From: Escherichia coli
GTDB taxonomy: Bacteria > Pseudomonadota > Gammaproteobacteria > Enterobacterales > Enterobacteriaceae
NCBI RefSeq assembly: GCF_003018235.1
Contig: NZ_CP027437.1
Length of the DNA stretch: 64,000 nucleotides
Reading direction: 5' to 3' (one strand)
The stretch's first letter is position 1; every line of letters begins with the position of its first letter. The translations under genes were made by a program, and so were the position numbers. Below the pieces are notes generated by a model. It was not told where the DNA came from. It saw nothing but the letters and a program-made list of their open reading frames with translations, and ran no database searches. Below are positions 1-64,000 of this stretch, one piece after another.

Positions 1-873
1 CCACCGGGTCATGTACATACGACTGCGTGTTCAGCCCGCCGCTCAGTTTCAGCGGATCCTGGCTTAAATACTGCCCCGTTCCGGCATCGTAGTAGCGGTG
101 TAAATTATACCACAGCCCGCTCTCCTCATCCTGCCACTGGCCCATGAAGCCCGCATCACAGCTTTCACGCTCACTGTCCGGCGAGTCGTTTGCTGCCAGC
201 CCCCACAGGCTGCGGTGTTTCGTCCACACCTTCCGCCCGTTTGCGCTGTACATCTCCTGCGGTACACCGTCCGGGCCGGTCACTATCGGGTAAAAATGGC
301 TCCGGTCATCATTCGCCGCCCGACGTTCCTTCGCCAGCAGTTCAAATCCGCCACGGTAGTGCCACTGCTCCCGCAGCGCCGGGCTGCCGTCTGCATACCG
401 CTTCTCGCTCGCCGACAGCGCCATGCCCTGCCACTGGTAGCGCACTTCACTGATGGCCTGTTGATGTCGTTTCCACGTCGCCCAGATAACGCAGCGTTTG
501 GCAGTTCTCCGGCCAAAGGCGTCGTAGCTGTACTGCCATACCTCACCGTCTGGTGTCTTTATCTCGCGCAGACGGTCAAAATCGTCCCAGCGGTAGCGCC
601 ACTCCTGTGGGCGAAAGCCGCGTTTTTGTTCTGTGCGCTTTGTCACCCTGCCGCAGGCGTCGTATTCGTAGCGGCTGTCGCCCGCCTGAGTCACACATTC
701 ACGGCTGTACTGGTGCTGCGACAGAATGCCGTTTATCCGGCTTTCCGCTATCTGCTCGTTTACCGTATAGCGATAGCGTTCTTCCTGCGCCGGGCCGTCG
801 GCGTCCAGCCGCAGTACACTGGTTATCTGGTCGCGGGCATCCTACTGGTAGCGCGTTTCCCGCTCCGTACGCG
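1..873 (-). pseudogene. Orphan rhs core fragment (3' part of Rhs YD-repeat core; no start codon; continues past window start toward its own C-terminal toxin domain)
   Basis: Nucleotides 1-873 are a near-identical direct repeat of 1703-2578 inside the main rhs gene; the reverse complement of the first bases encodes ...LSGGLNTQSYVHDPV, i.e. the start of the DPxG cleavage motif. Homology stops abruptly 38 bp downstream of the putative rhsI stop. Confidence 0.75.
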
Positions 874-910
874 TTTATTAGAAATCAAAAGATACCGATA
901 AAGATTCCCT

Positions 911-1267
911 TCATTTTTTTTCAAGCAACTCCTCATAAAGCCACATAACTAACCATTTACTATTTCTTGAATGTTCTAACATATAATGTCCAGACAAATA
1001 TTTAACAAATTCGCCATCATGAAGAGAAATATTTTTATTCATACTGTCAGAAATTATATTCAGAGTCCCTGACTGTACAAAAATATATCCCGTCATCATT
1101 GTTGTAGGTAAAGACAGCGCAGTTTTGTGAATTTTACTAACAATTCTTGAATTATTTACATTTAAACCAACTGTTAATCTAACATTATCTTCAGTGAGAG
1201 GGATGTCAAAATAATCTGACCACTTATAGATATGAAAGTCACTTAAATTTAGAAAAAACTCTCTCAT
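911..1267 (-). CDS. Putative Rhs immunity protein (RhsI-like), AT-rich
   Basis: Small AT-rich ORF immediately downstream of the rhs toxin C-terminus. Start taken at the internal ATG (MREFFLN...) 20 bp after the rhs stop; the longer ORF in the track (to 1384) overlaps rhs. Confidence 0.55.
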   Translation of the reverse strand: MREFFLNLSDFHIYKWSDYFDIPLTEDNVRLTVGLNVNNSRIVSKIHKTALSLPTTMMTGYIFVQSGTLNIISDSMNKNISLHDGEFVKYLSGHYMLEHSRNSKWLVMWLYEELLEKK

Positions 1268-1286
1268 ATTATTCTCATATAAAAGC

Positions 1287-4200
1287 TTAAGGAAAAATAA
1301 CCCCGTATTCTTCAAACGCAGCTCTAGCCGCTGCTTCAGATGCAGCGTTCTGAGTTCCAGTATTTCCGAAATGATAATGACCACTGTGAGGGGCTATATC
1401 AGTACCGAATCGTCCATTCACAACAGTAGCCTCTCCCGCCGCAAGAACTGGTTTTCCATTTGCAATTGCAGCATGAGAAATTTCTATCCCATCTTGCATT
1501 TTTGGTGCAGTTAATAGAGTGCCATCCTCAAGAAGGACATACTTTATATCGCCAGCTTCATCAGCCATATCTGCAAAACGTGGGTCTGATGGTTTCATCG
1601 GTTCAACACCGGCCTCTCTCATTGCAGCCAATTCCTCATCTAAATGTTCCGGTAATTGATTTTTAAACGGGCACCCAATAAAACCCCACGGATCACACCA
1701 GCCCACCGGGTCATGCACATACGACTGCGTGTTCATCCCGCCGCTCAGTTTCAGCGGGTCCTGGCTTAAATACTGCCCCGTTCCGGCATCGTAGTAGCGG
1801 TGTAAATTATACCACAGCCCGCTCTCCTCATCCCGCCACTGGCCCATGAAGCCCGCATCACAGCTTTCACGCTCACTGTCCGGCGAGTCGTTTGCTGCCG
1901 GAAGTCCCCACAGGCTGCGGTGTTTCGTCCACACCTTCTGGCCGTTCGCGCTGTACATCTCCTGTGGTGCGCCGTCCGGGCCGGTCACTATCGGGTAAAA
2001 ATGGCTCCGGTCATCATTCGCCGCCCGGCTTTCCTTTGCCAGCAGTTCAAACCCGTCACGGTAATGCCACTGTTCCCGTAGCGCCGGGCTGCCGTCTGCG
2101 TAGCACTTCTCACTGATGGAAAGCGCCATGCCCTGCCACTGGTAGCGCATTTCACTGATGGCGTGGCCTTGCTGCTTCCATGCAGCACGGATAACGCAGC
2201 GTTTTGCGGTTCTCCGGCCAAAGGCGTCGTAGCTGTACTGCCATACCTCACCGTCTGGTGTCTTTATCTCGCGCAGACGGTCAAAATCGTCCCAGCGGTA
2301 GCGCCACTCCTGTGGGCGAAAGCCGCGTTTTTGTTCTGTGCGCTTTGTCACCCTGCCGCAGGCGTCGTATTCGTAGCGGCTGTCGCCCGCCTGAGTCACA
2401 CATTCACGGCTGTACTGGTGCTGCGACAGAATGCCGTTTATCCGGCTTTCCGCTATCTGCTCGTTTACCGTATAGCGGTAGCGTTCTTCCTGCGCCGGGC
2501 CACCGGCGTCCAGCCGCAGTACGCTGGTTATCTGGTCGCGGGCATCGTACTGGTAGCGCGTTTCCCGCTCCGTGCGCGTTTTCGACCACACTTCATGCCC
2601 GGTCAGGCGGCCCGATTTATCCCACGCGTAGCGGTGTTCGCCCAGCGGTCGCCACGACGCCACGCTCTGGTGACCGCCAGCCAGCCGCTCTGCGCCCTGT
2701 TTTTGCCATGCCGTACGCCCGCAGGCGTCATATCCCTGCTCCTGCATATACACCGCATGGTTCAGCGGCGTCTGTGCCAGCCAGCTTTCCTCATTCTCCG
2801 GGCGGTAACGTCTGCTTTTTTCCAGCCCGGCGGGGGAATGACCGAAGTCCATCCGGTGGCCGTTGCTGCGGTAGCCCATGAGAATGCCCGAAGCATCGTA
2901 TTCTCTCTGTGTTTCCCCGTCCGGCGTTGTGGTGCCCGCCAGCCGTCCGGCTTCGTCGTAACGGTACTCCGTGCGCTGGCCATCCTGCTCTTCCGCCACC
3001 AGGCGATGACGTTCGTCCCACTCCAGTTTTACCTCGCTGGTCAGCGTGTAACCTGCTTCACTGGCATCACTGCGCTCATACACCTGCGCGCTCACCATCC
3101 GGTCATAATGGTCGTACTGATAACAGAGTTGCTGATGCTCGCCGCTGATGGTCGTCACCCGGCCATAGCCATCCCGCGCATAGCGCCATACGCTACCGTC
3201 CGGGCGGTGTTTTTCTGCCAGTCGGCCCTGTTCATCACGGATATAGACGGTTCTGCGTCCGGACCAGTCATCCTCCCCGGCCATCTGGCCCGCTGCATCA
3301 TAGTGCAGCCGCCACTGCTGGTTGCCGCTGCGCGTAAGCTGCGTCAGCCTTGCGGCACCGTCGTAGTTGCAGAGTATCCGCTGCCCGCCCGCGTCTTCCA
3401 CTTCCCGCAGCAGGTCAAATGCCCCGTGGCGGTAGCGCGTGGCCTGCCCCATGGCCCCGGTGTGGAGGGCGATTTTGCCTTCACCGTCATAGCGGAAGGT
3501 TTCCACGCCGCCATCGGCCCGGATAACCGCACTCAGTTTCTCATGCGGGTTATCAGCACCGGGGCGGTACTGCCAGTTCATGCTGCGCCCTTCCGCATCC
3601 ACCAGCCCCGTCAGCCGCAGCCAGCGGTCTTCCGTGTAATGGGTCGTGCGGCCTTCAGCATCCGTATGGGAAAGCAGGCCACCGTGGGCGCTGTAGCCCC
3701 ACTGTTCGTGGCTGCCGTCCGGGTATGTCACTTCCTTCAGCAGACCGTCTTCGGTATGACGGTACTGCCATTTTTGCCCGTTCACTTCCCGCCGGATAAG
3801 GTTCCCTTCGGCGTTATAGCTATAAGCTGCCGTGGTGTGATGGTCACGGTAGGCCGTTACCTGGCCGAACTCATCCCGCTGCCATTCACGCTTGCGCCCG
3901 TTCTCGTCCGTTTCGCTCAGGATACGCCCGGCGTAGTCGCGTTTTATCTGTGTGATACGCCCGCCCGGCTGGCGGATACACAGCGGCTGGTCGTATTCGT
4001 TACGCTCCCATTCAGTGATACGCCCCAGCGGGTCACGCTGTTTTTTCAGCAGCCAGGATTCATCGAACCACAGCGTGGTGGTGGCTCCGGTGGCGTCGGT
4101 ATAATCGGTTCTGCGCTCATCAGGGAAGTAGCGGAAGGTGTCGTTATACAGGCCTTCCTGTGTGCCTGTGGCAGTCACCCGGCCTTCATCGTCATAGCGC

Positions 4201-5813
4201 AGGTGGAAGTGCGTCGGGCCATTGTCGCGCCAGGAACTCAGCCAGCCCTGTTCGGTATAGGTATAGTGCAATGCACCATTAAAGCGGGTCTGTACATCAC
4301 GCAGCCGCTGCTCATCGCCGTGGCTGATATAGTCGTAACGCACCAGCTCGCTGCCGTCTGACTCGTCGGTCACACGGAATATCTGCCCCTGCGGGCCACA
4401 CCTCACCCGCAGACTCAGGCCGCTACTGTGGGTTACGTTTGTCAGGTGGCCGATGGCGTTATAGGTGAAGCGAATTTCGTTGCGGTTGCGGTCTTTTATT
4501 ACTGTTAGCCGCAGACGACGTGCGCCGGGGGAGATGGGCGTAAAGATATAACCCAGTTGTGAGTATTCGTCGAAAATAATAGCCCGCTCACGGTTTCCCA
4601 GGAGGCGATAGTGCGGGACAAGCAGGTTACGGCTACTGTATGGTGCCTGCTCCGTGGAGTAGGCCGGACATAGCCCCTCAGCATCAAAGTAGGTGACGTT
4701 TTTCCCGTTGCTATCGAACTCCAGAAACTGCGACCAGTTACACAACCAGCGACTGCCCAGCAAACCACTAACCGGATGTCGGCCTGTATAAGCACGTTTC
4801 AGCGTCAGCGGTAAAATATGCGAATAGTTGAAATCAGTTCGGTAATCCAGATATTCACCCGTTCCGGTATCCACCGGATCGCTGAACCCCTGACTGATAC
4901 GCTCATTGGCGGCTCTGTTTAACTGCTTTGCTCCCCATAGAGCTGTTAACACCTCCAGACTTGATACAACAGATTGTTCCAGTACCGTCATATCTGCATT
5001 AATCGGCCCATACTGTCCGGTTGTCTTATCAGCCGTGATGGTTTTACATCCTTCCTGAATAACTGCCGAGCAGGTAATTTTATGGCCCTTACGCGCCAGC
5101 GGCAGGCTGTTGACGGAAATAATTTTGCTCCCTTCCACTATCTGCGGAGGAGGACTGCCCGGATCCTTACTACATTCAACCGGATCAGTGACGCGAGCTA
5201 CCGCTTTTCCTTCAAAAAAAACATTAGGTGAGCCTTCTACAATCTGCCCGGTTTCAGATGCCCAGCGGGAACCAATTACCATCGCTGCACCACCGACAAA
5301 TCCACCAGCTAATCCCCCGGCCCCGGCAGCAACGGTGGCAGCAAGCACACCCAATGCGGCGCCCCCTGTAGCGACAACCAGAGCCCCCACTGCAATCCCT
5401 ACGATAAGTCCACCGATTAACCCACCAATAGCACCCAGAAAGGAATTGTTATGAACAATGTGATGACCCACACACGCCGGTATATCTGTTGGGCCGGAAA
5501 CAGCGTGATCTTTACCCCAGGTATCCATGAACCAGTCACCTGCTTTGGTGCCCAGCCATCCCCCCAGCATCCCGCCAGCCAGTCCGGCAATCAAAGGGCC
5601 TCCAAATCCTGCAACAGCTTTGGCTATTCCGGCTGCACAGGTATTTGCTGCGGCGGCTGCCAGTCCCACCTTTGCCGTTGCTCCCACCATGCTGACAGCC
5701 ATTATTCCAGTACTGGCAATATGTCCTGTGGTAGCAATACTCTCCACTGTTTCGGCATTACTGTCCCGTTGGTCCAGCTCCGCTAACTTCTCCTGCGCGC
5801 TTTTTTCCGTCAT
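1287..5813 (-). CDS. Rhs-family T6SS effector: N-terminal Gly/Ala-rich transmembrane region plus PAAR-like domain, YD-repeat shell, DPxG autoproteolysis motif (VHDPVGWCDPWGF), about 130-aa C-terminal toxin domain of unknown type
   Basis: 1508-aa ORF. Many YD repeats (YDxxGR-type), PAAR-like region (VTDPVECS...KGHKITCSA), C-terminal DPVGWCDPWGF followed by a divergent tail. Preceded by a DUF1795/EagR-like gene. Confidence 0.9.
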   Translation of the reverse strand: MTEKSAQEKLAELDQRDSNAETVESIATTGHIASTGIMAVSMVGATAKVGLAAAAANTCAAGIAKAVAGFGGPLIAGLAGGMLGGWLGTKAGDWFMDTWGKDHAVSGPTDIPACVGHHIVHNNSFLGAIGGLIGGLIVGIAVGALVVATGGAALGVLAATVAAGAGGLAGGFVGGAAMVIGSRWASETGQIVEGSPNVFFEGKAVARVTDPVECSKDPGSPPPQIVEGSKIISVNSLPLARKGHKITCSAVIQEGCKTITADKTTGQYGPINADMTVLEQSVVSSLEVLTALWGAKQLNRAANERISQGFSDPVDTGTGEYLDYRTDFNYSHILPLTLKRAYTGRHPVSGLLGSRWLCNWSQFLEFDSNGKNVTYFDAEGLCPAYSTEQAPYSSRNLLVPHYRLLGNRERAIIFDEYSQLGYIFTPISPGARRLRLTVIKDRNRNEIRFTYNAIGHLTNVTHSSGLSLRVRCGPQGQIFRVTDESDGSELVRYDYISHGDEQRLRDVQTRFNGALHYTYTEQGWLSSWRDNGPTHFHLRYDDEGRVTATGTQEGLYNDTFRYFPDERRTDYTDATGATTTLWFDESWLLKKQRDPLGRITEWERNEYDQPLCIRQPGGRITQIKRDYAGRILSETDENGRKREWQRDEFGQVTAYRDHHTTAAYSYNAEGNLIRREVNGQKWQYRHTEDGLLKEVTYPDGSHEQWGYSAHGGLLSHTDAEGRTTHYTEDRWLRLTGLVDAEGRSMNWQYRPGADNPHEKLSAVIRADGGVETFRYDGEGKIALHTGAMGQATRYRHGAFDLLREVEDAGGQRILCNYDGAARLTQLTRSGNQQWRLHYDAAGQMAGEDDWSGRRTVYIRDEQGRLAEKHRPDGSVWRYARDGYGRVTTISGEHQQLCYQYDHYDRMVSAQVYERSDASEAGYTLTSEVKLEWDERHRLVAEEQDGQRTEYRYDEAGRLAGTTTPDGETQREYDASGILMGYRSNGHRMDFGHSPAGLEKSRRYRPENEESWLAQTPLNHAVYMQEQGYDACGRTAWQKQGAERLAGGHQSVASWRPLGEHRYAWDKSGRLTGHEVWSKTRTERETRYQYDARDQITSVLRLDAGGPAQEERYRYTVNEQIAESRINGILSQHQYSRECVTQAGDSRYEYDACGRVTKRTEQKRGFRPQEWRYRWDDFDRLREIKTPDGEVWQYSYDAFGRRTAKRCVIRAAWKQQGHAISEMRYQWQGMALSISEKCYADGSPALREQWHYRDGFELLAKESRAANDDRSHFYPIVTGPDGAPQEMYSANGQKVWTKHRSLWGLPAANDSPDSERESCDAGFMGQWRDEESGLWYNLHRYYDAGTGQYLSQDPLKLSGGMNTQSYVHDPVGWCDPWGFIGCPFKNQLPEHLDEELAAMREAGVEPMKPSDPRFADMADEAGDIKYVLLEDGTLLTAPKMQDGIEISHAAIANGKPVLAAGEATVVNGRFGTDIAPHSGHYHFGNTGTQNAASEAAARAAFEEYGVIFP

Positions 5814-5843
5814 CTGTTCGTCCTTCCCGCTGAACTGGCTGGG

Positions 5844-6275
5844 TTATTTATCCTGCGGCATTCCAAAACAAAAATTCAATAATGCTCCCCGCATCGCTTT
5901 ACGATCCTCCTCTGCCAGCGCCTGTGTTGAGGAATAGGTCAGCGTCAGTACTTGTCGCTCGTTCAGAATTACCAGCAGCAACTGCTGTATCATCACCCCC
6001 TTGTTATCCCAGCTAAATTCCCAGTATTCCGCCGGGCGCTCCTGTACATGACAGCGTTCTTCGACGGTGAACACCATTTTCGACAGTTCGGTACGGAATT
6101 TCTTTTTCTGCACCGCCAGATAGTCATCAAACTGCGCACCATCCGGCAATATTTCACGGGTAACAACAACATTAGCCCCGGCAATCGCACTTAATACCGG
6201 TGTCAGAATATTCATACTGCTGTCCTGCCAGTTTCCTGGCAGGGTGAAATGTCCTTCATTAATTAGATATTGCAT
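5844..6275 (-). CDS. EagR-like (DUF1795) effector-associated chaperone for the downstream PAAR-Rhs
   Basis: 143 aa; N-terminus MQYLINEGHFTLPGNWQDSSMNIL matches the typical DUF1795 start pattern (recalled). Sits directly upstream of an rhs with an N-terminal TM region. Confidence 0.7.
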   Translation of the reverse strand: MQYLINEGHFTLPGNWQDSSMNILTPVLSAIAGANVVVTREILPDGAQFDDYLAVQKKKFRTELSKMVFTVEERCHVQERPAEYWEFSWDNKGVMIQQLLLVILNERQVLTLTYSSTQALAEEDRKAMRGALLNFCFGMPQDK

Positions 6276-6480
6276 TCTCTTCCCCTGACATTAATTAAAA
6301 AAAATACCATTGATTTAATAATTGAATAACACCAAGATACTTGCATCATGAGTTTATATAGTTTTCCCGCCAACCTATATTTGTTTTTTCACACAAATAA
6401 GAATGTACTTACACACAAACCAATAAATCCACTGGTATCTAAAATAATTATTCTTTACATTATCTTAATCACAGATTTTA

Positions 6481-6930
6481 CTAATGGTTTCTCAAAAAAA
6501 TCTTTGCGTAATTAGGATTATTTAACTCTAAGTTCACCACATTAGATTTAAAATTATAAAAATCCGCATCTCTATCATCCTCTGTAACCTTTGAATCAAC
6601 CGTCGACCACACATTCGTATAAAAACTACACTCATGCTTTCCTGGCGTAATATGGTAATCTCTGGCAATTTGTACATAGTCCCCCACCTTCATTTCTCCG
6701 GGAGAGATTTTGTAATATTCCCCTTGTCCAAGGTTGTACATTACACCTGAATAACGAATCTTCTTGCCATCACATTCAACACTCAATTGATCGGAGCTCG
6801 GATATTTACCTTGAGATATGTACCTGACATCTATATATAATGGAATTTCACCATTATTTTTAACACGTACAGCAACATAAACGTCATCTTCTTTGGGTAT
6901 AACATCCACAATAACCATGTAACATGGCAT
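6481..6930 (-). CDS. Hypothetical protein downstream of vgrG; candidate immunity/partner for the VgrG C-terminal domain
   Basis: AT-rich ORF starting just after the vgrG stop; no obvious signal peptide; start codon uncertain (ATG at 6930 or 6918). Confidence 0.4.
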   Translation of the reverse strand: MPCYMVIVDVIPKEDDVYVAVRVKNNGEIPLYIDVRYISQGKYPSSDQLSVECDGKKIRYSGVMYNLGQGEYYKISPGEMKVGDYVQIARDYHITPGKHECSFYTNVWSTVDSKVTEDDRDADFYNFKSNVVNLELNNPNYAKIFLRNH

Positions 6931-6946
6931 CCATAAATTAAGCCTT

Positions 6947-9784
6947 TTATTCAAAATAACGTTCAAAGTTATAAGCACTTTGTAATGAGGCCCGCTTACC
7001 CTTTTTAGCTAGATCTATACCACCACTTCTTAAACCCTCATCAAAACTTCCGAGCACATCATAAAAATGTGACATTTCATGAATCAAAGTTATGACTTGT
7101 GAATCACGACCGTCCAGGGGATCGTCAATAAATTTATTTCCAAGATAAATGGTATGGGTATAATCTCCATCATTAACTCTTCCATGAACATTAACATCCA
7201 TAAATTCAAAATTTTGGTACTTAATCCCCTCATTAATTTCAATTTCTTTTTTTACAGCGTTTAAAATTTTATTCCTGGCTGCCTCATCATCAACACCGAA
7301 TATATTTCCAAAACGCTCTTTATCGTTATCATTCCAACGAATCAACTCATCTCTTGCTGATTTTAATTTTTTACGCTGCGCTTCAAGAACAAGTTTCATA
7401 TCATTTTCACTGATCCTTTTCTCCTCTATCATTTCATAAACAGGATTTCCATAATTATCTGTAAGAGGTTTTCCATTATATCCAATTATAGCTACTCCAT
7501 TACCCGGCCCTGATGTAGAAAAATCTCTAATTGTATTAATTTTATATTTACCATTTGCGTCACTACCGCCAGGATTCAGTGCCAAGTGAGTAGGTCCATC
7601 AAGGATGATAGTGCCGTCTGAATTCATCACGAGAGTGCTGCTTCCCACAGTCAACGTAATGTTCGTTGCCGCAGTCAAATGAATGGCACCAGATTTTGAT
7701 GTGATGGTAATATCCCCTTCGACAGTCTCCGTGCAGGTTCCCGTTTCTACCGTCACTTCGCGTTTACCCGTTTTCACCGTCAGAGACTGGTCACCTTCTG
7801 TCACAGTAATATCCCGGTTGCCTTTGATGGTTTCGGTGTGCTTACCCTCAACAAATTCTGTGCGATCGATTTTTACCGTAGATGTTTCGTTATGAATGAT
7901 GGTTTTCGTCCGATCTGCCTTTACCGTGTGTGTTTCGTTATTTTTCACGACGGTATTCAGATCTTTCTCCGCAAGAAACCTCACTTCTTCCGCACCTGTT
8001 TTATCGTCAAAGCGCAGCATGTTTCCGTTGGTCGGCCCGCCATACAGCGAGTGGCTGAATATCCCGCTCTGCGACGCCATGCCCGGCAATCCCCACGGCG
8101 GCATGGTGTCCTGGTTATAGGTGCGCCCTACAATGATCGGTAAATCCGGGTCGCCGTTTTTGAAATCCACCAGCACTTCCTGGCCGATGCGCGGGATCTG
8201 GATCATCCCGAATCCTTTCCCCGCCCACGGGTAGCTGACGCGGATCCAGCAGGAGCTGTTTTCGTCATTCTTTCCGTAACGGTCCCAGCCAAACTGGACC
8301 TTCACCCGGCCATATTTATCCGTCCAGATTTCCTGCCCCGCAGGGCCGGTGACGATGGCGCTCTGCGGGCCTTTGGTGTGGGGTTTGCTCAGGGTTCGCT
8401 GTGGGCGGTAAACTTCGCTGGTGGGATGCAGTTCAAACGTGGTGACATAGGTAAAATGCTGCTCCTGACCGCTGTGCTGCGCATTATCCCGTAAAAACAG
8501 CGTGGTCTGTACCAGTAGGTATTCCTGGTTGACCTCTGCCGTTGGATGATTCATCAGCGTAAAGGTGTAACCCGTCATGAGGGTGCGGATATGACCTGCC
8601 CCATGTGCCCGGCTGCCGGGGCTGCGCTGCGCTTCCATACGAATGCGCGTCAGCATCTCGCCTTCGCCCGTAGTGAAGTAATCACCAGGCCATTCATAAT
8701 GCTCGTATTCAGCATGACCGGTATCACGCGGACTAGCCACGGTACTTTTAAGCAGCGAACGAGGCTTCATAAAATCAAAATCGTCCATCACCCACTTTCC
8801 AGTACGTAGCCTCTCACTGGCCGTAATGGTGTGGATAAATTCCTTGTCCAGTTTCAGACCTTCCTGGTGCCACTCCACCAGTGGCGAGTCAGGGCACGCT
8901 TTATGACCATTGATGGCATCCGCCAGCACCAGCGTATGGCTGTTCTCGCTGTGCTCAAACCACCAGTAAATTCCCCACTCCTGCATCAGGCGCTGGATGA
9001 AATCAAAATCCGTTTCACCGTACTGTACCTGCCAGGCACGAGGTGGATAATTTTCCACCAGCCGTTTTTCCACCGGAAAGGAATATTCATCCAGTACTTC
9101 ATCGAGAATATCCACCACGGTTTTATTCTGGAACGCCTTGTAGTCGCTGGTATGGGTCAGCAGCTTCAGCCATGGCTCAATGCGTAATTCATACGTTACC
9201 GAACGGCCCTCATGGCCGACCACCCGCGCTGCCGTCACCAGCCCGCTGATATACCGTTTTTCGCCACCGTCCAGTTCAATACTGACGCACAGGTCTTTGC
9301 CCACCATGGGCTGAAGCGGCAGGTTGGCAGCGGGAGAAACGTAACCCAGGTTCAGGATGTCCGGCGTTTTAAGCTGTACTGTGTAGGAAAACAGATTCCC
9401 AAGTCCTTCCGAACCATTCATGCCTGCAAACAAAAGCAACTGCGGCGGCACCGCGCTACCACTTACTGTGACGTTATGCGCCCCCGGACCACCGGCTGCA
9501 AGCGACGACGCCGCATCCTGAACTGTACCAGCCATATCCGAGATCCCTACTGCAGCAGCGGCAGCCTGCGCAGCAGTTACTGCAGCTTTAACCAGACCTG
9601 ACGGTTCCGGCAACGCACCAAACAGGTCCGCCGCGGCCTGTTCTGCCATCTCCTCGGCGGCACCAGATACATCGGTTACGGCTGAACTGGCGCTTACAGC
9701 ACTACTTTCTCCGGCTATCGGTGGCGTGGAGATAGCTGGCCCACCGTTACTGCCAGATTTATTACTCGTAGATACAAAACTCAT
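6947..9784 (-). CDS. vgrG: VgrG (TssI) spike protein, 'evolved' type, with an AT-rich C-terminal extension containing an HExxH motif
   Basis: 945 aa. gp27-like region ([25 protein letters not shown]), gp5 OB-fold and beta-helix repeats (VKVQFGWD..., TVKxxR repeats). C-terminal about 180 aa is low GC and contains LIHEMSHF. Good SD (AAAGGA) upstream of the ATG at 9784. Confidence 0.9.
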
Positions 9785-9808
9785 GATATTTATTCCTTTA
9801 ATATCGGA

Positions 9809-10180
9809 TTAGAATTTAGCGCCCGGCGGCCAGAAAAAATAAGAAATAACCCGCCACTGTCCATCTTTATAATGAAAAAAACATGTCAGATTTAAATCCC
9901 CCCGCAAATGCCAAAACATTTCTTTGATGGGAATATTTCTGAATTTAGGATTTGTTGAGCGATAGGTGTTTTCAATTTCTATATAATACTCACCGACAAA
10001 TTTATAACGAGGATTTATAAATTCATACGCTGGCTGACCATAGTTATTTAATAGAACATTCTCTTCAACTCCATTATACACACCACTCGCATTCAGATAA
10101 GCATGCCCAGGAATATCAGACATGCTATTTTTCGCCCCACCCACTATCAAAAAAATTACCACAGCGTATATTAGTTTCAT
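9809..10180 (-). CDS. Hypothetical exported protein (N-terminal hydrophobic signal/anchor); candidate immunity protein for the upstream HExxH protein
   Basis: 123 aa, N-terminus MKLIYAVVIFLIVGGAKNS; AT-rich; its start overlaps the stop of the upstream ORF by 4 bp. Confidence 0.45.
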   Translation of the reverse strand: MKLIYAVVIFLIVGGAKNSMSDIPGHAYLNASGVYNGVEENVLLNNYGQPAYEFINPRYKFVGEYYIEIENTYRSTNPKFRNIPIKEMFWHLRGDLNLTCFFHYKDGQWRVISYFFWPPGAKF

Positions 10181-10917
10181 TTTTTTACGCTTTTCACAAA
10201 AAAATTAGAACCCGGAACCATTCTATTTAACCGCTCAATGACATTTCCCATATAACGAGAGCGCAGTTCCATACCAATATTCATTAACGCACTGGCGTCC
10301 CCGGAGAATGGTGTAGTTGCTTTATCTGCATCATCACTATAGTATTCATCAGCAAGATATCCAATAATATGCCCAAGCTCGTGAGACAGCCCTATTTGCT
10401 CATGGCAAACTTTTGATGAGCCAAGACATTTAGCTGCTGCAACTATATCTTTAGAGTCAAGTTCAACGTATCGACTATTCCAGACAATGGAACTCTGTCG
10501 AAAACTATTTGGATCATCATTATCAATTTTAAACACCACCACATCCCAATACCCATGACGATCAGTCTGAATTATTTCTATTGAGAAAGATAAATCCTTA
10601 CCATTAAACTTACTGGCAAACTCAGACTTCCCAGAAACGGATAAAAAAATCTTATTATTCCATGTTTGATTAATGACAAAAATAACTTCCCCATGAAAGG
10701 TATTTTTCTCCAAATCTGTCCAGTCAGTTTTTGCATCCCATCTTTTTATCCAATTATATTTCCATCTCAGCAACAATGAGATTGCACCATTTTCACGGTC
10801 AATTCTTAAATCTCCCCAGGCATCATTGTCCCTGAAATATCGTTTATCCAGCATTAAGTCGTCATAAGCATCGTATGCCTGCTGAATAGCCTCATCATGA
10901 GAGTTACCCATGATCAC
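10177..10917 (-). CDS. Hypothetical protein with HExxH zinc-metallopeptidase motif (SHELGHIIGYLADEY); candidate T6SS effector
   Basis: 246-aa AT-rich ORF between tagF and vgrG; HELGH motif followed by Gly and acidic residues; no signal peptide. Confidence 0.5.
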   Translation of the reverse strand: MIMGNSHDEAIQQAYDAYDDLMLDKRYFRDNDAWGDLRIDRENGAISLLLRWKYNWIKRWDAKTDWTDLEKNTFHGEVIFVINQTWNNKIFLSVSGKSEFASKFNGKDLSFSIEIIQTDRHGYWDVVVFKIDNDDPNSFRQSSIVWNSRYVELDSKDIVAAAKCLGSSKVCHEQIGLSHELGHIIGYLADEYYSDDADKATTPFSGDASALMNIGMELRSRYMGNVIERLNRMVPGSNFFVKSVKK

Positions 10918-11102
10918 CTCCTTATATTGCTATATATCCAATAAACCTGAAGATGCTTGCTTACCCACCAATGCAGACGGGACCAAGGGTAGCCTGAAGT
11001 CAACAGATAGCAATCAACTTGAAGTTCATGGGTATATTTTTTCCCCATCTACACGTTTATCGTCATATTTTTGTATAGCTATTCTCAGCATTCGTGGGCA
11101 CA

Positions 11103-11834
11103 TTATTTTTTCTCCAGTCGCAAAGCATCCACATACCGCCCTTCGCTGTTCTGCTGCCAGAACCAGCCCTGCCCCTGCTGCGCCTGCGTCAGCATTTTGT
11201 CCGGCCAGCCCGGCCACGGCAGGTGGCGCACACCGGGCAGTTCCACTACCGGCGCATCCGGCAGCCCGGTGAGTTCCCGGCTACGCTGCGGCACACGTCG
11301 TAGGCCGCGCAGCCATTGCGTCCAGCGCTGCCCCGGTCGCCACATCGCCCAGAGCTGGTCGGCCTGCTCTGCCAGTCGCCCGCGCCGTTCCGCCTGTGGT
11401 GCAACCTGCGCCGCCACCAGCCGCGCCAGCCAGTACAGCCAGCCCTGTGTGTCATCCAGGCTCTCTTCCAGCCATTCCCGCCCGGCACACTGGTAAATCA
11501 CCAGTGGCCACGGCCTGCCCGTACTGTCACGCGAGGCGGTCAGTACCCCGGTCAGCCACTCATCGCGCCCACCAATGGGTAAAAATCCCGGCGATAAAAC
11601 AAAGCTCCACGGTAGCGGATGGTGTTCCGGCACCGCCGTTTTCTCGCGCGGTGACAGATGCATCCAACCGTCAGTTACTCCGGTCTTCGCAGCATCCGTT
11701 CCTTCCGGCAGAACAATATGCCGCCCCTGTCCCAGCCACGTCTGCTGGTTCAGCCACGCCTGCCACACCTGCCCTTCGTTCGCACTCACCCGCCAGCGCA
11801 CATAGTCCCGCTGGTCCGGCAGTCTGCCGAACAT
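11103..11834 (-). CDS. tagF: TagF-like (DUF2094) T6SS accessory protein
   Basis: Directly downstream of tssM; N-terminus MFGRLPDQRDYV fits the FGKLPxxGDF pattern of TagF/ImpM. Start chosen at the internal Met to avoid overlapping tssM. Confidence 0.6.
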   Translation of the reverse strand: MFGRLPDQRDYVRWRVSANEGQVWQAWLNQQTWLGQGRHIVLPEGTDAAKTGVTDGWMHLSPREKTAVPEHHPLPWSFVLSPGFLPIGGRDEWLTGVLTASRDSTGRPWPLVIYQCAGREWLEESLDDTQGWLYWLARLVAAQVAPQAERRGRLAEQADQLWAMWRPGQRWTQWLRGLRRVPQRSRELTGLPDAPVVELPGVRHLPWPGWPDKMLTQAQQGQGWFWQQNSEGRYVDALRLEKK

Positions 11835-11863
11835 CGCCGGAGCCGATACCACTGCCCGGCGAA

Positions 11864-14800
11864 TCACAGCGCTCGCTCCGGGCAGGCGAAGCGTTGCAAT
11901 AGTCCGCGATCCACTGGGTCAAAATCCCGTCCGGCGGTGATTTCCAGTATCACCCGCCGACCATCAAAGCTGTACTCCACCTGCTGTGTTCCCCGTACCG
12001 CCGTTTCTTGCGCTTTTCCCGCATCCAGCAGGTGAAACAGCGCCCACGGTCCATTAGTCAGCAGCGTCGAGGTGTCCTGGCGGATGCGCGGGCTGGCGGT
12101 TATTTCCGCCATTGAGCCGTTGCGCGGACCCGGCCAGTTAACTTTCAGCGGCCTGACCGGGCCGTGAGCGTAACGCAGTACCTGGCCGTCAATGTCAATC
12201 ACCAGTTCGGTGATGGCCGGGTCCATATCCACGACGCGGACCTGCATCGCCCATGAGAACTTTTTCCCTCCGTCGCCGTTAAAAAACACGCTGCGGATCT
12301 GTTTCGCCTCCTGAAACGGCGTCAGGTCCGGCCCCTGTAAGGTCATGTTGCCTTCGGTCGGTTTGTAGCGCCACGGATTGCTGGCGGTGTCCGCCTGTGG
12401 GGCCAGTTGCTTCGTCCAGAAGGCATCCAGCACGCCGCCGCTGGCAAAGATACGGTTAAAATCGTCCGCGCTGACCTCCTGCGGGCTGTCGGTGAAGGGG
12501 TAGCGCCCGTCGATGGCGTCGCGGCACTCATCACCGATCACCGCTTCCATCTGCGCGTTCAGCACTTCACCGGTGCCGGCGTTGATTTTTCGCGTTCCCT
12601 GCTGCGTGAGATCCAGCAGAATATTTTTCAGCGGCGCGGGCAGTTTTGCCGCCTCCAGTTGCAGTTTATCCGCCGCAGAAATGCGCCCCGGCAGAGTGCT
12701 CGCAGCCAGCGCACTGTCGGCAATGGTGAGCTGAGTGTAATACTCATTGAGCATCGTCAGCAGCGAATTTAATTGCGGCACGCCGCCGCCCTGCCCGCTG
12801 TCCGTCCGCCCGGAAACCACTTCCCGCAGGGCGGCGAAGCGGTCTTCCACCAGTGATTTTTCCAGCCGCTCTTCCGGGTGAATGTCCTGCAACAGCTTCG
12901 CCGTCTGCACCGCTTTTCCCGCATTGCCGGAGAGCCGGTCCTGCGCGCGCTGGGCCATCTGCTTTTGTCTGGCCTGCGCATCCAGAGGCGGCACCAGCGT
13001 GGTCTGCACCACCACCGCTTTACTCAGGCGCATCAGCGGGGAATCCGGCGAGGCCAGAGTGCGGAGCACCTGAAGGTCATACGCTAGTCCAGGGCTACCG
13101 TCCTCCCCGGCGCTGTTGATGCTGTGAATGCTTGCCAGAAAATCCTGCCATCGGCGAGCATATTCAGCCAGGTACAGACGACGTACCTCACGGGTAACCG
13201 GGAGTTCCTGCCCCGGTAGCTGACTCATCACAATATCAGTCGTTTTTTTTTGCGCACTTTCCCGGCCCATCACCCAGGCGTCGTCCGCTGATGCGGCGGC
13301 GACAAACTCCGACAGCCGTTTGTCGAACAGTTCCCGGTAGCCTTCGCGGGTGAAGATGCCGGGCACGCCCCTGTCCAGCGGCGCGCCATCCGTGCGGACA
13401 AAAACCGTTCCCGCATCCGCGCCCACAGCGCGAACCAGCGAAAACTCCTGCGGTGCTTCGCTCTCCATGGAAGCCAGGGCTCGAGTGTAGATACGCTCAG
13501 TGCTGTTATGGCCGTCAAGGAAGGCCCGCGCCTGGCGGATCAGCCCCTCATCTTTTTCCCAGGGCGAATGCACCACGCGGCTGCCGTCAAACAGGGCGTC
13601 AATATGCTCCAGCACGGCTGCGCGACCGCCAAACTCCGCTACGCTGTCGCGGTTGTCCAGATCGTTCAGCACCCAGGCGTGGATCTCCGCCGCGTTGTAT
13701 TTGTCCTCGTGGTCCTTATCGAGGTTCAGCAGCAGATAAACATGCAGGGCGTCATAGGCGGCTTTGCTGTCCTGACGCGCAATCGCATCTGAAAGCACGT
13801 ATTCCATTCGTTTCACCAGCGGAGGGAGCAGTAGCTGGTCCAGCAGGCGGTCATACAGGGATGCGACACTCTCCATCACCGGCGGGACGCTGTAAAGACC
13901 ATAACGCCAGGCCAGCGGCGGCGAGTCCGGGTCCATCCCCGGCCAGGCAGAGAGCGCCCGCGCCTGATTCAGCAGGGCCGGAACAGGCTGCATAGCAGGT
14001 TTTCCGGTATAGGCTTTGACATCACCATCCAGTTGGGTCGTCCGGCTGGCGATTTCATTCAGATAACCGCTGTTACCCTGCTGGCTACCCTGCATTCCCT
14101 GCCACAACCAGAAAACCAGCGCCAATACCAGCAGATGCCCGCCGGTACGCAGCAGGCGATAACGCCAGGCCCATTGAAGATTCGGCTCCACCAGGTGCGC
14201 TTCGCGGAAGATAAACCGCGTCAGTAGATCGTGCAGGAAATAGCTGCGGTTGCCGTCCGGCAGGGTATGGGATGGGGAATCTGCCTTCCCTTTGATCGCC
14301 CGGACAAAACGCTGCCAGATGCCTGTCTGATCGGCCACCGCGTCTGCCTGCGCCTGCGCGGCACTGGTGAAAAATACGCCGCGCAGGGTGTTGTTAAGCT
14401 GGGTAGCATCAAATTTTGAATCGAGGAAAATCTGTTCAATAGCTTCCAGCAGCGGCGCGCCCAGCGCGGCAAATTCACGCGGGAAGCGGTAGAGCCGCTG
14501 ACGGCTTTTAAGGTCGTACTCTTCCTGCAACCGGGTATCCAGCCCCTGATCCAGCCGCTGTGTCAGGTTTGCCAGTTCCCGGCCACAGAGCGCATGCAGC
14601 GACTGCGGATCGCTGGCGTGACGCCTGCGGCTGTAAGGCAGGGTGAAGCCCCAGACCTGGGCTCGCAGGTGACTGGTCAACCCACGGAAATACTCCGTAA
14701 AGCCCGGCAGCAGATCCATCTTGGTGACAACCAGATAGACCGGAAAACGAATGCCCAGCGTCTCCCGCAGTTCCGCCAGCCGCGCACGCAGAGCTGCACA

Positions 14801-15730
14801 GGCAGCCAGCCGTTCCGCCGGGGACTGCGCGGTCAGATCCGCCACGTTCAGCGTCAGGATCACGCCGTTGAGCGGTGCGCCTGGGCGGTGTTTACGCAGC
14901 AGCCCCAGAAACCCCTGCCATTCCCCGGCGTTACGCTGGGTCGCGCTGATTTCGCCGCCGTCATCGTGTCGGGCATAGCGCCCGGCGGTATCAATAAGCA
15001 CTGCTTCGTTGGTAAACCACCAGTCGCAGTGCAGCGTGCCGCCGCCCGGCACGGTGAGGATATGCGCGGTCTGCTCCATCTGCTCCGCCAGCGGAAACTG
15101 TAGCCCGGTGTTAAGCAGCGCAGTGGTTTTACCATCGCCGGGGCTGCCGATAACCATAAACCACGGCAGTTCGTACAGAAAACGCTTTCCTTCCAGGACT
15201 TTTCGCCAGCCAGGAAGATCCACACGCAGTTGTTTCAGTTGCCGGATGGCGCGGCTGACAATATGGCTGACGGTACGCAGGTCGGCTTTAATTTCCCCTG
15301 CCACAGGTACGTCTTCCCCACGCGGATGCAGGAAACGGCGCAGCAGTTGTTCATCCAGACGCAGCGCCCGCCACAGCCGGTACAGGCCATACAGAGCATA
15401 AGTCAGCAGGATCAGACCGATAAGCGTCAGACGCAGCCACAGCGGCGCAAATGGATGAACATCACCGAGGGACAGCAGGGGTGAAACAAAACCGATGACC
15501 AGGCACAGAACCGTCACGCCAATGATGCTCATCGACCAGTTAACCAGCCACAGTGCGAGGAACATCAGTAACAGAACGATGGTGACTACCCGACTTCCCA
15601 CGGACGCGAGCGGATGCAGGGTGTCAAACGCCACCAGCGGCCCAACAAACCAGACCAGCAACGCCAGCATCACCACGCCAACAATGGCCAGCGCGCGGCG
15701 GGAAAACAGCATACTGAGAAATTTTTGCAT
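11864..15730 (-). CDS. tssM: TssM (IcmF-like) T6SS membrane complex protein
   Basis: 1288 aa; N-terminal TM helices; Walker A GSPGDGKTT; large periplasmic C-terminal domain. Confidence 0.9.
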   Translation of the reverse strand: MQKFLSMLFSRRALAIVGVVMLALLVWFVGPLVAFDTLHPLASVGSRVVTIVLLLMFLALWLVNWSMSIIGVTVLCLVIGFVSPLLSLGDVHPFAPLWLRLTLIGLILLTYALYGLYRLWRALRLDEQLLRRFLHPRGEDVPVAGEIKADLRTVSHIVSRAIRQLKQLRVDLPGWRKVLEGKRFLYELPWFMVIGSPGDGKTTALLNTGLQFPLAEQMEQTAHILTVPGGGTLHCDWWFTNEAVLIDTAGRYARHDDGGEISATQRNAGEWQGFLGLLRKHRPGAPLNGVILTLNVADLTAQSPAERLAACAALRARLAELRETLGIRFPVYLVVTKMDLLPGFTEYFRGLTSHLRAQVWGFTLPYSRRRHASDPQSLHALCGRELANLTQRLDQGLDTRLQEEYDLKSRQRLYRFPREFAALGAPLLEAIEQIFLDSKFDATQLNNTLRGVFFTSAAQAQADAVADQTGIWQRFVRAIKGKADSPSHTLPDGNRSYFLHDLLTRFIFREAHLVEPNLQWAWRYRLLRTGGHLLVLALVFWLWQGMQGSQQGNSGYLNEIASRTTQLDGDVKAYTGKPAMQPVPALLNQARALSAWPGMDPDSPPLAWRYGLYSVPPVMESVASLYDRLLDQLLLPPLVKRMEYVLSDAIARQDSKAAYDALHVYLLLNLDKDHEDKYNAAEIHAWVLNDLDNRDSVAEFGGRAAVLEHIDALFDGSRVVHSPWEKDEGLIRQARAFLDGHNSTERIYTRALASMESEAPQEFSLVRAVGADAGTVFVRTDGAPLDRGVPGIFTREGYRELFDKRLSEFVAAASADDAWVMGRESAQKKTTDIVMSQLPGQELPVTREVRRLYLAEYARRWQDFLASIHSINSAGEDGSPGLAYDLQVLRTLASPDSPLMRLSKAVVVQTTLVPPLDAQARQKQMAQRAQDRLSGNAGKAVQTAKLLQDIHPEERLEKSLVEDRFAALREVVSGRTDSGQGGGVPQLNSLLTMLNEYYTQLTIADSALAASTLPGRISAADKLQLEAAKLPAPLKNILLDLTQQGTRKINAGTGEVLNAQMEAVIGDECRDAIDGRYPFTDSPQEVSADDFNRIFASGGVLDAFWTKQLAPQADTASNPWRYKPTEGNMTLQGPDLTPFQEAKQIRSVFFNGDGGKKFSWAMQVRVVDMDPAITELVIDIDGQVLRYAHGPVRPLKVNWPGPRNGSMAEITASPRIRQDTSTLLTNGPWALFHLLDAGKAQETAVRGTQQVEYSFDGRRVILEITAGRDFDPVDRGLLQRFACPERAL

Positions 15731-15949
15731 TATTGTTCAGAACTCCACATTGTAATCATCAACAATAAAAGGCCACAAGCTGAAAATGTTTTCCCGATTC
15801 AGCACAAAAAAATAGATGGCGATCCGAAACATCACTAAACCTGAAAAATAAAATTTCGCAGCATCATTTTATTTACATCATCACGCAACAACGTTGTCAT
15901 TATTAGGTTTATGCTCAATATTTTAATTTATATACAAAATCATTCGAGT

Positions 15950-16050
15950 TGCATCAAGGCGGCAAGCGAGAGGATCCCGAAGCATTTATTCCGGTAAGTG
16001 ACTCGGGTGAACGAGTGCAGTCAACGCAGAGGCAACCTGAAGGATAAGGT
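15950..16050. repeat. ERIC/IRU-like intergenic repeat
   Basis: Contains GGTAAGTGACTCGGGTGAACGAGTGCAGTCAACGCAGAGGCAACCTGAAGG, closely resembling the ERIC core (AAGTAAGTGACTGGGGTGAGCG...), in the gap between the Tldi1-like gene and tssM. Confidence 0.5.
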
Positions 16051-16057
16051 GTATACA

Positions 16058-16513
16058 TCAAAATTCTCTGGATAGAATAATATAGCCATTGAATCTTACG
16101 GAACACTCATTTTCATTAATAAGGCCGGATGCAATAACAACATCTTTCCCCCTGTCATTGTTAATATAGGTATATTTTGCCACAATAGACTTAGCATGAT
16201 TTTCATAGTAGCTATCAAAATACGATTTTTCATCTAACATTGCCTTCTTATTTCTGGCTTTGTCCTTCTCATAATCAATCTTAGCCAGAGACTCTGCATA
16301 AAACTTAGACACAGGAGAAACATCAAGAACTTCTACCCTTGTTTTATCTCTTAAAATAGTAGAAGAATTTATATTCAAATCACTTTTCATTGCATCAAAT
16401 AACGACAACTCTATTGAGGCTCCAACCGTAGCGCAACCATCATTTTGTGCATATGAAATTGCAGGTATGCCAGCTAACAGGCAGATTATTACCTTGAACA
16501 TATTAGTCCTCAA
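16058..16513 (-). CDS. Periplasmic protein, candidate Tldi1-like immunity protein
   Basis: 151 aa with signal peptide (MFKVIICLLAGIPAISYAQ); AT-rich; overlaps the upstream effector-like gene. Confidence 0.5.
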   Translation of the reverse strand: MRTNMFKVIICLLAGIPAISYAQNDGCATVGASIELSLFDAMKSDLNINSSTILRDKTRVEVLDVSPVSKFYAESLAKIDYEKDKARNKKAMLDEKSYFDSYYENHAKSIVAKYTYINNDRGKDVVIASGLINENECSVRFNGYIILSREF

Positions 16514-16871
16514 CCACTAATATTTTATCAGTACTGGCAGCAATAACCTTGCGATAAGGTAAATCCAGAATTATACAGCCATCAGAGGCTTCTCCTGGAT
16601 GGGCTGAACTCTCTCCGTGTATCATGAAACCGTCACGCCCGCACATTTGATTTTCGGGGTAAGGCGTGAGCCTCATCGTCCATGCTCTTGTTCTTGCATG
16701 AAAAAATGCAGGTCCAATTGTATATGAACCTCTTGGCAATGGTCCCTTATCTCTTACACACTCATTAACAGAGTCATCTTTAAAACCCGGTCTGCCAGAA
16801 TATCTGGCATTGAACTGATAGCTACCATTTAAATAAAATGAACGTGCATTAATTTTGTATACCCAAGGCAT
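16503..16871 (-). CDS. Tlde1-like (DUF2778, L,D-transpeptidase-fold) candidate T6SS effector
   Basis: 122 aa; motif IHGESSAHPGEASDGCIIL (His ... x14 ... Gly-Cys) resembles the L,D-transpeptidase/Tlde1 catalytic motif; AT-rich; followed by a signal-peptide protein. Confidence 0.5.
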   Translation of the reverse strand: MPWVYKINARSFYLNGSYQFNARYSGRPGFKDDSVNECVRDKGPLPRGSYTIGPAFFHARTRAWTMRLTPYPENQMCGRDGFMIHGESSAHPGEASDGCIILDLPYRKVIAASTDKILVVED

Positions 16872-16962
16872 TACACAATCTCCTTTTTGTTAAAAAATAA
16901 TAGTCAGATCAGAACACCATATTTTATTGTTAGTTTTCTGACCTAACCATAGTCATATTAAT

Positions 16963-18279
16963 TCACTCCACCACCAGAATTTCCACCCGACGGTTCTGCG
17001 CCCGTCCGGTTTTAGTGCGGTTATCGGCCACCGGTACGGTATCTCCTTTCCCGACAACCCGGATCCGGCTGGCCGGAATACCACCGGACGTCAGCAGTGA
17101 AGCCACTTCCGCCGCCCGTTTTTCCGACAATACCTGGTTGGACGGGAATTCAGCGGAGTGGATCGGCTGGCTGTCCGTGTGGCCGGTCACCGTCACCGCG
17201 CCCCCCACACGCGCAATCTCACGCGCGGCCTTGTCAATCACCGGGCGCAGCGCATCATTCACGGTTTTCTGCCCCGGTATAAACATCGTATCGCCACGAA
17301 AGATTACACGGCTGTGATGGTCATCTTCCTCCACCGTCAGCAGGCCACGGGCGATTTCGTTCGCCAGCAGGATTTTCAGCCGCAGTTTATGCACTGGAAC
17401 GGGTGGCGGCGGTAGATTTTTACCAATGGCGTCGATACGCTGTTGTACGGTTTCGGTGGCGAGGTTCATCCGGTGGCTGTAAAGGCCAAACAGCGTCAGC
17501 ATCACCAGCAGGGCGATTCCGGCGCTCAGCCAGACCGGCACCCGGCGCATCCGCCGCATTCGCCCACTGACGGCACCGGCAAAACCCGGCGAGAGCGTCG
17601 GCGTGATCGGATCGCGACGCTGGACCAGTTGAGTCAGCAGTTGCTGGCGGATATCGTCCAGTTGTTTACGCCCGTCAGGCCGTACACTGTAGCGGCCTTC
17701 AAAACCCAGTCCCAGAATGTGGTAAATGATTTCCAGTACATCGCTGTGCTCCTGGAAGCTGGCGGCCAGACGCCCGATTATCTGAAACAGCTTGATGCCG
17801 CCTTCACTTTCGCCATGAAAAGTCACCAGCAGGCTCTTCCCGGCCCAGACACCGCGTCGCCCCCAGACGGTGTTGTTGGCAGCTTCATCCAGCGCCGTGC
17901 ACACGCAGTAACGTACCGCCAGCACATGTTCGCGGCGCAGGTTTGCCTGGTCGCACAGCGTCTGATACCGGCGGACTTCACGCTCCAGTAGGGCGCGATA
18001 ATGTTCGACAAAACCAGGGGAAAGTTCACGGGGCATTTGCGCCAGCGCGCATAACAGAGGGCTGGCCGCCGCCAGAAGAGGATTCACAGCAGCAGTGATC
18101 TCAGCCAAGCGGAGCTTCAAATCTGGCCCGTCTTCAACCACCACCTTTATATCTTCCCTGCGAAGGCTGTCCTGGACGAGCGTATCGTAACCGTCATTAT
18201 CAGGCGACCTTGTTCCCCTTATTGAAGGCTGTAATTGCAGGGTATTCACCGCAGGTTGCGTCAGAATATCGTCGGTCAT
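16963..18279 (-). CDS. tssL: TssL (DotU-like) fused to a C-terminal OmpA/MotB-type peptidoglycan-binding domain
   Basis: 438 aa; central TM segment; C-terminus ...VTGHTDSQ...SEKRAAEVASLL...NRRVEILV is a typical OmpA-like motif. Confidence 0.85.
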   Translation of the reverse strand: MTDDILTQPAVNTLQLQPSIRGTRSPDNDGYDTLVQDSLRREDIKVVVEDGPDLKLRLAEITAAVNPLLAAASPLLCALAQMPRELSPGFVEHYRALLEREVRRYQTLCDQANLRREHVLAVRYCVCTALDEAANNTVWGRRGVWAGKSLLVTFHGESEGGIKLFQIIGRLAASFQEHSDVLEIIYHILGLGFEGRYSVRPDGRKQLDDIRQQLLTQLVQRRDPITPTLSPGFAGAVSGRMRRMRRVPVWLSAGIALLVMLTLFGLYSHRMNLATETVQQRIDAIGKNLPPPPVPVHKLRLKILLANEIARGLLTVEEDDHHSRVIFRGDTMFIPGQKTVNDALRPVIDKAAREIARVGGAVTVTGHTDSQPIHSAEFPSNQVLSEKRAAEVASLLTSGGIPASRIRVVGKGDTVPVADNRTKTGRAQNRRVEILVVE

Positions 18280-19619
18280 TTATCGCGAACTCCCCACAGC
18301 TCCAGCTCCAGCCCTGGAAACTCTCCGGCGGTATGCATTGCCATGCCACCATAGCGGGCGATATGTTCCCACAACACGCCGTCGCGGCGGATGTCGTAAT
18401 AGATGTAACCGGACTGGAACGGGATCTGACGCGGTGGCACTGGCAGCATCTGTAGAACAAGACCAGGAAGGTGCGAGCGAATCAGTTCCGGCAGGCGTTC
18501 TGACGGCCCTATTTTGGTCTGAGCCGAAAAATGTTGTAGTAAGGTGTCGGCGGACATCTGTGCCTTCACCGCCAATACTAACGAGCTGAAATCTGACAGT
18601 TCGGTAGGTTCAACCACCGCATTGAGAATACCGTAAGTTCCCTCTTCCAGAGGGATTCGCTGCGCCCCACGTATTAGCACAGCATTCAGCAGATACTGAA
18701 CCTCGTCCACCACCGATTTCAGCCCGGCATAGGGCGTCAGGTGCTTATATTCTTTATATTCTTCCGGACGACGTGTTTGCGGACGCACGTAGGTAGAGAG
18801 TTCTCCGGCCAGTGCGCAGAGGTTACGATAGAGTACTTCAGGCGATAGCGGCGTTTTCGACATATGGATCAATAAGGGGCCGAAACGATTAAGAACTTGC
18901 AGAAGCAGGTAATCCGACACTTCCGCCGCTTCATGACCGTGTTTGTCGCTCCCCGTCAATCGTTCCGCCAGCGAATCTGCACGCATTTTTATCAGATCGT
19001 TAATCCACGACAGCCAGGTACATATCAGCGTACTGGCCTGGTAGTTCGCCACTGGCGGGATCAACTCTTTGTCTATATCGACCCGACCATCGGGATGCAG
19101 CGCCGTGATGCGCGTCAGCGGCAGGCCGATCCACGCGTCTGTCACCGCCTTTTCCGGTAACAGTCGCAAGCGCAGGTGGCTAAGTTGCAGCAGTTGCGCG
19201 CCTCGCCCCAGCGAATTGGCATCACGGATTTCACTTTCATGTACCGAAAAACGTGCCAGTGATTCAGGGTTATTGTCGAAACTGGTTTCTTCACTGTTCG
19301 GCGTACGTATTGGCACAGCCAGATAAATCAACTGGTTAAGATGTTCTGGAAGGATGGTCAGAGGCGGCGGGAGTGGTGTATGACCCGGCGCATTAAAAGG
19401 TGTACCGTCAGCAAATACCCCGGAAGCCTTCGTAAGTACCAGTTTTCCGATGTTCAGCGCCTCACTACCAATACCATACTCATTGAAGCCCCAGTAAAAA
19501 GGTGAAAGAGGCAAACTGCGATAATGAATGACATGTTCCAGATAGCGTTCCTGCTGCTGAAACATCTGTGGCAACAAAAATTGTCCTTCACTCCAGACCA
19601 CCCGGTTATTCCAACTCAT
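18276..19619 (-). CDS. tssK: TssK baseplate protein
   Basis: 447 aa; N-terminus MSWNNRVVWSEGQFLLPQMFQQQ is characteristic of TssK. Confidence 0.9.
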   Translation of the reverse strand: MSWNNRVVWSEGQFLLPQMFQQQERYLEHVIHYRSLPLSPFYWGFNEYGIGSEALNIGKLVLTKASGVFADGTPFNAPGHTPLPPPLTILPEHLNQLIYLAVPIRTPNSEETSFDNNPESLARFSVHESEIRDANSLGRGAQLLQLSHLRLRLLPEKAVTDAWIGLPLTRITALHPDGRVDIDKELIPPVANYQASTLICTWLSWINDLIKMRADSLAERLTGSDKHGHEAAEVSDYLLLQVLNRFGPLLIHMSKTPLSPEVLYRNLCALAGELSTYVRPQTRRPEEYKEYKHLTPYAGLKSVVDEVQYLLNAVLIRGAQRIPLEEGTYGILNAVVEPTELSDFSSLVLAVKAQMSADTLLQHFSAQTKIGPSERLPELIRSHLPGLVLQMLPVPPRQIPFQSGYIYYDIRRDGVLWEHIARYGGMAMHTAGEFPGLELELWGVRDK

Positions 19620-19622
19620 AAT

Positions 19623-20156
19623 TTACTCATCCCGTTCTTTAATCACTATGGCGCTTTGCTCTATGCCAGCATCCAGTTCGACTTTTTTCTTTGGCATAAA
19701 GCGGCTGTACCAACTTTTTTCCGGTGGATCAGGAATTTTATATGTAGCCCGCCAGACCGATTTTCCCAGATTGCGGTATCCGGCGAGGATCCCCAGCGTG
19801 GTAGTTTCCTTATTGAGGGCGCGGCGTAATTTTTTCTCCTCGCCCGGACGCAGGATAAAGCTGTCGCGGTGGAGTAAATCATCGGCAAGAACAGCCTTGT
19901 CATTGTCCTGAAGGGACCACCAGTCCGCCGCCGTGAAAGCTGCATCAATTTTCAGTTCATAAACGCGTATCTCTATGGGCGCGGCTTTTTTCTGATTGTC
20001 AGGATTCATCTTATCGGAAGCCTTAATCACCAGATCGAGTCTTTGTGACATCAGGTCCGGCACGTCGTCGCTGTCAATGCTGCACCCGGAAAGCAGGAAG
20101 ACAAAAGACAAAGCTACCGCACATAACCACCCACCGGGGTTACGCCATTTATTCAC
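19623..20156 (-). CDS. tssJ: TssJ outer-membrane lipoprotein
   Basis: Lipobox LLSGC; start proposed at the GTG preceded by AAGGAA (MNKWRNPGGWLCAVALSFVFLLSGC...). Confidence 0.8.
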   Translation of the reverse strand: MNKWRNPGGWLCAVALSFVFLLSGCSIDSDDVPDLMSQRLDLVIKASDKMNPDNQKKAAPIEIRVYELKIDAAFTAADWWSLQDNDKAVLADDLLHRDSFILRPGEEKKLRRALNKETTTLGILAGYRNLGKSVWRATYKIPDPPEKSWYSRFMPKKKVELDAGIEQSAIVIKERDE

Positions 20157-20223
20157 TTTAATTTCCTTTAAAATCAAATAATAAAAACCGGCCAAGCTAT
20201 ATACCTGGCCGGGAAAATGTTGC

Positions 20224-20709
20224 TTAAATTTCTTTGTTAGCTTTGAAATCGTAACCTGCCGTGATAGTGCCGCCGCTGCCGCCCTGCTGGTTCTGCACCA
20301 CGTATTCCTGCTTCACGGTGCTGAAAGAGAGTTCGACTGACTCACGAGAAGCTATTTCTCCCCCCTGACTCCCGCTGGGCGAAACCATTGCTACGATCAA
20401 ATCAGTAAAACTGTATTTGAGGTATTCCAGTGGGTTGCCGCCTGCTTTGCGCATGGTCAGCACGGCTTTCGGAATGTGTTTGCCGGAGGCGCAGTATTTG
20501 AACAGGTTCGGGCTGGCGCGATCGATATAGTGTTCAAATGAAAGATTAGTTACGGATACCTTGCCGGATCCCAGACCGCTACCCGCGTGCATGGTGGACT
20601 CCTGGTGGATATTCCAGCGCCAGCTCAACACCTCAATTTCATTTTTATGTTTGTCATCCATTGACTCGCCGTCAATGCCGTCAATTTTCAGAAAAATATC
20701 ATAAGACAT
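20224..20709 (-). CDS. hcp: Hcp (TssD) tube protein
   Basis: 161 aa; MSYDIFLKIDGIDGES... is a typical Hcp N-terminus. Confidence 0.92.
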   Translation of the reverse strand: MSYDIFLKIDGIDGESMDDKHKNEIEVLSWRWNIHQESTMHAGSGLGSGKVSVTNLSFEHYIDRASPNLFKYCASGKHIPKAVLTMRKAGGNPLEYLKYSFTDLIVAMVSPSGSQGGEIASRESVELSFSTVKQEYVVQNQQGGSGGTITAGYDFKANKEI

Positions 20710-20820
20710 ATTTCATACCTTTTATTTAAATTAATTTTGGTTTATCCGCTTACAAATAAACCATTACTTTACAACACTCTTCCACATATGGAATCGGCAG
20801 AACAAAGGATTGAATATATT

Positions 20821-21192
20821 TCATTTCTTAACACTCCTGGAAATCAACTCATCCAATTCATTTCCATGAATGAAATCTATACATTTCATAGTACTGAAGT
20901 CTGATGCTATAGAACCATCATATTTTAATGATGCATATTTTCTCGCTATCGCATCTATTTCACGAAAAATTTCTACAGGTTGCTGACCATATTCAAGATA
21001 AGCACTAGCTGTAGCTCTGGCATCATCCTGAACGACATCATTTTTATACACCAATGACAAACAATGACTCAAAGCCCAATTGCGTAAGAGCTCTGACTGA
21101 GAATATTTTTCAGTCAATGCTTCCTGAGCATAAGATAATTGACATATCTGTAGCCCACAGAGGCCCCAAAATATTAATTTCAGCCATTTCAT
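20821..21192 (-). CDS. tai4: Tai4-like periplasmic immunity protein
   Basis: Signal peptide (MKWLKLIFWGLCGLQICQLSYAQE); start ATG overlaps the tae4 stop (ATGA), suggesting translational coupling. Confidence 0.6.
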   Translation of the reverse strand: MKWLKLIFWGLCGLQICQLSYAQEALTEKYSQSELLRNWALSHCLSLVYKNDVVQDDARATASAYLEYGQQPVEIFREIDAIARKYASLKYDGSIASDFSTMKCIDFIHGNELDELISRSVKK

Positions 21193-21674
21193 GGTAGTAC
21201 CCACAGGATTCCGACTTCAGGAACAAATGTTCCATTATCTGGATCATTTAGTAGATGGCATTGATCTGAACAAACGCTACCATTCCATAATGTTACATGT
21301 CCCCGAGCATTGCTCCAGCCATGGCCTTTTACAACAATGATGCCTTTTTTACCTGTAAAGTCACCAGGAGTTGGATTATTAATGACAAGATCTGGCTTCC
21401 CCATAATCTGGGTCAGATGTTCAATCATATCATTCACACGATAAATATAAAATTTCTTATCAGAACCACTAACCGTTGCATAGGGAGAACTACGGGATAT
21501 CGGAAATCCCGTAGCATTCAAAACATAACTCATACGAATTGGACAAGCATTTTCAAAATAGCCACCTGAAATATTTTGCCCAACATTTCCGCCAATTATA
21601 AGACCGACATCAGCAACGGGAAAATTCACTTTTCCAAATGCCGACCATGCCTCATTAAATGAAGGTCTACCCAT
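21189..21674 (-). CDS. tae4: Tae4-family peptidoglycan amidase effector
   Basis: 161 aa; Cys44 (ENACPIR) and His126 (ARGHVTLW) are positioned as I recall for the Tae4 catalytic dyad; AT-rich; followed by a signal-peptide protein. Confidence 0.65.
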   Translation of the reverse strand: MGRPSFNEAWSAFGKVNFPVADVGLIIGGNVGQNISGGYFENACPIRMSYVLNATGFPISRSSPYATVSGSDKKFYIYRVNDMIEHLTQIMGKPDLVINNPTPGDFTGKKGIIVVKGHGWSNARGHVTLWNGSVCSDQCHLLNDPDNGTFVPEVGILWVLP

Positions 21675-21726
21675 TTTCTTTATCCTCTAAAAAATCTGCA
21701 TCACAAGCTTTATGAAATATAATAAA

Positions 21727-23241
21727 TCAGGTATTACCCTGTTTTACCGACGGCAGTTTTGTGACCAGACGCAGTGATCCTGTTAACCCTTCAAGCTGAA
21801 AATGCGGGCGCAGGAAGAATTTGGCATCGTAATAATCCGGATTACCTTCCACCTCTTCCACCACCACTTCAGCAGCTGCCAGTGGGCGACGAGCTTTGGT
21901 TTCCTGTGAGGAGTTCACCGGATCGGCATCGACGTAGTTCATGATCCACTCATTGAGCCAGCGCTGCATATCTTCACGCTCTTTGAACGAGCCGATCTTG
22001 TCGCGCACGATACATTTGAGGAAGTGCGCAAACCGTGAACAGGCGAAAAGATATGGCAAACGAGCTGAGAGATTGGCGTTGGCCGTAGCGTCCGGATCGT
22101 AATACTCCTGCGGTTTTTGTAGAGACTGAGCGCCAATAAAGGCGGCGTAATCAGAGTTTTTGCGGTGGATAAGTGGGATAAAACCATTTTTCGCCAGTTC
22201 AGCTTCACGACGGTCAGAGATGGCAATTTCTGTCGGGCATTTCATATCCACGCCGCCGTCATCGGTCGGGAAGGTATGACAGGGCAGATTTTCCACCGCG
22301 CCACCAGATTCAACACCGCGGATCAACGTACACCAACCGTAATGTTTGAAAGAGCGGTTGATATTTACACCCATTGCATAGGCGGCATTGCTCCAGACAT
22401 ATTTGCTGTGATCTGCGCCATCCGCATCTTCTTCAAAATCAAACTCATCGACAGGGTTTGTTTTCGCACCATAAGGCAAACGGGAGAGAAAACGTGGCAT
22501 CGTCAGGCCAATGTAGCGAGAATCCTCACTTTTTCGCAGCGAGTTCCACGGTGCGTATTCGAGGTTTTGGGTCACAATTTTGGTCAGATCACGCGGGTTA
22601 GCCAGTTCCTGCCAGGAGTCCATCTGCAACACTGACGGAGAGGCCCCAGCAATAAACGGCGCATGGGCTGAGGCTGCCACTTTGGCAATGGAGCCGAGCA
22701 GATCCACATCCGGTGGCGTGTGATCAAAATAATAATCCGCAATGATACAACCGTAAGGTTCTCCGCCTAACTGTCCATATTCAGCTTCATAAAGCTTTTT
22801 GAACATGGGGCTTTGATCCCAGGCGATCCCTTTGTAACGCTTCATATTTTTCCGCAATTCATCCTTTGAAAGATTCATAAAACGGATTTTTAATTTTTCA
22901 TCGGTTTCAGTGTTGTAAACCAAATGTTCCATCCCACGCCAGGAGGACTCCAGTTTCTGAAATTCCGGATGACTCAGGATTAGTTTGATCTGCTCAGTTA
23001 ATTTGAAATCGATCTGCTCAATAATCGCAGCAATACTTTTATAAGCGTCGTCACTGACGGTGACGGTATTTGTCAAAGCCTGTTGGGCCAGCGTCTGAAC
23101 TGCTGCCTCAACAGCCTTTGCTGCCTGAGGTGTCTTGGGACGGAAGGCTTTATCCAGGAGCGAATCAAATTCAGTGTCCTGATAGGCAGTGGTTTGCGCA
23201 GCAGAGAGTTCGCCAGTCGCCAGAAGAGTATCGTTTACCAT
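21727..23241 (-). CDS. tssC: TssC (VipB) sheath large subunit
   Basis: 504 aa; conserved TssC sequence throughout. Confidence 0.92.
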   Translation of the reverse strand: MVNDTLLATGELSAAQTTAYQDTEFDSLLDKAFRPKTPQAAKAVEAAVQTLAQQALTNTVTVSDDAYKSIAAIIEQIDFKLTEQIKLILSHPEFQKLESSWRGMEHLVYNTETDEKLKIRFMNLSKDELRKNMKRYKGIAWDQSPMFKKLYEAEYGQLGGEPYGCIIADYYFDHTPPDVDLLGSIAKVAASAHAPFIAGASPSVLQMDSWQELANPRDLTKIVTQNLEYAPWNSLRKSEDSRYIGLTMPRFLSRLPYGAKTNPVDEFDFEEDADGADHSKYVWSNAAYAMGVNINRSFKHYGWCTLIRGVESGGAVENLPCHTFPTDDGGVDMKCPTEIAISDRREAELAKNGFIPLIHRKNSDYAAFIGAQSLQKPQEYYDPDATANANLSARLPYLFACSRFAHFLKCIVRDKIGSFKEREDMQRWLNEWIMNYVDADPVNSSQETKARRPLAAAEVVVEEVEGNPDYYDAKFFLRPHFQLEGLTGSLRLVTKLPSVKQGNT

Positions 23242-23265
23242 GAAAGTTCCTTAATAAAATCGCAG

Positions 23266-23811
23266 TTAGTCTGCTGTTCCCGTTTCACCTGATAAGACAC
23301 TTTCCTGTTGAGCGACAGGTTTTGGCGCACTAGCCAGAGCTTTCAGTAACGTAGGGTCTTGTAATAGTTTGTTGATAAGATTTTCTGCTCCCGCTTTACC
23401 ATCCATGTAGGTTTGTAGGTTGGCAAGCTGAGTACGCGCTTCCAGCAGCTGGTTCAGGGCATCCACCTTACGGGCAATCTGCGCAGGCGAAAAATCGTCC
23501 ATATTCTCTAACGTGATATCGACCATTAACTGCCCTTCGCCCGTCAGCGTATTGGGGACAGCAAACGCCACGCGCGGCGCAATGGCTTTCATCCTCTCGT
23601 TGAAGTTATCGATATCAATATCAAGGAATTTACGATCGGTGACCGGCGGCAGCTCTTCACGCGGTTTACCCGCCAGGTCGGCCAGCACCGCCATGACAAA
23701 CGGCAGTTCGATTTTTTTCTCGGAGCCGTAAATCTCAACGTCATACTCAATCTGCACGCGGGGCGCGCGGTTGCGGGCAATAAACTTCTGCGCGCTGTTG
23801 TTGATAGCCAT
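23266..23811 (-). CDS. tssB: TssB (VipA) sheath small subunit
   Basis: 181 aa; MAINNSAQKFIARNRAPRVQIEYDVEIYG... is typical of TssB. Confidence 0.92.
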   Translation of the reverse strand: MAINNSAQKFIARNRAPRVQIEYDVEIYGSEKKIELPFVMAVLADLAGKPREELPPVTDRKFLDIDIDNFNERMKAIAPRVAFAVPNTLTGEGQLMVDITLENMDDFSPAQIARKVDALNQLLEARTQLANLQTYMDGKAGAENLINKLLQDPTLLKALASAPKPVAQQESVLSGETGTAD

Positions 23812-23872
23812 AATCCTTCATTTCCTTATCAGTCAGCCGACGACCACCTGGGGAGTGGCCCGACGGTACAGT

Positions 23873-24163
23873 TTAAAAATCATACGCAGAGAGTATTTTT
23901 ATAATCTCTTTGTTTTCTTTGTACTTTTCCCGAAGCACAGGGAGTGATTTCTTCGCCGGAGGACACCAGGTATCAACCCCCTTTTCGATGTCTCTTTTAT
24001 CCTTCTTTGGTAAAGAACTGTCCCATTCACCAGCAAGATGCTGGCACATTTCCGCATTACTCAGAAAATGCTGCACATCCTGTGGTAAAGGCGGTTCCCC
24101 CTGAACACAGAAAGCGAACATCATTAACAGGAATGTCAACAACATCGGATAACGAAATGTCAT
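23873..24163 (-). CDS. Small exported protein, candidate immunity protein for the adjacent zinc peptidase
   Basis: 96 aa; N-terminal signal peptide (MLLTFLLMMFAFCVQG); starts 3 bp after the upstream ORF stop. Confidence 0.45.
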   Translation of the reverse strand: MTFRYPMLLTFLLMMFAFCVQGEPPLPQDVQHFLSNAEMCQHLAGEWDSSLPKKDKRDIEKGVDTWCPPAKKSLPVLREKYKENKEIIKILSAYDF

Positions 24164-24165
24164 AC

Positions 24166-24729
24166 TTAATGTCCATCAATTGACCAGTGAGGTATATCTG
24201 TATTGCCGCCAACAAATTTTCTGACGCCGTAACCCAGACCTACCGCCTGAAGCTGGGCATTCATTCCGGTTCGAGGTAGTGTATTAATTGCAACATTCTG
24301 ACCATTGCTCCCCGCAATTGTTAATGTTCCGCTCCAACTGATATTCATATCTATCGCAGTACCGCGTGTATGGTTGGAGCTCAGTGCAGGCGCGACATTC
24401 AGATTATTCATACCATAGGCCGTAACCATAGCCTGCGCCGCTTCAAGCGAGGCTTGCTCAGTCGGGTGAACCCACTCAATATCCATCCCCTCCATCGCCG
24501 GGACGTTTTTTGCCTGAACGATTTCATGAGCAATCAACCATGACCAGTGCATGAGATATGCTCTGGCGGGAGGGCGATATGTTGCAGAGATACTGACCCT
24601 TGCACGCGCATTACCAAGCGCGCGCAAAAAATTATCTACCGATGCACGAAAAGTCCCCTGCAAATCATTAGTGGAAGAACTTCCAGGAAAGCGACTGACC
24701 CACAGTGCGCCACTTAATTCTTTTGCCAT
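24166..24729 (-). CDS. LAS/M15-type zinc peptidase-like protein (H-x6-D ... D-x2-H); candidate peptidoglycan-targeting T6SS effector
   Basis: 187 aa; SSNHTRGTAIDMN (SxHxxGxAxD-like) and TDIPHW motifs; no signal peptide; sits between clpV and tssB with a downstream signal-peptide ORF. Confidence 0.5.
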   Translation of the reverse strand: MAKELSGALWVSRFPGSSSTNDLQGTFRASVDNFLRALGNARARVSISATYRPPARAYLMHWSWLIAHEIVQAKNVPAMEGMDIEWVHPTEQASLEAAQAMVTAYGMNNLNVAPALSSNHTRGTAIDMNISWSGTLTIAGSNGQNVAINTLPRTGMNAQLQAVGLGYGVRKFVGGNTDIPHWSIDGH

Positions 24730-24741
24730 AAGGATGCTCCA

Positions 24742-26223
24742 TTAATCCGTTTCAAAAATAATCTGTTCATCCTCATCAACACGAATGCGGATTTGCGTGA
24801 TGGCCGTTTTCTCTGTCATCGCCTGCAACCAATAACGGGACAGTTGTGGGAGGATATGTTGTTCGATATAGCCGATGAGCAAACGAGCGCCGGTTTCGTG
24901 CATCGGGCAGCGCGACACAATATGCGTAATCAGTTCATCGCCATACACCAGTGAAACGCCATGCTGCTCCGCCATCCGATCCATCAATCTGCCAAGATGC
25001 AGGCGGGCAATAACACCACGCGCGGTCTCATCCAGCGGTAAATAAGGAATAACCGTCACACGCCCCAGGAAAGCCGCCGGGAAGTGTTTACGTAACTCCG
25101 GCATTAACGCCTCTTTTAGTCCTGCCGAATCAGGCATCAGCGCCGGATCCTTTTCGATATGGCGTTTGTACTCGCTCCAAGTGGTTGCGCCGATGGTGCG
25201 CAGGGTGCCACGCGCCAGCGCCGGTTTCAGCAGGTTGGCAGCATCCCCCGTACCGGATGTACCACCAGCGCCCACCAGCGTGTGAACTTCATCAACAAAA
25301 AGGATTACCGGCTGCGGCGAGCGCGCGGCCTCTTCTAGCAACGCTTTCAGGCGGGATTCAAATTCACCCTTCATGGACGCCCCAGCCAGCAGCGCTCCAA
25401 CATCCAGTGACAGCAACCGCACGTTACGCAGTGAAGGCGGTACTTCCCCCCCGGCAATCGCCAGCGCGAATCCTTCCACCACTGCCGTTTTCCCGACTCC
25501 CGCTTCGCCGGTCAGTAGCGGGTTGTTCTGGCGACGGCGCAGCAGAATATCCGTCATAGTACGGATCTCGTGTTCGCGACCGGTGACCGGATCGATATTG
25601 CCTTCACGGGCCAGCGCAGTCATGTCCTGGCAGTATTTCGCCAGCGCGGATTTGCTTCCGGTTGATTCGCCGGCAAAGACCTGGCTAGCTTCCCCCGGTA
25701 CTGCAGAATTTAAATCCGAGCCGTCATAAGGCATTTCTGTTAATTCAGGAGATGAAGTGATTAAAGACGGAAGAATATCTAATAGTTCATCTACCGGTAG
25801 CTCTGCCAATGGCGCACAAATATTTTTTAACACCCGACACAATTCTGGCGTGGTTAACCAGGCAAGTAATAACCATCCACTACGAATTTTTTTATCGCCA
25901 AAGCGGATACTTGCCAACATCCAGGCTTTTTCAACAGAAAGATCGATATGATGGGAAAAATCGTTAATTACACTCGCTCCGGCAGGCAATATATTCAATT
26001 GCTGAATTAACGCCTTCTCAACATCAGCAGATGTTATTTGATAATGTCGAAGCACATTGTGAATGTCATTCTCTGGTTGTTGTATTAACTGATGCAACCA
26101 ATGCGTCAGTTCGACATAAGGATTAGCGCGTAATTTACAGAACGTCGTCGCAGATTCCAAAGATCTAAACAAAGATTTGGTTAGCTTTCCATACAGTGCA
26201 CTGCGCGAAACAGGAGTGTCCAT
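24742..26223 (-). CDS. clpV: ClpV (TssH) AAA+ ATPase with an apparent in-frame internal deletion (N-domain plus first ATPase domain joined to the C-terminal small domain)
   Basis: 493 aa against about 850-900 expected. Walker A GEAGVGKT and Walker B ILFVDEVH of the first domain run to ...IEKDPAL, joined directly to ...[24 protein letters not shown]...GARLL..., the ClpB/ClpV C-terminal signature. Confidence 0.8.
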
Positions 26224-26555
26224 CTGTTACACCTAATGATGTAAGAACATATAAATGATACATAAACATAACTGTACCGATTAAAACTTCTAATTAATAG
26301 AATTATCAAAAAGGCCGAATGAAACAATGATGCATATCACAGAACACAATGTAATATAGCAGGTAGTATCTTTTTCATGGTGATATTCAATAGAGCAAGC
26401 CAATTTCATACATACCATGAATATATTAAATTGAAAATCGCCACTATATATTTCCGCGAAAACTTATATTGATAAAGTAAATTGATCAGCATTGCTTATC
26501 TAAAAATTTAGAAAACTTATTCTTTTGAAAGAAACATTCTACACAGTGATACACA
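26224..26555. promoter_or_regulatory. AT-rich divergent control region between the clpV operon and the tagH-tssA operon
   Basis: 332 bp, strongly AT-rich, between divergently transcribed T6SS operons; contains a GATC site near 26483. No promoter elements individually mapped. Confidence 0.5.
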
Positions 26556-27470
26556 ATGAAACCAAATATTACGTGGGGACTCCAAAAAATACAGGCGCAC
26601 GGGATCGCCGATAACACAATTTACGCGACTGAAGGAACCCAAATTATCTTCACCGTTACCTCACCCTGGATTCCTGTTTTTGAGGTGAATGATGATGTAA
26701 AGATTGCCCTCAGTCTGACCCGCCACGAAGAAGCATGGTGGATTATCAATCAGTCTACCGAATATTGCTGTACGGTAAACGACCAGATTGTGGAACCTCA
26801 TCACCGTATGCGTCTGAATGAAGGCGATCTGATAGAATGGGGGTTATCTTCATGGTGCCTTGTGCACGGCAATCCATCATCTCCGGACCTGAGCGCAGTA
26901 AATACGACATCGCAGACTGCCACCATGTCGGAAACAATAACCGAATATCTGGATCTGGATTGGTTCAGGCAGCAGCATCTGACATCACAAAATCCATTCG
27001 ATATCATTCCTGTTCATGGAGCCTCCTCCACTGGAGAAGATGCTAAAAAAGAAAATGCCCTGACTCGACTTTATCAGGAATACCGCGAGGCGTTGTTATC
27101 TCCTGAACAAGATCTTCATCGCCATGCTGATCCTTTTCCCTTTAACGAAGAGCCCTCCTCACAGGATCTGGATTCATTGCGTGATCTGGTCACTGAAGCC
27201 GAGACATTGCAGGATATGGTCACTGGCGGGTTAAGCATTGACGCTATTCTCGATGTCCTGGACGCCACCGGCGAAGGGGAAACCGCCTGGCCTGCCGAAA
27301 AGACGCCCCCAGATATCCTGCACCTGCTATCCCCGGAATGCGCACCGGAAACAGCGCATAACACCGTTCTACCCGACCTGACACGCAAAGAGCATCGCAT
27401 CATTGGCATTGACAGCCATTATCGGATAAACCCGGCACAACACGGAGAGATATCTCATGACAAACAATAA
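26556..27470 (+). CDS. T6SS-associated protein, possibly FHA-domain (TagH-like)
   Basis: 304 aa; first gene of the plus-strand operon; N-terminal region has a weak FHA-like pattern; C-terminal half is acidic and low complexity. Confidence 0.4.
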   Translation: MKPNITWGLQKIQAHGIADNTIYATEGTQIIFTVTSPWIPVFEVNDDVKIALSLTRHEEAWWIINQSTEYCCTVNDQIVEPHHRMRLNEGDLIEWGLSSWCLVHGNPSSPDLSAVNTTSQTATMSETITEYLDLDWFRQQHLTSQNPFDIIPVHGASSTGEDAKKENALTRLYQEYREALLSPEQDLHRHADPFPFNEEPSSQDLDSLRDLVTEAETLQDMVTGGLSIDAILDVLDATGEGETAWPAEKTPPDILHLLSPECAPETAHNTVLPDLTRKEHRIIGIDSHYRINPAQHGEISHDKQ

Positions 27471-28287
27471 CGAGCTACCGGCTACCCTGTCGGCGCTGCT
27501 GCGGGATTATTCCGTGGCGGAGGGCATTCAAATGGCAGAGCAGCAGGTCAGGATGCACCCGGCGCAGGCCTCCCGCCGCCACAGCTTATTTCAGTTATTG
27601 TGCGTGGCAGGCTACTGGTCGCGGGCACTGCAACAGATCCAGCTATGCGCCCGGATGGACGCAAATTATACCCGCGAAGCGCAGGTATTTGGCGAGCTGA
27701 TACGCTGTGAGATATACCGCCACGCCTGCTTTCAGGGAGAACAGCGGCCCGATTTTATTCTCCCGCCGCCCGCCTGGATGGAGGATCTGCTGACCGCCCT
27801 CGCCTGTAACGCTCGTGGTGAAGCGCAGGAAGCTGACGCCCACCGCAGCCGCGCACTTGAGGCCATAACAGATACTGCAGGGCAGTGGAATGGCGGCGCA
27901 TTTGACTGGATTAGCGACAGCGACTCCCGTACCGGTCCGGTACTCGAACTCATCGCGGGCGGAGTATATATCTGGCTGCCGTTTTCACAAATCTGTTCGC
28001 TAAAATCGCCGCGGCCTGCGCATCTGACCGATTTGATCTGGAAACCCGTCAACGTCACACTGAATAATGGCGACACACACAGTGCCTGGCTGTTTTCCCG
28101 CTACAGCGGCTCTGAAAAGGCTGCCGACTCCCTGCGTCTGTGCCGGGAAACGGTCTGGCAGGACGGGCCGGGAGAGACTCTGGTACAGGCGCTGGGTCAG
28201 AGGGTGTGGCTCACCGGTCACGGCGATATCAGCCTGCTGGATTTGTCCACCTGTACCTTTAACACCGCTGAAGGAAGCGACGCGTGA
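27457..28287 (+). CDS. tagJ: TagJ (ImpE-family) T6SS accessory protein
   Basis: 276 aa; LFQLLCVAGYWSRALQQIQL, FDWISDSDSRTGPVLELIAGGVYIWLP and SRYSGSE match conserved ImpE/TagJ blocks (recalled). Confidence 0.8.
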   Translation: MTNNNELPATLSALLRDYSVAEGIQMAEQQVRMHPAQASRRHSLFQLLCVAGYWSRALQQIQLCARMDANYTREAQVFGELIRCEIYRHACFQGEQRPDFILPPPAWMEDLLTALACNARGEAQEADAHRSRALEAITDTAGQWNGGAFDWISDSDSRTGPVLELIAGGVYIWLPFSQICSLKSPRPAHLTDLIWKPVNVTLNNGDTHSAWLFSRYSGSEKAADSLRLCRETVWQDGPGETLVQALGQRVWLTGHGDISLLDLSTCTFNTAEGSDA

Positions 28288-28778
28288 GCGCTTCCCGCCA
28301 GCGTCCGGGCAATCACCTGCTGCCCACGCTGTTTGACCGCCTGTGTGATGATGCCCCAAACCAGAAACGCGACCACGATATCAGCGTCAGCCCGGTTCAG
28401 CTTAAGGAGATCATTCGCCGGGATTTGTCATTTCTGCTCAACACCGTCAGCCATGAAGATGATATTGATGCTGCACGTTATCCGGACGCGGCAGCGTCCG
28501 TACTGAACTACGGCCTGCCGCCACTGGCGGGCAGCTTTCTGTATGAACACAAGTGGGACGATATTCGCAGGGCCATTTTGCGTACCATCATCCGGTTTGA
28601 ACCCCGGCTGAAAGCGTCCACCCTGCAAATCATCCCACTTCAGGATGAGCGCCACCAGAGCGGCCATAACACATTACAGTTTGAAATTCGCGGCGAGATC
28701 CTCACGCAGCCCTACCCGATGGCATTCCGGGTACGCAGCGCGCTGGATATGGAACAGAGCCGCATTACGTTTTTTTAA
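28284..28778 (+). CDS. tssE: TssE (gp25-like) baseplate protein
   Basis: 164 aa; the PTLFDRL motif is typical of TssE. Confidence 0.88.
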   Translation: MSASRQRPGNHLLPTLFDRLCDDAPNQKRDHDISVSPVQLKEIIRRDLSFLLNTVSHEDDIDAARYPDAAASVLNYGLPPLAGSFLYEHKWDDIRRAILRTIIRFEPRLKASTLQIIPLQDERHQSGHNTLQFEIRGEILTQPYPMAFRVRSALDMEQSRITFF

Positions 28779-28793
28779 TTCAGAGAGAAACCG

Positions 28794-30677
28794 ATGGATC
28801 CACGGCTACTGGAATACTACAACCGCGAACTGAGCTATCTGCGGGAAACGGGAGCCGAATTTGCCGCCCGTCATCCTAAAGTCGCCGCCCGACTGGGTAT
28901 GCAGGGAACGGATATTGCCGATCCGTATGTGGAGCGAATGGTCGAGGCCTTCAGCTTCCTGACCGCCCGCACGCAGCTAAAAATTGACGCTGAATTCCCC
29001 CGTTTCACCCAGCGTCTGCTGGAAGTGGTCAGCCCCAATTACGTCACACCCACGCCCTCAATGAGCGTGGCGCAGCTTCATCCCGATCCGGAAGAAGGCG
29101 ATCTGGCGAAGGGATTCACCGTCCCGCGCAACACGGCCTTTTTTTCCGCCATTCCGGAAGGCGAAAGTACCGCCTGCCAGTTTCGTAGCAGCCAGAATGT
29201 GACGCTGTGGCCACTTGCCATCGAAGAGGTGCGGCTGACCGCCGCGCCGCCGGATATGCCTGCCCTGCACCGCTACCTGCCAGCCAACATTCACGTCGCT
29301 GGTGCGCTGCGTATTACCCTGCGCACCTTTGGTGAACTGACGTTCAGTCAGCTTGCAGGGCTGAACAAGCTGCCATTTTATCTCTGCGGCGAGGAGCGCA
29401 CGGCCTCACACCTGTTCGAACTACTGCATACCAGCGCCATCGCGAGCCTGGCTGGCATTCCGGGGCATTTTGACGGCGCACTGGATGTGAATCTGAAACA
29501 GCCCGTTATGTACGAAGGCCTGGATCCGGATCAGGGACTGTTGCCGCTGGCGTGGAATGTGTTTCACGGCCATAACCTGCTACATGAATATTTTACCTGT
29601 CCGGAACGCTTCTTTTTTTTCACCCCGACAGGCCTGTCTGCCGGGTTACAGAAAATTAACGGCGGCGTGGCGGAGATTGTTATCCTGCTGAACCGCCTGC
29701 CGCCGGACTGGCTGATCCACCAGACAAACGCGGCACAGTTCAGCCTGTTCTGTACCCCAGTTATCAACCTGTTTCCCCGCGTCGCCGCCCGGATCGATGT
29801 CACGCACAGCACGACGGAACAGCATCTGGTGGTGGACAGAACCCATCCGCTGGATTATGAGGTGTTCTCGGTCCAGGAAGTGGAAGGGCTGGAAACTGAC
29901 ACCACACGGAAGATGGCCTTTCGCCCGCTCTACCACACCCGCAATAATGATGAAGGCAATCACGGACGTTATTTTTCCCTGCGCCGGGAGCCGCGCCGGT
30001 TGTCGGAAAATGCCCGCCGCTATGGCACCCGCACCTCCTATACAGGATCAGAAGTGTTCCTGTCGCTGGTTGACCAGTATGAAGCGCCGTACCCGGAAAA
30101 TCTGCGCCATATCACCATCACGGCTATGGTCACCAACCGCGATCTGCCCTGTCTTATTGCCCGCAATGGACGGGACGATCTGACCGTGGATGCGGCCATC
30201 CCGGTGGCGGGCGTGGGGCTTATCCGTCCGCCGCGTCCGCCGCAGCCTCCGCTGGCTGAACGTGAAATGGCCTGGCGGTTGATCCGCCAGTTATCCTTTA
30301 ACTATCTGCCGCTGGCCGATCTGGATCACCGTACCGGTGGTCAGGCGCTGCGCGATCTGCTTAACCTGTTTATTCCGGCGCATGACAGTCCGCAGTCGCG
30401 CCAGGTGCGCAGCCTGATTGGCTGCAACACCACCCCGGTCACCCGCCGTCTGCCCGGTTCCGGGCTGCTGGTCTATGGGCGCGGCGTCAGTTGTGAACTG
30501 ACCGTGGATGAGGAGGGGTTCTCCGGTATCAGTCCGTATCTGTTCGGTCTGGTGTTGGAGCACTATATCGCCCGTCATGTTTCCATTAATACCTTCTCGC
30601 AGATGACGCTGCACAGCATGCAGCGCGGCAAAATTATGACCTGGCCTGCCAGGGCGGGACAGCGGGGAAGCGTATGA
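28794..30677 (+). CDS. tssF: TssF baseplate protein
   Basis: 627 aa; MDPRLLEYYNRELSYLRETGAEFAARHPKVAARLG is a typical TssF N-terminus. Confidence 0.92.
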   Translation: MDPRLLEYYNRELSYLRETGAEFAARHPKVAARLGMQGTDIADPYVERMVEAFSFLTARTQLKIDAEFPRFTQRLLEVVSPNYVTPTPSMSVAQLHPDPEEGDLAKGFTVPRNTAFFSAIPEGESTACQFRSSQNVTLWPLAIEEVRLTAAPPDMPALHRYLPANIHVAGALRITLRTFGELTFSQLAGLNKLPFYLCGEERTASHLFELLHTSAIASLAGIPGHFDGALDVNLKQPVMYEGLDPDQGLLPLAWNVFHGHNLLHEYFTCPERFFFFTPTGLSAGLQKINGGVAEIVILLNRLPPDWLIHQTNAAQFSLFCTPVINLFPRVAARIDVTHSTTEQHLVVDRTHPLDYEVFSVQEVEGLETDTTRKMAFRPLYHTRNNDEGNHGRYFSLRREPRRLSENARRYGTRTSYTGSEVFLSLVDQYEAPYPENLRHITITAMVTNRDLPCLIARNGRDDLTVDAAIPVAGVGLIRPPRPPQPPLAEREMAWRLIRQLSFNYLPLADLDHRTGGQALRDLLNLFIPAHDSPQSRQVRSLIGCNTTPVTRRLPGSGLLVYGRGVSCELTVDEEGFSGISPYLFGLVLEHYIARHVSINTFSQMTLHSMQRGKIMTWPARAGQRGSV

Positions 30678-31669
30678 GCGACGATTTCACTCAGGCGCAG
30701 GAAACCCCCTGGCGTTACGGTTTTCTGAACCTGATGCGCCGCGTGGATGTGCAGTTGTGTACCGTTCCGGCAGGCAACACCTGGCAACCACGGATGGAAA
30801 AATTTCGCCTCGGACAAACTCCCGCGCTGACCTTTGCGCCACGGGAAATCGCCAGTGTGAGCTGGCAGGAAGAGCGGCTGCACATCAGTTTGTACAGTCT
30901 CGGGCTGTGGGGGCCGAACGGTCCACTGCCGCTGCACTACACCGAACTGGCGCGCAACCGGACTGAAAGCCGAAGAGACCCGACGCTAACCCGTTTTTCT
31001 GATCTTTTTCATCACCGCTGGCTGACGCAGTTTTACCAGGCATGGCGCAGCGCCCAGTCCGCTGGGGGCGGTCTGGATAAACCACAACATGACCGTTTTG
31101 CCTTTTATATCGCCAGCCTCAGCGGGCAGGATTTGCGGGAGAGCGCCGACAGCCCGTTGCCGGATCACGCTCGCCTGGCGGCATCGGCCCATCTGGTGCG
31201 TGAGTCCCGCAATCCGGACGGTCTGGCCACCACGCTGGCGCACTATTTCGGTGTACCTTTCCGGATACAGGAGTATGTCCTGCACTGGATAGCCGTGGCG
31301 GACGATGAGATCACCCGGCTGGGGATGCCAGCCCCCTCTTCCGTTATTGGCAACGGTGCACTCATCGGCCAGGCCGTGCCGGACATGCAGTATAAGTTCC
31401 GGCTGGTTATCGGCCCGCTGACGCTGGAGGATTACCGACGTTTTCTGCCTGGCGGCAATAACCTGCCAGTCCTGACAGAACTGGTCCGCGCCTTTAGCGG
31501 TTTTGAATACTGCTGGGAAATTGAGCTACAGCTAAAGCCCCACGCCGCCCCTCCGGCTGTTACCGGTGGTTCGTACCAACTGGGCTGGACCGCATGGGCG
31601 GGTAAAGCCATGCACGAAAACCCGGTGACGGGCATGATTTTCGAACCAGAACACTACCTGGCGCACTGA
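30674..31669 (+). CDS. tssG: TssG baseplate protein
   Basis: 331 aa; overlaps the tssF stop; typical TssG sequence. Confidence 0.9.
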   Translation: MSDDFTQAQETPWRYGFLNLMRRVDVQLCTVPAGNTWQPRMEKFRLGQTPALTFAPREIASVSWQEERLHISLYSLGLWGPNGPLPLHYTELARNRTESRRDPTLTRFSDLFHHRWLTQFYQAWRSAQSAGGGLDKPQHDRFAFYIASLSGQDLRESADSPLPDHARLAASAHLVRESRNPDGLATTLAHYFGVPFRIQEYVLHWIAVADDEITRLGMPAPSSVIGNGALIGQAVPDMQYKFRLVIGPLTLEDYRRFLPGGNNLPVLTELVRAFSGFEYCWEIELQLKPHAAPPAVTGGSYQLGWTAWAGKAMHENPVTGMIFEPEHYLAH

Positions 31670-31679
31670 GGATAATTTA

Positions 31680-32726
31680 ATGGATACATCCCTGTCTGAC
31701 CCAATTTCGGCAGAATGCCCCTGCGGCCCGGATCTGGAGTACGATCCGGAATACCTGCTACTGTTCACGCGCGCCGCACCGCGTGAAGAAGCGCAATACG
31801 GCGATTTTGTCAGTACGCCGGAAACCATTAACTGGGCGGAGCTTGAGCGGGATGCCTGCCGACTGCTGACGCGCAGCAAAGATATCCGCATTCTGGTTGT
31901 CCTGCTGCGCTGCCGTATCCAGCAGGCCGGTGCCAGGGGACTGGCGGAGGCGCTCGCGCTGCTGGAAACGTTGTGCGCCACGTACCCGAACGCCATCCAT
32001 CCTCAACTGCTCGCGACTGAAGATATCACCGCCGAAGAGGCGGCAGTGGCACGTAGTAACGCCCTGGCGGCATTGCTGGACCATGAAGGCGTAATAGCGG
32101 ATATTCGTGGCATTACACTGTCAAACAATGCTGCCATACGCCTTCAGGTACGGGATGTGGAGCGTTCGCTGTCTGCATCACGCCCGGCGGATGCGCTGGC
32201 ACCAGAATCGGTACGCCAGCAACTGGCCGACCTGGAGGCGCGCGGCACACTGCCGCTGGATGCCTTTCGCCAGGCCGCAGAGACCACTGAGCGGCTGCAA
32301 CGCCATGCGCTTGAAACGCTGAATGACCAGGCACCGAACCTATCCCGTCTGACACAATTGCTGGCCCTGTTGCCGGGAGCGATACGGACCACCACGCCGG
32401 AGATCCTGCCACAACCAGTGGCTGAACAGCCGGAGAGCACCACCATCGTTCATACTGAAGAGATATCATCAGAGCAGATTGCGCTACCGGTGCATATCGC
32501 GGAGGAAATATCACCGATGTCCGGCGCAGAACCCCGGCAGATCCGCGACCGGAACGACGCGCTGGAACGCCTGCGTGTCATCCGTCGCTGGTTTGAGCAC
32601 AGCGAACCGAGCAGCCCGACCATTCCTTTGCTGCGCCAGGCAGAACGCCTGGTCGGAAAACGCTTCTCGGAGGTAATAAATGAAATTCCAGTAGAACTGC
32701 TGGAAAAATGGGATGCGCTGGAGTAA
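31680..32726 (+). CDS. tssA: TssA-family protein (ImpA N-terminal domain)
   Basis: 348 aa; the N-terminal AECPCGPDLEYDPEY motif is typical of ImpA_N; shorter than many TssA proteins. Confidence 0.75.
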   Translation: MDTSLSDPISAECPCGPDLEYDPEYLLLFTRAAPREEAQYGDFVSTPETINWAELERDACRLLTRSKDIRILVVLLRCRIQQAGARGLAEALALLETLCATYPNAIHPQLLATEDITAEEAAVARSNALAALLDHEGVIADIRGITLSNNAAIRLQVRDVERSLSASRPADALAPESVRQQLADLEARGTLPLDAFRQAAETTERLQRHALETLNDQAPNLSRLTQLLALLPGAIRTTTPEILPQPVAEQPESTTIVHTEEISSEQIALPVHIAEEISPMSGAEPRQIRDRNDALERLRVIRRWFEHSEPSSPTIPLLRQAERLVGKRFSEVINEIPVELLEKWDALE

Positions 32727-32732
32727 CAGAAG

Positions 32733-32765
32733 TGGCCAGAATTTATATTATCTGGCCATTTTTTA
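32733..32765 (+). terminator. Rho-independent terminator after tssA
   Basis: Hairpin TGGCCAGA-atttatatta-TCTGGCCA followed by a T-run. Confidence 0.7.
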
Positions 32766-32857
32766 AATCATATTCGTTTTACTTGCGGAGTGAAAAATTC
32801 TCGCTTCACCAAAACGACGAAAGCCCGAATCAGTAATGATTCGGGCTTTCTGAATAT

Positions 32858-32934
32858 TGGCGGAACGGACGGGACTCGAACCCGCGACCCCCTGCGTGAC
32901 AGGCAGGTATTCTAACCGACTGAACTACCGCTCC
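32858..32934 (-). tRNA. aspV: tRNA-Asp (GUC)
   Basis: Reverse complement gives GGAGCGGTAGTTCAGTCGGTTAGAATACCTGCCTGTCACGCAGGGGGTCGCGGGTTCGAGTCCCGTCCGTTCCGCCA; lies next to dnaQ as in K-12. Downstream hairpin at 32821-32848. Confidence 0.97.
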
Positions 32935-33066
32935 GCGTTGTGTTCCGTTGGGAACGAGGCGAATATTACGGATTGCCTCTCCCTTCGTCAACGGTTTTTC
33001 TCATCTTTTGAATCGTTTGCTGCAAAAATCGCCCAAGTCGCTATTTTTAGCGCCTTTTACAGGTAT

Positions 33067-33798
33067 TTATGCCCGCCAGAGGCAGCTTCCCCCCTTCTTC
33101 TGCACCAGATCGAGACGGGCTTCATGTGCTGCAAGCTCTTCATCTGTCGCAAAAACAACGCGTAACTTACTTGCCTGACGCACAATGCGCTGAATTGTTG
33201 TTTCATCTTGTTGCTGTTGTGTCTCTCCTTCCATCGCAAAAGCCATCGACGTTTGCCCACCAGTCATCGCCAGATAAACTTCCGCAAGGATCTGGGCATC
33301 GAGTAATGCCCCGTGCAACGTTCGTTTACTGTTATCTATTTCGTAGCGGGCACATAACGCATCGAGGCTGTTGCGCTTACCGGGAAACATTTTCCTCGCC
33401 ACCGCAAGGCTATCGGTGACCTTACAGAAGGTATTGGTCTTCGGAATATCGCGCTTAAGCAACGAAAACTCGTAGTCCATAAAGCCGATATCGAACGCTG
33501 CGTTATGGATCACCAACTCCGCGCCGCGAATATAGTCCATGAACTCATCGGCTACTTCGGCAAACGTGGGCTTATCGAGCAAAAATTCATCGGCAATACC
33601 ATGTACGCCAAAGGCTTCCGGATCCACCAGCCGATCGGGTTTGAGATAAACATGGAAGTTATTGCCCGTCAGGCGACGGTTCACCACTTCAACGGCACCA
33701 ATCTCAATGATCTTGTGGCCTTCATAGTGCGCGCCAATCTGGTTCATACCGGTAGTTTCGGTATCGAGAACGATCTGGCGTGTAATTGCAGTGCTCAT
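33067..33798 (-). CDS. dnaQ: DNA polymerase III epsilon subunit (3'-5' proofreading exonuclease)
   Basis: [19 protein letters not shown]... matches DnaQ; 243 aa from this start. Confidence 0.95.
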
Positions 33799-33862
33799 AG
33801 CGGTCATTTATGTCAGACTTGTCGTTTTACAGTTCGATTCAATTACAGGAAGTCTACCAGAG

Positions 33863-34330
33863 ATGCTTAAACAGGTAGAAATTTTCACCGATGGTTCGTG
33901 TCTGGGCAATCCTGGACCTGGGGGTTACGGCGCTATTTTACGCTATCGCGGACGCGAGAAAACCTTTAGCGCAGGCTACACCCGCACCACCAACAACCGT
34001 ATGGAGTTGATGGCCGCTATTGTCGCGCTGGAGGCGTTAAAAGAACATTGCGAAGTCATTTTGAGTACCGACAGCCAGTATGTCCGCCAGGGTATCACCC
34101 AGTGGATCCATAACTGGAAAAAACGTGGCTGGAAAACAGCAGACAAAAAACCAGTAAAAAATGTCGATCTCTGGCAACGTCTTGATGCTGCGCTGGGGCA
34201 GCATCAAATCAAATGGGAATGGGTTAAAGGCCATGCCGGACACCCGGAAAACGAACGTTGCGATGAACTAGCTCGTGCCGCAGCGATGAATCCCACACTG
34301 GAAGATACGGGCTATCAAGTCGAAGTTTAA
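33863..34330 (+). CDS. rnhA: Ribonuclease HI
   Basis: [23 protein letters not shown]... is RNase HI; 155 aa; divergent from dnaQ. Confidence 0.95.
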
Positions 34331-35067
34331 GCCTGTGGTTTACGACATTGCCGGGTGGCTCCAACCGCCTGGCGAATTCGTGGCTTGTTTTTACTCTGTT
34401 TCATCGGATTTAGCGTTAAAGGAATAGTCCGTTTCCGGGCGACAATAAGTTGTAAGCAACCAAGCGCAGGAATATGCGCATTCAATAGTTTTCCACCGTG
34501 TTTGTTCCACGGGAGAACGTGGAAACGGCTGGCGTGTAGCACTTCAAAATTCAACAAAGAGAGCCAGTCCAGCTGCCGCATCAGAGTAAACATCCGGCTG
34601 TTATAGGGAGAGGTTTTTCGCAATACCGGCACAAGTTTGCGTAATCCCATTAAACTGATGGGATTGAAGCCACTAATCACCAGCCAGCCATCATCAATCA
34701 ATACCCGATCGGCTTCACGCAATAAACGATGCGGATCGGTGCACCACGGCAATGTATGTGCCAGTAGACAAACATCAACGGATTTATCGGCAAAAGGAAG
34801 ATGAAGTGGGTCCGCCTGCACCTGGACGGGCATTCCTTGCGCAGAAACATTCACTTGATGAGAAACCGCGCACGCTTCGCAATTGATTTCTGCGCTTAAA
34901 TTGCCAATCTTAAGCAGATGAAAACCATACATTTTAGTGAACCACGGGTTGAGCTGGCGCTCCAGCGCCTTGCGATAAAGCTCTCCCCAGGGCAAATCGC
35001 CCCAGCAATCAGGAGCCACGACAGTTTGAGGGACTCTTGCCGGTTTCATCACAACCTTCCGTTTCAC
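34327..35067 (-). CDS. yafS: SAM-dependent methyltransferase YafS
   Basis: Position and sequence consistent with K-12 yafS between rnhA and gloB. Confidence 0.85.
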
Positions 35068-35079
35068 ACTGAGAGGTAA

Positions 35080-35838
<759 letters not shown>

Positions 35839-35909
35839 TAAAACTTTCTTGTCATCGGCTCCGTTCGCCGTTATGATCGGTCGTCTTTTAAGCAACTATT
35901 GACACACAC

Positions 35910-37268
35910 ATGAAGGCAAAAGCGATATTACTCGCCTCTGTCCTGCTCGTGGGTTGCCAGAGTACCGGCAACGTTCAACAGCACGCACAGAGCCTTTCTG
36001 CAGCTGGTCAAGGGGAAGCAGCAAAGTTTACAAGTCAGGCACGATGGATGGACGATGGGACGTCTATCGCGCCAGATGGTGACTTGTGGGCTTTCATTGG
36101 CGACGAGCTAAAGATGGGAATTCCGGAAAATGACCGGATTCGCGAACAGAAACAGAAATATTTACGCAATAAGAGCTATCTCCACGATGTAACTTTACGG
36201 GCAGAGCCGTATATGTACTGGATAGCCGGGCAAGTTAAAAAACGTAACATGCCTATGGAACTGGTACTACTACCCATAGTGGAGAGCGCTTTTGATCCTC
36301 ACGCAACGTCTGGCGCCAATGCAGCAGGCATCTGGCAGATCATTCCGAGCACGGGGCGCAATTATGGTTTGAAACAGACCCGCAATTATGACGCGCGTCG
36401 CGATGTTGTTGCTTCAACAACTGCCGCGCTGAACATGATGCAGCGTCTGAACAAGATGTTTGACGGCGACTGGCTTCTGACCGTAGCGGCTTATAACAGC
36501 GGCGAAGGTCGAGTCATGAAGGCAATTAAAACGAACAAAGCACGTGGGAAATCCACGGACTTTTGGTCGTTACCGTTGCCGCAGGAAACGAAGCAGTACG
36601 TGCCTAAAATGCTGGCATTGAGCGATATTCTCAAAAACAGTAAACGTTATGGTGTACGTCTGCCGACGACCGATGAAAGCCGTGCTCTGGCGCGTGTACA
36701 CCTGAGTAGCCCGGTTGATATGGCGAAGGTTGCAGATATGGCGGGAATTTCCGTCAGCAAGCTGAAGACATTCAACGCTGGTGTGAAAGGCTCCACGCTG
36801 GGCGCAAGTGGCCCGCAGTACGTGATGGTGCCAAAGAAGCATGCAGATCAACTGCGTGAATCTCTGGCTTCGGGCGAAATTGCTGCTGTACAGTCGACGC
36901 TGGTTGCCGACAATACGCCGCTTAACAGCCGTGTTTACACCGTACGCTCTGGCGACACGCTTTCAAGCATCGCTTCACGTCTCGGCGTAAGCACCAAAGA
37001 TTTGCAGCAGTGGAACAAACTGCGCGGCTCTAAGCTGAAACCAGGCCAAAGTCTGACGATTGGCGCAGGTAGTAGCGCACAGCGGTTGGCAAACAACAGC
37101 GATAGCATTACTTATCGTGTGCGCAAAGGCGATTCGCTTTCAAGCATTGCTAAACGCCACGGCGTGAACATCAAAGATGTGATGCGCTGGAACAGCGATA
37201 CTGCGAATCTGCAACCAGGCGATAAGCTGACGTTGTTTGTGAAAAACAACAACATGCCAGATTCCTGA
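35910..37268 (+). CDS. mltD: Membrane-bound lytic murein transglycosylase D (lipoprotein with LysM repeats)
   Basis: 452 aa; lipobox LLVGCQ; C-terminal LysM repeats (YTVRSGDTLSSIA..., YRVRKGDSLSSIA...). Confidence 0.93.
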   Translation: MKAKAILLASVLLVGCQSTGNVQQHAQSLSAAGQGEAAKFTSQARWMDDGTSIAPDGDLWAFIGDELKMGIPENDRIREQKQKYLRNKSYLHDVTLRAEPYMYWIAGQVKKRNMPMELVLLPIVESAFDPHATSGANAAGIWQIIPSTGRNYGLKQTRNYDARRDVVASTTAALNMMQRLNKMFDGDWLLTVAAYNSGEGRVMKAIKTNKARGKSTDFWSLPLPQETKQYVPKMLALSDILKNSKRYGVRLPTTDESRALARVHLSSPVDMAKVADMAGISVSKLKTFNAGVKGSTLGASGPQYVMVPKKHADQLRESLASGEIAAVQSTLVADNTPLNSRVYTVRSGDTLSSIASRLGVSTKDLQQWNKLRGSKLKPGQSLTIGAGSSAQRLANNSDSITYRVRKGDSLSSIAKRHGVNIKDVMRWNSDTANLQPGDKLTLFVKNNNMPDS

Positions 37269-37281
37269 CAAACCAGATAAT

Positions 37282-37312
37282 AAAAGGCACCGATTCCCCC
37301 GGTGCCTTTTTT
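37282..37312. terminator. Putative bidirectional rho-independent terminator between convergent mltD and yafE
   Basis: Hairpin AAAGGCACCG-attcccc-CGGTGCCTTT flanked by A/T runs. Confidence 0.6.
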
Positions 37313-37314
37313 AT

Positions 37315-38085
37315 TTATGCCGCTTTATGTGCTTCTACCATGATGATATCACTGGTGAAAGAGCCATCATTCTGCAAGGCAAAATACGTTTTCACCTCTG
37401 TCGATGCGCTCTGTTGGTAAATGCGAATAGCGTCTACTAACGCTTCTGGCGTACGCATTCTCGCGACCCATGAAGAAAATTCTAGCGGTAACCTATCTGT
37501 AATTAAATTATCAACGATCAGATTGGCTTCATTGATTAACGTCAACCACTCACCGCTGGCGTAGTTTCGTACGTGAGAGATATCGCGTAATGCTTCTACC
37601 GTCTGTAACCAGACGTCGCGCACTGGGTGACCCGGAGACATTACGTCCATCACAATCAGCCTACCGCCAGGTTTCAATATCCTATTCACTTCTCGCAGTG
37701 CTGCACCAACATCATGCCAGTGATGGGCAGAATAACGGCTGATAACAATATCAAATGCGTTATCGGCAAATGGCAGACTTTCGGCATAACCCTGGCGGGT
37801 GGCGATATTTTTCAGTTGCCGGGCTTCGGCAGCTTGTGCCACGACATCCAGCATTTGGGCAGATAAGTCATACGCCACCACCGCGCTCACGTTTTGCGCA
37901 GCGACAAAGCTGGCATGCCCTGCTCCGCAGCCCATATCAAGTACACTTGCATCAGGATAATCAGCCAGACGCACCGCCAGGCGCTGTAAATCTCGCCCGG
38001 ATGCATGTACGGTACTGGTTAAATACTCACTGGCCTGCGAGCTAAACTGCTTTTCTACGTGGTCATGGTGGGATTGTGTTGTCAT
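37315..38085 (-). CDS. yafE: SAM-dependent methyltransferase YafE
   Basis: 256-aa ORF with VLDMGCGAGH motif; conserved position. Confidence 0.85.
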   Translation of the reverse strand: MTTQSHHDHVEKQFSSQASEYLTSTVHASGRDLQRLAVRLADYPDASVLDMGCGAGHASFVAAQNVSAVVAYDLSAQMLDVVAQAAEARQLKNIATRQGYAESLPFADNAFDIVISRYSAHHWHDVGAALREVNRILKPGGRLIVMDVMSPGHPVRDVWLQTVEALRDISHVRNYASGEWLTLINEANLIVDNLITDRLPLEFSSWVARMRTPEALVDAIRIYQQSASTEVKTYFALQNDGSFTSDIIMVEAHKAA

Positions 38086-38161
38086 TGCGCTGTCCTTTTA
38101 TTGTTTGATTAAAAAGGGCAGCGCCAAACGTTGGTCTGCCCTGTGGCAGACCTGACATACC

Positions 38162-39013
<852 letters not shown>

Positions 39014-39202
39014 CTACTGTTATAGGGATTTTAGCTCACTCTTTCAACGAGCAATTGTATATTGTTATGTAAGCAAGTGCTTACACCGGTCAGAAATTTG
39101 CTCATTATTGAGAACATTAAATCGGATGACATATCACGCATCCTGATGGTTTAATGACAAATAAATTCAAAATATCTCATCTATTTTGCAACAGGAGCAA
39201 AA

Positions 39203-40117
39203 ATGAAAGCCACGTCGGAAGAACTCGCCATTTTTGTTTCGGTCGTCGAAAGCGGCAGCTTTAGCCGGGCAGCGGAACAATTAGGGCAAGCAAACTCAGC
39301 GGTAAGCCGGGCGGTGAAAAAGCTGGAGATGAAACTTGGCGTTAGCCTGCTTAATCGCACCACGCGACAACTTAGCCTAACGGAAGAAGGCGAGCGTTAT
39401 TTTCGTCGCGTACAGTCAATTTTGCAGGAGATGGCAGCGGCAGAATCAGAAATTATGGAGACGCGTAATACACCGCGTGGACTGTTGCGCATCGATGCCG
39501 CAACTCCAGTGGTGCTGCACTTTCTGATGCCGTTAATTAAGCCTTTCCGTGAACGCTATCCGGAAGTCACTTTATCGCTAGTCTCCTCCGAAACGATTAT
39601 TAATTTGATCGAAAGAAAAGTGGATGTCGCGATACGCGCTGGTACGTTAACGGATTCCAGCTTACGTGCCAGGCCGTTATTTAACAGTTATCGAAAAATT
39701 ATCGCCTCCCCCGATTATATTTCCCGCTACGGGAAGCCAGAAACGATCGACGATTTAAAGCAACATGTTTGCCTGGGATTCACTGAACCCGCTTCCCTCA
39801 ATACCTGGCCGATAGCCTGTAGTGATGGACAATTACATGAGGTGAAGTACGGTTTGTCATCCAATAGTGGGGAAACACTGAAACAGCTTTGCCTGAGTGG
39901 CAACGGGATTGCGTGTTTGTCCGACTACATGATCGACAGAGAAATCGCTCGCGGAGAATTGGTGGAGTTAATGGCAGATAAAGTATTGCCAGTGGAAATG
40001 CCATTTAGTGCAGTCTATTACAGCGACCGTGCGGTAAGTACGCGCATCCGGGCTTTTATCGATTTCCTTAGCGAGCATGTAAAAACAGCTCCCGGAGGAG
40101 CTGTCAGAGAGGCTTAA
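39203..40117 (+). CDS. yafC: LysR-family transcriptional regulator YafC
   Basis: 304 aa; N-terminal helix-turn-helix ([32 protein letters not shown]). Confidence 0.9.
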
Positions 40118-40916
40118 TCCCATTCAGGAGCCAGACCTTCCGGGCTAACCAGGCGATCGTTGCAATCCAGTGCGGCGATCGCTTTTTTATCTTCGGCATC
40201 AAGCTGTAAATTTTGTGCCTTAAGATTACTTTCCAGGTTTTTACGTTTAGTAGAAGAAGGAATTACGGAGTAACCTTCCCCCATAGCCCACGCCAGAATC
40301 ACTTGTGCCGGAGTCGCATTGTGTTTAGCTGCGATACGAGCAATAACCTCATCTTTCAGGGCCTTACCATACGCCAGTGTCATATAGGAAGTAATATGGA
40401 TGCCGTGCTGTTTAGCCAGGCAACCACTTTACGGTTTTGCAGATAAGGAGAGAGTTCAATCTGGTTAGTAGCGATGTTTTCAGCGCCAACAGCAGCAATC
40501 GCCTTTTCCATCAATGGGATCGTGAAGTTGGAAATACCGATCTCACGCGTCAGCCCTTGTTTTTTGGCTTCCAGCAGCGCCTGCATAAACTCTTCAACAG
40601 AGACTTCATCGTTTGGTGACGGCCAGTGGATTAGCGTCAGATCAACATAATCGATACGCAATTTTTGCAGGCTCTCTTTCAGACTCGGGATCAATTTGTC
40701 TTTGCTGAGATTTTCAATCCAGATTTTAGTGGTGATGTAGAGTTCATGACGTGGCACGCCACTTTCTGCAATCGCGTGACCTACTGCGGCTTCGTTATCA
40801 TAGATTTGTGCGGTATCAATTGCGCGATAACCAAGTTCAAGCGCCGTTTTCACAGATGAAATAACAACGTCGTCTTTCAGACGGAAAGTACCTAAACCAA
40901 ATGCAGGGATAGCCAT
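40114..40916 (-). pseudogene. dkgB: dkgB (2,5-diketo-D-gluconate reductase B) interrupted by a 1-bp frameshift
   Basis: Two ORFs (40380-40916 and 40114-40383) together span an aldo-keto reductase; the +1 frame continues ...[21 protein letters not shown]... across the break near 40416; one C appears missing in AGCC(C)AGG. Confidence 0.8.
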
Positions 40917-41076
40917 AATATGCCTCTTTTAATGCTTTTCGTTAACTGAGGTGATTATGGGCTTCAGACTGTTGCGGAAAAAGAGCGTAAAACGCAGAGG
41001 ATTTTTGCGATTCTGGCAATAATAGATATCCAGACGAAAAAAAACCTCGAGCGTTAACTCGAGGATTCTTAATAAG

Positions 41077-41153
41077 TGGCGGAACGGACGGGACTCGAAC
41101 CCGCGACCCCCTGCGTGACAGGCAGGTATTCTAACCGACTGAACTACCGCTCC
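41077..41153 (-). tRNA. aspU: tRNA-Asp (GUC), distal gene of the rrnH operon
   Basis: Identical to the aspV tRNA sequence; follows the 5S rRNA; downstream hairpin (CCTCGAGCGTTAACTCGAGG) at about 41044-41063. Confidence 0.97.
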
Positions 41154-41205
41154 ACCGAATTCTTTTACAACCACCGGTTTTATGACCGGCTTACTGCTTA
41201 ATTTG

Positions 41206-41325
41206 ATGCCTGGCAGTTCCCTACTCTCGCATGGGGAGACCCCACACTACCATCGGCGCTACGGCGTTTCACTTCTGAGTTCGGCATGGGGTCAGGTGGG
41301 ACCACCGCGCTAAGGCCGCCAGGCA
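41206..41325 (-). rRNA. rrfH: 5S ribosomal RNA
   Basis: Reverse complement matches E. coli 5S rRNA (TGCCTGGCGGCC ... GCCAGGCAT), 120 nt. Confidence 0.97.
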
Positions 41326-41416
41326 AATTCTGTTTCATCAGACCGCTTCTGCGTTCTGATTTAATCTGTATCAGGCTGAAAATCTTCTCTCATCCGCCAA
41401 AACAGCTTCGGCGTTG

Positions 41417-44321
<2,905 letters not shown>

Positions 44322-44504
44322 TCACAACCCGAAGATGTTTCTTTCGATTCATCATCGTGTTGCGAAAATTTGAGAGACTCACGAACAACTTTCGTTGTTC
44401 AGTGTTTCAATTTTCAGCTTGATCCAGATTTTTAAAGAGCAAAACTTCGCAGTGAACCTTTGCAGGTACACTCTGAAATATTTTTTATTTAATCACTACA
44501 GAGA

Positions 44505-44580
44505 TGGTGGAGCTATGCGGGATCGAACCGCAGACCTCCTGCGTGCAAAGCAGGCGCTCTCCCAGCTGAGCTATAGCCCC
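44505..44580 (-). tRNA. alaV: tRNA-Ala (UGC), 16S-23S spacer
   Basis: Reverse complement GGGGCTATAGCTCAGCTGGGAGAGCGCCTGCTTTGCACGCAGGAGGTCTGCGGTTCGATCCCGCATAGCTCCACCA. Confidence 0.97.
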
Positions 44581-44622
44581 ATAACATGTAGTTAAAACCT
44601 CTTCAAATTTGCGGTGCAAATT

Positions 44623-44699
<77 letters not shown>

Positions 44700-44767
44700 G
44701 TAGAGGTTTTACTGCTCATTTTCATCAGACAATCTGTGTGAGCACTGCAAAGTACGCTTCTTTAAGG

Positions 44768-46309
<1,542 letters not shown>

Positions 46310-46440
46310 AAAAGTTTGATGCTCAAAGAATTAAACTTCGTAATGAATTACGTGTTCACTCTTGAGACTTGGTATTCATTTTTCGTCTTGCGACGTTAAG
46401 AATCCGTATCTTCGAGTGCCCACACAGATTGTCTGATAAA

Positions 46441-46453
46441 TTGTTAAAGAGCA
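46441..46453 (-). promoter_or_regulatory. rrn leader boxA antitermination element
   Basis: Reverse complement TGCTCTTTAACAA matches the boxA consensus in the rrn leader. Confidence 0.75.
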
Positions 46454-46484
46454 GTTGCGACGCGGCTTTCAGCTCACTGTCGCG

Positions 46485-46521
46485 AGGTGGCGTATATTAC
46501 ACTTTCCTCTTTCAGAGTCAA
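46485..46521 (-). promoter_or_regulatory. rrnH P2 promoter
   Basis: Reverse complement reads TTGACT (-35) ... 17 bp ... TAATAT (-10), followed by GCC ACCTCGCGACAG, matching the rrn P2 architecture. Confidence 0.7.
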
Positions 46522-46596
46522 CCCTGAATTTCAGGATTTTTCTCTTCAACCGAACCGGCTGTTTGTGTGAAGTGATTCACATCCGCCGTGTCGATG

Positions 46597-46690
46597 GAGG
46601 CGCATTATAGGGAGTCGGCTCAGGAAGACAAGCGGAAAAATGCATTTTTATGTCAACCGCTCATCTTTTAATCATTACGCCGGTTTTTGC
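46597..46690 (-). promoter_or_regulatory. rrnH P1 promoter with upstream AT-rich UP-element region
   Basis: Reverse complement reads TTGTCT (-35) ... TATAAT (-10) GCGCC discriminator, with an AT-rich tract upstream (46632-46690). Confidence 0.7.
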
Positions 46691-47247
46691 TGCTTTTTTA
46701 TCGCTTGCGGCAGGTCTGCCAGGCTATTTAACACCCAATCCGCCGCGTTTTCTGCTTCAGGCGTAACAGGTTTACCCGTACGCACCAGCACTTTTGTTCC
46801 CACGTTCGCCGCAGCCGCTGCCTGCATATCTTCTAATTTATCGCCCACCATATAAGAAGCGGCCATATCAATATGCAAATAATCGCGTGCTGACAAAAGC
46901 ATCCCCGGATGTGGTTTGCGGCAGTCGCAGACCTGGCGAAACTCTTCAACACTACCCTGCGGATGATGCGGGCAATAATAGATACCATCCAGATCGACAT
47001 CGCGGTCCGCCAGCGACCAGTCCATCCACTCGGTCAGCGTTTCAAACTGTGCTTCAGTAAATTTACCGCGAGCAATGCCAGACTGGTTGGTTACTACCAC
47101 CAGCGCAAAGCCCATTTTTTTTAGCTCGCGCATGGCGTCAATAACACCGTCGATAAATTCAAAGTTGTCGATCTCGTGGACATAGCCGTGATCGACATTA
47201 ATGGTGCCATCACGGTCAAGAAAAATTGCGGGTACGCTCTTCGCCAC
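46675..47247 (-). CDS. gmhB: D-glycero-beta-D-manno-heptose-1,7-bisphosphate 7-phosphatase
   Basis: 190 aa; HAD motif FLDRDGTIN; conserved position beside rrnH. Confidence 0.93.
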
Positions 47248-47336
47248 CTTTTATAGCTCCTTAATAAGGCATGTGACGCTAGTATCGCATGTTTCGACCA
47301 GCAAGAAAGTGCTCTTCGCATAAACCTGATTGATTT

Positions 47337-47344
47337 AGACGTCT
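47337..47344 (+). promoter_or_regulatory. MetJ operator box (AGACGTCT) upstream of metN
   Basis: Perfect 8-bp met-box about 90 bp upstream of the metN start, flanked by partial boxes; the metNIQ operon is MetJ-regulated (established). Confidence 0.55.
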
Positions 47345-47434
47345 GGATGCCTTAACATCCATTTCATTGACGGCGTTGCCCGTTCCAGGCATTCGAAATG
47401 CCACGACTAACTTAATGACGATAATAAATAATCA

Positions 47435-48466
47435 ATGATAAAACTTTCGAATATCACCAAAGTGTTCCACCAGGGCACCCGCACCATCCAGGCGTTGAAC
47501 AACGTCAGCCTGCATGTGCCAGCTGGACAAATTTATGGCGTTATCGGTGCCTCAGGCGCGGGTAAGAGTACGCTTATACGTTGTGTAAACCTGCTGGAGC
47601 GCCCAACCGAGGGTAGCGTGCTGGTCGATGGCCAGGAACTGACCACGCTGTCAGAATCCGAGTTGACCAAAGCTCGCCGCCAGATTGGTATGATTTTCCA
47701 GCATTTTAACCTGCTCTCTTCGCGTACTGTTTTTGGCAACGTGGCTCTGCCGCTGGAGCTGGACAACACACCGAAAGATGAGATCAAACGTCGCGTGACG
47801 GAATTGCTGTCATTGGTTGGTCTTGGCGATAAGCATGATAGCTACCCGTCGAATCTTTCCGGTGGGCAGAAACAGCGTGTGGCGATTGCCCGTGCGTTAG
47901 CCAGCAATCCCAAAGTATTGCTGTGTGATGAGGCCACCAGCGCGCTGGATCCGGCAACGACACGTTCTATTCTCGAACTGCTGAAAGACATCAACCGCCG
48001 TCTGGGTTTGACGATTCTGTTGATCACCCACGAAATGGACGTTGTGAAGCGCATTTGTGATTGCGTGGCGGTCATCAGCAATGGCGAACTGATCGAGCAG
48101 GACACGGTAAGTGAAGTGTTCTCGCATCCGAAAACGCCGCTGGCGCAGAAGTTTATTCAGTCGACCCTGCATCTGGATATCCCGGAAGATTACCAGGAAC
48201 GTCTGCAAGCGGAGCCATTCACTGACTGCGTGCCGATGCTGCGTCTGGAGTTTACCGGTCAATCGGTCGATGCCCCACTGCTTTCTGAAACCGCGCGTCG
48301 TTTCAACGTCAACAACAACATTATTAGCGCGCAGATGGATTACGCCGGTGGCGTTAAGTTCGGCATCATGCTGACTGAAATGCACGGCACACAACAAGAT
48401 ACGCAAGCCGCCATTGCCTGGCTGCAGGAACACCATGTAAAAGTAGAGGTACTGGGTTATGTCTGA
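47435..48466 (+). CDS. metN: Methionine ABC transporter ATP-binding protein
   Basis: 343 aa; Walker [13 protein letters not shown] signature LSGGQKQR, Walker B LLCDE. Confidence 0.95.
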
Positions 48467-49112
48467 GCCGATGATGTGGCTGCTGGTTCGTGGCGTATGG
48501 GAAACGCTGGCAATGACCTTCGTATCCGGATTTTTTGGGTTTGTGATTGGTCTGCCGGTTGGCGTCCTGCTTTATGTCACGCGTCCGGGGCAAATTATTG
48601 CTAACGCGAAGCTGTATCGTACCGTTTCTGCGATTGTGAACATTTTCCGTTCTATCCCGTTCATTATCTTGCTGGTATGGATGATTCCGTTTACCCGAGT
48701 TATTGTCGGTACATCGATTGGTTTGCAGGCAGCGATTGTTCCGTTAACCGTTGGTGCAGCACCGTTTATTGCCCGTATGGTCGAGAACGCTCTGCTGGAG
48801 ATCCCAACCGGGTTAATTGAAGCTTCCCGCGCAATGGGTGCCACGCCAATGCAGATCGTCCGTAAAGTGCTGTTACCGGAAGCGTTGCCGGGTCTGGTGA
48901 ATGCGGCAACTATCACCCTGATTACCCTGGTCGGTTATTCCGCGATGGGTGGTGCAGTCGGTGCCGGTGGTTTAGGTCAGATTGGCTATCAGTATGGCTA
49001 CATCGGCTACAACGCGACGGTGATGAATACGGTACTGGTATTGCTGGTCATTCTGGTTTATTTAATTCAGTTCGCAGGCGACCGCATCGTCCGGGCTGTC
49101 ACTCGCAAGTAA
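48459..49112 (+). CDS. metI: Methionine ABC transporter permease
   Basis: 217 aa; multi-TM permease overlapping the metN stop. Confidence 0.95.
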
Positions 49113-49151
49113 CGTTCAACACAACATAAATAATTGAAGAAGGAATAAGGT

Positions 49152-49967
49152 ATGGCGTTCAAATTCAAAACCTTTGCGGCAGTGGGAGCCCTGATTGGAT
49201 CACTGGCACTGGTAGGCTGCGGTCAGGATGAAAAAGATCCAAACCACATTAAAGTCGGCGTGATTGTTGGTGCCGAACAGCAGGTTGCAGAAGTCGCGCA
49301 GAAAGTTGCGAAAGACAAATATGGTCTGGACGTTGAGCTCGTAACCTTCAACGACTATGTTCTGCCAAACGAAGCATTGAGCAAAGGCGATATCGACGCC
49401 AACGCCTTCCAGCATAAACCGTACCTTGATCAGCAACTGAAAGATCGTGGCTACAAACTGGTCGCAGTAGGCAACACTTTTGTTTATCCGATTGCAGGTT
49501 ACTCCAAGAAAATCAAATCACTGGATGAACTGCAGGATGGTTCGCAGGTTGCCGTGCCAAACGACCCAACTAACCTTGGTCGTTCACTGCTGCTGCTGCA
49601 AAAAGTGGGCTTGATCAAACTGAAAGATGGCGTTGGCCTGCTGCCGACCGTTCTTGATGTTGTTGAGAACCCCAAAAATCTGAAAATTGTTGAGCTGGAA
49701 GCACCGCAGCTGCCGCGTTCTCTGGACGACGCGCAAATCGCTCTGGCAGTTATCAATACCACCTATGCCAGCCAGATTGGCCTGACTCCGGCGAAAGACG
49801 GTATCTTTGTCGAAGATAAAGAGTCCCCGTACGTAAACCTGATCGTAACGCGTGAAGATAACAAAGACGCCGAGAACGTGAAGAAATTCGTCCAGGCTTA
49901 TCAGTCTGACGAAGTTTACGAAGCAGCAAACAAAGTGTTTAACGGCGGCGCTGTTAAAGGCTGGTAA
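49152..49967 (+). CDS. metQ: Methionine-binding lipoprotein
   Basis: 271 aa; lipobox LVGCGQ; NlpA-family. Confidence 0.95.
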   Translation: MAFKFKTFAAVGALIGSLALVGCGQDEKDPNHIKVGVIVGAEQQVAEVAQKVAKDKYGLDVELVTFNDYVLPNEALSKGDIDANAFQHKPYLDQQLKDRGYKLVAVGNTFVYPIAGYSKKIKSLDELQDGSQVAVPNDPTNLGRSLLLLQKVGLIKLKDGVGLLPTVLDVVENPKNLKIVELEAPQLPRSLDDAQIALAVINTTYASQIGLTPAKDGIFVEDKESPYVNLIVTREDNKDAENVKKFVQAYQSDEVYEAANKVFNGGAVKGW

Positions 49968-50084
49968 TTTTTAGGCTGTTTCCACAATTTGTAATATCAT
50001 TCAGGACGGGCGCTTGCCCGTCTTGTCATTTCTACAAGCTCCTGATTCAATATTGACGTTTTGATCATACATTGAGGAAATACT

Positions 50085-50489
50085 ATGCGTGCTTTACCGA
50101 TCTGTTTAGTAGCACTCATGCTAAGCGGCTGTTCCATGTTAAGCAGATCCCCTGTCGAACCCGTTCAAAGCACTGCACCCCAGCCGAAAGCGGAGCCTGC
50201 AAAACCGAAAGCGCCGCGCGCCACGCCGGTCCGAATTTATACCAATGCAGAAGAATTAGTCGGCAAACCGTTCCGCGATCTCGGTGAAGTCAGTGGCGAC
50301 TCTTGCCAGGCCTCTAATCAGGACTCTCCGCCGAGCATTCCAACCGCGCGTAAGCGGATGCAAATCAACGCCTCGAAAATGAAAGCCAATGCGGTATTAC
50401 TGCATAGCTGCGAAGTCACCAGCGGTACGCCAGGCTGCTATCGTCAGGCTGTATGTATCGGTTCTGCGCTTAACATTACGGCGAAATGA
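50085..50489 (+). CDS. rcsF: Outer-membrane lipoprotein RcsF (Rcs phosphorelay sensor)
   Basis: 134 aa; lipobox LSGCS; Pro-rich linker; Cys-rich C-terminus. Confidence 0.93.
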   Translation: MRALPICLVALMLSGCSMLSRSPVEPVQSTAPQPKAEPAKPKAPRATPVRIYTNAEELVGKPFRDLGEVSGDSCQASNQDSPPSIPTARKRMQINASKMKANAVLLHSCEVTSGTPGCYRQAVCIGSALNITAK

Positions 50490-51193
50490 GCAGTTTCCAG
50501 TTCGAGCAAATAGGCGTTATTCGCTCGCCCTATAAAGAAAAATTCGCCGTTCCGCGCCAGCCAGGTCTGGTAAAAAGCGCCAACGGCGAACTGCATCTCA
50601 TTGCTCCCTACAACCAGGCCGACGCCGTTCGCGGCCTGGAAGCGTTCAGTCATTTATGGATCCTTTTCGTCTTTCATCAAACGATGGAAGGCGGCTGGCG
50701 TCCGACTGTGCGTCCACCGCGCCTCGGCGGTAATACCAGAATGGGTGTTTTCGCTACGCGCTCCACTTTCCGCCCTAACCCGATTGGTATGTCGCTGGTA
50801 GAGCTGAAAGAGGTTGTTTGCCATAAAGACAGCGTGATTCTGAAGCTCGGCAGTCTGGATCTGGTAGATGGGACGCCGGTGGTGGATATCAAACCGTATC
50901 TCCCCTTTGCCGAATCGCTTCCCGATGCCAGTGCCAGCTATGCGCAAAGTGCGCCAGCTGCAGAGATGGCGGTGAGTTTTACCGCAGAGGTCGAAAAGCA
51001 GCTTTTGACGCTGGAGAAGCGTTATCCGCAGTTAACGCTGTTTATCCGCGAAGTACTGGCGCAGGACCCGCGCCCGGCCTATCGTAAAGGTGAGGAAACG
51101 GGCAAAACCTATGCCGTCTGGCTGCATGATTTTAACGTTCGCTGGCGCGTCACCGACGCAGGTTTTGAAGTCTTTGCGCTGGAACCGCGTTAA
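50486..51193 (+). CDS. tsaA: tRNA (adenine37-N6)-methyltransferase TsaA (YaeB)
   Basis: 235 aa; overlaps the rcsF stop; conserved position. Confidence 0.9.
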   Translation: MSSFQFEQIGVIRSPYKEKFAVPRQPGLVKSANGELHLIAPYNQADAVRGLEAFSHLWILFVFHQTMEGGWRPTVRPPRLGGNTRMGVFATRSTFRPNPIGMSLVELKEVVCHKDSVILKLGSLDLVDGTPVVDIKPYLPFAESLPDASASYAQSAPAAEMAVSFTAEVEKQLLTLEKRYPQLTLFIREVLAQDPRPAYRKGEETGKTYAVWLHDFNVRWRVTDAGFEVFALEPR

Positions 51194-51303
51194 ATTCACG
51201 CCCTTCTCTTTTGACATTTCTTTTGCACTGGTAAACTAAATCACTTTTTTTGTCCCAGGCTCACCTTGAGCCTGTTCTACCTTCCAACTGGAACCGTAAC
51301 AAC

Positions 51304-53022
51304 ATGCGTACTAGCCAATACCTGCTCTCCACTCTCAAGGAGACACCTGCCGACGCCGAGGTGATCAGCCATCAGCTGATGCTGCGCGCCGGGATGATCC
51401 GCAAGCTGGCCTCCGGGTTATATACCTGGCTGCCGACCGGCGTGCGCGTTCTGAAAAAAGTCGAAAACATCGTGCGTGAAGAGATGAACAACGCCGGTGC
51501 GATCGAGGTGTCGATGCCGGTGGTTCAGCCAGCCGATTTGTGGCAAGAGAGTGGTCGTTGGGAACAGTACGGTCCGGAACTGCTGCGTTTTGTTGACCGT
51601 GGCGAGCGTCCGTTCGTACTCGGCCCAACTCATGAAGAAGTTATTACAGACCTGATTCGTAACGAGCTTAGCTCTTACAAACAGCTGCCGCTGAACTTCT
51701 ATCAGATCCAGACCAAGTTCCGCGACGAAGTGCGTCCGCGTTTCGGCGTCATGCGTTCCCGCGAATTCCTGATGAAAGATGCTTACTCTTTCCATACTTC
51801 TCAGGAATCCTTACAGGAAACCTACGATGCAATGTATGCGGCCTACAGCAAAATCTTCAGCCGCATGGGGCTGGATTTCCGCGCCGTACAGGCCGACACC
51901 GGTTCTATCGGCGGTAGCGCCTCTCACGAATTCCAGGTGCTGGCGCAGAGCGGTGAAGACGATGTGGTCTTCTCCGACACCTCTGACTATGCAGCGAACA
52001 TTGAGCTGGCAGAAGCTATCGCGCCGAAAGAACCGCGCGCTGCTGCTACCCAGGAAATGACGCTGGTTGATACGCCGAACGCGAAGACCATCGCGGAACT
52101 GGTTGAACAGTTCAATCTGCCGATTGAGAAAACGGTTAAGACTCTGCTGGTTAAAGCGGTTGAAGGCAGTAGCTTCCCGCTGGTTGCGCTGCTGGTGCGC
52201 GGTGACCACGAGCTGAACGAAGTTAAAGCAGAAAAACTGCCGCAGGTTGCAAGCCCGCTGACTTTCGCGACCGAAGAAGAAATTCGTGCCGTGGTTAAAG
52301 CCGGTCCGGGTTCACTGGGTCCGGTAAACATGCCGATTCCGGTGGTGATTGACCGTACCGTTGCAGCGATGAGTGATTTCGCTGCTGGTGCTAACATCGA
52401 TGGTAAACACTACTTCGGTATCAACTGGGATCGCGATGTCGCTACCCCGGAAATTGCTGATATCCGTAACGTGGTGGCGGGCGATCCAAGCCCGGATGGC
52501 CAGGGTACACTGCTGATCAAACGTGGTATCGAAGTTGGTCACATCTTCCAGCTGGGTACCAAGTACTCCGAAGCACTGAAAGCCTCCGTACAGGGTGAAG
52601 ATGGCCGTAATCAAATCCTGACGATGGGTTGCTACGGTATCGGAGTAACGCGTGTAGTAGCTGCGGCGATTGAGCAGAACTACGACGAACGCGGCATCGT
52701 ATGGCCTGACGCTATCGCACCGTTCCAGGTGGCGATTCTGCCGATGAACATGCACAAATCCTTCCGCGTACAGGAGCTTGCTGAGAAACTGTACAGCGAA
52801 CTGCGCGCGCAGGGTATCGAAGTGCTGCTGGATGACCGCAAAGAGCGTCCGGGCGTGATGTTTGCTGATATGGAACTGATCGGTATTCCGCACACTATTG
52901 TGCTGGGCGACCGTAACCTCGACAACGACGATATCGAATATAAATATCGTCGTAACGGCGAGAAACAGTTAATTAAGACTGGTGACATCGTCGATTATCT
53001 GGTGAAACAGATTAAAGGCTGA
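51304..53022 (+). CDS. proS: Prolyl-tRNA synthetase
   Basis: Start set at [20 protein letters not shown] (572 aa); class II aaRS motifs. Confidence 0.95.
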
Positions 53023-53031
53023 TGCCAGAAA

Positions 53032-53059
53032 GGGTCCTGAATTTCAGGGCCCTTTTTTA
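53032..53059 (+). terminator. Rho-independent terminator after proS
   Basis: Hairpin GGGTCCTGA-att-TCAGGGCCC followed by TTTTTT. Confidence 0.65.
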
Positions 53060-53065
53060 CATGGA

Positions 53066-53899
53066 TTGTATAAAATGGATAAACCAAAGGCGCATTGCTG
53101 CCTGCTTCTCCCCTGCTTTCTTTTACTTTCGGCCTGTACCGTTGATATCAGCCAGCCAGACTCATCAGCCACAGTGGTAAATGCCGAGACGAAAACATGG
53201 GCTGTAAAATTCCAGCATCAAAGCTCTTTCACCGAACAATCAATAAAAGAAATAACGGAACCAGATCTCAAACCCGGCGATTTGCTTTTCTCCTCAAGCC
53301 TTGGGGTAACCTCATTTGGTATCTGCGTATTCAGCACTTCCTCTGTGAGTCACGTTGCAATCTATTTGGGAGATAATAACGTTGCCGAAGCGACAGGCGC
53401 TGGCGTCCAGATTGTTTCCCTTAAAAAAGCCATAAAGCATAGTGATAAGCTTTTCGTCTTACGAGTCCCGGATCTTACCCCGCAACAAGCCACAGAAATC
53501 ACCGCGTTCGCCAACAAAATTAAAGATAGCGGTTACAACTATCGCGGCATTGTCGAATTTATTCCATTTATGGTGACTCGCCAGATGTGCTCACTAAATC
53601 CGTTCTCCGAGGATTTTCGTCAACAGTGCGTCAGCGGCCTGGCGAAAGCGCAGTTAAGCAGTGTGGGCGAAGGAGACAAAAAGTCGTGGTTTTGTTCGGA
53701 ATTTGTCACTGATGCATTTGCCAAAGCCGGGCATCCGCTTACGCTGGCGCAATCAGGCTGGATTAGCCCTGCCGATCTGATGCATATGCGTACTGGCGAT
53801 ATCTCTGCGTTTAAGCCAGAAACGCAGTTACAGTATGTTGGGCACATGAAGCCTGGGATTTATATCAAGACAGGCCGCTTTGTTGGGCTGACTCAGTGA
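53066..53899 (+). CDS. yaeF: YaeF (YiiX-family lipoprotein / putative peptidase)
   Basis: 277 aa; signal/lipobox LLSACT; conserved position. Confidence 0.85.
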   Translation: MYKMDKPKAHCCLLLPCFLLLSACTVDISQPDSSATVVNAETKTWAVKFQHQSSFTEQSIKEITEPDLKPGDLLFSSSLGVTSFGICVFSTSSVSHVAIYLGDNNVAEATGAGVQIVSLKKAIKHSDKLFVLRVPDLTPQQATEITAFANKIKDSGYNYRGIVEFIPFMVTRQMCSLNPFSEDFRQQCVSGLAKAQLSSVGEGDKKSWFCSEFVTDAFAKAGHPLTLAQSGWISPADLMHMRTGDISAFKPETQLQYVGHMKPGIYIKTGRFVGLTQ

Positions 53900-53924
53900 T
53901 AAAAGCCAGCCTCGTGCGCAAAAT

Positions 53925-53958
53925 GCCGGATGCGGCGTGAACGCCTTATCCGGCCTAC
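53925..53958. repeat. REP element
   Basis: GCCGGATGCGGCGTGAACGCCTTATCCGGCCTAC matches the REP consensus; in the gap between convergent yaeF and nlpE. Confidence 0.85.
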
Positions 53959-54054
53959 AAAATTGTGCTAATTCAAAATATTGCATTGTATGCTTTATGA
54001 CTGATAAGCGCAGCGCATGAGGCAATATTTCATTTGTTTCTGTCTCAAGACGGG

Positions 54055-54765
54055 TTACAGCCCCAAACTACTGCAATCCTGGTTTGGGTAAAATTTACCT
54101 GCCGTATCGGGCGCTAATACTTTGGTCGGCGCACCGGTATCCGGATTAGCCTCAAGCGTAAAGTGACCTTCTACTGACAGTAACACCGGTTTTTCACTGT
54201 TACCGCGCGCAGCCAGGTAGCCACGCTCCAGCTCTGCGTTATTCGCCACCATGAAACGTTTTCCGGTCGCGCAATCAGTGAAGGTCGCCGCATCAGCCAT
54301 ATAAAAATACATGCCCCGCAGGGTCATCGGTGTCATGGGTAAGCTGGATTGTGCCGGTTCCAGCGTATAGTTGAACTGCGATTCAATCGGATTACCTTCA
54401 CGATCGAGCATCTCCAGCGCATCGCCTTTCGCCCGATAATATGACTTTTCACCTTTGCTGTCGGTTAATACCAGCTTGTCAGCGGTTCGCGCCCATGTAC
54501 CGTAGGAAGTGAAAGAGGAAGGCTCTTCACGCGCACCAAGATAGCGTTCATTCATCACCCAGGTTCCATCTTTTTCGAGGAACAAAGAGGTTTCGATCCC
54601 TTCGCAATCGGCACACGGCAGCACGCCGCGCCAACTTTGCGGCATCGGTTTCAGTTCGGCAGCCTGCGCCGGAGAAAGCGTGTCGACTTCGGCCCGATTA
54701 TTACATCCCATCAGAGTAAAGAGGCTGATTACAGTCATCGCTGTCACTATCGCTTTTTTCACCAT
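54055..54765 (-). CDS. nlpE: Lipoprotein NlpE (CutF), Cpx-pathway activator
   Basis: 236 aa; lipobox LMGCN; CxxC motif. Confidence 0.93.
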   Translation of the reverse strand: MVKKAIVTAMTVISLFTLMGCNNRAEVDTLSPAQAAELKPMPQSWRGVLPCADCEGIETSLFLEKDGTWVMNERYLGAREEPSSFTSYGTWARTADKLVLTDSKGEKSYYRAKGDALEMLDREGNPIESQFNYTLEPAQSSLPMTPMTLRGMYFYMADAATFTDCATGKRFMVANNAELERGYLAARGNSEKPVLLSVEGHFTLEANPDTGAPTKVLAPDTAGKFYPNQDCSSLGL

Positions 54766-54778
54766 CCATTCCTTCTTT

Positions 54779-55201
54779 TTATTCCCGACCGCTGCGCACT
54801 TTGCCGCGCATCGCCTTCACGCTTGATTTTTGTGCTTTCGATGCCAGCCTGCGCTCTTTTGATGCGCGGGTGGGCCGCGTGGGTCGTCGGGCTTTTTGTT
54901 CTGTTGTTAAATCTTTAATCACTGCCACCAGCCGGGCCAGCGCCGCTTCGCGGTTGAGCTCCTGATTGCGGTATTCCTGTGCCTTAATGACAATCACGCC
55001 ATCACTGCTGATCAAATGATGGCTGGCGGCGAGCAGACGCTCTTTGTAATACTCTGGCAGGCTGGACGCCCGAATGTCAAAACGCAGATGAATAGCCGTT
55101 GAGGTCTTATTAACATGCTGCCCGCCCGCACCCTGCGCACGAATGGCGGTGATCTCAAGCTCACCATCGGGGATAGCAACATGTCGGGAAATCACAATCA
55201 T
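54779..55201 (-). CDS. arfB: Alternative ribosome-rescue factor ArfB (YaeJ), peptidyl-tRNA hydrolase
   Basis: 140 aa; GGQ motif ([12 protein letters not shown]); basic C-terminal tail. Confidence 0.95.
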
Positions 55202-55743
55202 GAAGGTTGTTGCCAGACGGTTAAGTTCACTTCCAGATTATTCTTATCATCCGATAACCAGATCACGCCATCCTGAATCGTTGCCTGCAGCGTCATGGTA
55301 CGATCGGCAAAGGCGCTTACTTTCGCCAGTTGTTCATCGTCCAGATACCAGACGGAAAGATTGGCAAACTGCGCACATTTGCTCTGATTTTGCTGCCACC
55401 AGATTTGCGCCGCCCGACTATTATAGGCAAACAGCGCTACTTCTGCGGCCTGGGTGCAGGCTTTCTTAATCCGCCGCTCATCCGGCAGCCCCAGCTCAAT
55501 CCACAAATCAATGCCCAGGTGATCGTTACGCAGCCACGCTTCCGGCTCATCATCGGCACACAAACCACGGGTAAATTGCAGACGTTCATCAGCATATTTC
55601 AGCCACGCCAGCAGGCGCAGCATCATGCGCTCCTGGGTTTCTGAAGGGTGGCGCGCCAGCGTCAGAGAGGCATCGAGAAACTGGTTGCGGTCGAGATCGG
55701 CCACATTAACCGTCGCTTTATAAATTGTCGCTTTAAGCGCCAT
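55198..55743 (-). CDS. yaeQ: YaeQ-family protein
   Basis: 181 aa; [22 protein letters not shown]...; conserved position. Confidence 0.9.
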
Positions 55744-55908
55744 AAGAAAACTCCTTTTGAATCAGGAGGCCATTGTAACGGAATACGTGCAGTTGCGGCG
55801 CTGATATTGCAGAAATGAGTGTGGTATAGTCACCTTGCGAAACAGAGTTTATCTTCGTAGGCTTAGACTTGCATCCACGGTTAAGTCAGAGTGCTGACAG
55901 GAGGGCAT

Positions 55909-56109
55909 GTGGAAAAATATTGTGAGTTAATACGCAAGCGGTACGCGGAAATCGCCAGCGGAGACTTAGGATACGTTCCGGACGCGCTGGGCTGCGTTTT
56001 GAAAGTGCTGAATGAAATGGCTGCCGACGACGCCCTTTCTGAGGCTGTCAGGGAAAAAGCAGCATACGCTGCGGCAAACTTACTGGTGAGCGATTATGTC
56101 AATGAATGA
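55909..56109 (+). CDS. yaeP: YaeP (UPF0253) small protein
   Basis: 66 aa from a GTG start preceded by GGAGGG; (M)[27 protein letters not shown]... Confidence 0.85.
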
Positions 56110-56356
56110 TACGTATCAACCAATCAATTGTGATGATTACGATAATCTTGAGCTCGCCTGCCAGCATCATTTAATGCTGACACTTGAGCTGAAAGATGGC
56201 GAAAAATTGCAGGCGAAGGCCAGCGATTTAGTCTCCCGCAAAAATGTGGAGTATCTGGTCGTCGAGGCCGCTGGTACAACCCGCGAGCTGCGTCTGGATA
56301 AAATTACCAGCTTTAGCCACCCGGAAATCGGTACGGTGGTGGTGAGCGAGTCCTGA
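56096..56356 (+). CDS. rof: Rho-binding antiterminator Rof (YaeO)
   Basis: 86 aa; [46 protein letters not shown]... Confidence 0.9.
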
Positions 56357-56365
56357 TTGACTTTC

Positions 56366-56398
56366 GCCGGATGCGACGTTTGAAGCGTCTTATCCGGC
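56366..56398. repeat. REP-like element
   Basis: GCCGGATGCGACGTTTGAAGCGTCTTATCCGGC between rof and tilS. Confidence 0.75.
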
Positions 56399-56404
56399 TT
56401 TCAC

Positions 56405-57703
56405 TTAACTAAGCGTTTTCTGCCAGACAAAACTGACGCCATTCTCACCTTCAGCCACACCTTCTTGCGTCACAAATACCCCTGCCGCCGCAATCAACGT
56501 TTCGCCATAAAACAGCAGTGGCGTGGTGTCACGTAGCCACGGCGGCACACCCAGCTCTTGCCAGATTTTCTTCAGCTTACGTCCGCCGTTGCGCCCGATA
56601 ATATGCAGCAATCCTGGCGCTTTGAAACGCACGCTGACCGCTTCGTCTGCACGCGGAGGGCGAATATCGCCTCCCGCAGTAAGCTGTACACTTCCCAGTC
56701 CCGCCGGTAATTCCAGCGGTTGTAGCCACGTCTGCCACGGCACAATGGTTTCGCTTTGCCCGGCAACGGATTTAATCCACCACAGTTGCGACTGATAGCG
56801 GCGGATTTCAAACGCGCCCAGACGTAAACAGGGGGAAGCATCTTCCCGCGCCAGCGCCACTTCCTGCCAGATCCTCACCAACGCGTCGCGGGAAGGCATC
56901 GGTGCATTCTTCCCTGCCAGCCAGCGGCGGATAATCGCCGCGCGGCGGGCATCACTCATCGCCAGCATTGGCGCAATCTGCAGCGTCCCCTGCGGCTTTT
57001 GACAGTGCGCTATATCATCCGCCAGCAGTTCATCTAACAGGCTCTCTTGTTCAGCGCAAAGCGCAGCGCTGCGGGCCGTTGCTTCGGCAAAATGCGGCCA
57101 ACGCTGCTGCAATAACGGCACCACGCGCAGGCGCAGAAAGTTACGATCGTAGCTATCATCCTGATTACTTTCGTCTTCAATCCAGCGTAAATCATACTGA
57201 CGCGCCCACTGCACCAGTTCTCCCCGCGTGCGGGCGAGCAACGGACGGATAAGCCGTGTTCCGGCAAACTCCGAAACTTCTCCCATAGCCGAAAGCCCGG
57301 CAGGGCCGCTACCGCGTTTTAGCGCCAGCAGAAAGGTTTCACATTGATCGTCGAGATGTTGCGCGGTGACCAGCACTTCACCGGGCAACAAGGTGCGGGC
57401 AAATGCCTGATAACGCGCCTGCCGCGCCTGGGCCTCAATCCCCAGTCCTTCTTGTGCAAGTTGCACGCGCTCGACCACCAGCGGCACCTGCCACTGTTGG
57501 CAGATGTTTTCGCAATGCGTAACCCAAGCATCGGCATTGGCACTTAAACCGTGATGCACATGGATAGCGCGCAGAGTGACGCCCGGATTTTCCGCCCGCC
57601 ACTGCACCAACTGATGCAGCAAAACGGTGGAGTCAAGCCCGCCGCTAAAGGCCACCAGAATCTGGCGTGAGGTGAGAAATTGTCTATTGAGCGTGAGTGT
57701 CAT
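56405..57703 (-). CDS. tilS: tRNA(Ile)-lysidine synthetase
   Basis: 432 aa; PP-loop motif SGGLDS near the N-terminus. Confidence 0.95.
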
Positions 57704-57767
57704 AATGGTGCGATTTTACAGTAGCAATGCCCGGCACGTTACCGGGCAAATGCGGCGATGACAAGCC

Positions 57768-58157
57768 TTACTGCTCATACAGTTCCAACGGCAGCCCGTC
57801 CGGATCGTTAAAGAACGTGAAGCGTTTTTGCGTGTATGGATCGACACGGATGGCTTCACACTTCACGTTATGGCTTTCAAGGTGCGCCACTGCCGCATCG
57901 ATATCATCAACGCTAAAAGCCAGATGACGCAGGCCGCAAGCTTCCGGTCGGCTGGGGCGCTCCGGCGGGAACGGAAATGAGAAAAGCTCAATCACATATT
58001 GCCCATTAAGCGCCAAATCCCCTTTCCACGAGTCGCGCGCTTCGCGATAGACTTCGCTTTGCAGCGTGAAACCAAGAATATCGCAGTAGAAAGCTTTGCT
58101 CACCGCATAATCCGTCGCAATAATCGCAATATGGTGAACCTGTTTTAAACCCAGCAT
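57768..58157 (-). CDS. yaeR: YaeR (glyoxalase/VOC-family protein)
   Basis: Start set at MLGLKQVHHIAII (129 aa); VOC fold. Confidence 0.85.
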   Translation of the reverse strand: MLGLKQVHHIAIIATDYAVSKAFYCDILGFTLQSEVYREARDSWKGDLALNGQYVIELFSFPFPPERPSRPEACGLRHLAFSVDDIDAAVAHLESHNVKCEAIRVDPYTQKRFTFFNDPDGLPLELYEQ

Positions 58158-58213
58158 AACGTCTCCTTTATTTGTTAACAGCACGTTACTCGCCCGGAAG
58201 CCGCTCTGGCAAA

Positions 58214-60355
58214 TTATCCCGCCATTTTTAGGACTCGTACGCGGTAAACGCCGTCTTCGTCCTGTTTCGCGCCGTGAATATCCGTTTCAAAACCGGGGTA
58301 ATGTTGCCCTACGGAACAAAGCATCAGTAGAAAATCGAGTACTGTGCGGCTCTCTTTGGTCAGCATTTCTCCAGGCATCAACAGCGGTACGCCCGGTGGA
58401 TAAGGCAGGATCATATTTGCCGATACTCTACCGACCAGTTGTTCCAGCGCAATGGTTTCTACTTCACCTTTAATCTGTCTCTGCCATGCCTGATGTGGCG
58501 TCATGATCATTTCCGGCAAGGTATCAAATGCCCGCAACATCAAACCGGGAAGATCGTGTTTACGAATCAGCTTATGGATCCCTTGCGCCAGATCCTGAAT
58601 ACGCATATTGCGGTAGAAATCAGGATCTTCTGCATAGAGATCGGGCAGCATATTTTTGATCCGCAGGTTGAGATCGTAAGAGCGCTTAAATTCCGTCAAC
58701 CCACGCAATAATCCCATTGCTTTGGTTTTATCGATGCCAATACTAAAGAGAAACAGCAGGTTATAAGGGCCGGTTTTCTCTACAACGATCCCACGTTCGT
58801 CGAGGAATTTTGCCACCAGCGCCGCCGGGATCCCCTCATCGCTCATATTGCCCTGCTCGTCCATCCCCGGTGTCAAAATAGTGACTTTAACCGGATCGAG
58901 AAACATATGATCGGCATCCGCATCGTTAAAGCCGTGCCACTGTTCGCCAGGCGCAACGGGCCAGCATTCGGCTTCATCCACCTGCGGCGGTTGCCAGATA
59001 TCGAAAAACCAGCCGTCAGACTCTTCCCGCAGCCGCTGGACCTCTTTGCGAAAATGCAGCGCCCGCTCCACCGAACGGTTAATCAGCCGTTTGCCCGGAT
59101 TACCACGCAGCATCGCCGCCGCCGTCTCAACCGAAGCAACAATGGGATAACTGGGCGAGGTGGTGGTATGCATCATAAAGGCTTCGTTAAACGCCTCTTC
59201 GTCATACTCGCCTTTAATGTGGATCAGCGAAGCCTGCGATAACGCCGCCAGCATTTTGTGGGTCGATTGCGTTTCGAAGATCACTTTTCCCGCAACACGC
59301 TCACCGCTCATGCCACTTTTACCCTGGTAGATCGGATGAAAATGGGTGTACGGCACCCAGGCAGAATCGAAGTGAATCGACGGGACATCCAGCGTCTGTT
59401 TGATCCAGTCGGTGTTGTAGAGCAAGCCATCATAGGTGGAGTTGGTAATCACCGCATGAACCGGCCATTGTGCTTGCGTGGTAGCAGCGACTTTCTCTGC
59501 GATGCTGTCGCGAGTAAATTCACGGCGCGGGATCCCACCCAGAATCCCCAACGCATTACGCGTCGGTTTCAGCCAGACTGGCACTACATCGTTCATCATC
59601 AACAGATGCGCCAGCGATTTATGACAATTGCGGTCGATCAACAGCGTACTGCCGGATGGCGCGGCGTACATACCCACAATTTTGTTCGACGTCGATGTTC
59701 CGTTGGTAACGATATAACTCTGTTCCGCGCCAAAAGTCCGCGCGATGTACTCTTCCGCTTCCAGGTGTGGCCCGGTGTGGTCGAGCAACGAACCAAGCTC
59801 GGTAACCGAAATAGAGACATCAGCCTTAAGAGTATTCCCGCCGAAAAAATCATAAAACAGACAGCCAACCGGGCTTTTTTGATATGCGGTGCCGCCCATA
59901 TGACCCGGCGTACAAAAGGTGTACTTCCGCTCTTTGACGTAGGTAAACAAGGCTTTCGTGAACGGCGGTGTAATGTTATCAAGATATTCGTCGGTGTACT
60001 GACGCATACGAATGGCGATATCTTCCGCCTGCCCCAGCGCATATTCAAAAAACCAGAGCGCCATCCGCATATCCTGCACGCTGACATCCATCGTCGAGTG
60101 GGTGTTGATGAAGGTATAAAGCGGGAGATATTCATTAAGTTGATTGATATCGCTACATAAATCGAGACTGTACTCATCCCAGTCAAAAATCACGCCGCAA
60201 ATTCGAGGGTTATGTTCGATAAATTTCAGCAAATCAACGCTGTTTTGTGGCCAGATAATCTGAAAGCCTTGCGCCACCAGCGCCGACTCCAGTTCTTTGA
60301 TGGGCTCATCTTTATAAAAGACGCCATGCGGTCCCATAATGGCAATGATGTTCAT
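58214..60355 (-). CDS. ldcC: Constitutive lysine decarboxylase
   Basis: 713 aa; PLP-dependent fold-III decarboxylase (ST*HK motif STHKMLAA); conserved position beside accA. Confidence 0.95.
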   Translation of the reverse strand: MNIIAIMGPHGVFYKDEPIKELESALVAQGFQIIWPQNSVDLLKFIEHNPRICGVIFDWDEYSLDLCSDINQLNEYLPLYTFINTHSTMDVSVQDMRMALWFFEYALGQAEDIAIRMRQYTDEYLDNITPPFTKALFTYVKERKYTFCTPGHMGGTAYQKSPVGCLFYDFFGGNTLKADVSISVTELGSLLDHTGPHLEAEEYIARTFGAEQSYIVTNGTSTSNKIVGMYAAPSGSTLLIDRNCHKSLAHLLMMNDVVPVWLKPTRNALGILGGIPRREFTRDSIAEKVAATTQAQWPVHAVITNSTYDGLLYNTDWIKQTLDVPSIHFDSAWVPYTHFHPIYQGKSGMSGERVAGKVIFETQSTHKMLAALSQASLIHIKGEYDEEAFNEAFMMHTTTSPSYPIVASVETAAAMLRGNPGKRLINRSVERALHFRKEVQRLREESDGWFFDIWQPPQVDEAECWPVAPGEQWHGFNDADADHMFLDPVKVTILTPGMDEQGNMSDEGIPAALVAKFLDERGIVVEKTGPYNLLFLFSIGIDKTKAMGLLRGLTEFKRSYDLNLRIKNMLPDLYAEDPDFYRNMRIQDLAQGIHKLIRKHDLPGLMLRAFDTLPEMIMTPHQAWQRQIKGEVETIALEQLVGRVSANMILPYPPGVPLLMPGEMLTKESRTVLDFLLMLCSVGQHYPGFETDIHGAKQDEDGVYRVRVLKMAG

Positions 60356-60453
60356 GTGTTCCTCCTGGAAAATCCTTCCTTAATCATAGCCTGCTCAAAC
60401 CGTGGCGATAAAAAAGGGCCACCGAAGTGACCCTTTTTCAGAACTTTTGCGAA

Positions 60454-61413
60454 TTATGCGTAACCGTAGCTCATCAGGCGCTGATAACGACGATTTTTTA
60501 AATCTTCAGTGCTTAACACGTCGAGATCGGCCAGATCCGCCAGCAGTTGCGCTTTCAACGATGCAGCCATCGCTTCCGGGTTACGATGAGCGCCGCCCAG
60601 CGGTTCCGGGATGATGGAGTCGATCAGTTTCAGCTCTTTCAGACGCGGAGCGATGATACCCATCGCTTCAGCCGCCAGCGGCGCTTTGTCGGCGCTCTTC
60701 CACAGAATGGACGCACAACCTTCCGGCGAGATAACGGAATAGGTGCTGTATTGCAGCATATTCACTTTATCGCCCACGCCAATCGCCAGCGCACCGCCAG
60801 AACCACCTTCACCGATAACCGTACAAACTACCGGTACGCCGAGGCGAGACATTTCACGCAGGTTGCGTGCAATGGCTTCAGACTGACCGCGCTCTTCTGC
60901 GCCCACGCCAGGATAAGCCCCCGGGGTGTCGATAAAGGTGATGATAGGCATCTTAAAGCGTTCAGCCATTTGCATCAGACGCAGTGCTTTACGGTAACCT
61001 TCTGGCGCTGGCATACCAAAGTTACGGCGAATTTTTTCTTTGGTTTCACGACCTTTTTGATGACCAATGATCATCACCGGACGACCATCGAGACGGGCGA
61101 TACCACCGACGATAGCTTTATCGTCTGCATACGCGCGGTCGCCAGCCAGTTCGTCAAATTCATCAAATGCCAGGCGAACGTAATCCAGGGTATAAGGACG
61201 CTGTGGATGGCGTGCCAGTTGCGCAATCTGCCATGCACCGAGATCGGCGAAGATTTTACGCGTCAGTTCTACGCTTTTTTCACGCAGACGATGCACTTCT
61301 TCATCGATGTTAATATCCAGTTTCTCATCCTGACGGCTAACCGCAGTCAGAGAATCGATTTTCGCTTCCAGCTCTGCAATCGGCTGTTCAAAATCAAGGA
61401 AATTCAGACTCAT
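60454..61413 (-). CDS. accA: Acetyl-CoA carboxylase carboxyltransferase alpha subunit
   Basis: 319 aa; [22 protein letters not shown]... Confidence 0.96.
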
Positions 61414-61425
61414 AGTATTCCTGTA

Positions 61426-64000
61426 TTAGTCAAACTCCAGTTCCACCTGCTCCGAACCAATGAGGCCACGGAGATCGTTTAATAAACGATCGCTCGGAGA
61501 GACACGCCACGTCGCGCCAAAACGCAACCGCGCGCGTGCATCCGCCCTCTGATAGTAGAGATGTACTGGAATTGTCCCAGAGCGGTGGGGTTCCAGAGAC
61601 TGACGGAGTCGGTTTAAAAGCTGGTCATCAATTTGCCTGTCCGTCAGCGAGATAGCAAGCCCGCGAGCATATTTTTCCCGGGCTTCGTCAATATCCATCA
61701 CTTCGCGAGCGGTCATTTTAAGCCCACCGCTGAAGTCATCAAAGCTGACCTGTCCGCTGACGATAAGTATGCGGTCTTTTTCCAGCAATTGCTGGTATTT
61801 ATCCAGGGCGTCAGTAAACAACATCACTTCCAGCCGCCCGGAACGGTCATCCAGCGTGCAGAGACCGATACGATTGCCGCGCTTGGTGACCATAACCCGC
61901 GCGGCAACAACGAGCCCCGCAGCCGTGATGACTTTACCACGTTCTGTCGGGTGCATGTCTTTCAGCCTTACGCCTCCGACATAACGCTCAATCTCTTTTA
62001 AATACTGATTGATAGGGTGTCCCGTCAGGTACAGACCTAACGTTTCACGTTCCCCATCTAATACCACCTGCTCCGGCCACGGTTGGCAGCTGGCGTAGGA
62101 TTGTTCAATTTGTTCCGGCTCTTCGGCCAGCACACCGAACATATCGGCCTGACCGATAGCTTCCGCTTTCGCGTGTTGATCTGCCGCTTTTAACGCATCG
62201 CCCAGCGAGTTCATCAGCGCCGCGCGGTGTGGCCCAAGACGGTCAAACGCCCCGGACATGATCAGTTTTTCCAGCACCCGCCGGTTTAACTTTTTGGTGT
62301 CGGTACGGGCGCAGAGATCAAACAGTTCGCGGAAGTAGCCGCCTTTATTACGGGCTTCGATGATCGCCTCAATCGGACCTTCACCGACCCCTTTGATCGC
62401 GCCAATACCATACACGATTTCGCCGTCGTCGTTGACGTGGAAATGGTAAAGACCGGAGTTTATATCCGGCGGCAGGATTTTCAGCCCCATCCGCCAGCAC
62501 TCATCCACCAGGCCCACCACCTTCTCGGTATTGTCCATATCGGCGGTCATTACCGCCGCCATAAACTCCGCCGGATAGTGCGCTTTCAGCCATAACGTTT
62601 GATATGACACCAAAGCATAGGCCGCAGAGTGCGATTTGTTAAATCCGTAACCAGCGAATTTCTCCACCAGGTCGAAGATTTTCATCGCCAGTTCGGCGTT
62701 GATTCCGTTCTTTTCTGCACCTTCAGCAAATACAGAACGCTGCTTAGCCATCTCTTCCGGCTTTTTCTTACCCATCGCACGACGCAGCATATCCGCGCCA
62801 CCGAGGGTATAACCAGAAAGCACCTGGGCAATCTGCATGACCTGTTCCTGATACAGGATGATGCCGTAGGTTGGCTCCAGTACCGGTTTCAGGCTTTCAT
62901 GCTGCCACTGCACGTCCGGATAGGAGATCTCTTCGCGACCATGTTTACGGTCGATAAAGTTATCCACCATCCCTGATTGCAACGGGCCGGGGCGGAACAG
63001 TGCCACAAGTGCGATCATATCTTCGAAGCAGTCAGGTTGCAGACGCTTGATCAGGTCCTTCATGCCGCGCGATTCAAGCTGGAATACCGCCGTGGTTTCC
63101 GAGCGTTGCAGCATGTCGAAGCTTTTCTTGTCATCCAGCGGGATCGCGGCGATATCCAGCGGCGGCTCGCCATTCTTCGCCCGCCGCTTGTTGATCATCT
63201 CCAGCGCCCAGTTGATGATGGTGAGCGTACGCAAACCGAGGAAGTCGAACTTCACCAGCCCGGCGTATTCAACGTCGCTTTTATCAAACTGGGTGACCGG
63301 ATGTTTGCCCTCTTCATCGCAGTAAAGCGGCGCAAAATCGGTAATTTTGGTCGGTGCGATAACCACCCCACCGGCGTGCTTACCGGCGTTACGGGTGACC
63401 CCTTCCAGTTTGCGCGCCATGTCGATCAGCGCCTTAACTTCTTCATCCGCTTCGTAGATTTCCGGCAGCTGCGGCTCGGCTTCAAACGCTTTTGCCAGCG
63501 TCATCCCCGGATCGGGCGGGATCAGTTTCGAGATACGGTCGACAAAGCCGTACGGATGCCCCAGCACGCGGCCTACGTCGCGGATCACCGCTTTCGCCGC
63601 CATCGTACCGAAGGTGATAATCTGCGATACCGCATCACGACCGTACATGTCCGCTACGTGCTCGATAACCTGGTCGCGTTTCTCCATACAGAAGTCAACG
63701 TCGAAGTCAGGCATGGAGACACGTTCCGGGTTAAGGAAACGTTCGAACAGCAGGTCAAATTCCAGCGGATCGAGGTCGGTGATTTTCAGCGCGTAGGCCA
63801 CCAGTGAACCCGCACCGGAGCCACGGCCTGGCCCTACCGGTACGCCGTTATCTTTCGACCACTGGATAAATTCCATAACGATGAGGAAGTAACCCGGGAA
63901 GCCCATCTGGTTGATAACCTGAAGTTCAGTCTCCAGACGCTCGTCATATTCTGGGCGGCGCTTCAGACGTTCTTCCTCGTCAGGGAATAAAAAGGCCAGA
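61426..64000 (-). CDS. dnaE: DNA polymerase III alpha subunit (C-terminal about 858 codons; 5' end beyond window)
   Basis: Open frame runs to the window end; C-terminus ...[12 protein letters not shown]; conserved dnaE-accA adjacency. Confidence 0.95.

Follow-up and report, generated by a model that had tools for sequence, protein, structure and literature searches.

A long direct repeat and a probable rhs main-plus-orphan array at the end of an Escherichia coli type VI secretion cluster

A long direct repeat at the left edge of the 64-kb stretch of Escherichia coli DNA analyzed here (the window) is best explained, with a probability of roughly 0.9, as an rhs main-plus-orphan array at the end of a type VI secretion system (T6SS) cluster. 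The array would run from vgrG through an eag chaperone gene to a gene for a PAAR-Rhs shell ending in PVGWCDPWG, followed by a toxin tip (CT1) and its immunity gene, and then by a displaced tip. The region had been read in the first-pass annotation as an orphan rhs module behind a main rhs gene, and this reading is supported: the arrangement is that of a textbook main/orphan array (Jackson 2009; Poole 2011; Koskiniemi 2014). The features on which the description relies are as follows.

6947..9784, minus strand: VgrG spike gene of the same type VI cluster (945 aa; TIGR03361, 552 bits)
5844..6275, minus strand: DcrB/DUF1795 (Eag-type) chaperone gene, annotated by PGAP as 'DcrB-related protein', with PF08786 on the identical-context gene
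5813..1287, minus strand: main rhs gene, an ORF for a predicted 1508-aa PAAR-Rhs type VI secretion effector
1703..2581, minus strand: main-gene copy of the repeat (3′ core, residues 1079–1370), reaching 1684 when compared with the orphan sequence of relatives
1290..1682, minus strand: main toxin tip CT1, which follows PVGWCDPWG and is a member of an uncharacterised family of polymorphic-toxin C-terminal domains
1267..911, minus strand: rhsI-main, presumed immunity gene (118 aa), from its position and the PGAP annotation in MEI003
877..910, minus strand: spacer from the rhsI-main stop to the core homology, 34 nt by sequence and alignment
876..1, minus strand: orphan fragment comprising the final ~292 codons of an Rhs core and aligning to main Rhs residues 1079–1370
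844–842, minus strand: in-frame TAG at codon 11 of the orphan, TAC in the main copy
504–772, identical to 2209–2477: longest perfect block between the copies, 269 bp
104..112, minus strand: TGGTATAAT in the orphan copy, resembling an extended −10 promoter element and located in the codons for LWYNL
1806..1814, minus strand: the same element, TGGTATAAT, in the main copy, from pattern search and alignment

Extent of the repeat and its setting in the type VI cluster

In a local alignment, positions 1–876 and 1703–2581 of the window are 94.3% identical over 876 aligned bases and differ by a single 3-nt indel. Two blocks are aligned, 1–197 with 1703–1899 (4 mismatches) and 198–876 with 1903–2581 (46 mismatches), and they are separated by three extra bases at 1900–1902 in the main copy. 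A repeat search and a blastn comparison of 1–876 with the whole window concur with this alignment, and neither detects a third copy in the 64 kb. A direct repeat of ~875 bp, described earlier as an orphan copy of the main rhs 3′ core, is confirmed by these results: the self-comparison named beforehand as its refuting test returned extended identity, and the boundaries first proposed (1–873 and 1703–2578, with an indel near 198–200 and 1900–1905) were right to within 3 nt. A 94% match over 876 bp cannot have arisen by chance. Identity along the repeat is a mosaic, in which the patch at 451–500 is only 72% identical and the perfect 269-bp block at 504–772 is the most likely crossover zone. In relatives, the repeat extends 19 nt beyond the window edge, up to the end of the PVGWCDPWG motif.

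Based on its domains, its demarcation motif and its linkage, the main gene is predicted to encode a T6SS PAAR-Rhs effector. The protein contains PAAR (PF05488, E = 3e-16), DUF6531, RHS_repeat and the TIGR03696 Rhs core (67 bits), and a motif of the PxxxxDPxGL type, PVGWCDPWGF, is encoded at 1709–1680. The DcrB/DUF1795 chaperone gene is located upstream of it, and this DcrB-related gene, VgrG, TagF, TssM and TssL are all nearby. Downstream, rhsI-main is AT-rich (~30% GC in a GC profile), has no Pfam or NCBIfam match and is presumed, from its position, to be the immunity gene of the main toxin.

The orphan fragment corresponds to the 3′ core of the main gene and is devoid of both PAAR and the N-terminal region. 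When extended with the sequence of relatives, it matches the YD_repeat and Rhs_assc_core models (TIGR03696 Rhs-associated core). The TGA stop of rhsI-main lies at 913–911 and the core homology starts at 876, or at 874 if judged against other strains; the fragment does begin shortly after the rhsI stop, as had been claimed, but the spacer measures 34–36 nt rather than 38. The sequence also bears out that the orphan has no start codon at the 5′ end of the fragment, and neither a start codon nor a ribosome-binding site for it was found in the spacer (877..910) from the sequence and the list of in-frame starts. An in-frame TAA TAA sits just 5′ of the fragment at 882–877. Beyond the TAG at codon 11, the core frame is open for 280 codons, and the first in-frame start is GTG 694, which has no obvious ribosome-binding site. 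All genes are on the minus strand, so the orphan leaves the window leftward in its 3′ direction, downstream. The fragment had been said to run off the window, which it does, but at the left edge and not 'upstream'. The edge cuts the orphan after YVHDPV and before GW, inside the PxxxxDPxGL motif.

Exchange between the copies and alternative origins

Between the main and orphan copies, dS is 0.17 and dN/dS is 0.17. Strains VCSW5 and S10 carry, in their main rhs, the variants that distinguish the orphan here, among them the 3-nt deletion. Because of this dN/dS value and the variants common to other strains, the divergence of the copies is read as allelic and not as the product of decay after a local duplication. 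In the main copy of metagenome scaffold L004, orphan alleles are present at eight consecutive diagnostic sites (1971..1834, including the indel) with main alleles on the flanks, a pattern by which this sister genome shows orphan-to-main gene conversion. The idea that the repeat is a substrate for recombination finds support in this natural exchange. The main copy of the window equals the orphan at 2334 and 2337, within the 269-bp block, where the MEI003 main copy differs from its orphan, and L006 and L009 carry a third allele at 1722–1860. Beyond carrying spare tips, orphan cores would also template diversification of the C-terminal segment of the shell.

Repeats of ~0.9 kb are a classic hazard of short-read assembly, and the window ends within this one, as might be expected had one rhs 3′ end been mis-assembled into two copies. 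The probability of such an artefact is nonetheless close to negligible: the same two copies, with the same ~50 copy-specific differences, occur in MEI003, in a metagenome scaffold and in five more NCBI assemblies (one a 4.98-Mb chromosome), and the unique sequence next to each copy differs, CT1 and rhsI-main for one and the EndoU tip for the other. Recent tandem duplication in place, with the copied rhs 3′ end now a neutrally decaying pseudogene without a role, would agree with the missing start codon and early TAG of the orphan, with the nonsense mutation of the orphan toxin in the closest relatives, and with a further core remnant truncated beside ISAs1. This origin is very unlikely, however, as the dS and dN/dS values indicate that most differences arose in functional genes under purifying selection, the orphan variants are common to main rhs alleles of other strains, and the unrelated tips and immunity genes on the two copies are not producible by duplication. 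The long open frame past the TAG, together with a 73-aa immunity ORF that is intact in 7 of 7 relatives, also argues against a decaying pseudogene.

By analogy with Salmonella, the orphan (and the main tip) could instead be chiefly an internally expressed toxin–antitoxin module under a P2-like promoter, and not primarily a recombination cassette. A perfect extended −10 is found at the P2 −10 position, ~8 nt upstream of a predicted start that is itself 89 nt before the PxxxxDPxGL codons (PMC7043789), an ATG directly follows the motif in relatives (GL-M-DCPL), and the toxin stop and immunity start overlap as ATGA. Such a primary function is considered unlikely, given that the −35 box is not conserved, that the TATAAT is partly forced by the conserved W-Y-N codons, and that the orphan toxin is stop-truncated in the closest relatives, so that no active toxin would be made. 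In the PGAP annotation, the orphan is an independent gene that begins at GTG 694 and encodes a 361-aa 'RHS repeat domain-containing protein', which would be a free short Rhs-toxin protein. Although a 361-codon frame is open from this GTG in MEI003 and scaffold L004, the codon is merely the first GTG past the TAG and has no Shine-Dalgarno-like sequence before it, and in L005–L009 the frame is broken into 278 + 78 aa. The product would also have neither PAAR nor the transmembrane/Eag-binding region and only a small part of the shell, and thus could not be loaded on VgrG; an independent gene is hardly credible. The main-plus-orphan array is the preferred reading.

The orphan module beyond the window edge and the main toxin tip

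The left flank was read from L005, L007 and L008, which have 1 mismatch with the window in 6845 bp. The complete chromosome of E. coli MEI003 is 100% identical to window 1–2333; as the best left-flank proxy it was dropped, with 28 differences in 7 kb versus 1 in 6.8 kb for those three loci. In the relatives, the orphan core is followed by an EndoU-type tip, a 73-aa MafI-like immunity gene, a second core remnant, ISAs1 and yafV, and the core fragments of the array measure ~895 bp and then about 270–290 bp for the remnant, which is truncated beside ISAs1. The window itself contains only ...HDPV of the orphan motif, and the rest of the motif, the toxin and the immunity gene are taken from relatives. 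There the motif reads PVGWCDPWGL (L001, L004 and L005–L009, with 99.7% identity or more where they overlap the window), and homology to the main gene ends right after it. A different toxin/immunity pair had been expected past the edge, to be sought by extending the sequence, and the near-identical genomes supply it in the form of an EndoU_bacteria tip and a 73-aa MafI-like protein. The same-strand array and start-less 3′ core fragment of the window, combined with the motif, tip and immunity ORF of the relatives, are what would be predicted for an orphan module as previously defined (PMC3150448).

The orphan tip (CT2) matches EndoU_bacteria (PF14436) with an E value of 3.3e-10, over model positions 64–126 of 129 only, which is the C-terminal half. 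Its homologues carry PF14436, and an H-x-L-x-G-D...G-H motif is visible in the tip by eye only. The 73-aa ORF, whose start overlaps the toxin stop, aligns with the full MafI model NF033691 (positions 1–67 of 67, E = 2.8e-7) at 30.3 bits, under the NCBI curated cutoff of 31 bits, and its putative product is best treated as MafI-like and not called a MafI family member. No significant PDB sequence match was obtained for CT2 or for the orphan immunity protein. In a protein search, no EndoU tip fused to a full-length Rhs was found, and all homologues are at most 215 aa. Among 5426 complete E. coli genomes, the DNA of the orphan tip is found in one (MEI003), and not in another position.

At 141 nt past the window edge, a nonsense change converts FPDTW to FPDT-stop in all five of the L005–L009 loci, and the resulting 78-aa fragment is present on ~68 contigs. 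Judging from these relatives, the orphan toxin of this lineage is very probably nonsense-mutated with its immunity gene intact. For the nonsense allele of the nearest relatives, no toxicity is predicted. Swapping toxins in this lineage would probably yield a dead tip, with the immunity gene as the preserved part, and the orphan module today most likely functions as a template for recombination and as an immunity gene that has been kept, not as usable spare ammunition.

Searches with the CT1 sequence and with a CT1 profile gave no Pfam, NCBIfam or PDB sequence match. The family is large and widespread, with 402 representative homologues (cluster representatives), in which the domain is nearly always at the extreme C-terminus, and its carriers are Rhs, CdiA/HecA-like, Hint-domain, DUF4157 and lipoprotein fusions. 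Residues N, E, H and S-G-H are invariant. The AlphaFold2 model of CT1 has a pLDDT of 96.7 and no fold match in the PDB. Across the compared genomes, CT1 follows three different 3′ core alleles without itself changing; among complete E. coli genomes it was found only in MEI003, with no instance in another position. These observations are consistent with a tentative joint proposal, to which somewhat less than even odds are given, that CT1 could be a toxin of new fold and new activity with an equally unclassified immunity protein, and that orphan-to-main conversion diversifies the C-terminal segment of the shell. The CT1 family is a reasonable biochemical target.

An internal promoter-like element, a proposed mechanism and related systems

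In a pattern search of the 64 kb, TGGTATAAT was found only at 104–112 and 1806–1814. In alignment, this element coincides with TACAAT, the −10 of P2, an internal rhs promoter of Salmonella (sequence from PMC7043789) that was verified by 5′RACE and initiates transcription 89 nt before the PxxxxDPxGL codons (PMC7043789). The P2-like geometry fits here, with a predicted start near 96 and the P codon at 7–5. Internal promoters had been suggested as something to look for, and the outcome is divided: a consensus extended −10 is present at the P2 position in both copies, but the P2 −35 (TTGACG) is not conserved at the aligned position. A sigma-70 consensus scan of window 1–2700 and of L001 10900–13400 gave nothing convincing on the gene strand, and it misses the extended −10 because it demands a −35 box.

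Following the displacement model of rhs tips (Jackson 2009; PMC2935791), a tip with a piece of core, probably in the form of a circle, would have entered by homologous recombination with the resident core. Its entry would have duplicated the core segment and pushed the older tip downstream. The 876 (+19) bp at 94% identity, with the 269-bp perfect block, would then serve as a RecA substrate. A crossover between the copies is predicted to delete ~1.7 kb (CT1 and rhsI-main), so that the shell would continue into the orphan tip in a 1499-aa product; as an alternative outcome, the 1.7-kb cassette may be released as a circle. The main–EndoU fusion was not observed among the genomes searched. Non-reciprocal conversion transfers polymorphisms between the copies, and this is the step seen by comparing sister genomes. 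The orphan tip and immunity gene may be transcribed from the P2-like internal core promoter, as suggested by homology to Salmonella.

The array resembles rhs-main (STM0291) and rhs-CT-orphan (STM0292) in SPI-6 of Salmonella Typhimurium LT2, where a T6SS-linked rhs and its rhsI are followed by a same-strand, start-less core with a different tip and immunity gene (PMC3967940, PMC7043789). The LT2 main and orphan sequences are 95% identical over 522 bp, and recombination between them brings the orphan toxin into use (PMC3967940); the repeat here, at 94.3% over 876 bp, is longer. An internal −10 lies at the same core codons in both, here as the consensus extended −10 with the P2 −35 not conserved. 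In contrast to LT2, the orphan tip here is EndoU-like and nonsense-mutated in the closest relatives. As in the dissociated tips of Jackson 2009 (PMC2935791), core-fragment-plus-tip units with same-clade cores of variable length lie downstream of an intact rhs, and tips and cores are evolutionarily decoupled, as exemplified by CT1 on three core alleles. Unlike those arrays, the present one is short, with one complete unit and one remnant, and the circular intermediate is only proposed. Orphan cdiA-CT/cdiI modules (Poole 2011, PMC3150448), thought to be a reserve of diversity in toxin and immunity, are likewise start-less tip fragments with a conserved stretch, a demarcation motif and an intact immunity gene, but they belong to CdiA two-partner secretion rather than to a T6SS Rhs shell and carry VENN in place of PxxxxDPxGL. 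A likeness to EndoU polymorphic toxins with MafI-type immunity is also seen, in that the orphan tip matches PF14436 and the downstream ORF spans the full NF033691 model. Such toxin–immunity pairs are linked to Neisseria MafB/MafI. The present locus differs in matching half of the Pfam model, in a MafI score of 30.3 bits (cutoff 31), in Rhs/T6SS rather than Maf delivery, and in the truncated toxin of the nearest relatives.

For the genome, the repeat is a ~1.7 kb deletion and assembly hazard. The locus offers a clean natural E. coli example in which a long, high-identity repeat, population evidence of exchange between main and orphan, one tip on three cores, and a probably dead toxin with a surviving immunity gene occur together. 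Orphan modules account for the way in which Rhs and CDI weapons exchange toxins while keeping the delivery machine, and in which strains gather immunity genes.

The main effector gene and its tip

The left end of the window carries, on the minus strand, a type VI secretion PAAR-Rhs effector gene followed by an orphan rhs core fragment:

9784..6947, minus strand: VgrG gene (945 aa), before main rhs
6275..5844, minus strand: DcrB/DUF1795 (Eag-type) gene, upstream of main rhs
5813..1287, minus strand: main rhs, ORF of 1508 aa
1709-1680, minus strand: shell-end motif PVGWCDPWGF, then the ~130-aa tip, CT1
1267..911, minus strand: presumed immunity gene rhsI-main, an AT-rich 118-aa ORF starting 20 nt past the main rhs stop
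876..1, minus strand: orphan rhs core fragment; core sequence restarts after a 34-nt spacer behind rhsI-main

The effector assignment follows from the domains of the main Rhs protein (PAAR motif, E 3e-16; DUF6531; RHS repeats; Rhs-associated core) and from its neighbors, the Eag-type and VgrG genes and, beyond VgrG, TagF, TssM and TssL. The 3' part of the VgrG gene is AT-rich (30-35% GC), and an AT-rich ORF (150-165 aa) lies downstream of it (region 6150-7500). An identical protein from the metagenome scaffold L004 has a weak Aspzincin_M35 match, and vgrG is annotated as a truncated pseudogene in E. coli strains MEI003 and VCSW5. Elsewhere in the window, the T6SS cluster includes a 627-aa ORF (28794-30677) in which ARAGORN calls a tRNA-His (94 nt, 30460-30553, plus strand), probably falsely. 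The tRNA genes are:

32858-32934 and 41077-41153: genuine tRNA-Asp genes
44.5-44.7 kb: tRNA-Ala/Ile of an rRNA operon

CT1 matched nothing in Pfam, NCBIfam or the PDB sequences, and no solved relative was found for its confidently predicted fold. An exhaustive HMMER search recovered 402 representative homologues, 120-3,800 aa long, and in nearly all of them the domain reaches to within 13 residues of the C-terminus; by these homologues, CT1 is assigned to a widespread polymorphic-toxin C-terminal family, with invariant N, E, H and S-G-H residues. The rhsI-main protein (911-1267, minus strand) is, like CT1, unclassified. In an unusual arrangement for a toxin tip, two database entries, P0015 (779 aa) and P0017 (434 aa), have three to four tandem CT1-like domains of an AHTVL type that lacks S-G-H, with low-complexity linkers rich in D, G and R between them.

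The repeat and the orphan module

Local alignment pairs window positions 1-197 with 1703-1899 and 198-876 with 1903-2581, giving 50 mismatches over 876 aligned bases (94.3% identity) and one 3-nt indel, in which the main copy has the additional bases (1900-1902). A repeat search is concordant, and blastn against the whole 64 kb returns these two copies only. The ~875-bp direct repeat described in the first-pass annotation is thus real, with its coordinates off by at most 3 nt; the core does restart just behind rhsI-main, but across 34 nt rather than the 38 bp proposed. The copies share seven perfect blocks of 25 bp or longer, the longest being 269 bp (504-772 = 2209-2477), and identity falls to 72% around 451-500.

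Translated in the main-gene frame, the orphan corresponds to main residues 1079-1370. TAA TAA lies immediately upstream, and the frame has a TAG at 844-842 (TAC in the main gene); it is then open for 280 codons to ...YVHDPV at the window edge. Long antisense ORFs opposite the GC-rich rhs core (215-901, plus strand, 228 aa; 2163-4361, plus strand, 732 aa) are probably spurious, as is a "hypothetical protein" of 62 aa that PGAP places opposite the MEI003 orphan (window 713-901).

The window is E. coli chromosomal DNA, its housekeeping genes matching all 5,424 genomes hit at 95-99%. The sequence beyond the edge was read in relatives. MEI003 is 100% identical to the window over 1-2333 (99.67% over 14.6 kb), and the same array occurs in five NCBI assemblies (L005-L009) and in L004. 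The best proxies for the window are L005, L007 and L008, each a single base away from it in 6,845 bp. All of these relatives, MEI003 and L004-L009, extend the repeat by 19 nt past the edge, as far as the last residue of PVGWCDPWG, where similarity stops abruptly. The orphan tip that follows matches the C-terminal half of EndoU_bacteria (PF14436, E 3.3e-10), a domain also carried by its homologues. Overlapping the toxin stop as ATGA is a 73-aa ORF that aligns to the MafI immunity model over its full length (30.3 bits, below the cutoff of 31). Next in all of them come a second core remnant (~290 bp; 87% identity with core positions 315-587), an ISAs1 element and yafV, with these coordinates in the MEI003 locus (L001):

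L001 11042-11335: second core remnant, a 97-aa ORF, shorter than the first, adjoining ISAs1
L001 9797-10934: ISAs1 element, beyond the second remnant, beside yafV

ISAs1 is frameshifted in MEI003 and VCSW5, and the L006 and L009 calls give an intact ORF of 378 aa; VCSW5 has the element at the same site and has no orphan.

In all five of L005-L009, a G-to-A change 141 nt past the window edge (L005 ~6986) converts TGG to a stop (FPDTW to FPDT*), removing the 78 residues in which the Pfam-matched portion of the EndoU domain lies. The 73-aa ORF is intact. The 78-aa toxin fragment is recorded on ~68 contigs; MEI003 and L004 have the intact (TGG) allele. Since the window is 1 base from L005, its orphan very probably carries the nonsense allele.

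A generic promoter scan gave no hit. TGGTATAAT, a consensus extended -10, occurs at exactly two sites in the 64 kb, both on the gene strand (104-112 and 1806-1814). When the 108-bp Salmonella P2 promoter (PMC7043789) is aligned, its -10, TACAAT, falls exactly on the window TATAAT. The predicted transcription start (~96) precedes the PxxxxDPxGL codons by ~89 nt, the spacing reported for P2 (PMC7043789). The P2 -35 box is not conserved. The aligned -10 and the start spacing make it plausible that transcription starts inside the core and runs into the tip and immunity gene.

Origin of the orphan copy

An assembly artefact is excluded, as at least seven independent assemblies have the same copy-specific differences. 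PGAP calls the fragment as a stand-alone 361-aa gene, against which stand the lack of a ribosome-binding site and of any delivery domain. The orphan may additionally act as an internal TA-like module (compare PMC7043789), with the nonsense allele speaking against an active toxin here. In-place duplication followed by neutral decay is contradicted by the unrelated tips of the two copies and by their divergence (Nei-Gojobori dS = 0.17, dN = 0.030, dN/dS = 0.17; 22 synonymous versus 17 non-synonymous codon changes), a pattern indicating that the differences arose in translated, selected genes and not in a silent duplicate. Orphan alleles are, moreover, common to other strains' main rhs: the 3-nt deletion and the run at alignment 487-508 recur in E. 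coli S10 and VCSW5, which have other tips at this locus and no orphan.

The shared alleles and divergence pattern fit C-terminal displacement (PMC2935791), in which an incoming tip carrying a core piece would recombine with the resident core through a circular intermediate, shunting the older tip downstream of the new one; the displacement step is inferred. The array is an ordinary case of an already well-described arrangement, and the CT1 family is a better lead than the repeat.

Exchange between copies

In L004, the main copy is orphan-type at eight diagnostic sites in a row (1971, 1969, 1965, 1947, 1941, 1939, 1905 and the indel, through 1834) and main-type on either side, at 2028 and 1758, marking an orphan-derived gene conversion tract of 138-270 bp. 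This L004 gene (segment 8379-8904, equivalent to window 1703-2231) also has a 128-nt deletion (window-equivalent 2232-2359) between two TACGACGCCT repeats (YD-repeat codons), splitting it into 1016 + 439 aa. At 2334 and 2337 the window main copy, unlike those of MEI003 and VCSW5, has the orphan bases, consistent with a short conversion tract that made the 269-bp perfect block. L006 and L009 have the same CT1 behind a third, S10-like allele spanning 1722-1860, with 11 substitutions, of which one changes an amino acid (M to L); the L006 main rhs is additionally split (204 + 1234 aa). From these three cases, the 3' core is demonstrably exchanged in natural populations. This exchange, together with the different tip and immunity ORF beyond the edge in relatives, bears out the first-pass reading of an orphan rhs core.

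If the copies crossed over reciprocally downstream of the TAG, ~1.7 kb would be lost and a 1499-aa Rhs-EndoU fusion would result; no such product was found in the databases searched. The precedent from Salmonella LT2 is experimental: its two copies share 95% identity across 522 bp, and the orphan toxin is put to use by recombinants (PMC3967940). If the window has the nonsense allele, a tip swap would install a dead tip, and the immunity gene would be what selection retains; the nearest parallel in the literature is the proposal that strains keep orphan cdiI genes as an immunity repertoire (PMC3150448).

Follow-up and report, generated by a model that had tools for sequence, protein, structure and literature searches.

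A SPI-6-type (i3) type VI secretion cluster beside aspV in Escherichia coli, a probable old occupant of the aspV-yafV slot

Introduction

Type VI secretion system (T6SS) islands at the tRNA-Asp gene aspV are textbook knowledge for both Escherichia coli and Salmonella, so the finding of such a cluster beside aspV, as first stated, is ordinary. The H1-T6SS of Pseudomonas aeruginosa is the prototype of subtype i3, and the accessory protein TagJ is typical of the clade that holds H1-T6SS and the SPI-6 group. The SPI-6 T6SS is of subtype i3, lies at aspV and comes with Tae4, Tlde1 and Rhs (PMC12288458). No relevant paper on E. coli i3 systems or on aspU-linked islands emerged from a search of the open-access literature. 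The kind of system is thus already known; its E. coli i3 member is under-described and rare in the species. The locus described here lies in a 64,000-nucleotide stretch of E. coli DNA, referred to as the window, and was compared with 5426 complete E. coli genomes. Among these, the RefSeq-annotated strain MEI003 (99.6% identical) is the closest. The evidence makes it probable that this i3 T6SS is the E. coli counterpart of SPI-6 and has long occupied the aspV-yafV slot, instead of being a recent tRNA-targeted integrant.

Gene content of the cluster

T6SS genes fill positions 1-32726. All 13 core genes, TssA to TssM, are encoded together (NCBIfam, PDB or Pfam searches), joined by accessory, effector and immunity genes, and the RefSeq annotation of MEI003 agrees with the T6SS calls. 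Genes described up to position 26223 are on the minus strand, and those from tagK to tssA on the plus strand. An orphan Rhs fragment, a 3' part, occupies 1-694 and corresponds to the RHS repeat domain CDS at 11609-12694 of the MEI003 island (L002); positions 1-874 duplicate 1684-2581 at 94% identity. A small ORF (911-1267), hypothetical in MEI003 and without an NCBIfam match, is a putative immunity gene by its position downstream of the Rhs gene. The full PAAR-Rhs effector (1287-5813; 1508 aa) has NCBIfam matches to YD repeats, RHS core, Rhs-associated core and a PAAR domain; its C-terminal toxin belongs to no recognised family, and over the final 437 aa Pfam detects nothing but RHS repeats. 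The adjoining DcrB-family protein (5844-6275; Pfam DcrB, E=1e-26) may act as a chaperone or adaptor of the Rhs effector. Just 3' of vgrG, the ORF list contains a hypothetical ORF (6481-6978) with no family match that is a possible immunity gene. VgrG (TssI; 6947-9784; 945 aa) is identified by NCBIfam TssI/VgrG (552 bits) and by Pfam Phage_GPD and Gp5, and its C-terminal extension (aa 819-944) is an Aspzincin_M35-like metallopeptidase (Pfam E=1.8e-5). Two listed ORFs follow (9809-10180 and 10177-10917, together 9809-10917), both hypothetical in MEI003 and without a family match.

The TagF-domain protein (11103-11867; 38.3 bits, cutoff 41.2) and Hcp (TssD; 20224-20709; 57.9 bits, cutoff 58.9) score slightly under the curated NCBIfam cutoffs and carry these RefSeq names in MEI003. 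TssM (11864-15730) reaches 1059 bits in NCBIfam. A Tlde1-domain effector (16503-16871; Pfam Tlde1_dom, E=4.8e-12), for which a PDB search was empty, has downstream of it an ORF (16058-16513) whose position makes it a putative immunity gene. TssL (16963-18279; NCBIfam) is the long form with an OmpA-like peptidoglycan-binding domain, and is followed by TssK (18276-19619), the lipoprotein TssJ (19623-20156; NCBIfam, 125 bits) and Hcp. The Tai4 immunity gene (20821-21192), so named by RefSeq in MEI003, adjoins the gene of the Tae4 amidase effector (21189-21674), which gives 316 bits and about 84% identity to PDB 4j30; we take that entry, titled just 'Putative cytoplasmic protein' in the database, to be S. 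Typhimurium Tae4. The sheath proteins TssC (21727-23241) and TssB (23266-23811; NCBIfam, 190 bits) precede two hypothetical ORFs of the MEI003 annotation (23873-24729), of which 24166-24729 has no family match, and the internally deleted TssH/ClpV (24742-26223). The plus-strand genes encode TagK (26556-27470; NCBIfam, 552 bits), TagJ (27457-28287), the baseplate proteins TssE, TssF and TssG (28284-31669; NCBIfam and RefSeq annotation) and a short ImpA-family TssA of 348 aa (31680-32726; PDB 6hs5, TssA N-terminal domain, and RefSeq annotation). The 'tRNA-His' that ARAGORN places within tssF (30460-30553) has no Rfam support and is treated as a false positive.

Judged by these families, TssA-M together with TagF, TagJ and TagK would build a contractile sheath and tube. 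Hcp and VgrG would be fired with antibacterial toxins, namely the Tae4 amidase, the Tlde1 LD-transpeptidase-like enzyme, the metallopeptidase-like VgrG C-terminus and the PAAR-Rhs protein. The DcrB-type helper would serve the PAAR-Rhs toxin, and each toxin gene appears to be followed by a putative immunity gene.

Alignment to MEI003 shows an in-frame deletion of 1152 bp in clpV, which leaves 493 aa of 877. About 384 residues (roughly aa 359-746) are missing between 15 bp direct repeats; the D2 AAA+ module with its Walker A motif is gone, so that ClpV no longer has two modules, and the TssH score falls under its cutoff because of the deletion (577 vs 885 bits). The deletion junction is present in none of the 5426 complete genomes and is private to this strain; E. 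coli 64A:C, whose TssF is 100% identical to that of the window at 99.3-99.5% identity overall, has an intact tssH. As the D2 ATPase module is lost, sheath recycling and hence firing efficiency are probably impaired, and with them the T6SS machine of this strain. The deletion bears on the strain's function and leaves T6SS family membership unaffected.

Subtype of the system

By sequence comparison, the cluster is assigned to subtype i3, a SPI-6-like T6SS that differs from the usual E. coli T6SS at aspV (i1); the assignment is made from pairwise scores and accessory genes. TssC gives 800 bits to PDB 5n8n, presumably the P. aeruginosa H1 sheath (database title 'EvpB family type VI secretion protein'), vs 372 bits to V. 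cholerae VipB, as an i3 sheath would. TssK gives 279 bits to the TssK of PDB 5y0e vs 86 bits to that of EAEC Sci-1, a distant kinship, and the TssK and TssC scores rule out a Sci-1-like (i2) identity. The clade-typical accessory protein TagJ is present, with 168 bits to PDB 4uqx, listed as HSIE1 (HsiE1).

The aspV junction and the extent of the island

The tRNA-Asp(GUC) gene aspV occupies 32858-32934 (ARAGORN; Rfam) and, being on the minus strand, points its 3' end toward the T6SS cluster. On its far side lie dnaQ (33067-33798, minus strand) and then rnhA, with the rrnH operon and its aspU (41077-41153) farther out. The preliminary description of a T6SS cluster of about 32 kb directly beside rnhA-dnaQ-aspV was correct. 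Between the tssA stop (32726) and the aspV 3' end are 131 bp, and both elements that it had placed there are found: a hairpin with a T-run 3' of tssA, read from the sequence as a likely terminator (about 32733-32765, plus strand), and the aspV terminator region (32812-32857, minus strand), in which a hairpin of 14 pairs (32819-32850) is followed by a T-rich tail. The first was not flagged by the terminator scan because its loop exceeds 8 nt; the junction alignment shows that it is kept in other Escherichia lineages. The 46 bp aspV terminator region is common to cluster-bearing genomes and to E. coli with an empty aspV-yafV site.

The window had further been said to hold no integrase and no tRNA 3'-end repeat, which agrees with what was found. 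Probing with 23 nt of the tRNA-Asp 3' end (up to 3 mismatches) gave no match in the window besides aspV and aspU, and none but aspV in the entire MEI003 island; repeat search and probe revealed no such direct repeat at the distal boundary, and the MEI003 stretch matching the window has no annotated integrase or transposase. When the distal boundary is sought beyond the window, as had been proposed, the MEI003 island runs about 2.3 kb past the window edge through Rhs fragments and a frameshifted ISAs1 up to yafV, about 36.3 kb overall. Coordinate 1 is the edge of the window and no island boundary; the distal Rhs/ISAs1-yafV end is read from MEI003.

Alleles of the aspV-yafV slot and the copy at aspU

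The window's aspV junction occurs in 76 of the 5426 genomes (1.4%). At a coverage of at least 80%, the i3 core is found in 112 genomes; the i1 core is found in 2030. A further allele is the empty site (757 genomes), where aspV and yafV are 98 bp apart. The last yafV codons and the adjacent 52 bp differ between empty site and island, and the island is therefore no clean insertion into the empty site. The two E. coli i3 alleles form a mosaic of 87-99.6% nucleotide identity, with a divergence 4-5 times that of the core, so that vertical retention is inseparable from re-import by recombination in this strain.

K-12 had been expected to carry other genes here, and does: yafT-ykfM-yafU-yafF stand between aspV and yafV, and its homology to the window ends 7 bp beyond aspV. 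The K-12 interval equals positions 908-3082 of the SE11 island joined to 34365-35457, i.e. that island minus 31,282 bp. These genes are what a clean deletion of 31.3 kb has left of the i1 island, another T6SS than that of the window. YkfM and YafU are part of the i1 island as it occurs in phylogroup A/B1, and tblastn of both K-12 proteins found no match in the i3 loci or in the O157 island. The preliminary description had allowed for a locus ancestral at this position and lost from K-12. This largely applies: K-12 did lose a T6SS island and the locus is taken to be ancestral at aspV (see below), but the island lost was i1 and not i3.

The same i3 system is found at the paralogous aspU in another 89 of the genomes, in the order aspU, integrase fragments, higA and then tssA. 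The integrase is of the P4 type (NCBIfam PRK09692 domain), degraded and directly beside the tRNA; the 23-nt probe (up to 3 mismatches) found no extra copy of the tRNA 3' end in the aspU-linked island. Integrase-mediated mobility exists for the sister copy.

Age and origin of the locus

The junction tssA-spacer-aspV-dnaQ is orthologous, without integrase, in three divergent Escherichia lineages, where it aligns base for base and the terminator stem carries paired substitutions. A collinear tssA-aspV-dnaQ arrangement with a longer spacer, again without integrase, is present in Citrobacter amalonaticus and Salmonella enterica. Positions 26551-32722 and 32858-41089 are collinear with a contig of S. 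enterica SV10192 (L038; tRNA-Asp at 6560-6636), a comparison that covers the tagK-tssA half; a peptide-pattern scan of species-representative genomes had missed Salmonella, and the contig came from mislabelled plasmid-collection records. Synonymous divergence (dS) from Salmonella is 0.70-1.73 for T6SS genes and 0.80-3.2 for the core flank, and from C. amalonaticus 0.87-1.21 and 0.49-2.35; these values are near saturation, so 'equal age' is approximate only. Inside the genus Escherichia, the T6SS genes have about 1.5-2.5 times the dS of the core (core dS 0.1-0.4). Position and gene order are thus those of Salmonella and divergence is comparable with the flanking core, as for an SPI-6 orthologue. 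As the tssA-aspV-dnaQ arrangement is common across genera and T6SS dS is comparable to that of the core, the locus is taken to be ancestral here. The baseplate genes have a GC3 of 0.63-0.68 vs 0.35-0.55 in flanking core genes. Such a contrast would not be expected of a very old resident and agrees with a foreign origin at some depth. Citrobacter sp. R56 and Enterobacter carry close relatives of the cluster elsewhere on the chromosome (at cbl-nac-tRNA-Asn and bglA-gcvP, respectively), and the cluster therefore moved during evolution at the family level.

The P4-type integrase adjoining the tRNA in the 89 aspU genomes, the clean empty aspV-yafV sites in 757 genomes, the atypical GC3 and the naming of aspV as an insertion hotspot (PMC2907695) would all suit a classical tRNA island, put in place fairly recently in an E. 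coli ancestor by a tRNA-Asp-specific integrase that was later deleted along with its att repeats. Such a history is nevertheless unlikely. Of the marks of an integrase-mobilised island, the empty site is found, but an adjacent tyrosine integrase and a distal tRNA 3' repeat are absent from the window and from the full MEI003 island. The 46 bp native aspV terminator lies between tRNA and cluster, and the integrase-free junction recurs in Escherichia lineages at core dS of 0.1-0.4, as does the integrase-free arrangement in Citrobacter and Salmonella, where T6SS and core dS are about equal. The tRNA-hotspot integration implied in the preliminary description is not supported for the aspV copy, given its conserved junction, comparable dS and retained terminator. 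Identity with the well-known aspV island of E. coli (EHEC OI-7, ExPEC PAI-I/AGI-1, 'T6SS-2', i1) would suit the common slot, the yafV end with its Rhs and ISAs1, and the literature description 'T6SS at aspV', but is extremely improbable. Nucleotide likeness is limited to weak, short tssH and vgrG matches (74 bp by megablast in tssH; blastn 67-70% over 263-497 bp). The i1 island has TagH, VasI, VasL and a long TssA vs TagJ, TagK, TagF and a short TssA here, where yafT is absent and the junction falls at +46, not +7. The TssC and TagJ matches, the megablast result and gene content refute the usual OI-7/PAI-I island as a candidate.

Another history would have the aspV-linked i3 allele lost early in E. 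coli proper and regained by a few lineages, with cryptic Escherichia clades as donors and homologous recombination as the route, across dnaQ-aspV on one side and the yafV side on the other. The low frequency (1.4%) and the excess of T6SS over core dS within Escherichia are in its favour, as is the tagK-tssA segment, for which Escherichia sp. MOD1-EC7003 (92-95% nucleotide identity) is a nearer match than the second i3 allele of E. coli (87-95%). This course of events is conceivable but rather doubtful: the core genes that flank the cluster are of ordinary E. coli type (98% to K-12), and an old balanced polymorphism could explain the pattern equally. The preferred reading is an SPI-6 counterpart long resident at aspV. 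In that case, the tssA-aspV-dnaQ arrangement was inherited by descent across Escherichia, Citrobacter amalonaticus and Salmonella enterica. The aspV-yafV slot is hypervariable: most E. coli now have it empty or filled with the unrelated i1 island or, as in K-12, i1 deletion remnants, and slot alleles may have been swapped by homologous recombination via the conserved flanks. The now-degraded P4-type integrase carried the sister copy to aspU, whose tRNA gene is identical.

Significance

T6SS biology is unchanged by these results. The aspV slot provides a clean example of alternative T6SS alleles, i.e. ancestral i3, replacing i1, precise remnants (K-12 yafT-yafF) and empty, and at aspU, an identical tRNA gene, the i3 cluster has additionally undergone capture by an integrase. 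Because the system is of the SPI-6 (i3) type, about 3% of complete genomes would be missed or misclassified. Surveys list only i1, i2 and i4b; the case is evenly poised for regarding i3 as a fourth E. coli T6SS subclass, an SPI-6 orthologue ancestral at aspV and present in that share of genomes (without integrase at aspV, integrase-captured at aspU), with the i1 island and the K-12 'yaf' genes as later replacements and debris. In gut competition, strains armed with Tae4, Tlde1 and Rhs may behave differently.

Comparison with known systems

Like P4-integrase tRNA islands, the cluster adjoins a tRNA gene, is atypical in composition and is missing from many conspecifics, and its aspU sister has an integrase; unlike them, the copy in the window has neither integrase nor att repeats, keeps the tRNA terminator and has a junction conserved across genera. 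The E. coli i1 island (EHEC OI-7, ExPEC PAI-I/AGI-1, the third T6SS of EAEC 042) occupies the same aspV-yafV slot and has VgrG, Rhs and ISAs1 at the yafV end, with the yafV-side junction common for 24 bp past the yafV stop. However, its DNA is unrelated, its subtype and accessory genes are other (none of TagH, VasI, VasL and yafT is found here), it starts with yafT 7 bp after aspV, and it is commoner (2030 vs 76 of 5426 genomes). The P. aeruginosa H1-T6SS shares the sheath type (TssC, 800 bits to PDB 5n8n), a TagJ (HsiE1) homologue and TagF, but has other effectors, and its Fha, PpkA, PppA and TagQRST are not annotated in the cluster in MEI003.

The SPI-6 T6SS differs in its distal end, where a saf/tcf fimbrial part stands in place of the Rhs fragments and ISAs1 that lead into yafV in MEI003, and in a tssA-aspV spacer of about 320 bp in Salmonella vs 131 bp here. 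The metallopeptidase-like extension of VgrG in E. coli and the internally deleted ClpV of this strain also set the two apart. In both, there is no integrase at the tRNA, and the effector types Tlde1 and Rhs are shared along with Tae4 (about 84% to PDB 4j30, presumably the S. Typhimurium protein). The two TssF proteins share 90% identity, and tagK-tagJ-tssE-tssF-tssG-tssA, aspV and dnaQ stand in the same position and orientation in S. enterica SV10192.

Gene content and extent of the cluster

To the left of aspV (32858-32934, minus strand; ARAGORN and Rfam), the window consists of T6SS genes throughout, and to the right lie dnaQ and rnhA, followed by the rrnH operon with aspU (41077-41153) as its last gene. 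All 13 core T6SS genes were identified directly in the window. TssM, TssL, TssJ, TssD, TssB, TssE, TssG, TssH, VgrG and the PAAR-Rhs protein, together with TagK and TagF, were named by NCBIfam; TssK, TssA and TssC were assigned by likeness to solved structures and TssF through its relatives, and Tae4, TagJ, the Tlde1 domain, the DcrB-family protein and the VgrG domains by PDB or Pfam. The same gene set is found in the RefSeq annotation of MEI003, the closest complete E. coli genome (99.6% identical). The T6SS cluster that had been described as adjoining the 3' side of aspV is thus confirmed. ARAGORN also called a 94 nt "tRNA-His" inside tssF (30460-30553), as it did in Escherichia sp. (L007); Rfam gave no tRNA match at these positions, and the call is therefore most likely a false positive. 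Among the core genes, gloB (35083-35838) has an unusually low GC of 0.40 and GC3 of 0.35 against about 0.50 in its neighbours.

The stop codon of tssA (32726) is separated from aspV by a 131 bp spacer, which holds a hairpin with a T-run 3' of tssA (recognised by eye) and the aspV terminator (32819-32850), both as in the preliminary description. No integrase occurs in the window or the MEI003 island, and the tRNA 3' end is not repeated anywhere in the window or the entire MEI003 island. In MEI003 the island continues for approximately 2.3 kb past the point of the window edge, through Rhs fragments and a frameshifted ISAs1, up to yafV, and totals approximately 36.3 kb. The earlier span of 1-32857 is thus correct in its T6SS content, but coordinate 1 is the window edge and the MEI003 island is longer.

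T6SS subtype

TssC scores 800 bits to PDB 5n8n, which we take to be the P. aeruginosa H1 sheath protein, versus 372 bits to V. cholerae VipB. TagJ matches HsiE1, TssK is only a distant relative of EAEC Sci-1 TssK, and Tae4 has approximately 84% identity to PDB 4j30, presumably S. Typhimurium Tae4. A Tlde1-domain effector gene lies between tssL and tssM. SPI-6 has been described as a subtype i3 system at aspV with the effectors Tae4, Tlde1 and Rhs (2025 review, PMC12288458). Because of this combined evidence, the window cluster is filed as an i3, SPI-6-type T6SS, an assignment made from scores and gene content. Identity with the usual E. coli aspV T6SS (EHEC OI-7, ExPEC PAI-I, the third T6SS of EAEC 042) was rejected, as the genes differ and there is hardly any DNA likeness. 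That i1 system starts with yafT and has TagH, VasI, VasL and a long TssA; at the nucleotide level it resembles the window only in tssH and vgrG, where the alignments are short and weak (megablast, 74 bp; blastn, 263-497 bp at 67-70%).

Effectors and state of the machine

Judged by family, the cluster is likely an antibacterial T6SS. Its payload comprises the Tae4-Tai4 pair, a Tlde1-domain enzyme followed by a small ORF, a VgrG of 945 aa (6947-9784) whose C-terminal 125 residues (aa 819-944) are Aspzincin_M35 metallopeptidase-like (E=1.8e-5), and a PAAR-Rhs protein of 1508 aa with a DcrB-family gene in front, whose C-terminal toxin matched no Pfam family. VgrG has 738 aa in the aspU-linked allele and is annotated as truncated in MEI003. 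The tssH/clpV gene (24742-26223) encodes 493 aa versus 877 normally, because 1152 bp have been deleted in frame between 15 bp direct repeats of the sequence TCAGCGCCGGATCCT (junction 25137-25151). The deletion takes out the end of D1 and the entire D2 nucleotide-binding (AAA+) module, and its junction was found in none of 5426 complete E. coli genomes. We infer that sheath recycling would be impaired in this strain.

Alleles of the aspV-yafV interval

At least four alleles occupy the aspV-yafV interval in E. coli: empty, i1, i3 and the K-12 arrangement yafT-ykfM-yafU-yafF (L036 9302-9477; L003 3009-5419; L037, strain SE11, 908-35457). Among the 5426 genomes, 757 have the empty site (aspV, 98 bp, yafV) and 2030 an i1 core at ≥80% coverage. 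The i3 core is at least 80% present in 112, the window-type aspV|tssA junction occurs in 76, and i3 sequence at ≥90% identity, with deletion remnants counted, in approximately 177. K-12 had been said to carry unrelated genes here. Its content does differ, but it is not filler: taking exactly 31,282 bp out of the SE11 i1 island gives the K-12 interval, the loss being one deletion that ends inside the yafU homologue and inside the yafV-proximal ISAs1, of which yafF is the stump. K-12 has therefore lost a T6SS island, the i1 one.

Decay is also seen within i3. ETEC1738 (L001 33541-37238) carries a decayed cluster with an IS66 truncation in tssC, and several genomes retain remnants of tssA plus vgrG or rhs only; the tssA-containing remnants are much like the ImpA-only SPI-6 remnant on record for Salmonella Javiana. 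Past yafL, ETEC1738 (L001 1-25977) has a full Flag-2 lateral-flagella cluster, while MEI003, SE11 and JNE151685 have an flhA stub only.

In 89 genomes, e.g. JNE151685, the i3 cluster lies instead at aspU, the identical tRNA-Asp gene closing rrnH, and the aspV-yafV site is empty. The order from the tRNA (L035 34827-39403) is aspU, P4-family integrase fragments split by an IS3, higA, tssA to Rhs, and an ISAs1 that truncates dkgB. Because these copies are accompanied by integrase fragments and an empty aspV-yafV site, a tRNA-Asp integrase is able to move the i3 cluster. The aspV and aspU alleles are mosaic, at 87-99.6% nucleotide identity, with a median dS of approximately 0.23 versus 0.05 for the sole core gene spanned by both loci.

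Age of the aspV copy

The preliminary description had implied that the cluster is an island integrated at a tRNA hotspot. Mobility at aspU is in keeping with such an origin, and the GC3 of the baseplate genes (0.63-0.68), well above the flank, is a caveat to old residence. Close relatives also lie elsewhere: Citrobacter sp. R56 has one next to cbl-nac-tRNA-Asn (L011 12887-16537), and Enterobacter sp. kpr-6 one next to bglA-gcvP (L008 12896-19448). A TssF scan of species-representative genomes placed the cluster directly beside aspV-dnaQ in Citrobacter amalonaticus and in three divergent lineages of Escherichia, in each case without an integrase, and a Salmonella enterica contig from the plasmid collection is collinear from tagK to tssA, aspV and dnaQ to yafC. 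Three PLSDB plasmid records are mislabelled: NZ_CP134663.1, OX345321.1 and OX345449.1 comprise an E. coli chromosome of 4.9 Mb and two contigs, 16 kb long, from the Salmonella chromosome.

The junction of tssA, hairpin, spacer, terminator and aspV aligns base for base across the Escherichia lineages, substitutions in the stem of the terminator being paired, and the 46 bp adjoining aspV are common also to empty-site genomes. Had an element inserted site-specifically at the 3' end of the tRNA, the native aspV terminator would have been displaced. Against S. enterica, dS is 0.70-1.73 for T6SS genes and 0.80-3.2 for the core flank, and against C. amalonaticus 0.87-1.21 and 0.49-2.35, all values near saturation; within Escherichia, T6SS dS is approximately 1.5-2.5 times that of the core. 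Since T6SS and flanking core dS are similar, divergence at the aspV position appears, from sequence comparison, to have lasted about as long as that of the neighbouring housekeeping genes. Comparative data showing the locus to be ancestral at this position had been named beforehand as the result that would refute simple integration at the hotspot, and that reading is not supported for this copy. Long residence of the cluster at aspV is preferred, but this strain's copy may either have been retained vertically or have come back from a different Escherichia lineage through homologous recombination, two histories that look alike on present data.

Comparison with known systems

T6SS islands at aspV are established for E. 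coli (i1) and Salmonella (SPI-6, SPI-20), and this kind of system is already known, its genes being routinely auto-annotated. A recent survey covering 131,610 E. coli genomes took i1, i2 and i4b as the subclasses present in the species and screened for these only, and in the open-access papers searched neither an E. coli i3 system nor an aspU-linked island is described. Alongside the three surveyed subclasses, E. coli may possess an overlooked, ancestral fourth T6SS subclass.

Follow-up and report, generated by a model that had tools for sequence, protein, structure and literature searches.

The AT-rich segments of this T6SS island are best explained as low-GC polymorphic-toxin cargo held in the slots of an SPI-6-type scaffold, the contents of which are probably swapped mainly by homologous recombination between island variants (a reading to which we give a probability of roughly three in four). 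The window, i.e. the whole 64,000-nt stretch of Escherichia coli chromosome that was analysed, carries over positions 1-32,726 a T6SS island similar to Salmonella SPI-6 and located at the tRNA-aspV site. Its tssM was retrieved from 115 of 5,426 complete E. coli genomes, and the cluster is thus rare in this species. Genome counts given here come from megablast (roughly >=85% identity) against complete E. coli genomes only, which misses diverged homologues. The features discussed below are as follows:

1-874, minus strand: orphan (displaced) rhs core fragment (Pfam RHS_repeat)
911-1267, minus strand: candidate Rhs-tip immunity gene (118 aa; GC 0.32, GC3 0.24)
1287-1679, minus strand: Rhs C-terminal toxin tip (130 aa; AT-rich, fold without known match)
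1680-5813, minus strand: PAAR-DUF6531-Rhs core (Pfam PAAR_motif, DUF6531, RHS_repeat x7; GC ~0.58-0.61)
5844-6275, minus strand: DcrB/DUF1795 (EagR-type) chaperone gene (Pfam DcrB, 94 bits)
6481-6978, minus strand: orf165, candidate immunity/partner of the VgrG C-terminal domain (GC 0.35)
6947-7571, minus strand: AT-rich C-terminal extension of VgrG (residues ~738-945; GC 0.34, GC3 0.21; HEMSH motif)
7572-9784, minus strand: VgrG core (Pfam Phage_GPD, Phage_base_V, Gp5_trimer_C; GC 0.54)
9809-10180, minus strand: orf123, candidate periplasmic immunity gene (GC 0.36; probable signal peptide)
10177-10917, minus strand: orf246, candidate zinc-metallopeptidase effector (GC 0.38)
11103-15730, minus strand: tagF and tssM, GC-rich core (Pfam; GC 0.65 and 0.61, GC3 0.70-0.72)
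16058-16513, minus strand: orf151, candidate Tldi immunity gene (GC 0.34; probable signal peptide)
16503-16871, minus strand: Tlde1, L,D-transpeptidase-like effector (Pfam Tlde1_dom, 48.9 bits; GC 0.42)
16963-20709, minus strand: core genes tssL, tssK, tssJ and hcp (GC 0.59 dropping to 0.48-0.49)
20821-21204, minus strand: Tai4 immunity gene (Pfam Tai4, 70 bits; GC 0.37, GC3 0.29)
21189-21674, minus strand: Tae4 amidase effector (Pfam Tae4, 77 bits; GC 0.40, GC3 0.26)
21727-23811, minus strand: sheath genes tssC and tssB (GC 0.49-0.52)
23873-24163, minus strand: orf96, candidate immunity gene (GC 0.42; probable signal peptide)
24166-24729, minus strand: orf187, probable peptidoglycan peptidase effector, LAS/peptidase-M15-like (GC 0.49)
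24742-26223, minus strand: tssH/clpV with an in-frame internal deletion of 1,152 bp (493 aa versus 877 aa in full)
26224-26555, no strand: divergent tssH-tagK intergenic region, AT-rich (GC 0.28)

Compositional mosaic of the island

Sliding GC, per-gene GC and GC3, and likelihood segmentation all show a mosaic. The first-pass annotation had described GC-rich tssM, rhs and vgrG bodies interrupted by six markedly AT-rich segments, five of which stand: GC is 0.373 at 911-1700, 0.331 at 6300-7500, 0.373 at 9800-10920, 0.379 at 16058-16870 and 0.383 at 20820-21675. These five lie at z = -4.1 to -6.5 relative to same-length housekeeping windows, none of which, over 33-64 kb, is as low (mean 0.513, SD ~0.03). 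The sixth, 23870-24730, proved only mildly poor in GC (0.467, z = -1.4), with 5.7% of backbone windows equal or lower, and scans for change-points and 100-bp steps found no sharp GC step at its edges. As for the bodies, rhs and tssM are GC-rich as described, whereas vgrG, at 0.54, is barely above the genome; truly GC-rich genes are limited to rhs, tagF, tssM and tssL (0.58-0.65), and Hcp, tssB, tssC, tssJ and tssH range from 0.48 to 0.52.

The change-points bring log-likelihood gains of 12-90 nats, versus at most 5.4 in shuffles, and GC steps of 0.2-0.35 within 100 bp are located at 873/874, 1683/1684, 7556/7557, 9756/9757, 11135/11136, 15702/15703 and 16963/16964. The contrast extends to codon usage: cassette ORFs have a GC3 of 0.21-0.33, versus 0.54 +/- 0.06 in backbone genes, and when the AT-rich ones are scored with the codon preferences of the backbone, their log-likelihood is negative. 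With a GC3 of 0.65-0.72, the GC-rich core departs from the backbone too, in the other direction. An additional AT-rich block, overlooked by the first-pass annotation, is the tssH-tagK intergenic region, which is just as poor in GC in Salmonella (0.28) and Citrobacter (0.25).

Contents of the six segments

The AT-rich segments had been regarded as toxin/immunity cassettes, and all six do appear to hold recognised or probable effector/immunity pairs, built on an Rhs tip, a metallopeptidase-like VgrG extension, an HExxH protein, Tlde1, Tae4/Tai4 and a LAS/M15-like peptidase. Tae4 and Tlde1 pass the Pfam threshold, orf246 is recognised by its motif only and orf187 at the fold level; judged from sequence, orf165, orf123, orf246, orf151, orf96, orf187 and the Rhs tip pair are candidate effectors or immunity proteins. 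Hydrophobic N-termini were seen, by eye and in a hydropathy scan, in orf151, orf123 and orf96.

The Rhs locus (1-5813) is an Rhs polymorphic toxin with displaced C-terminal tips, in which a core, a motif and a variable tip are followed downstream by orphan core fragments. The tip starts immediately after the core-end motif ...VHDPVGWCDPWGF, a variant of the PxxxxDPxGL type ending at about nt 1680; the GC change-point falls at 1683/1684, and homology to other strains stops at 1684 and 1669. The orphan fragment duplicates, in direct orientation, the 3'-terminal part of the main core (1703-2581; 876-879 nt, ~94% identity). Its own tip lies to the left of the window (an EndoU tip in MEI003-like contigs), and the annotation of MEI003 includes two further RHS fragments. 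The window's tip, found in one of the 5,426 complete genomes, matched no toxin or enzymatic domain in Pfam and further searches. Directly downstream lies the 118-aa candidate immunity gene, the exact protein always being found in that context; Pfam and other profile and homology searches returned no family match for it, and it has no hydrophobic N-terminus.

VgrG is encoded by one intact ORF of 945 aa, intact in MEI003 too, though annotated there as partial. Its match to Pfam Aspzincin_M35 is borderline (30.6 bits for the isolated extension, with a cut-off of 30, and 28.5 bits for the full protein). Joining a gp27/gp5 core to a predicted catalytic domain, it is a candidate evolved (specialised) VgrG. 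The extension occurs in three of the 5,426 complete genomes and is missing in Ec-U9-1, whose VgrG stops where homology stops, at 7572. Profile searches and a hydropathy scan of orf165 gave no family match and no hydrophobic N-terminus; its start codon is uncertain owing to a 1-nt difference at 6917 from MEI003 and VCSW5.

In the third segment, alignment of orf246 reveals an invariant HELGH...E motif, with matches to Peptidase_M64 and M57 below threshold and a poor AlphaFold model (pLDDT 35). Megablast detected orf246/orf123 in 18 of 5,426 complete genomes but missed their homologues in Ec-U9-1, which represents the common haplotype and shares 34% (orf246) and 58% (orf123) amino-acid identity with the pair. 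That this pair might be an unrelated insert was considered and rejected, as the common haplotype holds this diverged homologue. The Tlde1 cassette is present in 14 of the 5,426 complete genomes, and Ec-U9-1 carries a DUF2645 gene and a hypothetical gene in its place; the homology breakpoints around it are 15786 and 16963, the latter being the stop codon of tssL.

The two remaining cassettes are widespread. Tae4/Tai4, delimited by a local two-change-point fit at 20636-21745 (GC 0.362), was found in 96 genomes, in 94 of them at >=99% identity, as compared with about 115 island-bearing complete genomes; tssM being at 93.6% identity, and at 90-95% in 101 of 115 genomes, this cassette is more conserved than tssM. 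With 116 genomes, orf96/orf187 is essentially universal among island bearers. The orf187 family keeps invariant H88, H120, D127 and H181, and the model (AlphaFold pLDDT 94.5) has only LAS peptidases among its top 18 PDB fold matches (Ply500, LdcB, VanX/VanY, ChiX; TM ~0.4).

Slots, haplotypes and probable exchange of cassettes

The detailed comparison covered about ten loci overall, and slots were compared across six E. coli loci, one Salmonella and one Citrobacter locus. As the first-pass annotation had expected, all six segments sit in gaps that differ from one strain or genus to another. The gaps measure 36-1299 bp for dcrB|vgrG, 1201-4515 bp for vgrG|tagF, -1 or 1603 bp for tagF|tssM, 978-1447 bp for tssM|tssL, 241-2868 bp for hcp|tssC and 241-933 bp for tssB|tssH, and their contents all have a GC of 0.32-0.47. 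Core-core junctions, on the other hand, are fixed (tssL|tssK -1, tssK|tssJ 6, tssJ|hcp ~31 and tssC|tssB ~27 bp). Segment edges match homology breakpoints relative to a typical strain (1684, 6298-7572, 10048-11114, 15786-16963). The position of Tae4/Tai4 may be taken by a BPSL0067/STY0301 pair or be empty, and related loci carry an extra Tge2-like/Tgi2PP cassette after tagF or have tssM and tagF separated by a Tae4/Rap1a cassette. The earlier view of the segments as the strain-specific part of the island thus holds for the four rare ones (1, 3, 18 and 14 genomes), but not for Tae4/Tai4 and orf96/orf187.

Independent, repeated acquisition into a conserved scaffold had also been proposed. The cassettes do occupy variable gaps, but the scaffold is not constant and cassette state tracks core alleles. 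Indeed, the island comes in two haplotypes that differ by 6-13%, with which the state of the cassettes is associated: Tlde1 is present with tssM/tssL alleles >=98% identical to those of the window and absent with alleles at 94% and 93%, and Tae4/Tai4 is absent where the hcp allele is 88-89% identical. An island block (20263-26562) is shared at 97-99.7% identity, with flanks at 79-95%; the chromosomal backbone of the two strains compared is 97.4% identical.

Duplicated core-gene ends were found next to several cassettes:

— in the window, the rhs core end (876 bp, 94% identity);

— in VCSW5 and 24A16CRGN010, the tagF 3' end (111 bp, 86-89% identity), flanking the Tge2/Tgi2PP cassette;

— in 24A16CRGN010, the vgrG 5' part (1,040 bp);

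— in Salmonella, hcp (765 bp, 88% identity), flanking Tae4/Tai4.

Within the window, the Rhs locus alone has such a duplicated end, and no recombination scar was found at the other slots. From the linkage of cassettes to flanking alleles, together with the duplicated core ends, we infer that island variants have exchanged blocks by homologous recombination. The linkage could also stem from old co-divergence without exchange.

Under the preferred reading, the core machinery at aspV would form a scaffold with a few fixed slots (tssH|tssB, tssC|hcp, tssL|tssM, tagF|vgrG, the VgrG and Rhs C-termini each with their downstream gene, and tssM|tagF, empty here), each filled slot holding an antibacterial effector gene and its own immunity gene. 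Homologous recombination between diverged island variants would carry part of the adjacent core genes along with the cassette, and a single crossover or unequal exchange may sometimes leave a duplicated core-gene end next to the new cassette, following the logic of Rhs C-terminal displacement. Four cassettes would here be rare or haplotype-specific, and Tae4/Tai4 and orf187/orf96 long-standing, widely shared residents.

Low GC of the cargo and relation to known systems

Tae4/Tai4 occupies the identical tssC|hcp slot, and is equally AT-rich (GC 0.36-0.41), in Salmonella, Citrobacter and Serratia. Protein identity between E. coli and Salmonella is 82% and 68%, which falls inside the 56-95% spanned by core proteins. 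Tae4 is poorer in GC than its surroundings in E. coli (0.40 versus 0.49), Salmonella (0.41 versus 0.53-0.55), Citrobacter (0.41 versus 0.50-0.52), Serratia (0.38 versus 0.56-0.61), Burkholderia (0.51 versus 0.68), Cupriavidus (0.54 versus 0.675) and Hallella (0.36 versus 0.46). The polymorphic-toxin families of the slots being 10-20 GC points poorer than the neighbouring DNA in every host examined, low GC seems to be a lasting property of this class of cargo and carries no timestamp. The wide distribution of Tae4/Tai4 and orf96/orf187, the linked alleles and the diverged homologue of the third pair likewise argue that it marks a gene class rather than recency or strain specificity.

Two extensions of this reading, both beyond the literature consulted, are put forward only tentatively. 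First, turnover outside rhs might proceed by an Rhs-like displacement of ends, in which a cassette would arrive with a piece of neighbouring core (tagF 3' end, vgrG 5' part, whole hcp) that is left as a diverged duplicate; if true, this would answer the remark in PMC10469887 that VR1 and VR2 resemble hot spots yet are without mobile elements. Second, the GC3 of Tae4/Tai4, at ~0.26-0.29 since before the split of the E. coli and Salmonella islands, would mean that the AT-richness of residents is actively maintained, possibly by H-NS control or by gene conversion that draws on a shared pool of AT-rich sequence, and does not reflect a recent arrival.

A regulatory maintenance, e.g. by H-NS nucleation sites that silence the toxin genes and the island until needed, is somewhat doubtful as the explanation, although it is compatible with recombination between island variants and would account for the absent amelioration. 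It is consistent with the AT-richness that lasts in the conserved residents and, across genera, in the tssH-tagK divergent promoter region (GC 0.25-0.28), and with the H-NS silencing of SPI-6 that Brunet et al. reportedly described in 2015, a study cited by PMC5363993. Low-GC DNA is silenced by H-NS, as cited in PMC12288458. However, Tae4 homologues are also relatively AT-rich in genomes of 68% GC, where the logic of H-NS differs, and binding and expression at the present island are predictions.

It is unlikely that the segments are separate, recent and strain-specific acquisitions from an AT-rich donor into a constant scaffold, with low GC marking the variable part. The rarity of four segments, the coincidence of edges with homology breakpoints and the atypical codon usage would fit such a history, but two of the six segments contradict it: among about 115 island-bearing genomes, Tae4/Tai4 is found in 96 and orf96/orf187 in 116 despite their AT-richness (mild in the latter), and Tae4/Tai4 also fills its slot in three other genera, where its divergence resembles that of the core. 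The haplotype structure and the diverged homologue of the third pair also speak against it. As regards the usual marks of recent foreign DNA, composition deviates, two segments lack a patchy distribution, and mobility genes and repeats are absent from the borders: apart from the rhs core repeat, no flanking repeats were found at segment borders within the window, and the sole IS element (ISAs1) lies at the island end, outside the window. Finally, AT-richness that arose in place, without horizontal exchange, through AT mutational bias in small accessory genes of weak expression on which selection is relaxed, is highly improbable. Although cassette genes are all short, their GC is most depressed at the third codon position and spacers within slots are AT-rich as well (0.23-0.41), the GC steps coincide precisely with the borders of domains or genes and with homology breakpoints, the same slot holds unrelated gene pairs in different strains, and both the 99% conservation of Tae4/Tai4 across E. 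coli and the invariant catalytic residues of the orf187 and orf246 families argue for purifying selection.

The phenomenon itself is already described, in V. cholerae effector modules, in rhs tips and in the variable regions VR1-3 of SPI-6 (PMC10469887, PMC12288458). The SPI-6 papers make no mention of GC content and report no mobile elements that explain the variability. The present island resembles SPI-6 (subtype i3) in its aspV insertion site (PMC12288458), its collinear core genes (56-95% amino-acid identity), Tae4/Tai4 downstream of tssC, peptidoglycan effectors of the Tlde1/Tge2 type around tssL-tssM-tagF, Rhs effectors with orphan tips at the island end (PMC10469887) and an ORF for a ChiX-like L-Ala-D-Glu endopeptidase between tssH and tssB, here the full-length orf187. 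It differs in its host, E. coli, where the cluster is rare, and in the VgrG with a metallopeptidase-like extension and the uncharacterised Rhs tip that the window strain adds.

In rhs C-terminal displacement, conserved and variable domains bear distinct GC signatures (Jackson et al. 2009, PMC2935791), as at 1-5813, where a GC-rich core is joined to an AT-rich tip and downstream gene, and displaced tips, each with a core fragment, are strung downstream. Here, however, duplicated ends also occur beside non-Rhs cassettes in related loci. The V. cholerae modules, with ~9% lower GC, were interpreted as independent horizontal acquisitions (Unterweger et al. 2014, PMC3988814) and share with the present island highly diverse effector/immunity modules embedded in conserved T6SS clusters; the GC contrast is nevertheless larger here (15-30 points versus about 9), the slots more numerous (at least six versus three), and two of the low-GC modules are conserved, not diverse.

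Setting and base composition of the island

The first 24.8 kb of the window match E. coli chromosomes, strain MEI003 being 99.6% identical over the full length, and gene order was taken from the MEI003 annotation and Pfam scans (orfN denotes an ORF of N aa):

Minus strand, from tssH: tssH, orf187, orf96, tssB, tssC, tae4, tai4, hcp, tssJ, tssK, tssL
Minus strand, after tssL: tlde1, orf151, tssM, tagF, orf246, orf123
Minus strand, after orf123: vgrG, orf165, a DcrB/EagR-type chaperone gene, PAAR-rhs, a small ORF, an orphan rhs fragment
Plus strand, to 32,726: tagK, tagJ, tssE-F-G-A
32,858-32,934: tRNA-Asp (aspV), then dnaQ, rnhA and onward to rrnH

The island shares its gene order with the Tae4/Tai4-carrying cluster of Salmonella enterica (amino acid identity: TssM 86%, TssC 93%, Hcp 95%, TssK 85%), which is SPI-6, subtype i3 (PMC12994826). 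Judged by this homology, it is an SPI-6-like T6SS at aspV, of predicted subtype i3.

A first-pass annotation had described six segments of the island as AT-rich toxin/immunity cassettes, independently acquired into a GC-rich conserved scaffold of which they would form the variable, strain-specific part.

Content of the six segments (all minus strand) and genomes with a match. Counts are megablast matches among 5,426 complete E. coli genomes only and depend on megablast sensitivity.
Segment 1, 911-1700: Rhs C-terminal tip and a 118-aa ORF in immunity position; 1 genome
Segment 2, 6300-7500: VgrG C-terminal extension (~208 residues) and orf165; 3 genomes
Segment 3, 9800-10920: orf246 and orf123; 18 genomes
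Segment 4, 16058-16870: Tlde1 (Pfam, 48.9 bits) and orf151; 14 genomes, full length
Segment 5, 20820-21675: Tae4/Tai4 (Pfam, 77 and 70 bits); 96 genomes, 94 at >=99% identity
Segment 6, 23870-24730: orf187 (24166-24729) and orf96 (23873-24163); 116 genomes, 95-99% identity
tssM query, 12000-15000: 115 genomes, 101 at 90-95% identity

The AT-rich character holds for five of the six segments, whose GC content (0.33-0.38) is reached by none of the same-length windows of the housekeeping half (mean 0.513, SD ~0.03; z = -4.1 to -6.5). Their edges are sharp: likelihood segmentation placed change-points at 873/874, 1683/1684, 7556/7557, 9756/9757, 11135/11136, 15702/15703 and 16963/16964; the log-likelihood rose by 12-90 nats at these points, versus at most 5.4 in shuffles, and GC stepped by 0.2-0.35 inside 100 bp. 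Recursive binary segmentation did not separate out Tae4/Tai4, for which a local two-change-point fit was needed (block 20636-21745, GC 0.362). The cassette ORFs have a GC3 of 0.21-0.33, with tae4 and tai4 at 0.26-0.29, versus 0.54 +/- 0.06 in genes of the backbone (the housekeeping part of the window), and their codon usage scores negatively under backbone preferences. The exception is segment 6, with a GC of 0.467 (z = -1.4; 5.7% of backbone windows equal or lower) and no GC step at its edges.

The core is likewise only partly GC-rich. The label suits rhs (0.58-0.61), tagF (0.65), tssM (0.61) and tssL (0.59), but not the vgrG body (only 0.54), nor hcp, tssB, tssC, tssJ and tssH (0.48-0.52), and the island therefore comprises three compositional tiers. 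A further AT-rich block, absent from the first-pass list, is the divergent tssH-tagK intergenic region (26224-26555, GC 0.28), with comparably low values in Salmonella (0.28) and Citrobacter (0.25); this spacer probably serves the two divergent operons as their regulatory region.

Content of the cassettes

Family models establish a toxin/immunity identity in two segments, as a sequence-based assignment; in the other four, position, motif or fold support it well, all functions being predicted. Hydropathy points to a probable signal peptide in orf123, orf151 and orf96. NCBIfam and permissive Pfam scans of the unnamed ORFs returned sub-threshold hints only, and PDB sequence searches with the Rhs tip, orf246 and orf187 gave no significant match.

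The Rhs tip starts directly after the core-end motif ...VHDPVGWCDPWGF (~nt 1680), and the GC change-point at 1683/1684 falls where other strains cease to be homologous (1684, 1669). Downstream of the tip, window 1-874 repeats the 3' end of the rhs core (1703-2581) at ~94% identity, and is therefore a displaced rhs orphan. From window 874 this orphan fragment continues left of the window into an EndoU-type RNase tip, itself followed by a small ORF (8042-9694 in the MEI003 locus, L001; 6574-7659 in locus L015), beyond which lie another RHS fragment and an ISAs1 element, then yafV.

The VgrG extension carries an HEMSH motif and matches the Pfam aspzincin/M35 family at a borderline score (30.6 bits; cut-off 30), and VgrG of Ec-U9-1, a strain with the common island haplotype, terminates precisely at the homology end, 7572. 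The RefSeq/PGAP label 'pseudogene, missing C-terminus' given to vgrG of MEI003 and VCSW5 was rejected as a sign of decay, the ORF being intact in MEI003 (an open frame of 945-950 codons). Relative to these two strains, the window has an extra A at 6917, inside orf165 and near the vgrG stop (6947), which shifts the N-terminal frame, and hence the start, of orf165.

In segment 3, orf246 displays an invariant HELGH...E motif, with M64 and M57 matches below threshold; its AlphaFold model, from six sequences, reached a pLDDT of only 35. The Ec-U9-1 pair is a diverged homologue of the window's pair (34% and 58% amino acid identity) and not an unrelated insert. As for orf151 of segment 4, its 'Shiga toxin A' hits were discounted as noise (17 bits, versus a cut-off of ~735), although one RefSeq record gives the gene that name.

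H88, H120, D127 and H181 are invariant across the orf187 family, and AlphaFold modelled the protein with high confidence (pLDDT 94.5). Among PDB folds, the 18 best matches to the model, at modest TM-scores (~0.4), are all LAS/M15 peptidoglycan peptidases, including Ply500, LdcB, VanX/VanY and ChiX; we thus confidently predict a LAS/peptidase-M15-like fold from the model. The protein occurs widely across Enterobacterales and Burkholderiales, where annotations usually give it no more than the name 'peptidoglycan-binding domain-containing protein'. Salmonella keeps orf96 (85% amino acid identity) with orf187 reduced to a remnant, and a 32-aa ChiX-like remnant was described there at the tssH-tssB position (PMC10469887): both are ChiX-like and share the position, but Salmonella has only the remnant. 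Together, orf187/orf96 look like an uncharacterized, conserved, putative T6SS effector/immunity pair.

Distribution, age and probable exchange of cassettes

Of 5,426 complete E. coli genomes, just 115 carry the SPI-6-like island. A survey of 131,610 E. coli genomes screened only T6SS subclasses i1, i2 and i4b, termed 'known to be present in E. coli' (bioRxiv 10.1101/2025.01.23.634537). Four of the segments are rare and two common, the AT-rich Tae4/Tai4 DNA being more conserved than the GC-rich tssM.

About ten loci were inspected in detail. Over eight loci, core-core junctions are constant (-1, 6, ~27 and ~31 bp), whereas every slot, i.e. every gap between core genes holding a cassette, differs in length and content, always at a GC of 0.32-0.47. 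The Tlde1 slot may instead hold DUF2645 and a hypothetical gene; the Tae4/Tai4 slot, a BPSL0067/STY0301 pair or nothing. Some loci have an extra Tge2-like/Tgi2PP cassette after tagF, a Tae4/Rap1a cassette is an alternative content between tssM and tagF, and orf187 is lost or truncated in strain 24A16CRGN010 and in Salmonella. On a broad scale, all six segments therefore lie in variable slots, and the four rare ones agree with the first-pass description as strain-specific; segments 5 and 6, common within E. coli, do not.

Segment 5 is informative on age. In Salmonella, Citrobacter farmeri and Serratia marcescens, too, Tae4/Tai4 lie in the slot between tssC and hcp, with a GC of 0.36-0.41 versus 0.50-0.61 for the neighbours. 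Again, tae4 lies 10-17 points below its surroundings in Burkholderia (0.51 versus 0.68), Cupriavidus (0.54 versus 0.675) and Hallella (0.36 versus 0.46). A Tae4 scan of genome contigs yielded no more than the Cupriavidus and Hallella loci, both distant; those of Salmonella, Citrobacter, Serratia and Burkholderia were located by way of homologous proteins and then their encoding contigs. Between E. coli and Salmonella, Tae4 (82% identity) and Tai4 (68%) diverge within the range of core proteins (TagK 56% to Hcp and TssB 95%); the age of the pair is thus close to that of the island, and its composition has not ameliorated. Low GC is no clock of cassette age.

Cassette state follows the flanking alleles. 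In all nine Tlde1-bearing loci examined, tssM is >=98.2% and tssL >=99.2% identical to the window, versus 94% and 93% in the two loci without Tlde1; similarly, hcp is at 88-89% in the two loci without Tae4/Tai4, versus 98-100% otherwise. Between the window and Ec-U9-1, identity is 97-99.7% in block 20263-26562 (from hcp to the tssH-tagK spacer), 79-95% in its flanks and 97.4% in the chromosomal backbone; these values therefore point to old, diverged island haplotypes that recombined. The block itself could be a recombination tract or a segment common to two old haplotypes.

Site-specific insertion of cassettes was set aside, as no att-like or inverted repeats bound them in the window except the rhs core repeat. 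Duplicated, diverged core-gene ends were found bracketing cassettes in related loci:

L003, 15445-15555 and 16546-16656: tagF 3' end
L010, 11013-11123 and 12113-12223: tagF 3' end
L010, 6817-7854 and 8913-9949: vgrG 5' part
L006, 9205-9958 and 10980-11742: whole hcp

The tagF copies (111 bp, 86-89% identity) stand on both sides of a Tge2/Tgi2PP cassette in two strains, the vgrG part (1,040 bp) is duplicated beside a cassette in one strain, and two hcp copies (88% identity) surround Tae4/Tai4 in Salmonella. The rhs orphan, the only such scar within the window, shows this signature as well. The duplicates fit the crossover model put forward for rhs tips (PMC2935791), by which cargo could be swapped without mobile elements. 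Together with the flank-allele linkage, they suggest such a route.

The mosaic is an instance of an already described architecture. Low-GC, diverse effector/immunity modules in conserved T6SS clusters were read as independent acquisitions in V. cholerae in 2014 (PMC3988814); distinct GC signatures of conserved and variable domains, with tip displacement, were described for rhs in 2009 (PMC2935791); and the variable regions of SPI-6 hold Tae4 (VR1), Tlde1 and Tge2 (VR2) and Rhs (VR3) (PMC10469887, PMC12288458). [quoted passage not shown] The accepted picture of T6SS evolution is unchanged. In practice, a GC dip in a T6SS island reliably marks effector/immunity cargo, not age or strain specificity. 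The slot map of the E. coli SPI-6-like island is usable and yields several uncharacterized candidate pairs (VgrG-M35-like extension/orf165, orf246/orf123, orf187/orf96), plus an Rhs tip without a family match.

A deletion in tssH/clpV

Compared with MEI003, VCSW5 and Ec-U9-1, tssH/clpV (24742-26223) has an in-frame internal deletion of 1,152 bp (384 aa), which shortens the protein from 877 to 493 aa. The junction lies near 25137-25151, the deletion having occurred between two copies of CAGCGCCGGATCCT and left a single hybrid AAA+ module. Since public assemblies contain the exact shortened protein in 31 blocks (at least 24 contigs), the deletion is a genuine clonal allele rather than an artefact of assembly; going by the sequence, T6SS function may be impaired in this lineage. 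One assembly, GCA_038099465.1 (contig ABRRUJ010000004.1), is 100% identical to the window from tssM to tssC, both cassettes included, and probably represents the very strain or clone from which the window comes.

Follow-up and report, generated by a model that had tools for sequence, protein, structure and literature searches.

The class I prePAAR effectors, among them the Rhs systems RhsA/EagR1 of P. protegens, Rhs1/SciW of Salmonella and RhsA of E. cloacae (Ahmad et al. 2020, PMC7773334), share a common plan. The effector gene is directly preceded by an eag (DUF1795) gene, hydrophobic helices are placed ahead of the PAAR domain, and a YD-repeat cage ends in a C-terminal DPxGxxDPxGL cleavage motif; the toxin behind this motif is exchangeable and has its immunity gene downstream. 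The canonical prePAAR motif of these Eag-dependent Rhs effectors is AARxxDxxxH (PMC7773334).

For the toxin itself, the closest described family is Tox-EDA39C, an alpha+beta domain whose N-terminal half contains a conserved His and whose C-terminal half contains an Sx[HS]Y motif (Zhang, de Souza, Anantharaman, Iyer, Aravind 2012, Biol Direct 7:18; PMC3482391). This domain forms the C-terminal tip of RHS, T5SS, T6SS, LXG and HINT polymorphic toxins, and structurally related domains occur in plants, fungi, dictyostelids and chlorophytes. It was predicted in 2012 by the same authors to be a metal-independent RNase; Imm-SuFu immunity proteins are reported for some of its members and are not a defining feature (PMC3482391).

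The locus described here lies in a stretch of 64,000 nucleotides of Escherichia coli DNA (the window; contig NZ_CP027437.1). We propose, with a probability of roughly 0.45, that it encodes a T6SS-1 'evolved PAAR' Rhs effector carrying a rare exchangeable cassette, in which a Tox-EDA39C tail of the RNase type is paired with a cupin-like immunity protein.

Architecture of the locus and the delivery module

All features described below are located on the minus strand. The complete rhs effector gene (1287..5813) is an open reading frame of 1508 residues plus stop, found in E. coli MEI003 as WP_250375826.1. Its 5′ neighbour, 30 nt upstream, is an eagR-type chaperone gene (5844..6275, 143 residues) that matches Pfam DcrB, formerly DUF1795 (PF08786, E 1e-26), while the candidate immunity gene (911..1267, 118 residues) starts 19 nt after the rhs stop. 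The T6SS locus also has a vgrG spike gene (6947..9784; TIGR03361, E 1e-165), whose product is the presumed carrier of the PAAR-Rhs protein, and tssM and tagF are present farther upstream in locus L001. At the other end, an orphan rhs fragment (2..694) is 93% identical to Rhs residues 1139–1370 and has its own tail beyond the window edge; L001 has a counterpart with the annotation RHS repeat domain protein. The neighbourhood contains orphan rhs fragments together with an ISAs1 pseudogene. Since E. coli MEI003 (NZ_CP071263.1) is 100% identical to the window over positions 800–1800 and has the same genes in its annotation, the locus is not a chance pattern.

The preliminary description, made by reading the sequence, had recognized an EagR gene, a Gly/Ala-rich hydrophobic N-terminus, a PAAR-like domain, a long YD-repeat shell and a DPxG motif, and each of these elements was recovered. 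A Kyte-Doolittle hydropathy scan places two Gly/Ala-rich hydrophobic regions at residues 26–85 (5559..5738) and 119–182 (5268..5459), the latter predicted to be transmembrane and both N-terminal to the PAAR domain. The PAAR domain itself (residues 189–257, 5043..5249) is matched by NF033420 with an E-value of 2.6e-12; the match is partial, covering profile positions 20–89 of 94, and its 46.7 bits fall short of the curated threshold set for stand-alone PAAR proteins. The YD-repeat shell, or Rhs cage (1869..5042), is matched by TIGR01643 YD repeats (E 2e-46) and the NF041261 RHS core (E 7e-44), and is followed by the Rhs-associated core domain (residues 1316–1377, 1683..1868; TIGR03696, E 1e-17). 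A motif search located the C-terminal Rhs autoproteolysis motif DPVGWCDPWGF at residues 1368–1378 (1680..1712), within the cleavage segment VHDPVGWCDPWGF of residues 1366–1378. It belongs to the PxxxxDPxGL class, and the toxin begins immediately after it. The junction is alike in the relatives, with DPxGL followed by xxF.NQLP.

The window thus shares with the class I prePAAR effectors the directly upstream eag gene, the hydrophobic helices ahead of PAAR, the cage with its cleavage motif, the exchangeable toxin and the downstream immunity gene. It differs from them in two respects. First, a regular-expression search for AARxxDxxxH in the Rhs protein gave no match, and the only counterpart, found by eye, is a degenerate prePAAR-like ACVGHHIVH at residues 113–121 (5451..5477). 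Second, the protein has an extra N-terminal extension of about 110 residues, which contains a second hydrophobic region (26–85). The EagR-type delivery architecture suggested earlier stands with respect to the Eag gene, PAAR domain, Rhs cage and DPxG motif; the correction needed is the absence of the canonical prePAAR motif. By analogy with the characterised class I effectors, EagR would shield the hydrophobic N-terminal helices, the PAAR domain would cap VgrG, and the YD-repeat cage would enclose the 130-residue tail. The tail would be freed by aspartyl autoproteolysis after DPWGF, and the hydrophobic N-terminus may help it into the cytoplasm of the target cell.

The C-terminal domain and its relatives

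The tail, put at about 130 residues by the preliminary description, comprises exactly 130 (Rhs residues 1379–1508, 1290..1679). It has no match in Pfam even at E ≤ 10, as is also the case for 41 of its relatives, and none in NCBIfam or PADLOC. PHROGs gave a single non-significant match (E 0.3), and a phage tblastn search gave none. The best matches in sequence and profile searches of the PDB, HrcQ2 (E 0.026) and nitrophorin (E 0.27), were judged to be chance, and Foldseek against the PDB found nothing below E 0.5. The earlier statement that the tail matches no toxin family thus holds for the curated libraries, but not beyond them, since an exhaustive search collected a large Tox-EDA39C-like family of 402 cluster representatives, 186 of them at E ≤ 1e-10. 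A word-index homologue search, which is insensitive for this tail, returned 4 matches against these 402. In nearly all relatives the domain occupies the extreme C-terminus, and the carriers are Rhs, CdiA/FHA and PT-HINT proteins.

Seven residues (tail numbering) are invariant in all 100 sequences compared: N7, E16, H69, A81, G82, S99 and H101. K46 is present in 95% of these sequences, and the motif around S99 reads S (100%), G (96%), H (100%) and then Y (51%) or F (49%) at position 102. The window tail retains all seven invariant residues and has S-G-H-Y at this motif. The signature of the subfamily can be written as F.NQLP ... EISHAVL ... AAGEA ... HSGH[YF].

Structure prediction, which had been proposed as a check on the tail, yielded a confident alpha+beta model with AF2 (pLDDT 97.5, pTM 0.91), consisting of helices 10–22, 35–42, 69–72 and 108–124 and strands 45–50, 55–59, 78–87 and 91–96. 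A pore-forming activity was considered and dropped, the tail being soluble, alpha+beta in fold and marked by invariant polar residues.

With Tox-EDA39C the window tail shares the predicted alpha+beta fold, H69, the S99-G-H101-Y/F motif and the position at the C-terminal tip, and the C-terminal domain of EDA39 in plants, like other eukaryotic proteins, is related to the family. It represents a subfamily that has no Pfam or NCBIfam model. The tail is accordingly described as Tox-EDA39C-like, a membership set by motif, fold and distribution and not by direct comparison with the authors' alignment. The plant protein At4g33050 (IQM1) belongs to the calmodulin-binding IQM/EDA39 proteins, and it is with these that the toxin family shares its fold.

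The candidate immunity gene and cassette exchange

That the 118-residue AT-rich frame at 911..1267 would be the immunity gene had been presumed from its position, and the conservation of synteny now supports this role, because homologous frames lie directly downstream of related toxins in about seven other loci (L002–L008, L011). These homologues form a cupin-like family of about 110 residues (family A), whose HMM matches the frames of the related loci with E-values from 1e-22 to 1e-43. The window frame itself is 30.5% identical to that of L005 over 95 residues (48.5 bits), and three tandem family A copies follow one cdiA gene. The product has no match in Pfam or NCBIfam, and its relatives match Cupin_2 and Cupin_3 weakly. 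AF2 predicts N-terminal helices followed by eight beta strands, with pLDDT mostly above 90. A second type of candidate immunity gene downstream of related toxins encodes a helical protein of about 180 residues (family B). None of the downstream frames matches Imm-SuFu (PF05076), so that this subfamily has cupin-like and helical immunity families whereas Imm-SuFu is the one reported for Tox-EDA39C. We suppose that the cupin-like product would reside in the cytoplasm and bind and block the toxin in sister cells. When toxin and candidate immunity protein were modelled by AF2 as a Gly-Ser-linked fusion with 8 paired rows, the pTM was 0.56; both domains fold, and their relative placement is not confident.

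In genomic terms the locus represents a commonplace exchange of an Rhs toxin/immunity cassette. At the nucleotide level, other E. coli rhs genes cease to resemble it at about 1669–1684, which is the DPWGF junction. Of 5426 complete E. coli genomes, 94 keep the eagR gene and the 5′ end of rhs at 95% identity or more, against a single one for tail and immunity gene. The GC content falls in steps from 59.3% in the Rhs core to 44.9% in the tail and 29.4% in the immunity frame. These three observations together identify an exchangeable cassette. The immunity frame is present on at least 279 E. coli contigs, and a truncated chimeric relative (P0003) was also found.

Possible activities of the toxin and their significance

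What reaction may this domain catalyse? We propose that the tail is a compact alpha+beta enzyme, with a putative active site formed by His69, Ser99-Gly-His101, Lys46, Glu16 and Asn7, and that it would act as a metal-independent phosphoryl-transfer hydrolase. The reaction that we take as most likely is cleavage of an essential RNA by two histidines in the manner of RNase A, in line with what Zhang et al. predicted for the family. The known two-histidine metal-independent RNase toxins, namely the RNase A-like CdiA-CT, EndoU-type and BECR-fold toxins, resemble the window tail in being small C-terminal domains on CdiA or Rhs carriers, in their conserved His...His (+ Lys) pattern, and in having cytoplasmic immunity proteins. 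Two points speak against RNA cleavage. With a median pI of 5.4 the toxin domains are acidic (the window tail has a pI of 4.66 and a net charge of −11), and they have no conserved Arg, which is unusual for RNA-binding toxins, and the RNase activity is itself solely a prediction from 2012.

The acidity fits protein or small-molecule substrates better than RNA, and this counts in favour of a rather unlikely second reading, in which delivery and family are the same but the tail is a phosphohydrolase resembling PHPT1, the human 14-kDa phosphohistidine phosphatase of the Janus family (PF05005; PDB 2nmm/2ai6). His69 would then be the general base, with the S99-G-H101 loop and Lys46 binding phosphate, and the targets might be phospho-histidine proteins (PTS EI/HPr, NDK, succinyl-CoA synthetase, sensor kinases) or, alternatively, a phosphorylated small molecule or nucleotide. 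The predicted order of secondary structure elements in the core (residues 45–130) appears to match that of PHPT1, and a greedy, non-significant hhalign alignment pairs IKYVLL with FKYVLI (K46 with K21) and SHA with YHA (H69 with the catalytic H53 of PHPT1). However, the link was not significant in any of the single-sequence, family-profile, core-only and global hhalign runs; against an alignment of 94 PHPT1 sequences the E-value was 0.076 with a probability of 0.7%, and in global mode about 1. None of the members tested matches PF05005. Furthermore, PHPT1 is a eukaryotic housekeeping enzyme and not a toxin, and it differs from the window toxin, which has an extra N-terminal two-helix segment with the invariant N7 and E16 as well as a second invariant His (H101). 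A literature search linking phosphohistidine phosphatases with polymorphic or T6SS toxins found nothing relevant, so such a toxin would be without precedent there and its lethality is uncertain. The wider proposition, that the Tox-EDA39C fold as such is distantly related to PHPT1/Janus and that these toxins kill by hydrolysis of phospho-histidine (or of a phosphoramidate or phosphoester) and not by cutting RNA, seems to us quite improbable.

It is also unlikely, in our view, that an enzyme of the same fold attacks some other universal target, such as DNA, NAD(P)+ or, by covalent modification, a translation factor, in which case the two-histidine pattern would be misleading. The RNase A analogy does not account for Glu16 and Asn7, two invariant residues of the N-terminal helical part, which would suit such an enzyme. 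The family is used against bacteria as well as eukaryotic hosts, as seen in a Legionella protein, a dermonecrotic-toxin-N protein and ricin-B lectin fusions, and this requires only that the target be universally conserved. The literature search found no experimental report on Tox-EDA39C activity, which is compatible with this reading too, and we know of no solved structure of the domain. Finally, it is very improbable that the cassette is inactive, a leftover of evolution in the form of a decayed or non-secreted Rhs tip that has lost its function: the rarity of tail and immunity gene among complete genomes, the nearby orphan rhs fragments and ISAs1 pseudogene, the degenerate prePAAR motif and the existence of P0003 would be in keeping with decay, but the 1508-residue frame is intact, the seven family-invariant residues are all kept, the immunity frame is likewise intact and occurs on those many contigs, and the N-terminal module of eagR and rhs is kept, with the same N-terminus, in the 94 genomes.

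The RNase-type reading is the one preferred here, with the tail as a new member of the computationally defined Tox-EDA39C family whose activity is a predicted one. Tox-EDA39C is one of the large predicted polymorphic-toxin families, and the curated libraries contain no profile for it. Rhs, CdiA, LXG, HINT and eCIS systems of many phyla carry it, and its homologues in plants are the IQM family. To the published picture the present analysis adds a predicted set of active-site residues, two previously undescribed candidate immunity families, and in PHPT1 a structural lead that competes with the published RNase prediction. If the PHPT1/Janus reading were true, it would represent a new class of antibacterial toxin activity and provide the first testable enzymatic hypothesis for the plant IQM/EDA39 proteins. 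Because toxin and immunity gene are found in genetically tractable E. coli behind a well-understood Eag/PAAR/Rhs module, the locus offers a convenient start for work on the superfamily as a whole, both on its activity and on its structure.

Locus architecture and cassette exchange

The effector gene lies in a series of minus-strand genes which, in transcription order, comprises vgrG (6947..9784), a 165-aa ORF (6481..6978), a 143-aa DcrB/DUF1795 gene for an Eag-type chaperone upstream of rhs (5844..6275; Pfam E 1e-26), rhs itself (1287..5813, 1508 aa), a 118-aa ORF (911..1267) and the start of an orphan rhs fragment (2..694). Window positions 800-1800 are 100% identical to the chromosome of E. 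coli MEI003 (NZ_CP071263.1), in which the locus is flanked by fadE/ivy/yafV on one side and by the T6SS genes tagF and tssM on the other. In the Rhs protein, NCBIfam detects a partial PAAR domain (residues 189-257, E 2.6e-12), YD repeats (E 2e-46), an RHS core (E 7e-44) and an Rhs-associated core (residues 1316-1377, E 1e-17); two hydrophobic stretches rich in Gly and Ala, residues 26-85 and 119-182, stand out in hydropathy analysis. Residues 1368-1378 read DPVGWCDPWGF, and the next 130 residues (window 1290..1679) form the tail. The preliminary description of an EagR gene and an Rhs protein with a hydrophobic Gly/Ala N-terminus, PAAR domain, YD shell, DPxG motif and tail of about 130 residues is right in every detail.

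The canonical prePAAR motif AARxxDxxxH was not found in the Rhs N-terminus. In contrast to class I prePAAR effectors, ACVGHHIVH (residues 113-121) takes its place and is preceded by an extra hydrophobic region (residues 26-85). This N-terminus (residues 26-121; window 5451..5738, minus strand) is kept in 94 of the complete E. coli genomes and so may stand for a variant class of Rhs effectors that depend on Eag.

Nucleotide similarity of the window to other E. coli rhs genes stops at about 1669-1684, at the DPWGF junction. Of 5426 complete E. coli genomes, 94 have the eagR and rhs 5′ module (95% identity or more), and only one has the tail with its downstream ORF. The GC content is 59% in the Rhs core, drops to 45% in the tail and is lowest, at 29%, in the downstream ORF. 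The tail and its presumed immunity gene are a swapped-in cassette: a conserved T6SS-1 effector of E. coli has exchanged its Rhs cassette in the standard manner. An identical tail is found in an E. coli record that derives from a gull, and the 118-aa protein occurs in at least 279 E. coli contigs and also in Pseudocitrobacter, always annotated as ‘hypothetical protein’.

The orphan fragment (2..694, minus strand) shares 93% identity with residues 1139-1370 of the Rhs protein encoded by the main gene, with its own toxin tail beyond the left window edge. In MEI003 it is followed by more rhs fragments and a frameshifted ISAs1 transposase; such an array is the usual silent-cassette array for the exchange of Rhs tips. 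A 62-aa hypothetical protein annotated in MEI003 between the immunity gene and the orphan fragment (713..901, plus strand) lies inside high-GC sequence derived from rhs and is probably a false gene call.

The ORF of vgrG, at 945 aa, is intact; its MEI003 counterpart, annotated as a pseudogene, differs by 1 nt in the length of the match, so the MEI003 assembly and the window are not wholly the same sequence. The C-terminal extension of VgrG (6947..7607, minus strand; GC 34.5%) matches an Aspzincin_M35 metallopeptidase domain (Pfam E 1.5e-6), contains the motif HEMSH and also matches the toxic endopeptidase AsaP1 (2x3a, E 2e-4), so this is, as judged by domain content, an ‘evolved’ VgrG with its own putative effector domain. 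The extension is present in only three of 5426 complete E. coli genomes. The following 165-aa ORF matches no family and may be the immunity gene for the extension.

The tail as a probable member of Tox-EDA39C

The tail had been described as matching no nameable toxin family. This holds for the databases, as Pfam gave no match even at E<=10, NCBIfam and PADLOC were empty, PHROGs gave a single non-significant match (E 0.3), and the best matches among PDB sequences (E 0.026 and 0.27) were judged to be chance; nor did any of 41 family members match a Pfam family. It does not hold for relatives: exhaustive phmmer against 1.84 billion cluster representatives gave 402 proteins at E<=1e-3, of which 186 reach E<=1e-10. 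By homology, the tail is a member of a putative large toxin family rather than an orphan. In nearly all of these relatives the domain ends within a few residues of the C-terminus, and the carriers include Rhs proteins (P0011, P0084, P0093), filamentous-haemagglutinin/CdiA proteins (P0022, P0017) and PT-HINT proteins (P0047, P0148). In Rhs carriers it starts directly after DPxGL, with xxF.NQLP. When one genome of each species was scanned, members turned up in Comamonas, Myxococcus, Sorangium, Streptomyces, cyanobacteria, Chloroflexaceae, Parabeggiatoa and Pseudomonas, and in none of the Enterobacterales representatives. Among 100 full-length domains, N7, E16, H69, A81, G82, S99 and H101 (tail numbering) are invariant, K46 and G100 are kept in 95% and 96%, respectively, and either Y or F stands at position 102.

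In three metagenomic relatives (P0006, P0008, P0086), a divergent form of the domain (AHTVL ... NS[ND]HY, lacking the EIS insertion) is repeated in tandem, two to four times, with acidic low-complexity linkers between the repeats, a layout that is not a polymorphic-toxin architecture.

Structure prediction of the tail, proposed in the preliminary description, gave a very confident α+β fold (AlphaFold2, 41-sequence alignment; pLDDT 97.5, pTM 0.91) with two N-terminal helices followed by a β-β-(short α)-β-β-α core. The fold hit list (values in brackets) contains a Streptomyces protein (11.6), an LXG toxin (10.5), plant ‘calmodulin-binding family proteins’ (10.0, 8.2), a Salix protein (9.8), a dictyostelid ricin-B lectin protein (9.1), an eCIS protein (9.0), a dermonecrotic-toxin-N protein (8.2), Legionella and HINT proteins (7.0 each), and a Cryptococcus IQ-domain protein and a Tetraselmis C2-domain protein (6.7 each). 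This list led to Tox-EDA39C, predicted by Zhang et al. 2012 as an α+β family with conserved ‘H, Sx[HS]Y’, associated with T2SS, T5SS, T6SS, T7SS(LXG), HINT and RHS, distributed over many bacterial phyla, plants, chlorophytes, fungi, dictyostelids and stramenopiles, named for the C-terminal part of EDA39, a plant protein, and suggested to act by an RNase A-like, metal-independent mechanism (PMC3482391). EDA39 is At4g33050, the calmodulin-binding protein IQM1. H69, S99-G-H101-Y, the carriers and the structural relatives of the tail all fit this description, and the tail appears to belong to Tox-EDA39C on motif, predicted fold and distribution, the comparison being with the family as described. 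The name ‘EDA39C’ was found in no other paper in the literature searched, and hence no experimental follow-up was found. In a family known only computationally, this toxin is a new member and stands for a subfamily without a model of its own.

Candidate cognate immunity genes

The 118-aa ORF, presumed earlier to be the immunity gene, gains support from other loci with related toxins: the ORFs directly downstream of the toxins in L002/L003, L004, L005, L006 and L007 are homologues of this ORF and of each other (30.5% identity over 95 aa, 48.5 bits, with that of L005), and an HMM made from them picks up the downstream ORFs of L008 (E 1e-26) and L011 (E 8e-22) as well. The window ORF has no match in Pfam or NCBIfam; a few of its relatives match cupins weakly (Cupin_3 9e-5, Cupin_2 8e-4), and the AF2 prediction has short helices at the N-terminus and then eight β strands. 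Reading the sequence by eye revealed no hydrophobic N-terminal stretch suggestive of a signal peptide, which is consistent with a cytoplasmic product. In toxin-linker-immunity fusions modelled by AF2 with eight paired rows, both halves fold well, and the pTM of 0.56 neither supports nor refutes a complex in silico. In L004 (11538..12829), three tandem cupin-like paralogues with 33-38% mutual identity follow one toxin-bearing cdiA, forming a homogeneous poly-immunity array.

Most Myxococcus, Streptomyces, Comamonas and cyanobacterial loci carry a different candidate immunity family of ~180 aa (~176-213 aa) that ends in W..R..LP, is unrelated to the cupin-like type and is duplicated in L010; it lies at about 3400-3950 in each of L009, L010, L012, L014, L016-L018, L020, L021 and L023. 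A third type (124-131 aa) is found at 3375-3770 in two Pseudomonas loci, L025 and L027, behind truncated or hybrid toxins. Neither had a convincing match in Pfam or NCBIfam, and Imm-SuFu was in no locus examined.

Proposed delivery and catalysis

By analogy with characterised Eag/prePAAR/Rhs effectors (PMC7773334), EagR would protect the hydrophobic N-terminus of Rhs, PAAR would mount on VgrG with the toxin enclosed in the Rhs cage, cleavage after DPWGF would free the toxin, and the TMDs would assist its entry into the cytoplasm. As for its chemistry, the invariant two His, Ser, Lys, Glu and Asn and the lack of a metal-binding cluster suggest phosphoryl transfer that needs no metal. Nucleases have a high prior among Rhs and CdiA tips, and for this reason and for the His-Lys-His pattern we rank the published prediction of an RNase first, tentatively, at a probability of about 0.45. 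Several features argue against it, however: with a median pI of 5.4 the toxin domains are acidic (this tail has a net charge of -11 and a pI of 4.66), and they have no conserved Arg and resemble no RNase fold. A phosphohydrolase resembling PHPT1, the human phosphohistidine phosphatase, is the less probable reading and a rather doubtful one; PHPT1 is the only solved-structure match, and the pairing of K46/H69/S99 with its K21/H53/S94 is suggestive, but comes from a non-significant alignment (E 0.076).

The architecture itself will not surprise a specialist. What goes beyond the literature consulted is the invariant residue set of the toxin family, a high-confidence predicted fold with no solved homologue, two putative cognate immunity families and the PHPT1 lead. 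For a large toxin superfamily that has relatives in plants, the locus offers a tractable way to a first structure and a first activity.

Follow-up and report, generated by a model that had tools for sequence, protein, structure and literature searches.

A predicted aspzincin domain on an Escherichia coli VgrG protein, followed by a homologue of the aspzincin pro-domain

The spike gene and its AT-rich cassette

In the 64,000-nucleotide stretch of Escherichia coli DNA analysed here (contig NZ_CP027437.1; hereafter the window), a vgrG gene on the minus strand (6947-9784) continues past the usual C-terminal end of its product and is followed by a small open reading frame, which raises the question of what the additional sequence encodes and how the small gene relates to it. 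The gene is an intact open reading frame of 945 amino acids. Residues 1-737 (7574-9784, minus strand) form the VgrG core, comprising gp27-like, OB-fold, gp5 beta-helix and DUF2345 regions, with Pfam matches to Phage_GPD (residues 126-434), Phage_base_V (489-556), Gp5_trimer_C (573-680) and DUF2345 (663-732), and an NCBIfam match to TIGR03361 (E = 1e-165). As far as nucleotide 7572, the DNA of this core was found to be approximately 82-92% identical to other vgrG genes of E. coli, and the VgrGs of other E. coli (198 genomes) align no further than this point. Ordinary E. coli VgrG proteins stop at 739 amino acids, whereas the window protein runs on past the same C-terminal sequence, giving an extension of 208 residues (738-945).

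The preliminary description of this DNA, made from the sequence alone, had reported an AT-rich C-terminal extension of about 180 residues; the composition was borne out, whilst the length proved slightly short when measured from the homology break. The GC content is 0.332 over 6947-7500 and 0.36 in the small open reading frame, compared with 0.539 across VgrG residues 1-734 and a whole-window value of 0.519, and the composition and homology breaks fall at the same point of vgrG. Together, the linker, the toxin domain, the small open reading frame and a 205-nt spacer make up a 1.3-kb cassette (6277-7573, minus strand; GC 0.27-0.36 against 0.54 in the VgrG core) that occupies precisely the interval from the native VgrG C-terminus to the gene of a DcrB/Eag-type chaperone. 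In an ordinary E. coli locus, the 739-residue vgrG is separated by 27 nt from the DcrB-like gene (locus L088), and homology of the ordinary locus to the window picks up again at position 6276, with 97% identity.

The chaperone gene itself (5844-6275, minus strand) lies outside the cassette and is of the DcrB/DUF1795 (Eag) type; its equivalent is named 'DcrB-related protein' in RefSeq, and a Pfam DcrB match was recorded at the equivalent position in locus L003. It serves a downstream PAAR-Rhs polymorphic toxin (1287-5813, minus strand; NCBIfam YD repeats, Rhs-associated core and PAAR domain) which uses the same spike. Within the extension, residues 738-771 (7472-7573, minus strand) form a linker without a recognisable domain, for which neither a Pfam match nor a TTR domain was found, and which was modelled by AF2 at low to moderate confidence (pLDDT 49-74).

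The cassette was present in only three of 5426 complete E. coli genomes. In RefSeq, the gene is annotated as a pseudogene ('missing C-terminus') in the cassette-bearing genomes. This call is an annotation artefact, since the full-length open reading frame is unbroken in the window as well as in both annotated genomes that were inspected, those of strains MEI003 and VCSW7; as a consequence of the label, protein databases mostly fail to show the protein at full length. By its sequence, the gene classes as an evolved (specialised) VgrG, in that a complete VgrG core and an effector-type domain share one open reading frame. The horizontal acquisition proposed in the preliminary description is supported by the AT-rich composition of the extension and by its absence from ordinary E. 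coli VgrGs, and these comparisons show the extension and the small open reading frame to have been acquired in the manner of a cassette.

The predicted catalytic domain of the extension

Residues 772-945 (6950-7471, minus strand) were identified as an aspzincin (MEROPS M35) catalytic module that carries no pro-domain in cis. Pfam PF14521 (Aspzincin_M35) matches residues 819-944 (E = 1e-6) over model positions 6-141 of 142. The HExxH motif that had been noted previously was confirmed as HEMSH at residues 902-906 (nucleotides 7067-7081), supplying H902, E903 and H906 within the 18-residue stretch 900-917, and it is not a chance occurrence, as it sits inside this near-full-length match. A candidate third ligand, D915 (7040-7042), lies nine residues past the second histidine.

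Sequence and structural comparisons agreed with this assignment. A phmmer search with the toxin domain retrieved AsaP1 (E = 1.5e-4) and GfMEP (E = 0.016), and a family-profile search of PDB sequences retrieved aspzincins only, namely AsaP1 (2e-41), GfMEP (6e-41) and deuterolysin (5e-9). The AF2 model of the domain (pLDDT 89) had Foldseek matches in the PDB at E<=1e-3 to the same three proteins only, with TM scores of 0.74-0.79 to GfMEP and 0.64 to deuterolysin. Whilst the preliminary description could not place the domain in a named family, HMM, PDB sequence and predicted-fold comparisons now assign it to the aspzincins; the Pfam search and structure prediction that it had suggested matched an enzyme family and not a non-enzymatic adaptor, and its proposal of a spike-fused toxin domain of zinc-metallopeptidase type gains support from the Pfam match, the PDB sequence search and the predicted fold. 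On this evidence, the VgrG extension is predicted to hold a complete aspzincin catalytic domain.

An exhaustive protein search for the toxin domain yielded 197 representatives, and residue and carrier counts were taken over 145 representatives. Among these 145, the glutamate and second histidine of the HExxH motif are invariant, the first histidine is retained in 144, and the column of D915 is aspartate in 140. The predicted zinc ligands H902, H906 and D915 and the predicted general base E903 are intact in the window protein. Two other conserved positions have changed. The GTxDxxYG region reads GSFDEGLR, with Thr replaced by Ser, Tyr by Leu (L918) and Gly by Arg, a variant common to the subclade to which the window domain belongs. 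In the NAD motif region, the canonical NADNFE is represented by SAYNFE, so that the second-shell aspartate is replaced by Y938, in a column that is Asp in 127 of the 145 relatives and Tyr in 12 (the subclade and a few outliers); E941 is conserved. The equivalent residue of GfMEP, Asp154, hydrogen-bonds His117 (PMC3268031). Given the replacement of the GTxDxxYG tyrosine and the NAD aspartate, the activity or specificity of the domain could be altered in the subclade.

The predicted fold is that of GfMEP/Lys-N from Grifola frondosa (PDB 1g12/1ge6) and of deuterolysin (1eb6), both secreted fungal enzymes with mature domains of about 165-175 amino acids, equal in size to the window domain, GfMEP being Lys-specific. 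The Aeromonas salmonicida protease AsaP1 (PDB 2x3a/2x3b/2x3c) and further secreted pro-aspzincins likewise appear to share the catalytic fold and the HExxH...D site of the window domain. Classical aspzincins, including AsaP1, the Lys-N/GfMEP-type enzymes and the Lysobacter and Xanthomonas proteases, consist of a signal peptide, a beta-sandwich pro-domain and the catalytic domain. AsaP1 is a single secreted polypeptide that contains both pro-domain and catalytic domain and has conserved cysteines, whereas in the window these domains are represented by two genes in reverse order, without signal peptides or conserved cysteines and with the catalytic half carried on VgrG; the tyrosine and aspartate replacements described above further distinguish the window domain. 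Four cysteine columns are invariant in all 73 secreted zymogens compared, whereas the T6SS-linked toxins lack these cysteines, save for one exception in one of the columns, and the catalytic part of the window protein contains no cysteine at all. The alignment thus shows the loss from the T6SS-linked toxins of the four invariant cysteines, presumed to form disulfides, of the secreted zymogens.

The small downstream gene and its association with the putative toxin

The small open reading frame (6481-6930, minus strand) starts 16 nt downstream of the toxin-bearing vgrG and encodes a presumed immunity protein or trans-acting inhibitor. It is 149 amino acids long in the window and 150 in strains VCSW7 and MEI003, relative to which the window carries a 1-nt insertion near the 5' end that changes the start codon and first residues. 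The protein was modelled as a beta-sandwich whose first strand begins at residue 4, too early for a signal peptide to precede it. Searches against Pfam and NCBIfam returned no match, and its identity emerged only from a profile built on the neighbours of toxin homologues. A profile of five stand-alone homologues matches residues 31-155 of the AsaP1 precursor (E = 2e-7), which correspond to a beta-sandwich pro-domain, and matches the N-termini of natural zymogens P0100, P0085 and P0118 with E values of 1.7e-17 to 4.5e-11; an hhalign comparison of the small-protein family with 30 natural zymogen pro-domains returned a probability of 98.7% (E = 3.5e-16). As judged by these profile comparisons, the small protein is a homologue of the N-terminal pro-domain of secreted aspzincin zymogens, although the covalent N-terminal linkage typical of a pro-domain is replaced by a separate gene located downstream.

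A fusion of the small protein, a linker and the toxin domain was modelled with a pLDDT of 86 and a pTM of 0.78. This model superposes over both domains on many natural pro-aspzincins of AlphaFold-DB (TMq 0.64-0.71, rmsd 4-6 A), a match that is not independent, as the alignment underlying the fusion model included natural zymogens. The model does not place the two domains as they lie in the AsaP1 crystal structure (rmsd about 19 A, TMt 0.47), and it is also unlike the AlphaFold models of the Aeromonas type in this respect. Owing to the crystal mismatch, which is only partly rescued by the AlphaFold-DB models, the fusion model is not taken as evidence for a specific binding mode.

The association of the two genes was examined across bacterial genomes, with a trimmed 17-sequence alignment used to scan for loci. 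Word-indexed protein searches were a poor guide to the true distribution, returning two matches for the toxin domain, one for the small protein and one for an eight-sequence profile. Carrier fusions among the 145 representatives comprised 23 with PAAR, three with VgrG, two with Hcp and one with Rhs. Fusions to VgrG are found independently in Neisseriaceae, Herminiimonas, Geobacter and Acidobacteriaceae, and the toxin is a separate gene just past vgrG in Enterobacter, Trabulsiella, Buttiauxella, Parasulfuritortus and Phytobacter. A pro-domain-like gene lies downstream of the toxin in nearly all T6SS-linked loci examined, and is the next open reading frame after each of 15 T6SS-type toxins (VgrG-fused, PAAR-fused or stand-alone) from 13 loci. 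The small gene therefore stays with the toxin when the carrier changes, as in T6SS effector-immunity pairs, and the survey shows this toxin and pro-domain-like pair recurring in many bacteria, with VgrG, PAAR or Hcp as the carrier. The suggestion that the next open reading frame encodes a dedicated partner lacking a signal peptide is accordingly upheld by its pro-domain homology, its linkage to the toxin across loci and the strand at residue 4.

The pro-domain-like proteins differ in their predicted location. A signal peptide or membrane anchor was found in loci L003, L004/L011, L010, L005, L015-L018 and L028, and a Geobacter locus (L014) encodes one cytoplasmic and one exported copy. In the subclade of the window, which takes in E. 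coli, Enterobacter, Chimaeribacter and a metagenomic relative fused to PAAR, the presumed inhibitor has no signal peptide. The closest relatives of the window toxin are a PAAR-aspzincin (P0002, 49% identity), the stand-alone toxin of Enterobacter sp. ENT03 (L009, 50%), that of Chimaeribacter (L012) and a Cronobacter turicensis VgrG (A0A2T7AUC4, 48%). All four share with the window the subclade motifs HEMSHFxDVLGxxDxGxR ... AYNFERYF and the pre-toxin motif GNPVYEM, and at P0002, L009 and L012, the loci that were inspected, a signal-peptide-less pro-domain-like gene also lies directly downstream. They differ in carrier, the toxin being fused to PAAR, fused to VgrG or encoded as a separate gene after vgrG.

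A proposed division of a zymogen between two genes, and the alternatives

With a catalytic domain on the spike and a separate pro-domain homologue beside it, the pair looks like a zymogen split in two. We consider it likely that the locus encodes an evolved T6SS spike bearing the catalytic half of an aspzincin zymogen, with the pro-domain homologue encoded separately as the presumed immunity protein. The aspzincin domain (VgrG residues about 772-945) would be joined directly to the native VgrG C-terminus, and the 149-residue cytoplasmic protein would bind and block the protease as a pro-domain does, shielding the producer and its kin and possibly also helping the protease to fold. Upon firing, the VgrG trimer would deliver its three protease domains, free of inhibitor, to an adjacent cell, where the domains may cleave one or more essential proteins. 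The absence of a signal peptide from the cognate inhibitor of the window subclade makes the target-cell cytoplasm the most likely site of action there, whilst the subclades with exported inhibitors would act in the periplasm.

The same absence is just as compatible with a small protein that serves only to hold the protease in check within the producing cell. An alternative that we regard as improbable is that the protease is directed against eukaryotic cells or works extracellularly and that the small protein is the producer's pre-secretion inhibitor or folding chaperone rather than immunity for sister cells. A pro-domain homologue without a signal peptide would suit a producer restraining a protease made in its own cytoplasm, and AsaP1, the closest characterised relative by sequence, is a fish toxin deposited as a 'toxic extracellular endopeptidase'. 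VgrG2b, too, was initially described as acting on host cells (PMC6899460). However, related loci encode exported or anchored pro-domain-like proteins, and the Geobacter locus encodes both kinds; an exported inhibitor would be useless before secretion and makes sense only against an incoming toxin, hence the family behaves as antibacterial effector-immunity pairs. The PAAR-Rhs toxin and Eag chaperone further mark the locus as otherwise an antibacterial-type cluster.

It is more doubtful still that the domain is a degenerate, inactive aspzincin acting as a binding, adaptor or structural spike tip, for example in loading the PAAR-Rhs toxin, with the small protein as its partner or adaptor. Replacement of the GTxDxxYG tyrosine and the second-shell aspartate might suggest this, as might the treatment of the gene as a pseudogene by RefSeq. 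Against it, the predicted metal ligands and general base are all retained, and the pseudogene call is an artefact of annotation. Both substitutions are common to a conserved subclade spanning several genera and three carrier types, in which AYNFERYF is also conserved, and this argues for selection rather than decay. Moreover, the PAAR-Rhs/Eag set of ordinary E. coli loci is the same, yet the VgrG there has no extension.

The preliminary description had drawn an analogy with VgrG2b of Pseudomonas aeruginosa, the C-terminal domain of which is thermolysin-like and DUF4157-like, has zinc ligands H935, H939 and E983, and is toxic in the periplasm, where PA0261 is its immunity protein (PMC6899460). 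The analogy holds for the architecture, in that both are evolved VgrGs with DUF2345 and a C-terminal HExxH metallopeptidase toxin followed by a small open reading frame, protective for VgrG2b and presumed to be so here, but not for the family: VgrG2b has a glutamate as its third ligand, a TTR linker and an exported immunity protein, whereas the window has an aspartate, no TTR domain and a partner without a signal peptide. A domain of the periplasm-acting VgrG2b type is thus scarcely credible despite the shared layout and the label 'M35' given to the VgrG2b-type domain in the E. coli literature (PMC10673891), and it was rejected at the level of sequence and fold, as the family profile detected no VgrG2b chain among PDB sequences at E<=10, none occurred among the fold matches, and all matches obtained were aspzincins. 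In E. coli BCE049, an effector described as 'M35-like' exerts its toxicity in the periplasm (PMC7904677); it was set beside the window domain by description only.

Returning to the divided zymogen, its most detailed form is held tentatively, and we would put it at slightly less than an even chance. Here, division of the zymogen would have produced a free-standing pro-domain immunity protein, possibly doubling as a folding chaperone, and a disulfide-free, modular T6SS warhead, and the subclade of the window, with its active site remodelled by loss of the GTxDxxYG tyrosine and gain of a tyrosine at the NAD motif and with a cytoplasmic inhibitor, would have placed an aspzincin in the bacterial cytoplasm to act on a new substrate.

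Evolved VgrGs and metallopeptidase T6SS toxins are already known. Free-standing homologues of a protease pro-region also inhibit their proteases elsewhere, for instance streptococcal Spi against SpeB and the MEROPS family I9 inhibitors that resemble subtilisin propeptides, although these involve cysteine or serine proteases and are not secretion-system toxin-immunity pairs. Nothing relevant linking aspzincins, PF14521 or M35 to the T6SS was found in the searchable literature, nor a separately encoded pro-domain inhibitor for aspzincins or as a T6SS immunity protein, and neither aspzincin effectors nor pro-domain immunity were found in the 2012 catalogue of polymorphic toxins. As far as could be established, both an aspzincin-type T6SS effector family and an immunity protein recognisable as the protease's own separately encoded pro-domain are new. 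If correct, this interpretation would show in concrete terms how an effector-immunity pair can evolve from a single housekeeping-style zymogen, and would predict the mechanism of inhibition ahead of experiment. The related toxins with cytoplasmic or exported inhibitors would then be useful for asking where T6SS cargo lands.

An aspzincin domain on the VgrG spike

The vgrG gene (6947-9784, minus strand) is an intact ORF of 945 codons, in which Pfam assigns residues 126-732 to the domains expected of a spike, namely Phage_GPD, Phage_base_V, Gp5_trimer_C and DUF2345. The AT-rich C-terminal extension noted in the preliminary description was confirmed, with GC content falling from 0.54 in the VgrG core to 0.33 over 6947-7500 and remaining low downstream, at 0.36 in the small ORF following vgrG (6481-6930, minus strand; 149 aa) and 0.27 in the spacer after it. 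Ordinary E. coli VgrG is 739 aa long and is followed 27 nt on by a DcrB-like gene; the window protein reads ...LALNP and then continues for 208 further residues, rather than the claimed 180 or so. Alignments to the vgrG genes of 198 other E. coli genomes stop at nt 7572 and the match to ordinary loci picks up again at nt 6276, which, together with the drop in GC, indicates that an AT-rich 1.3-kb cassette (about 6277-7573) has been spliced exactly onto the native VgrG C-terminus. At the other end of the protein, an Ala/Ser-rich stretch of about 110 residues (residues 1-110; 9455-9784) lies ahead of the gp27-like domain, and the alignment to a nearly identical solved VgrG core (PDB 9mlp) begins only at residue 91.

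VgrG residues 819-944 match Aspzincin_M35 (PF14521; model positions 6-141 of 142, E 1e-6; Pfam), and in a phmmer search of all PDB chains the toxin domain matched only AsaP1 of Aeromonas salmonicida (1.5e-4) and GfMEP, the peptidyl-Lys metalloendopeptidase of Grifola (0.016), with HEMSHF...GSFDEG of the window aligned on HELSHF...GTDDLG. An exhaustive search of 1.84 billion representatives retrieved 197 relatives, 145 of which were utilized to build a family profile; 142 of these 145 match PF14521. Searched against PDB sequences, this profile retrieved AsaP1 (2e-41), GfMEP of Grifola frondosa (6e-41) and deuterolysin (5e-9), with no other metallopeptidase among its weaker matches. The same three were the only significant PDB fold matches (GfMEP, TM 0.79) of an AlphaFold2 model built on the 145-relative alignment (pLDDT 89, about 98 in the catalytic part). 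Across the family, residues H902, E903, H906 and D915 vary little or not at all. A conserved GNPVYEM motif close to residue 777 marks the start of the module, which is comparable in size to a mature aspzincin. No pro-domain precedes it in VgrG; residues 738-771 are modelled with low confidence as a linker and contain no recognisable domain. The proposed zinc-metallopeptidase-type toxin domain is thereby supported, and both sequence and model identify it as a true aspzincin (M35).

The analogy previously drawn with Pseudomonas aeruginosa VgrG2b holds in that both are evolved VgrGs with a metallopeptidase toxin, an already known kind, but not for the domain itself, as the VgrG2b type was absent from the PDB sequence search at E<=10 and from the fold matches. 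The VgrG2b C-terminal domain, usually annotated DUF4157, binds zinc via H935, H939 and E983, resembles thermolysin-like enzymes, is toxic in the periplasm only, and is neutralised by PA0261 (PMC6899460). A 2023 paper calls this domain 'M35' (PMC10673891), a label distinct from the true M35/aspzincin domain described here.

The window toxin and its closest relatives form a subclade carrying Leu918 in place of the Tyr of GTxDxxYG, and Tyr938 in place of the Asp of the C-terminal NAD motif, the equivalent of which in GfMEP (Asp154) hydrogen-bonds the zinc ligand His117 (PMC3268031). Tyr occupies the latter column in 12 of the 145 relatives, mostly subclade members. Since both substitutions are kept across genera and carriers, they look like a functional variant more than decay, and the specificity may differ from that of Lys-N-type enzymes.

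In the two of the three cassette-carrying genomes whose annotation was inspected, RefSeq flags vgrG as a pseudogene despite the intact ORF, with the PGAP label 'incomplete; missing C-terminus' (NZ_CP071263.1, locus L001, 13307-15484; NZ_CP082357.1, locus L002, 9308-11485; 945 uninterrupted codons in each). This label was probably caused by reference VgrGs ending at residue 739; as a result, protein databases lack the toxin domain except for a single 161-aa fragment.

The downstream ORF and the aspzincin pro-domain

The small ORF has no Pfam or NCBIfam match, and word-based searches retrieved only an E. coli 'hypothetical protein' cluster. ORFs located 3' of four toxin homologues all align with it, and the resulting profile of five stand-alone proteins matches the AsaP1 precursor (343 residues) at residues 31-155, upstream of the catalytic domain (E 2e-7), and also, within the representative set, the N-terminal parts of three natural zymogens made in one piece. 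Profile-profile comparison with 30 natural pro-domains, drawn from Lysobacter, Xanthomonas, Massilia, myxobacteria and Anaerolineae, gave 98.7% probability (E 3.5e-16). A pro-domain-like ORF comes next after each of 15 T6SS-linked toxin ORFs (13 loci); about 70 other loci encode classical zymogens, with pro-domain and catalytic domain within one ORF. The small ORF is thus supported as a dedicated toxin partner and is a detached homologue of the aspzincin pro-domain, so that the window pair looks like a zymogen divided between two genes, with the order of its halves reversed.

A complex was modelled from the small ORF, a 30-residue Gly/Ser linker and the toxin (pLDDT 86, pTM 0.78), on an alignment of 73 natural zymogens together with 15 pairs that had been joined artificially. 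It aligns to AsaP1 over both domains in the PDB (E 2e-14); only one domain superposes on the AsaP1 structure (rmsd about 19 A, TMt 0.47). In AFDB50, many models of natural pro-aspzincins can be superposed on it over both domains (TMq 0.64-0.71, rmsd 4-6 A), but Aeromonas-type models cannot. Support for pro-domain-like docking is weak, and partly circular because the alignment contained zymogens.

Relative to strains VCSW7 and MEI003, the small ORF has one extra base near its 5' end (about 6917), which may reflect either true polymorphism or an error in sequencing. The ATG used in those strains (MDAMLQVIVDV...) meets a stop after 16 codons in the window, where the ORF must start in another frame at ATG 6930 (MPCYMVIVDV...); its beta-sandwich is untouched. 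Stand-alone pro-domain-like ORFs also often lie, on the opposite strand, beside one-piece secreted pro-aspzincins of Massilia and relatives (L030, 4269-4772; L033, 4388-4996; L038, 4277-4768; L048, 4360-4875; L063, 4305-4796; and others), and therefore free-standing pro-domain homologues are not confined to T6SS loci.

Genomic setting and carriers

The T6SS cluster lies on the minus strand, in the order tssM (11864-15730), a tagF-like gene (11103-11867), two AT-rich ORFs, vgrG, the small ORF, a DcrB/Eag-type chaperone gene (5844-6275) and a PAAR-Rhs toxin gene (1287-5813). Near-identical DNA occurs in only three of 5426 complete E. coli genomes, all environmental isolates, and in one of these the cluster adjoins fadE-ivy-yafV. 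The two AT-rich ORFs (both GC 0.37) directly upstream of vgrG are a candidate second metallopeptidase pair: the first (10177-10917, 246 aa) contains GLSHELGHIIGYLADEY (HExxH followed by DEY) and matches nothing in Pfam beyond weak hits to M64 and M57, and the second (9809-10180, 123 aa) begins with the signal-peptide-like MKLIYAVVIFLIVGGA. Unlike the aspzincin cassette, they are also present in ordinary E. coli loci (e.g. L088). GC also falls to 0.30-0.40 at 900-1500, across the Rhs gene 3' end and an overlapping ORF without a family match (911-1384, 157 aa), a pattern typical of an exchanged Rhs C-terminal toxin and immunity cassette.

Among the 142 PF14521-matching representatives, 23 also carry PAAR, three a VgrG core, two Hcp and one Rhs/TcdB. 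Scanning one genome per species yielded 79 loci. Independent VgrG fusions were found in a Neisseriaceae isolate and in Herminiimonas, Geobacter and Acidobacteriaceae MAGs, and a Cronobacter turicensis VgrG in AFDB has the same domain (48% identity). The toxin is a separate gene right after vgrG in Trabulsiella, Buttiauxella, Parasulfuritortus, Phytobacter and Enterobacter sp. ENT03, the last being the closest relative (50% identity), and is fused to PAAR in a metagenomic relative and Chimaeribacter. Some stand-alone homologues are named 'M35 family metallo-endopeptidase' in databases.

In Chimaeribacter coloradensis (L012, 3514-4889), the subclade PAAR-aspzincin is split into three overlapping ORFs, apparently by frameshifts, and is probably a decaying copy; the C-terminus of its downstream pro-domain-like ORF is divergent too. 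Niastella populi (L021, 449-4850) has four toxin/pro-domain-like ORF cassettes in tandem, two of the toxins being cut down to C-terminal stubs of 67-68 aa, an arrangement reminiscent of the orphan toxin/immunity arrays found at polymorphic toxin loci.

Partner localisation and the role of the family

The claim that the small ORF lacks a signal peptide was borne out, its first beta-strand starting from residue 4. Partners in the PAAR-fused relative, Enterobacter and Chimaeribacter likewise lack one, and the toxins of these and the window share the motifs HEMSHFxDVLGxxDxGxR and AYNFERYF. In the other subclades, a signal peptide or membrane anchor is present on the partner ORFs of Neisseriaceae, Buttiauxella, Trabulsiella, Phytobacter, Limnobacter, Parasulfuritortus, Herminiimonas and Acidobacteriaceae. 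In the Geobacter MAG (L014), VgrG-aspzincin is followed by two pro-domain-like ORFs (4500-4940 and 4909-5469), one without a signal peptide and the other anchored by a hydrophobic N-terminus, which would fit a need for protection in cytoplasm and periplasm alike.

Exported partner copies make sense only as a guard against incoming toxin, and therefore support an immunity role for the partner family; the cytoplasmic copy in the window may point to a cytoplasmic site of toxin action. Four Cys columns are invariant in all 73 secreted zymogens and, with a single exception, absent from the T6SS-linked toxins, the window catalytic part having no Cys at all; this loss would be compatible with cytoplasmic folding.

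The literature searched contained no paper that connects aspzincins with T6SS, and a 2012 polymorphic-toxin catalogue lists other metallopeptidase toxins with M35 absent. The finding of the preliminary description is real, and to it are added the true aspzincin identity of the toxin and the identity of its partner as a detached pro-domain homologue; on the sequence evidence, the family of the window toxin would serve as a T6SS warhead.
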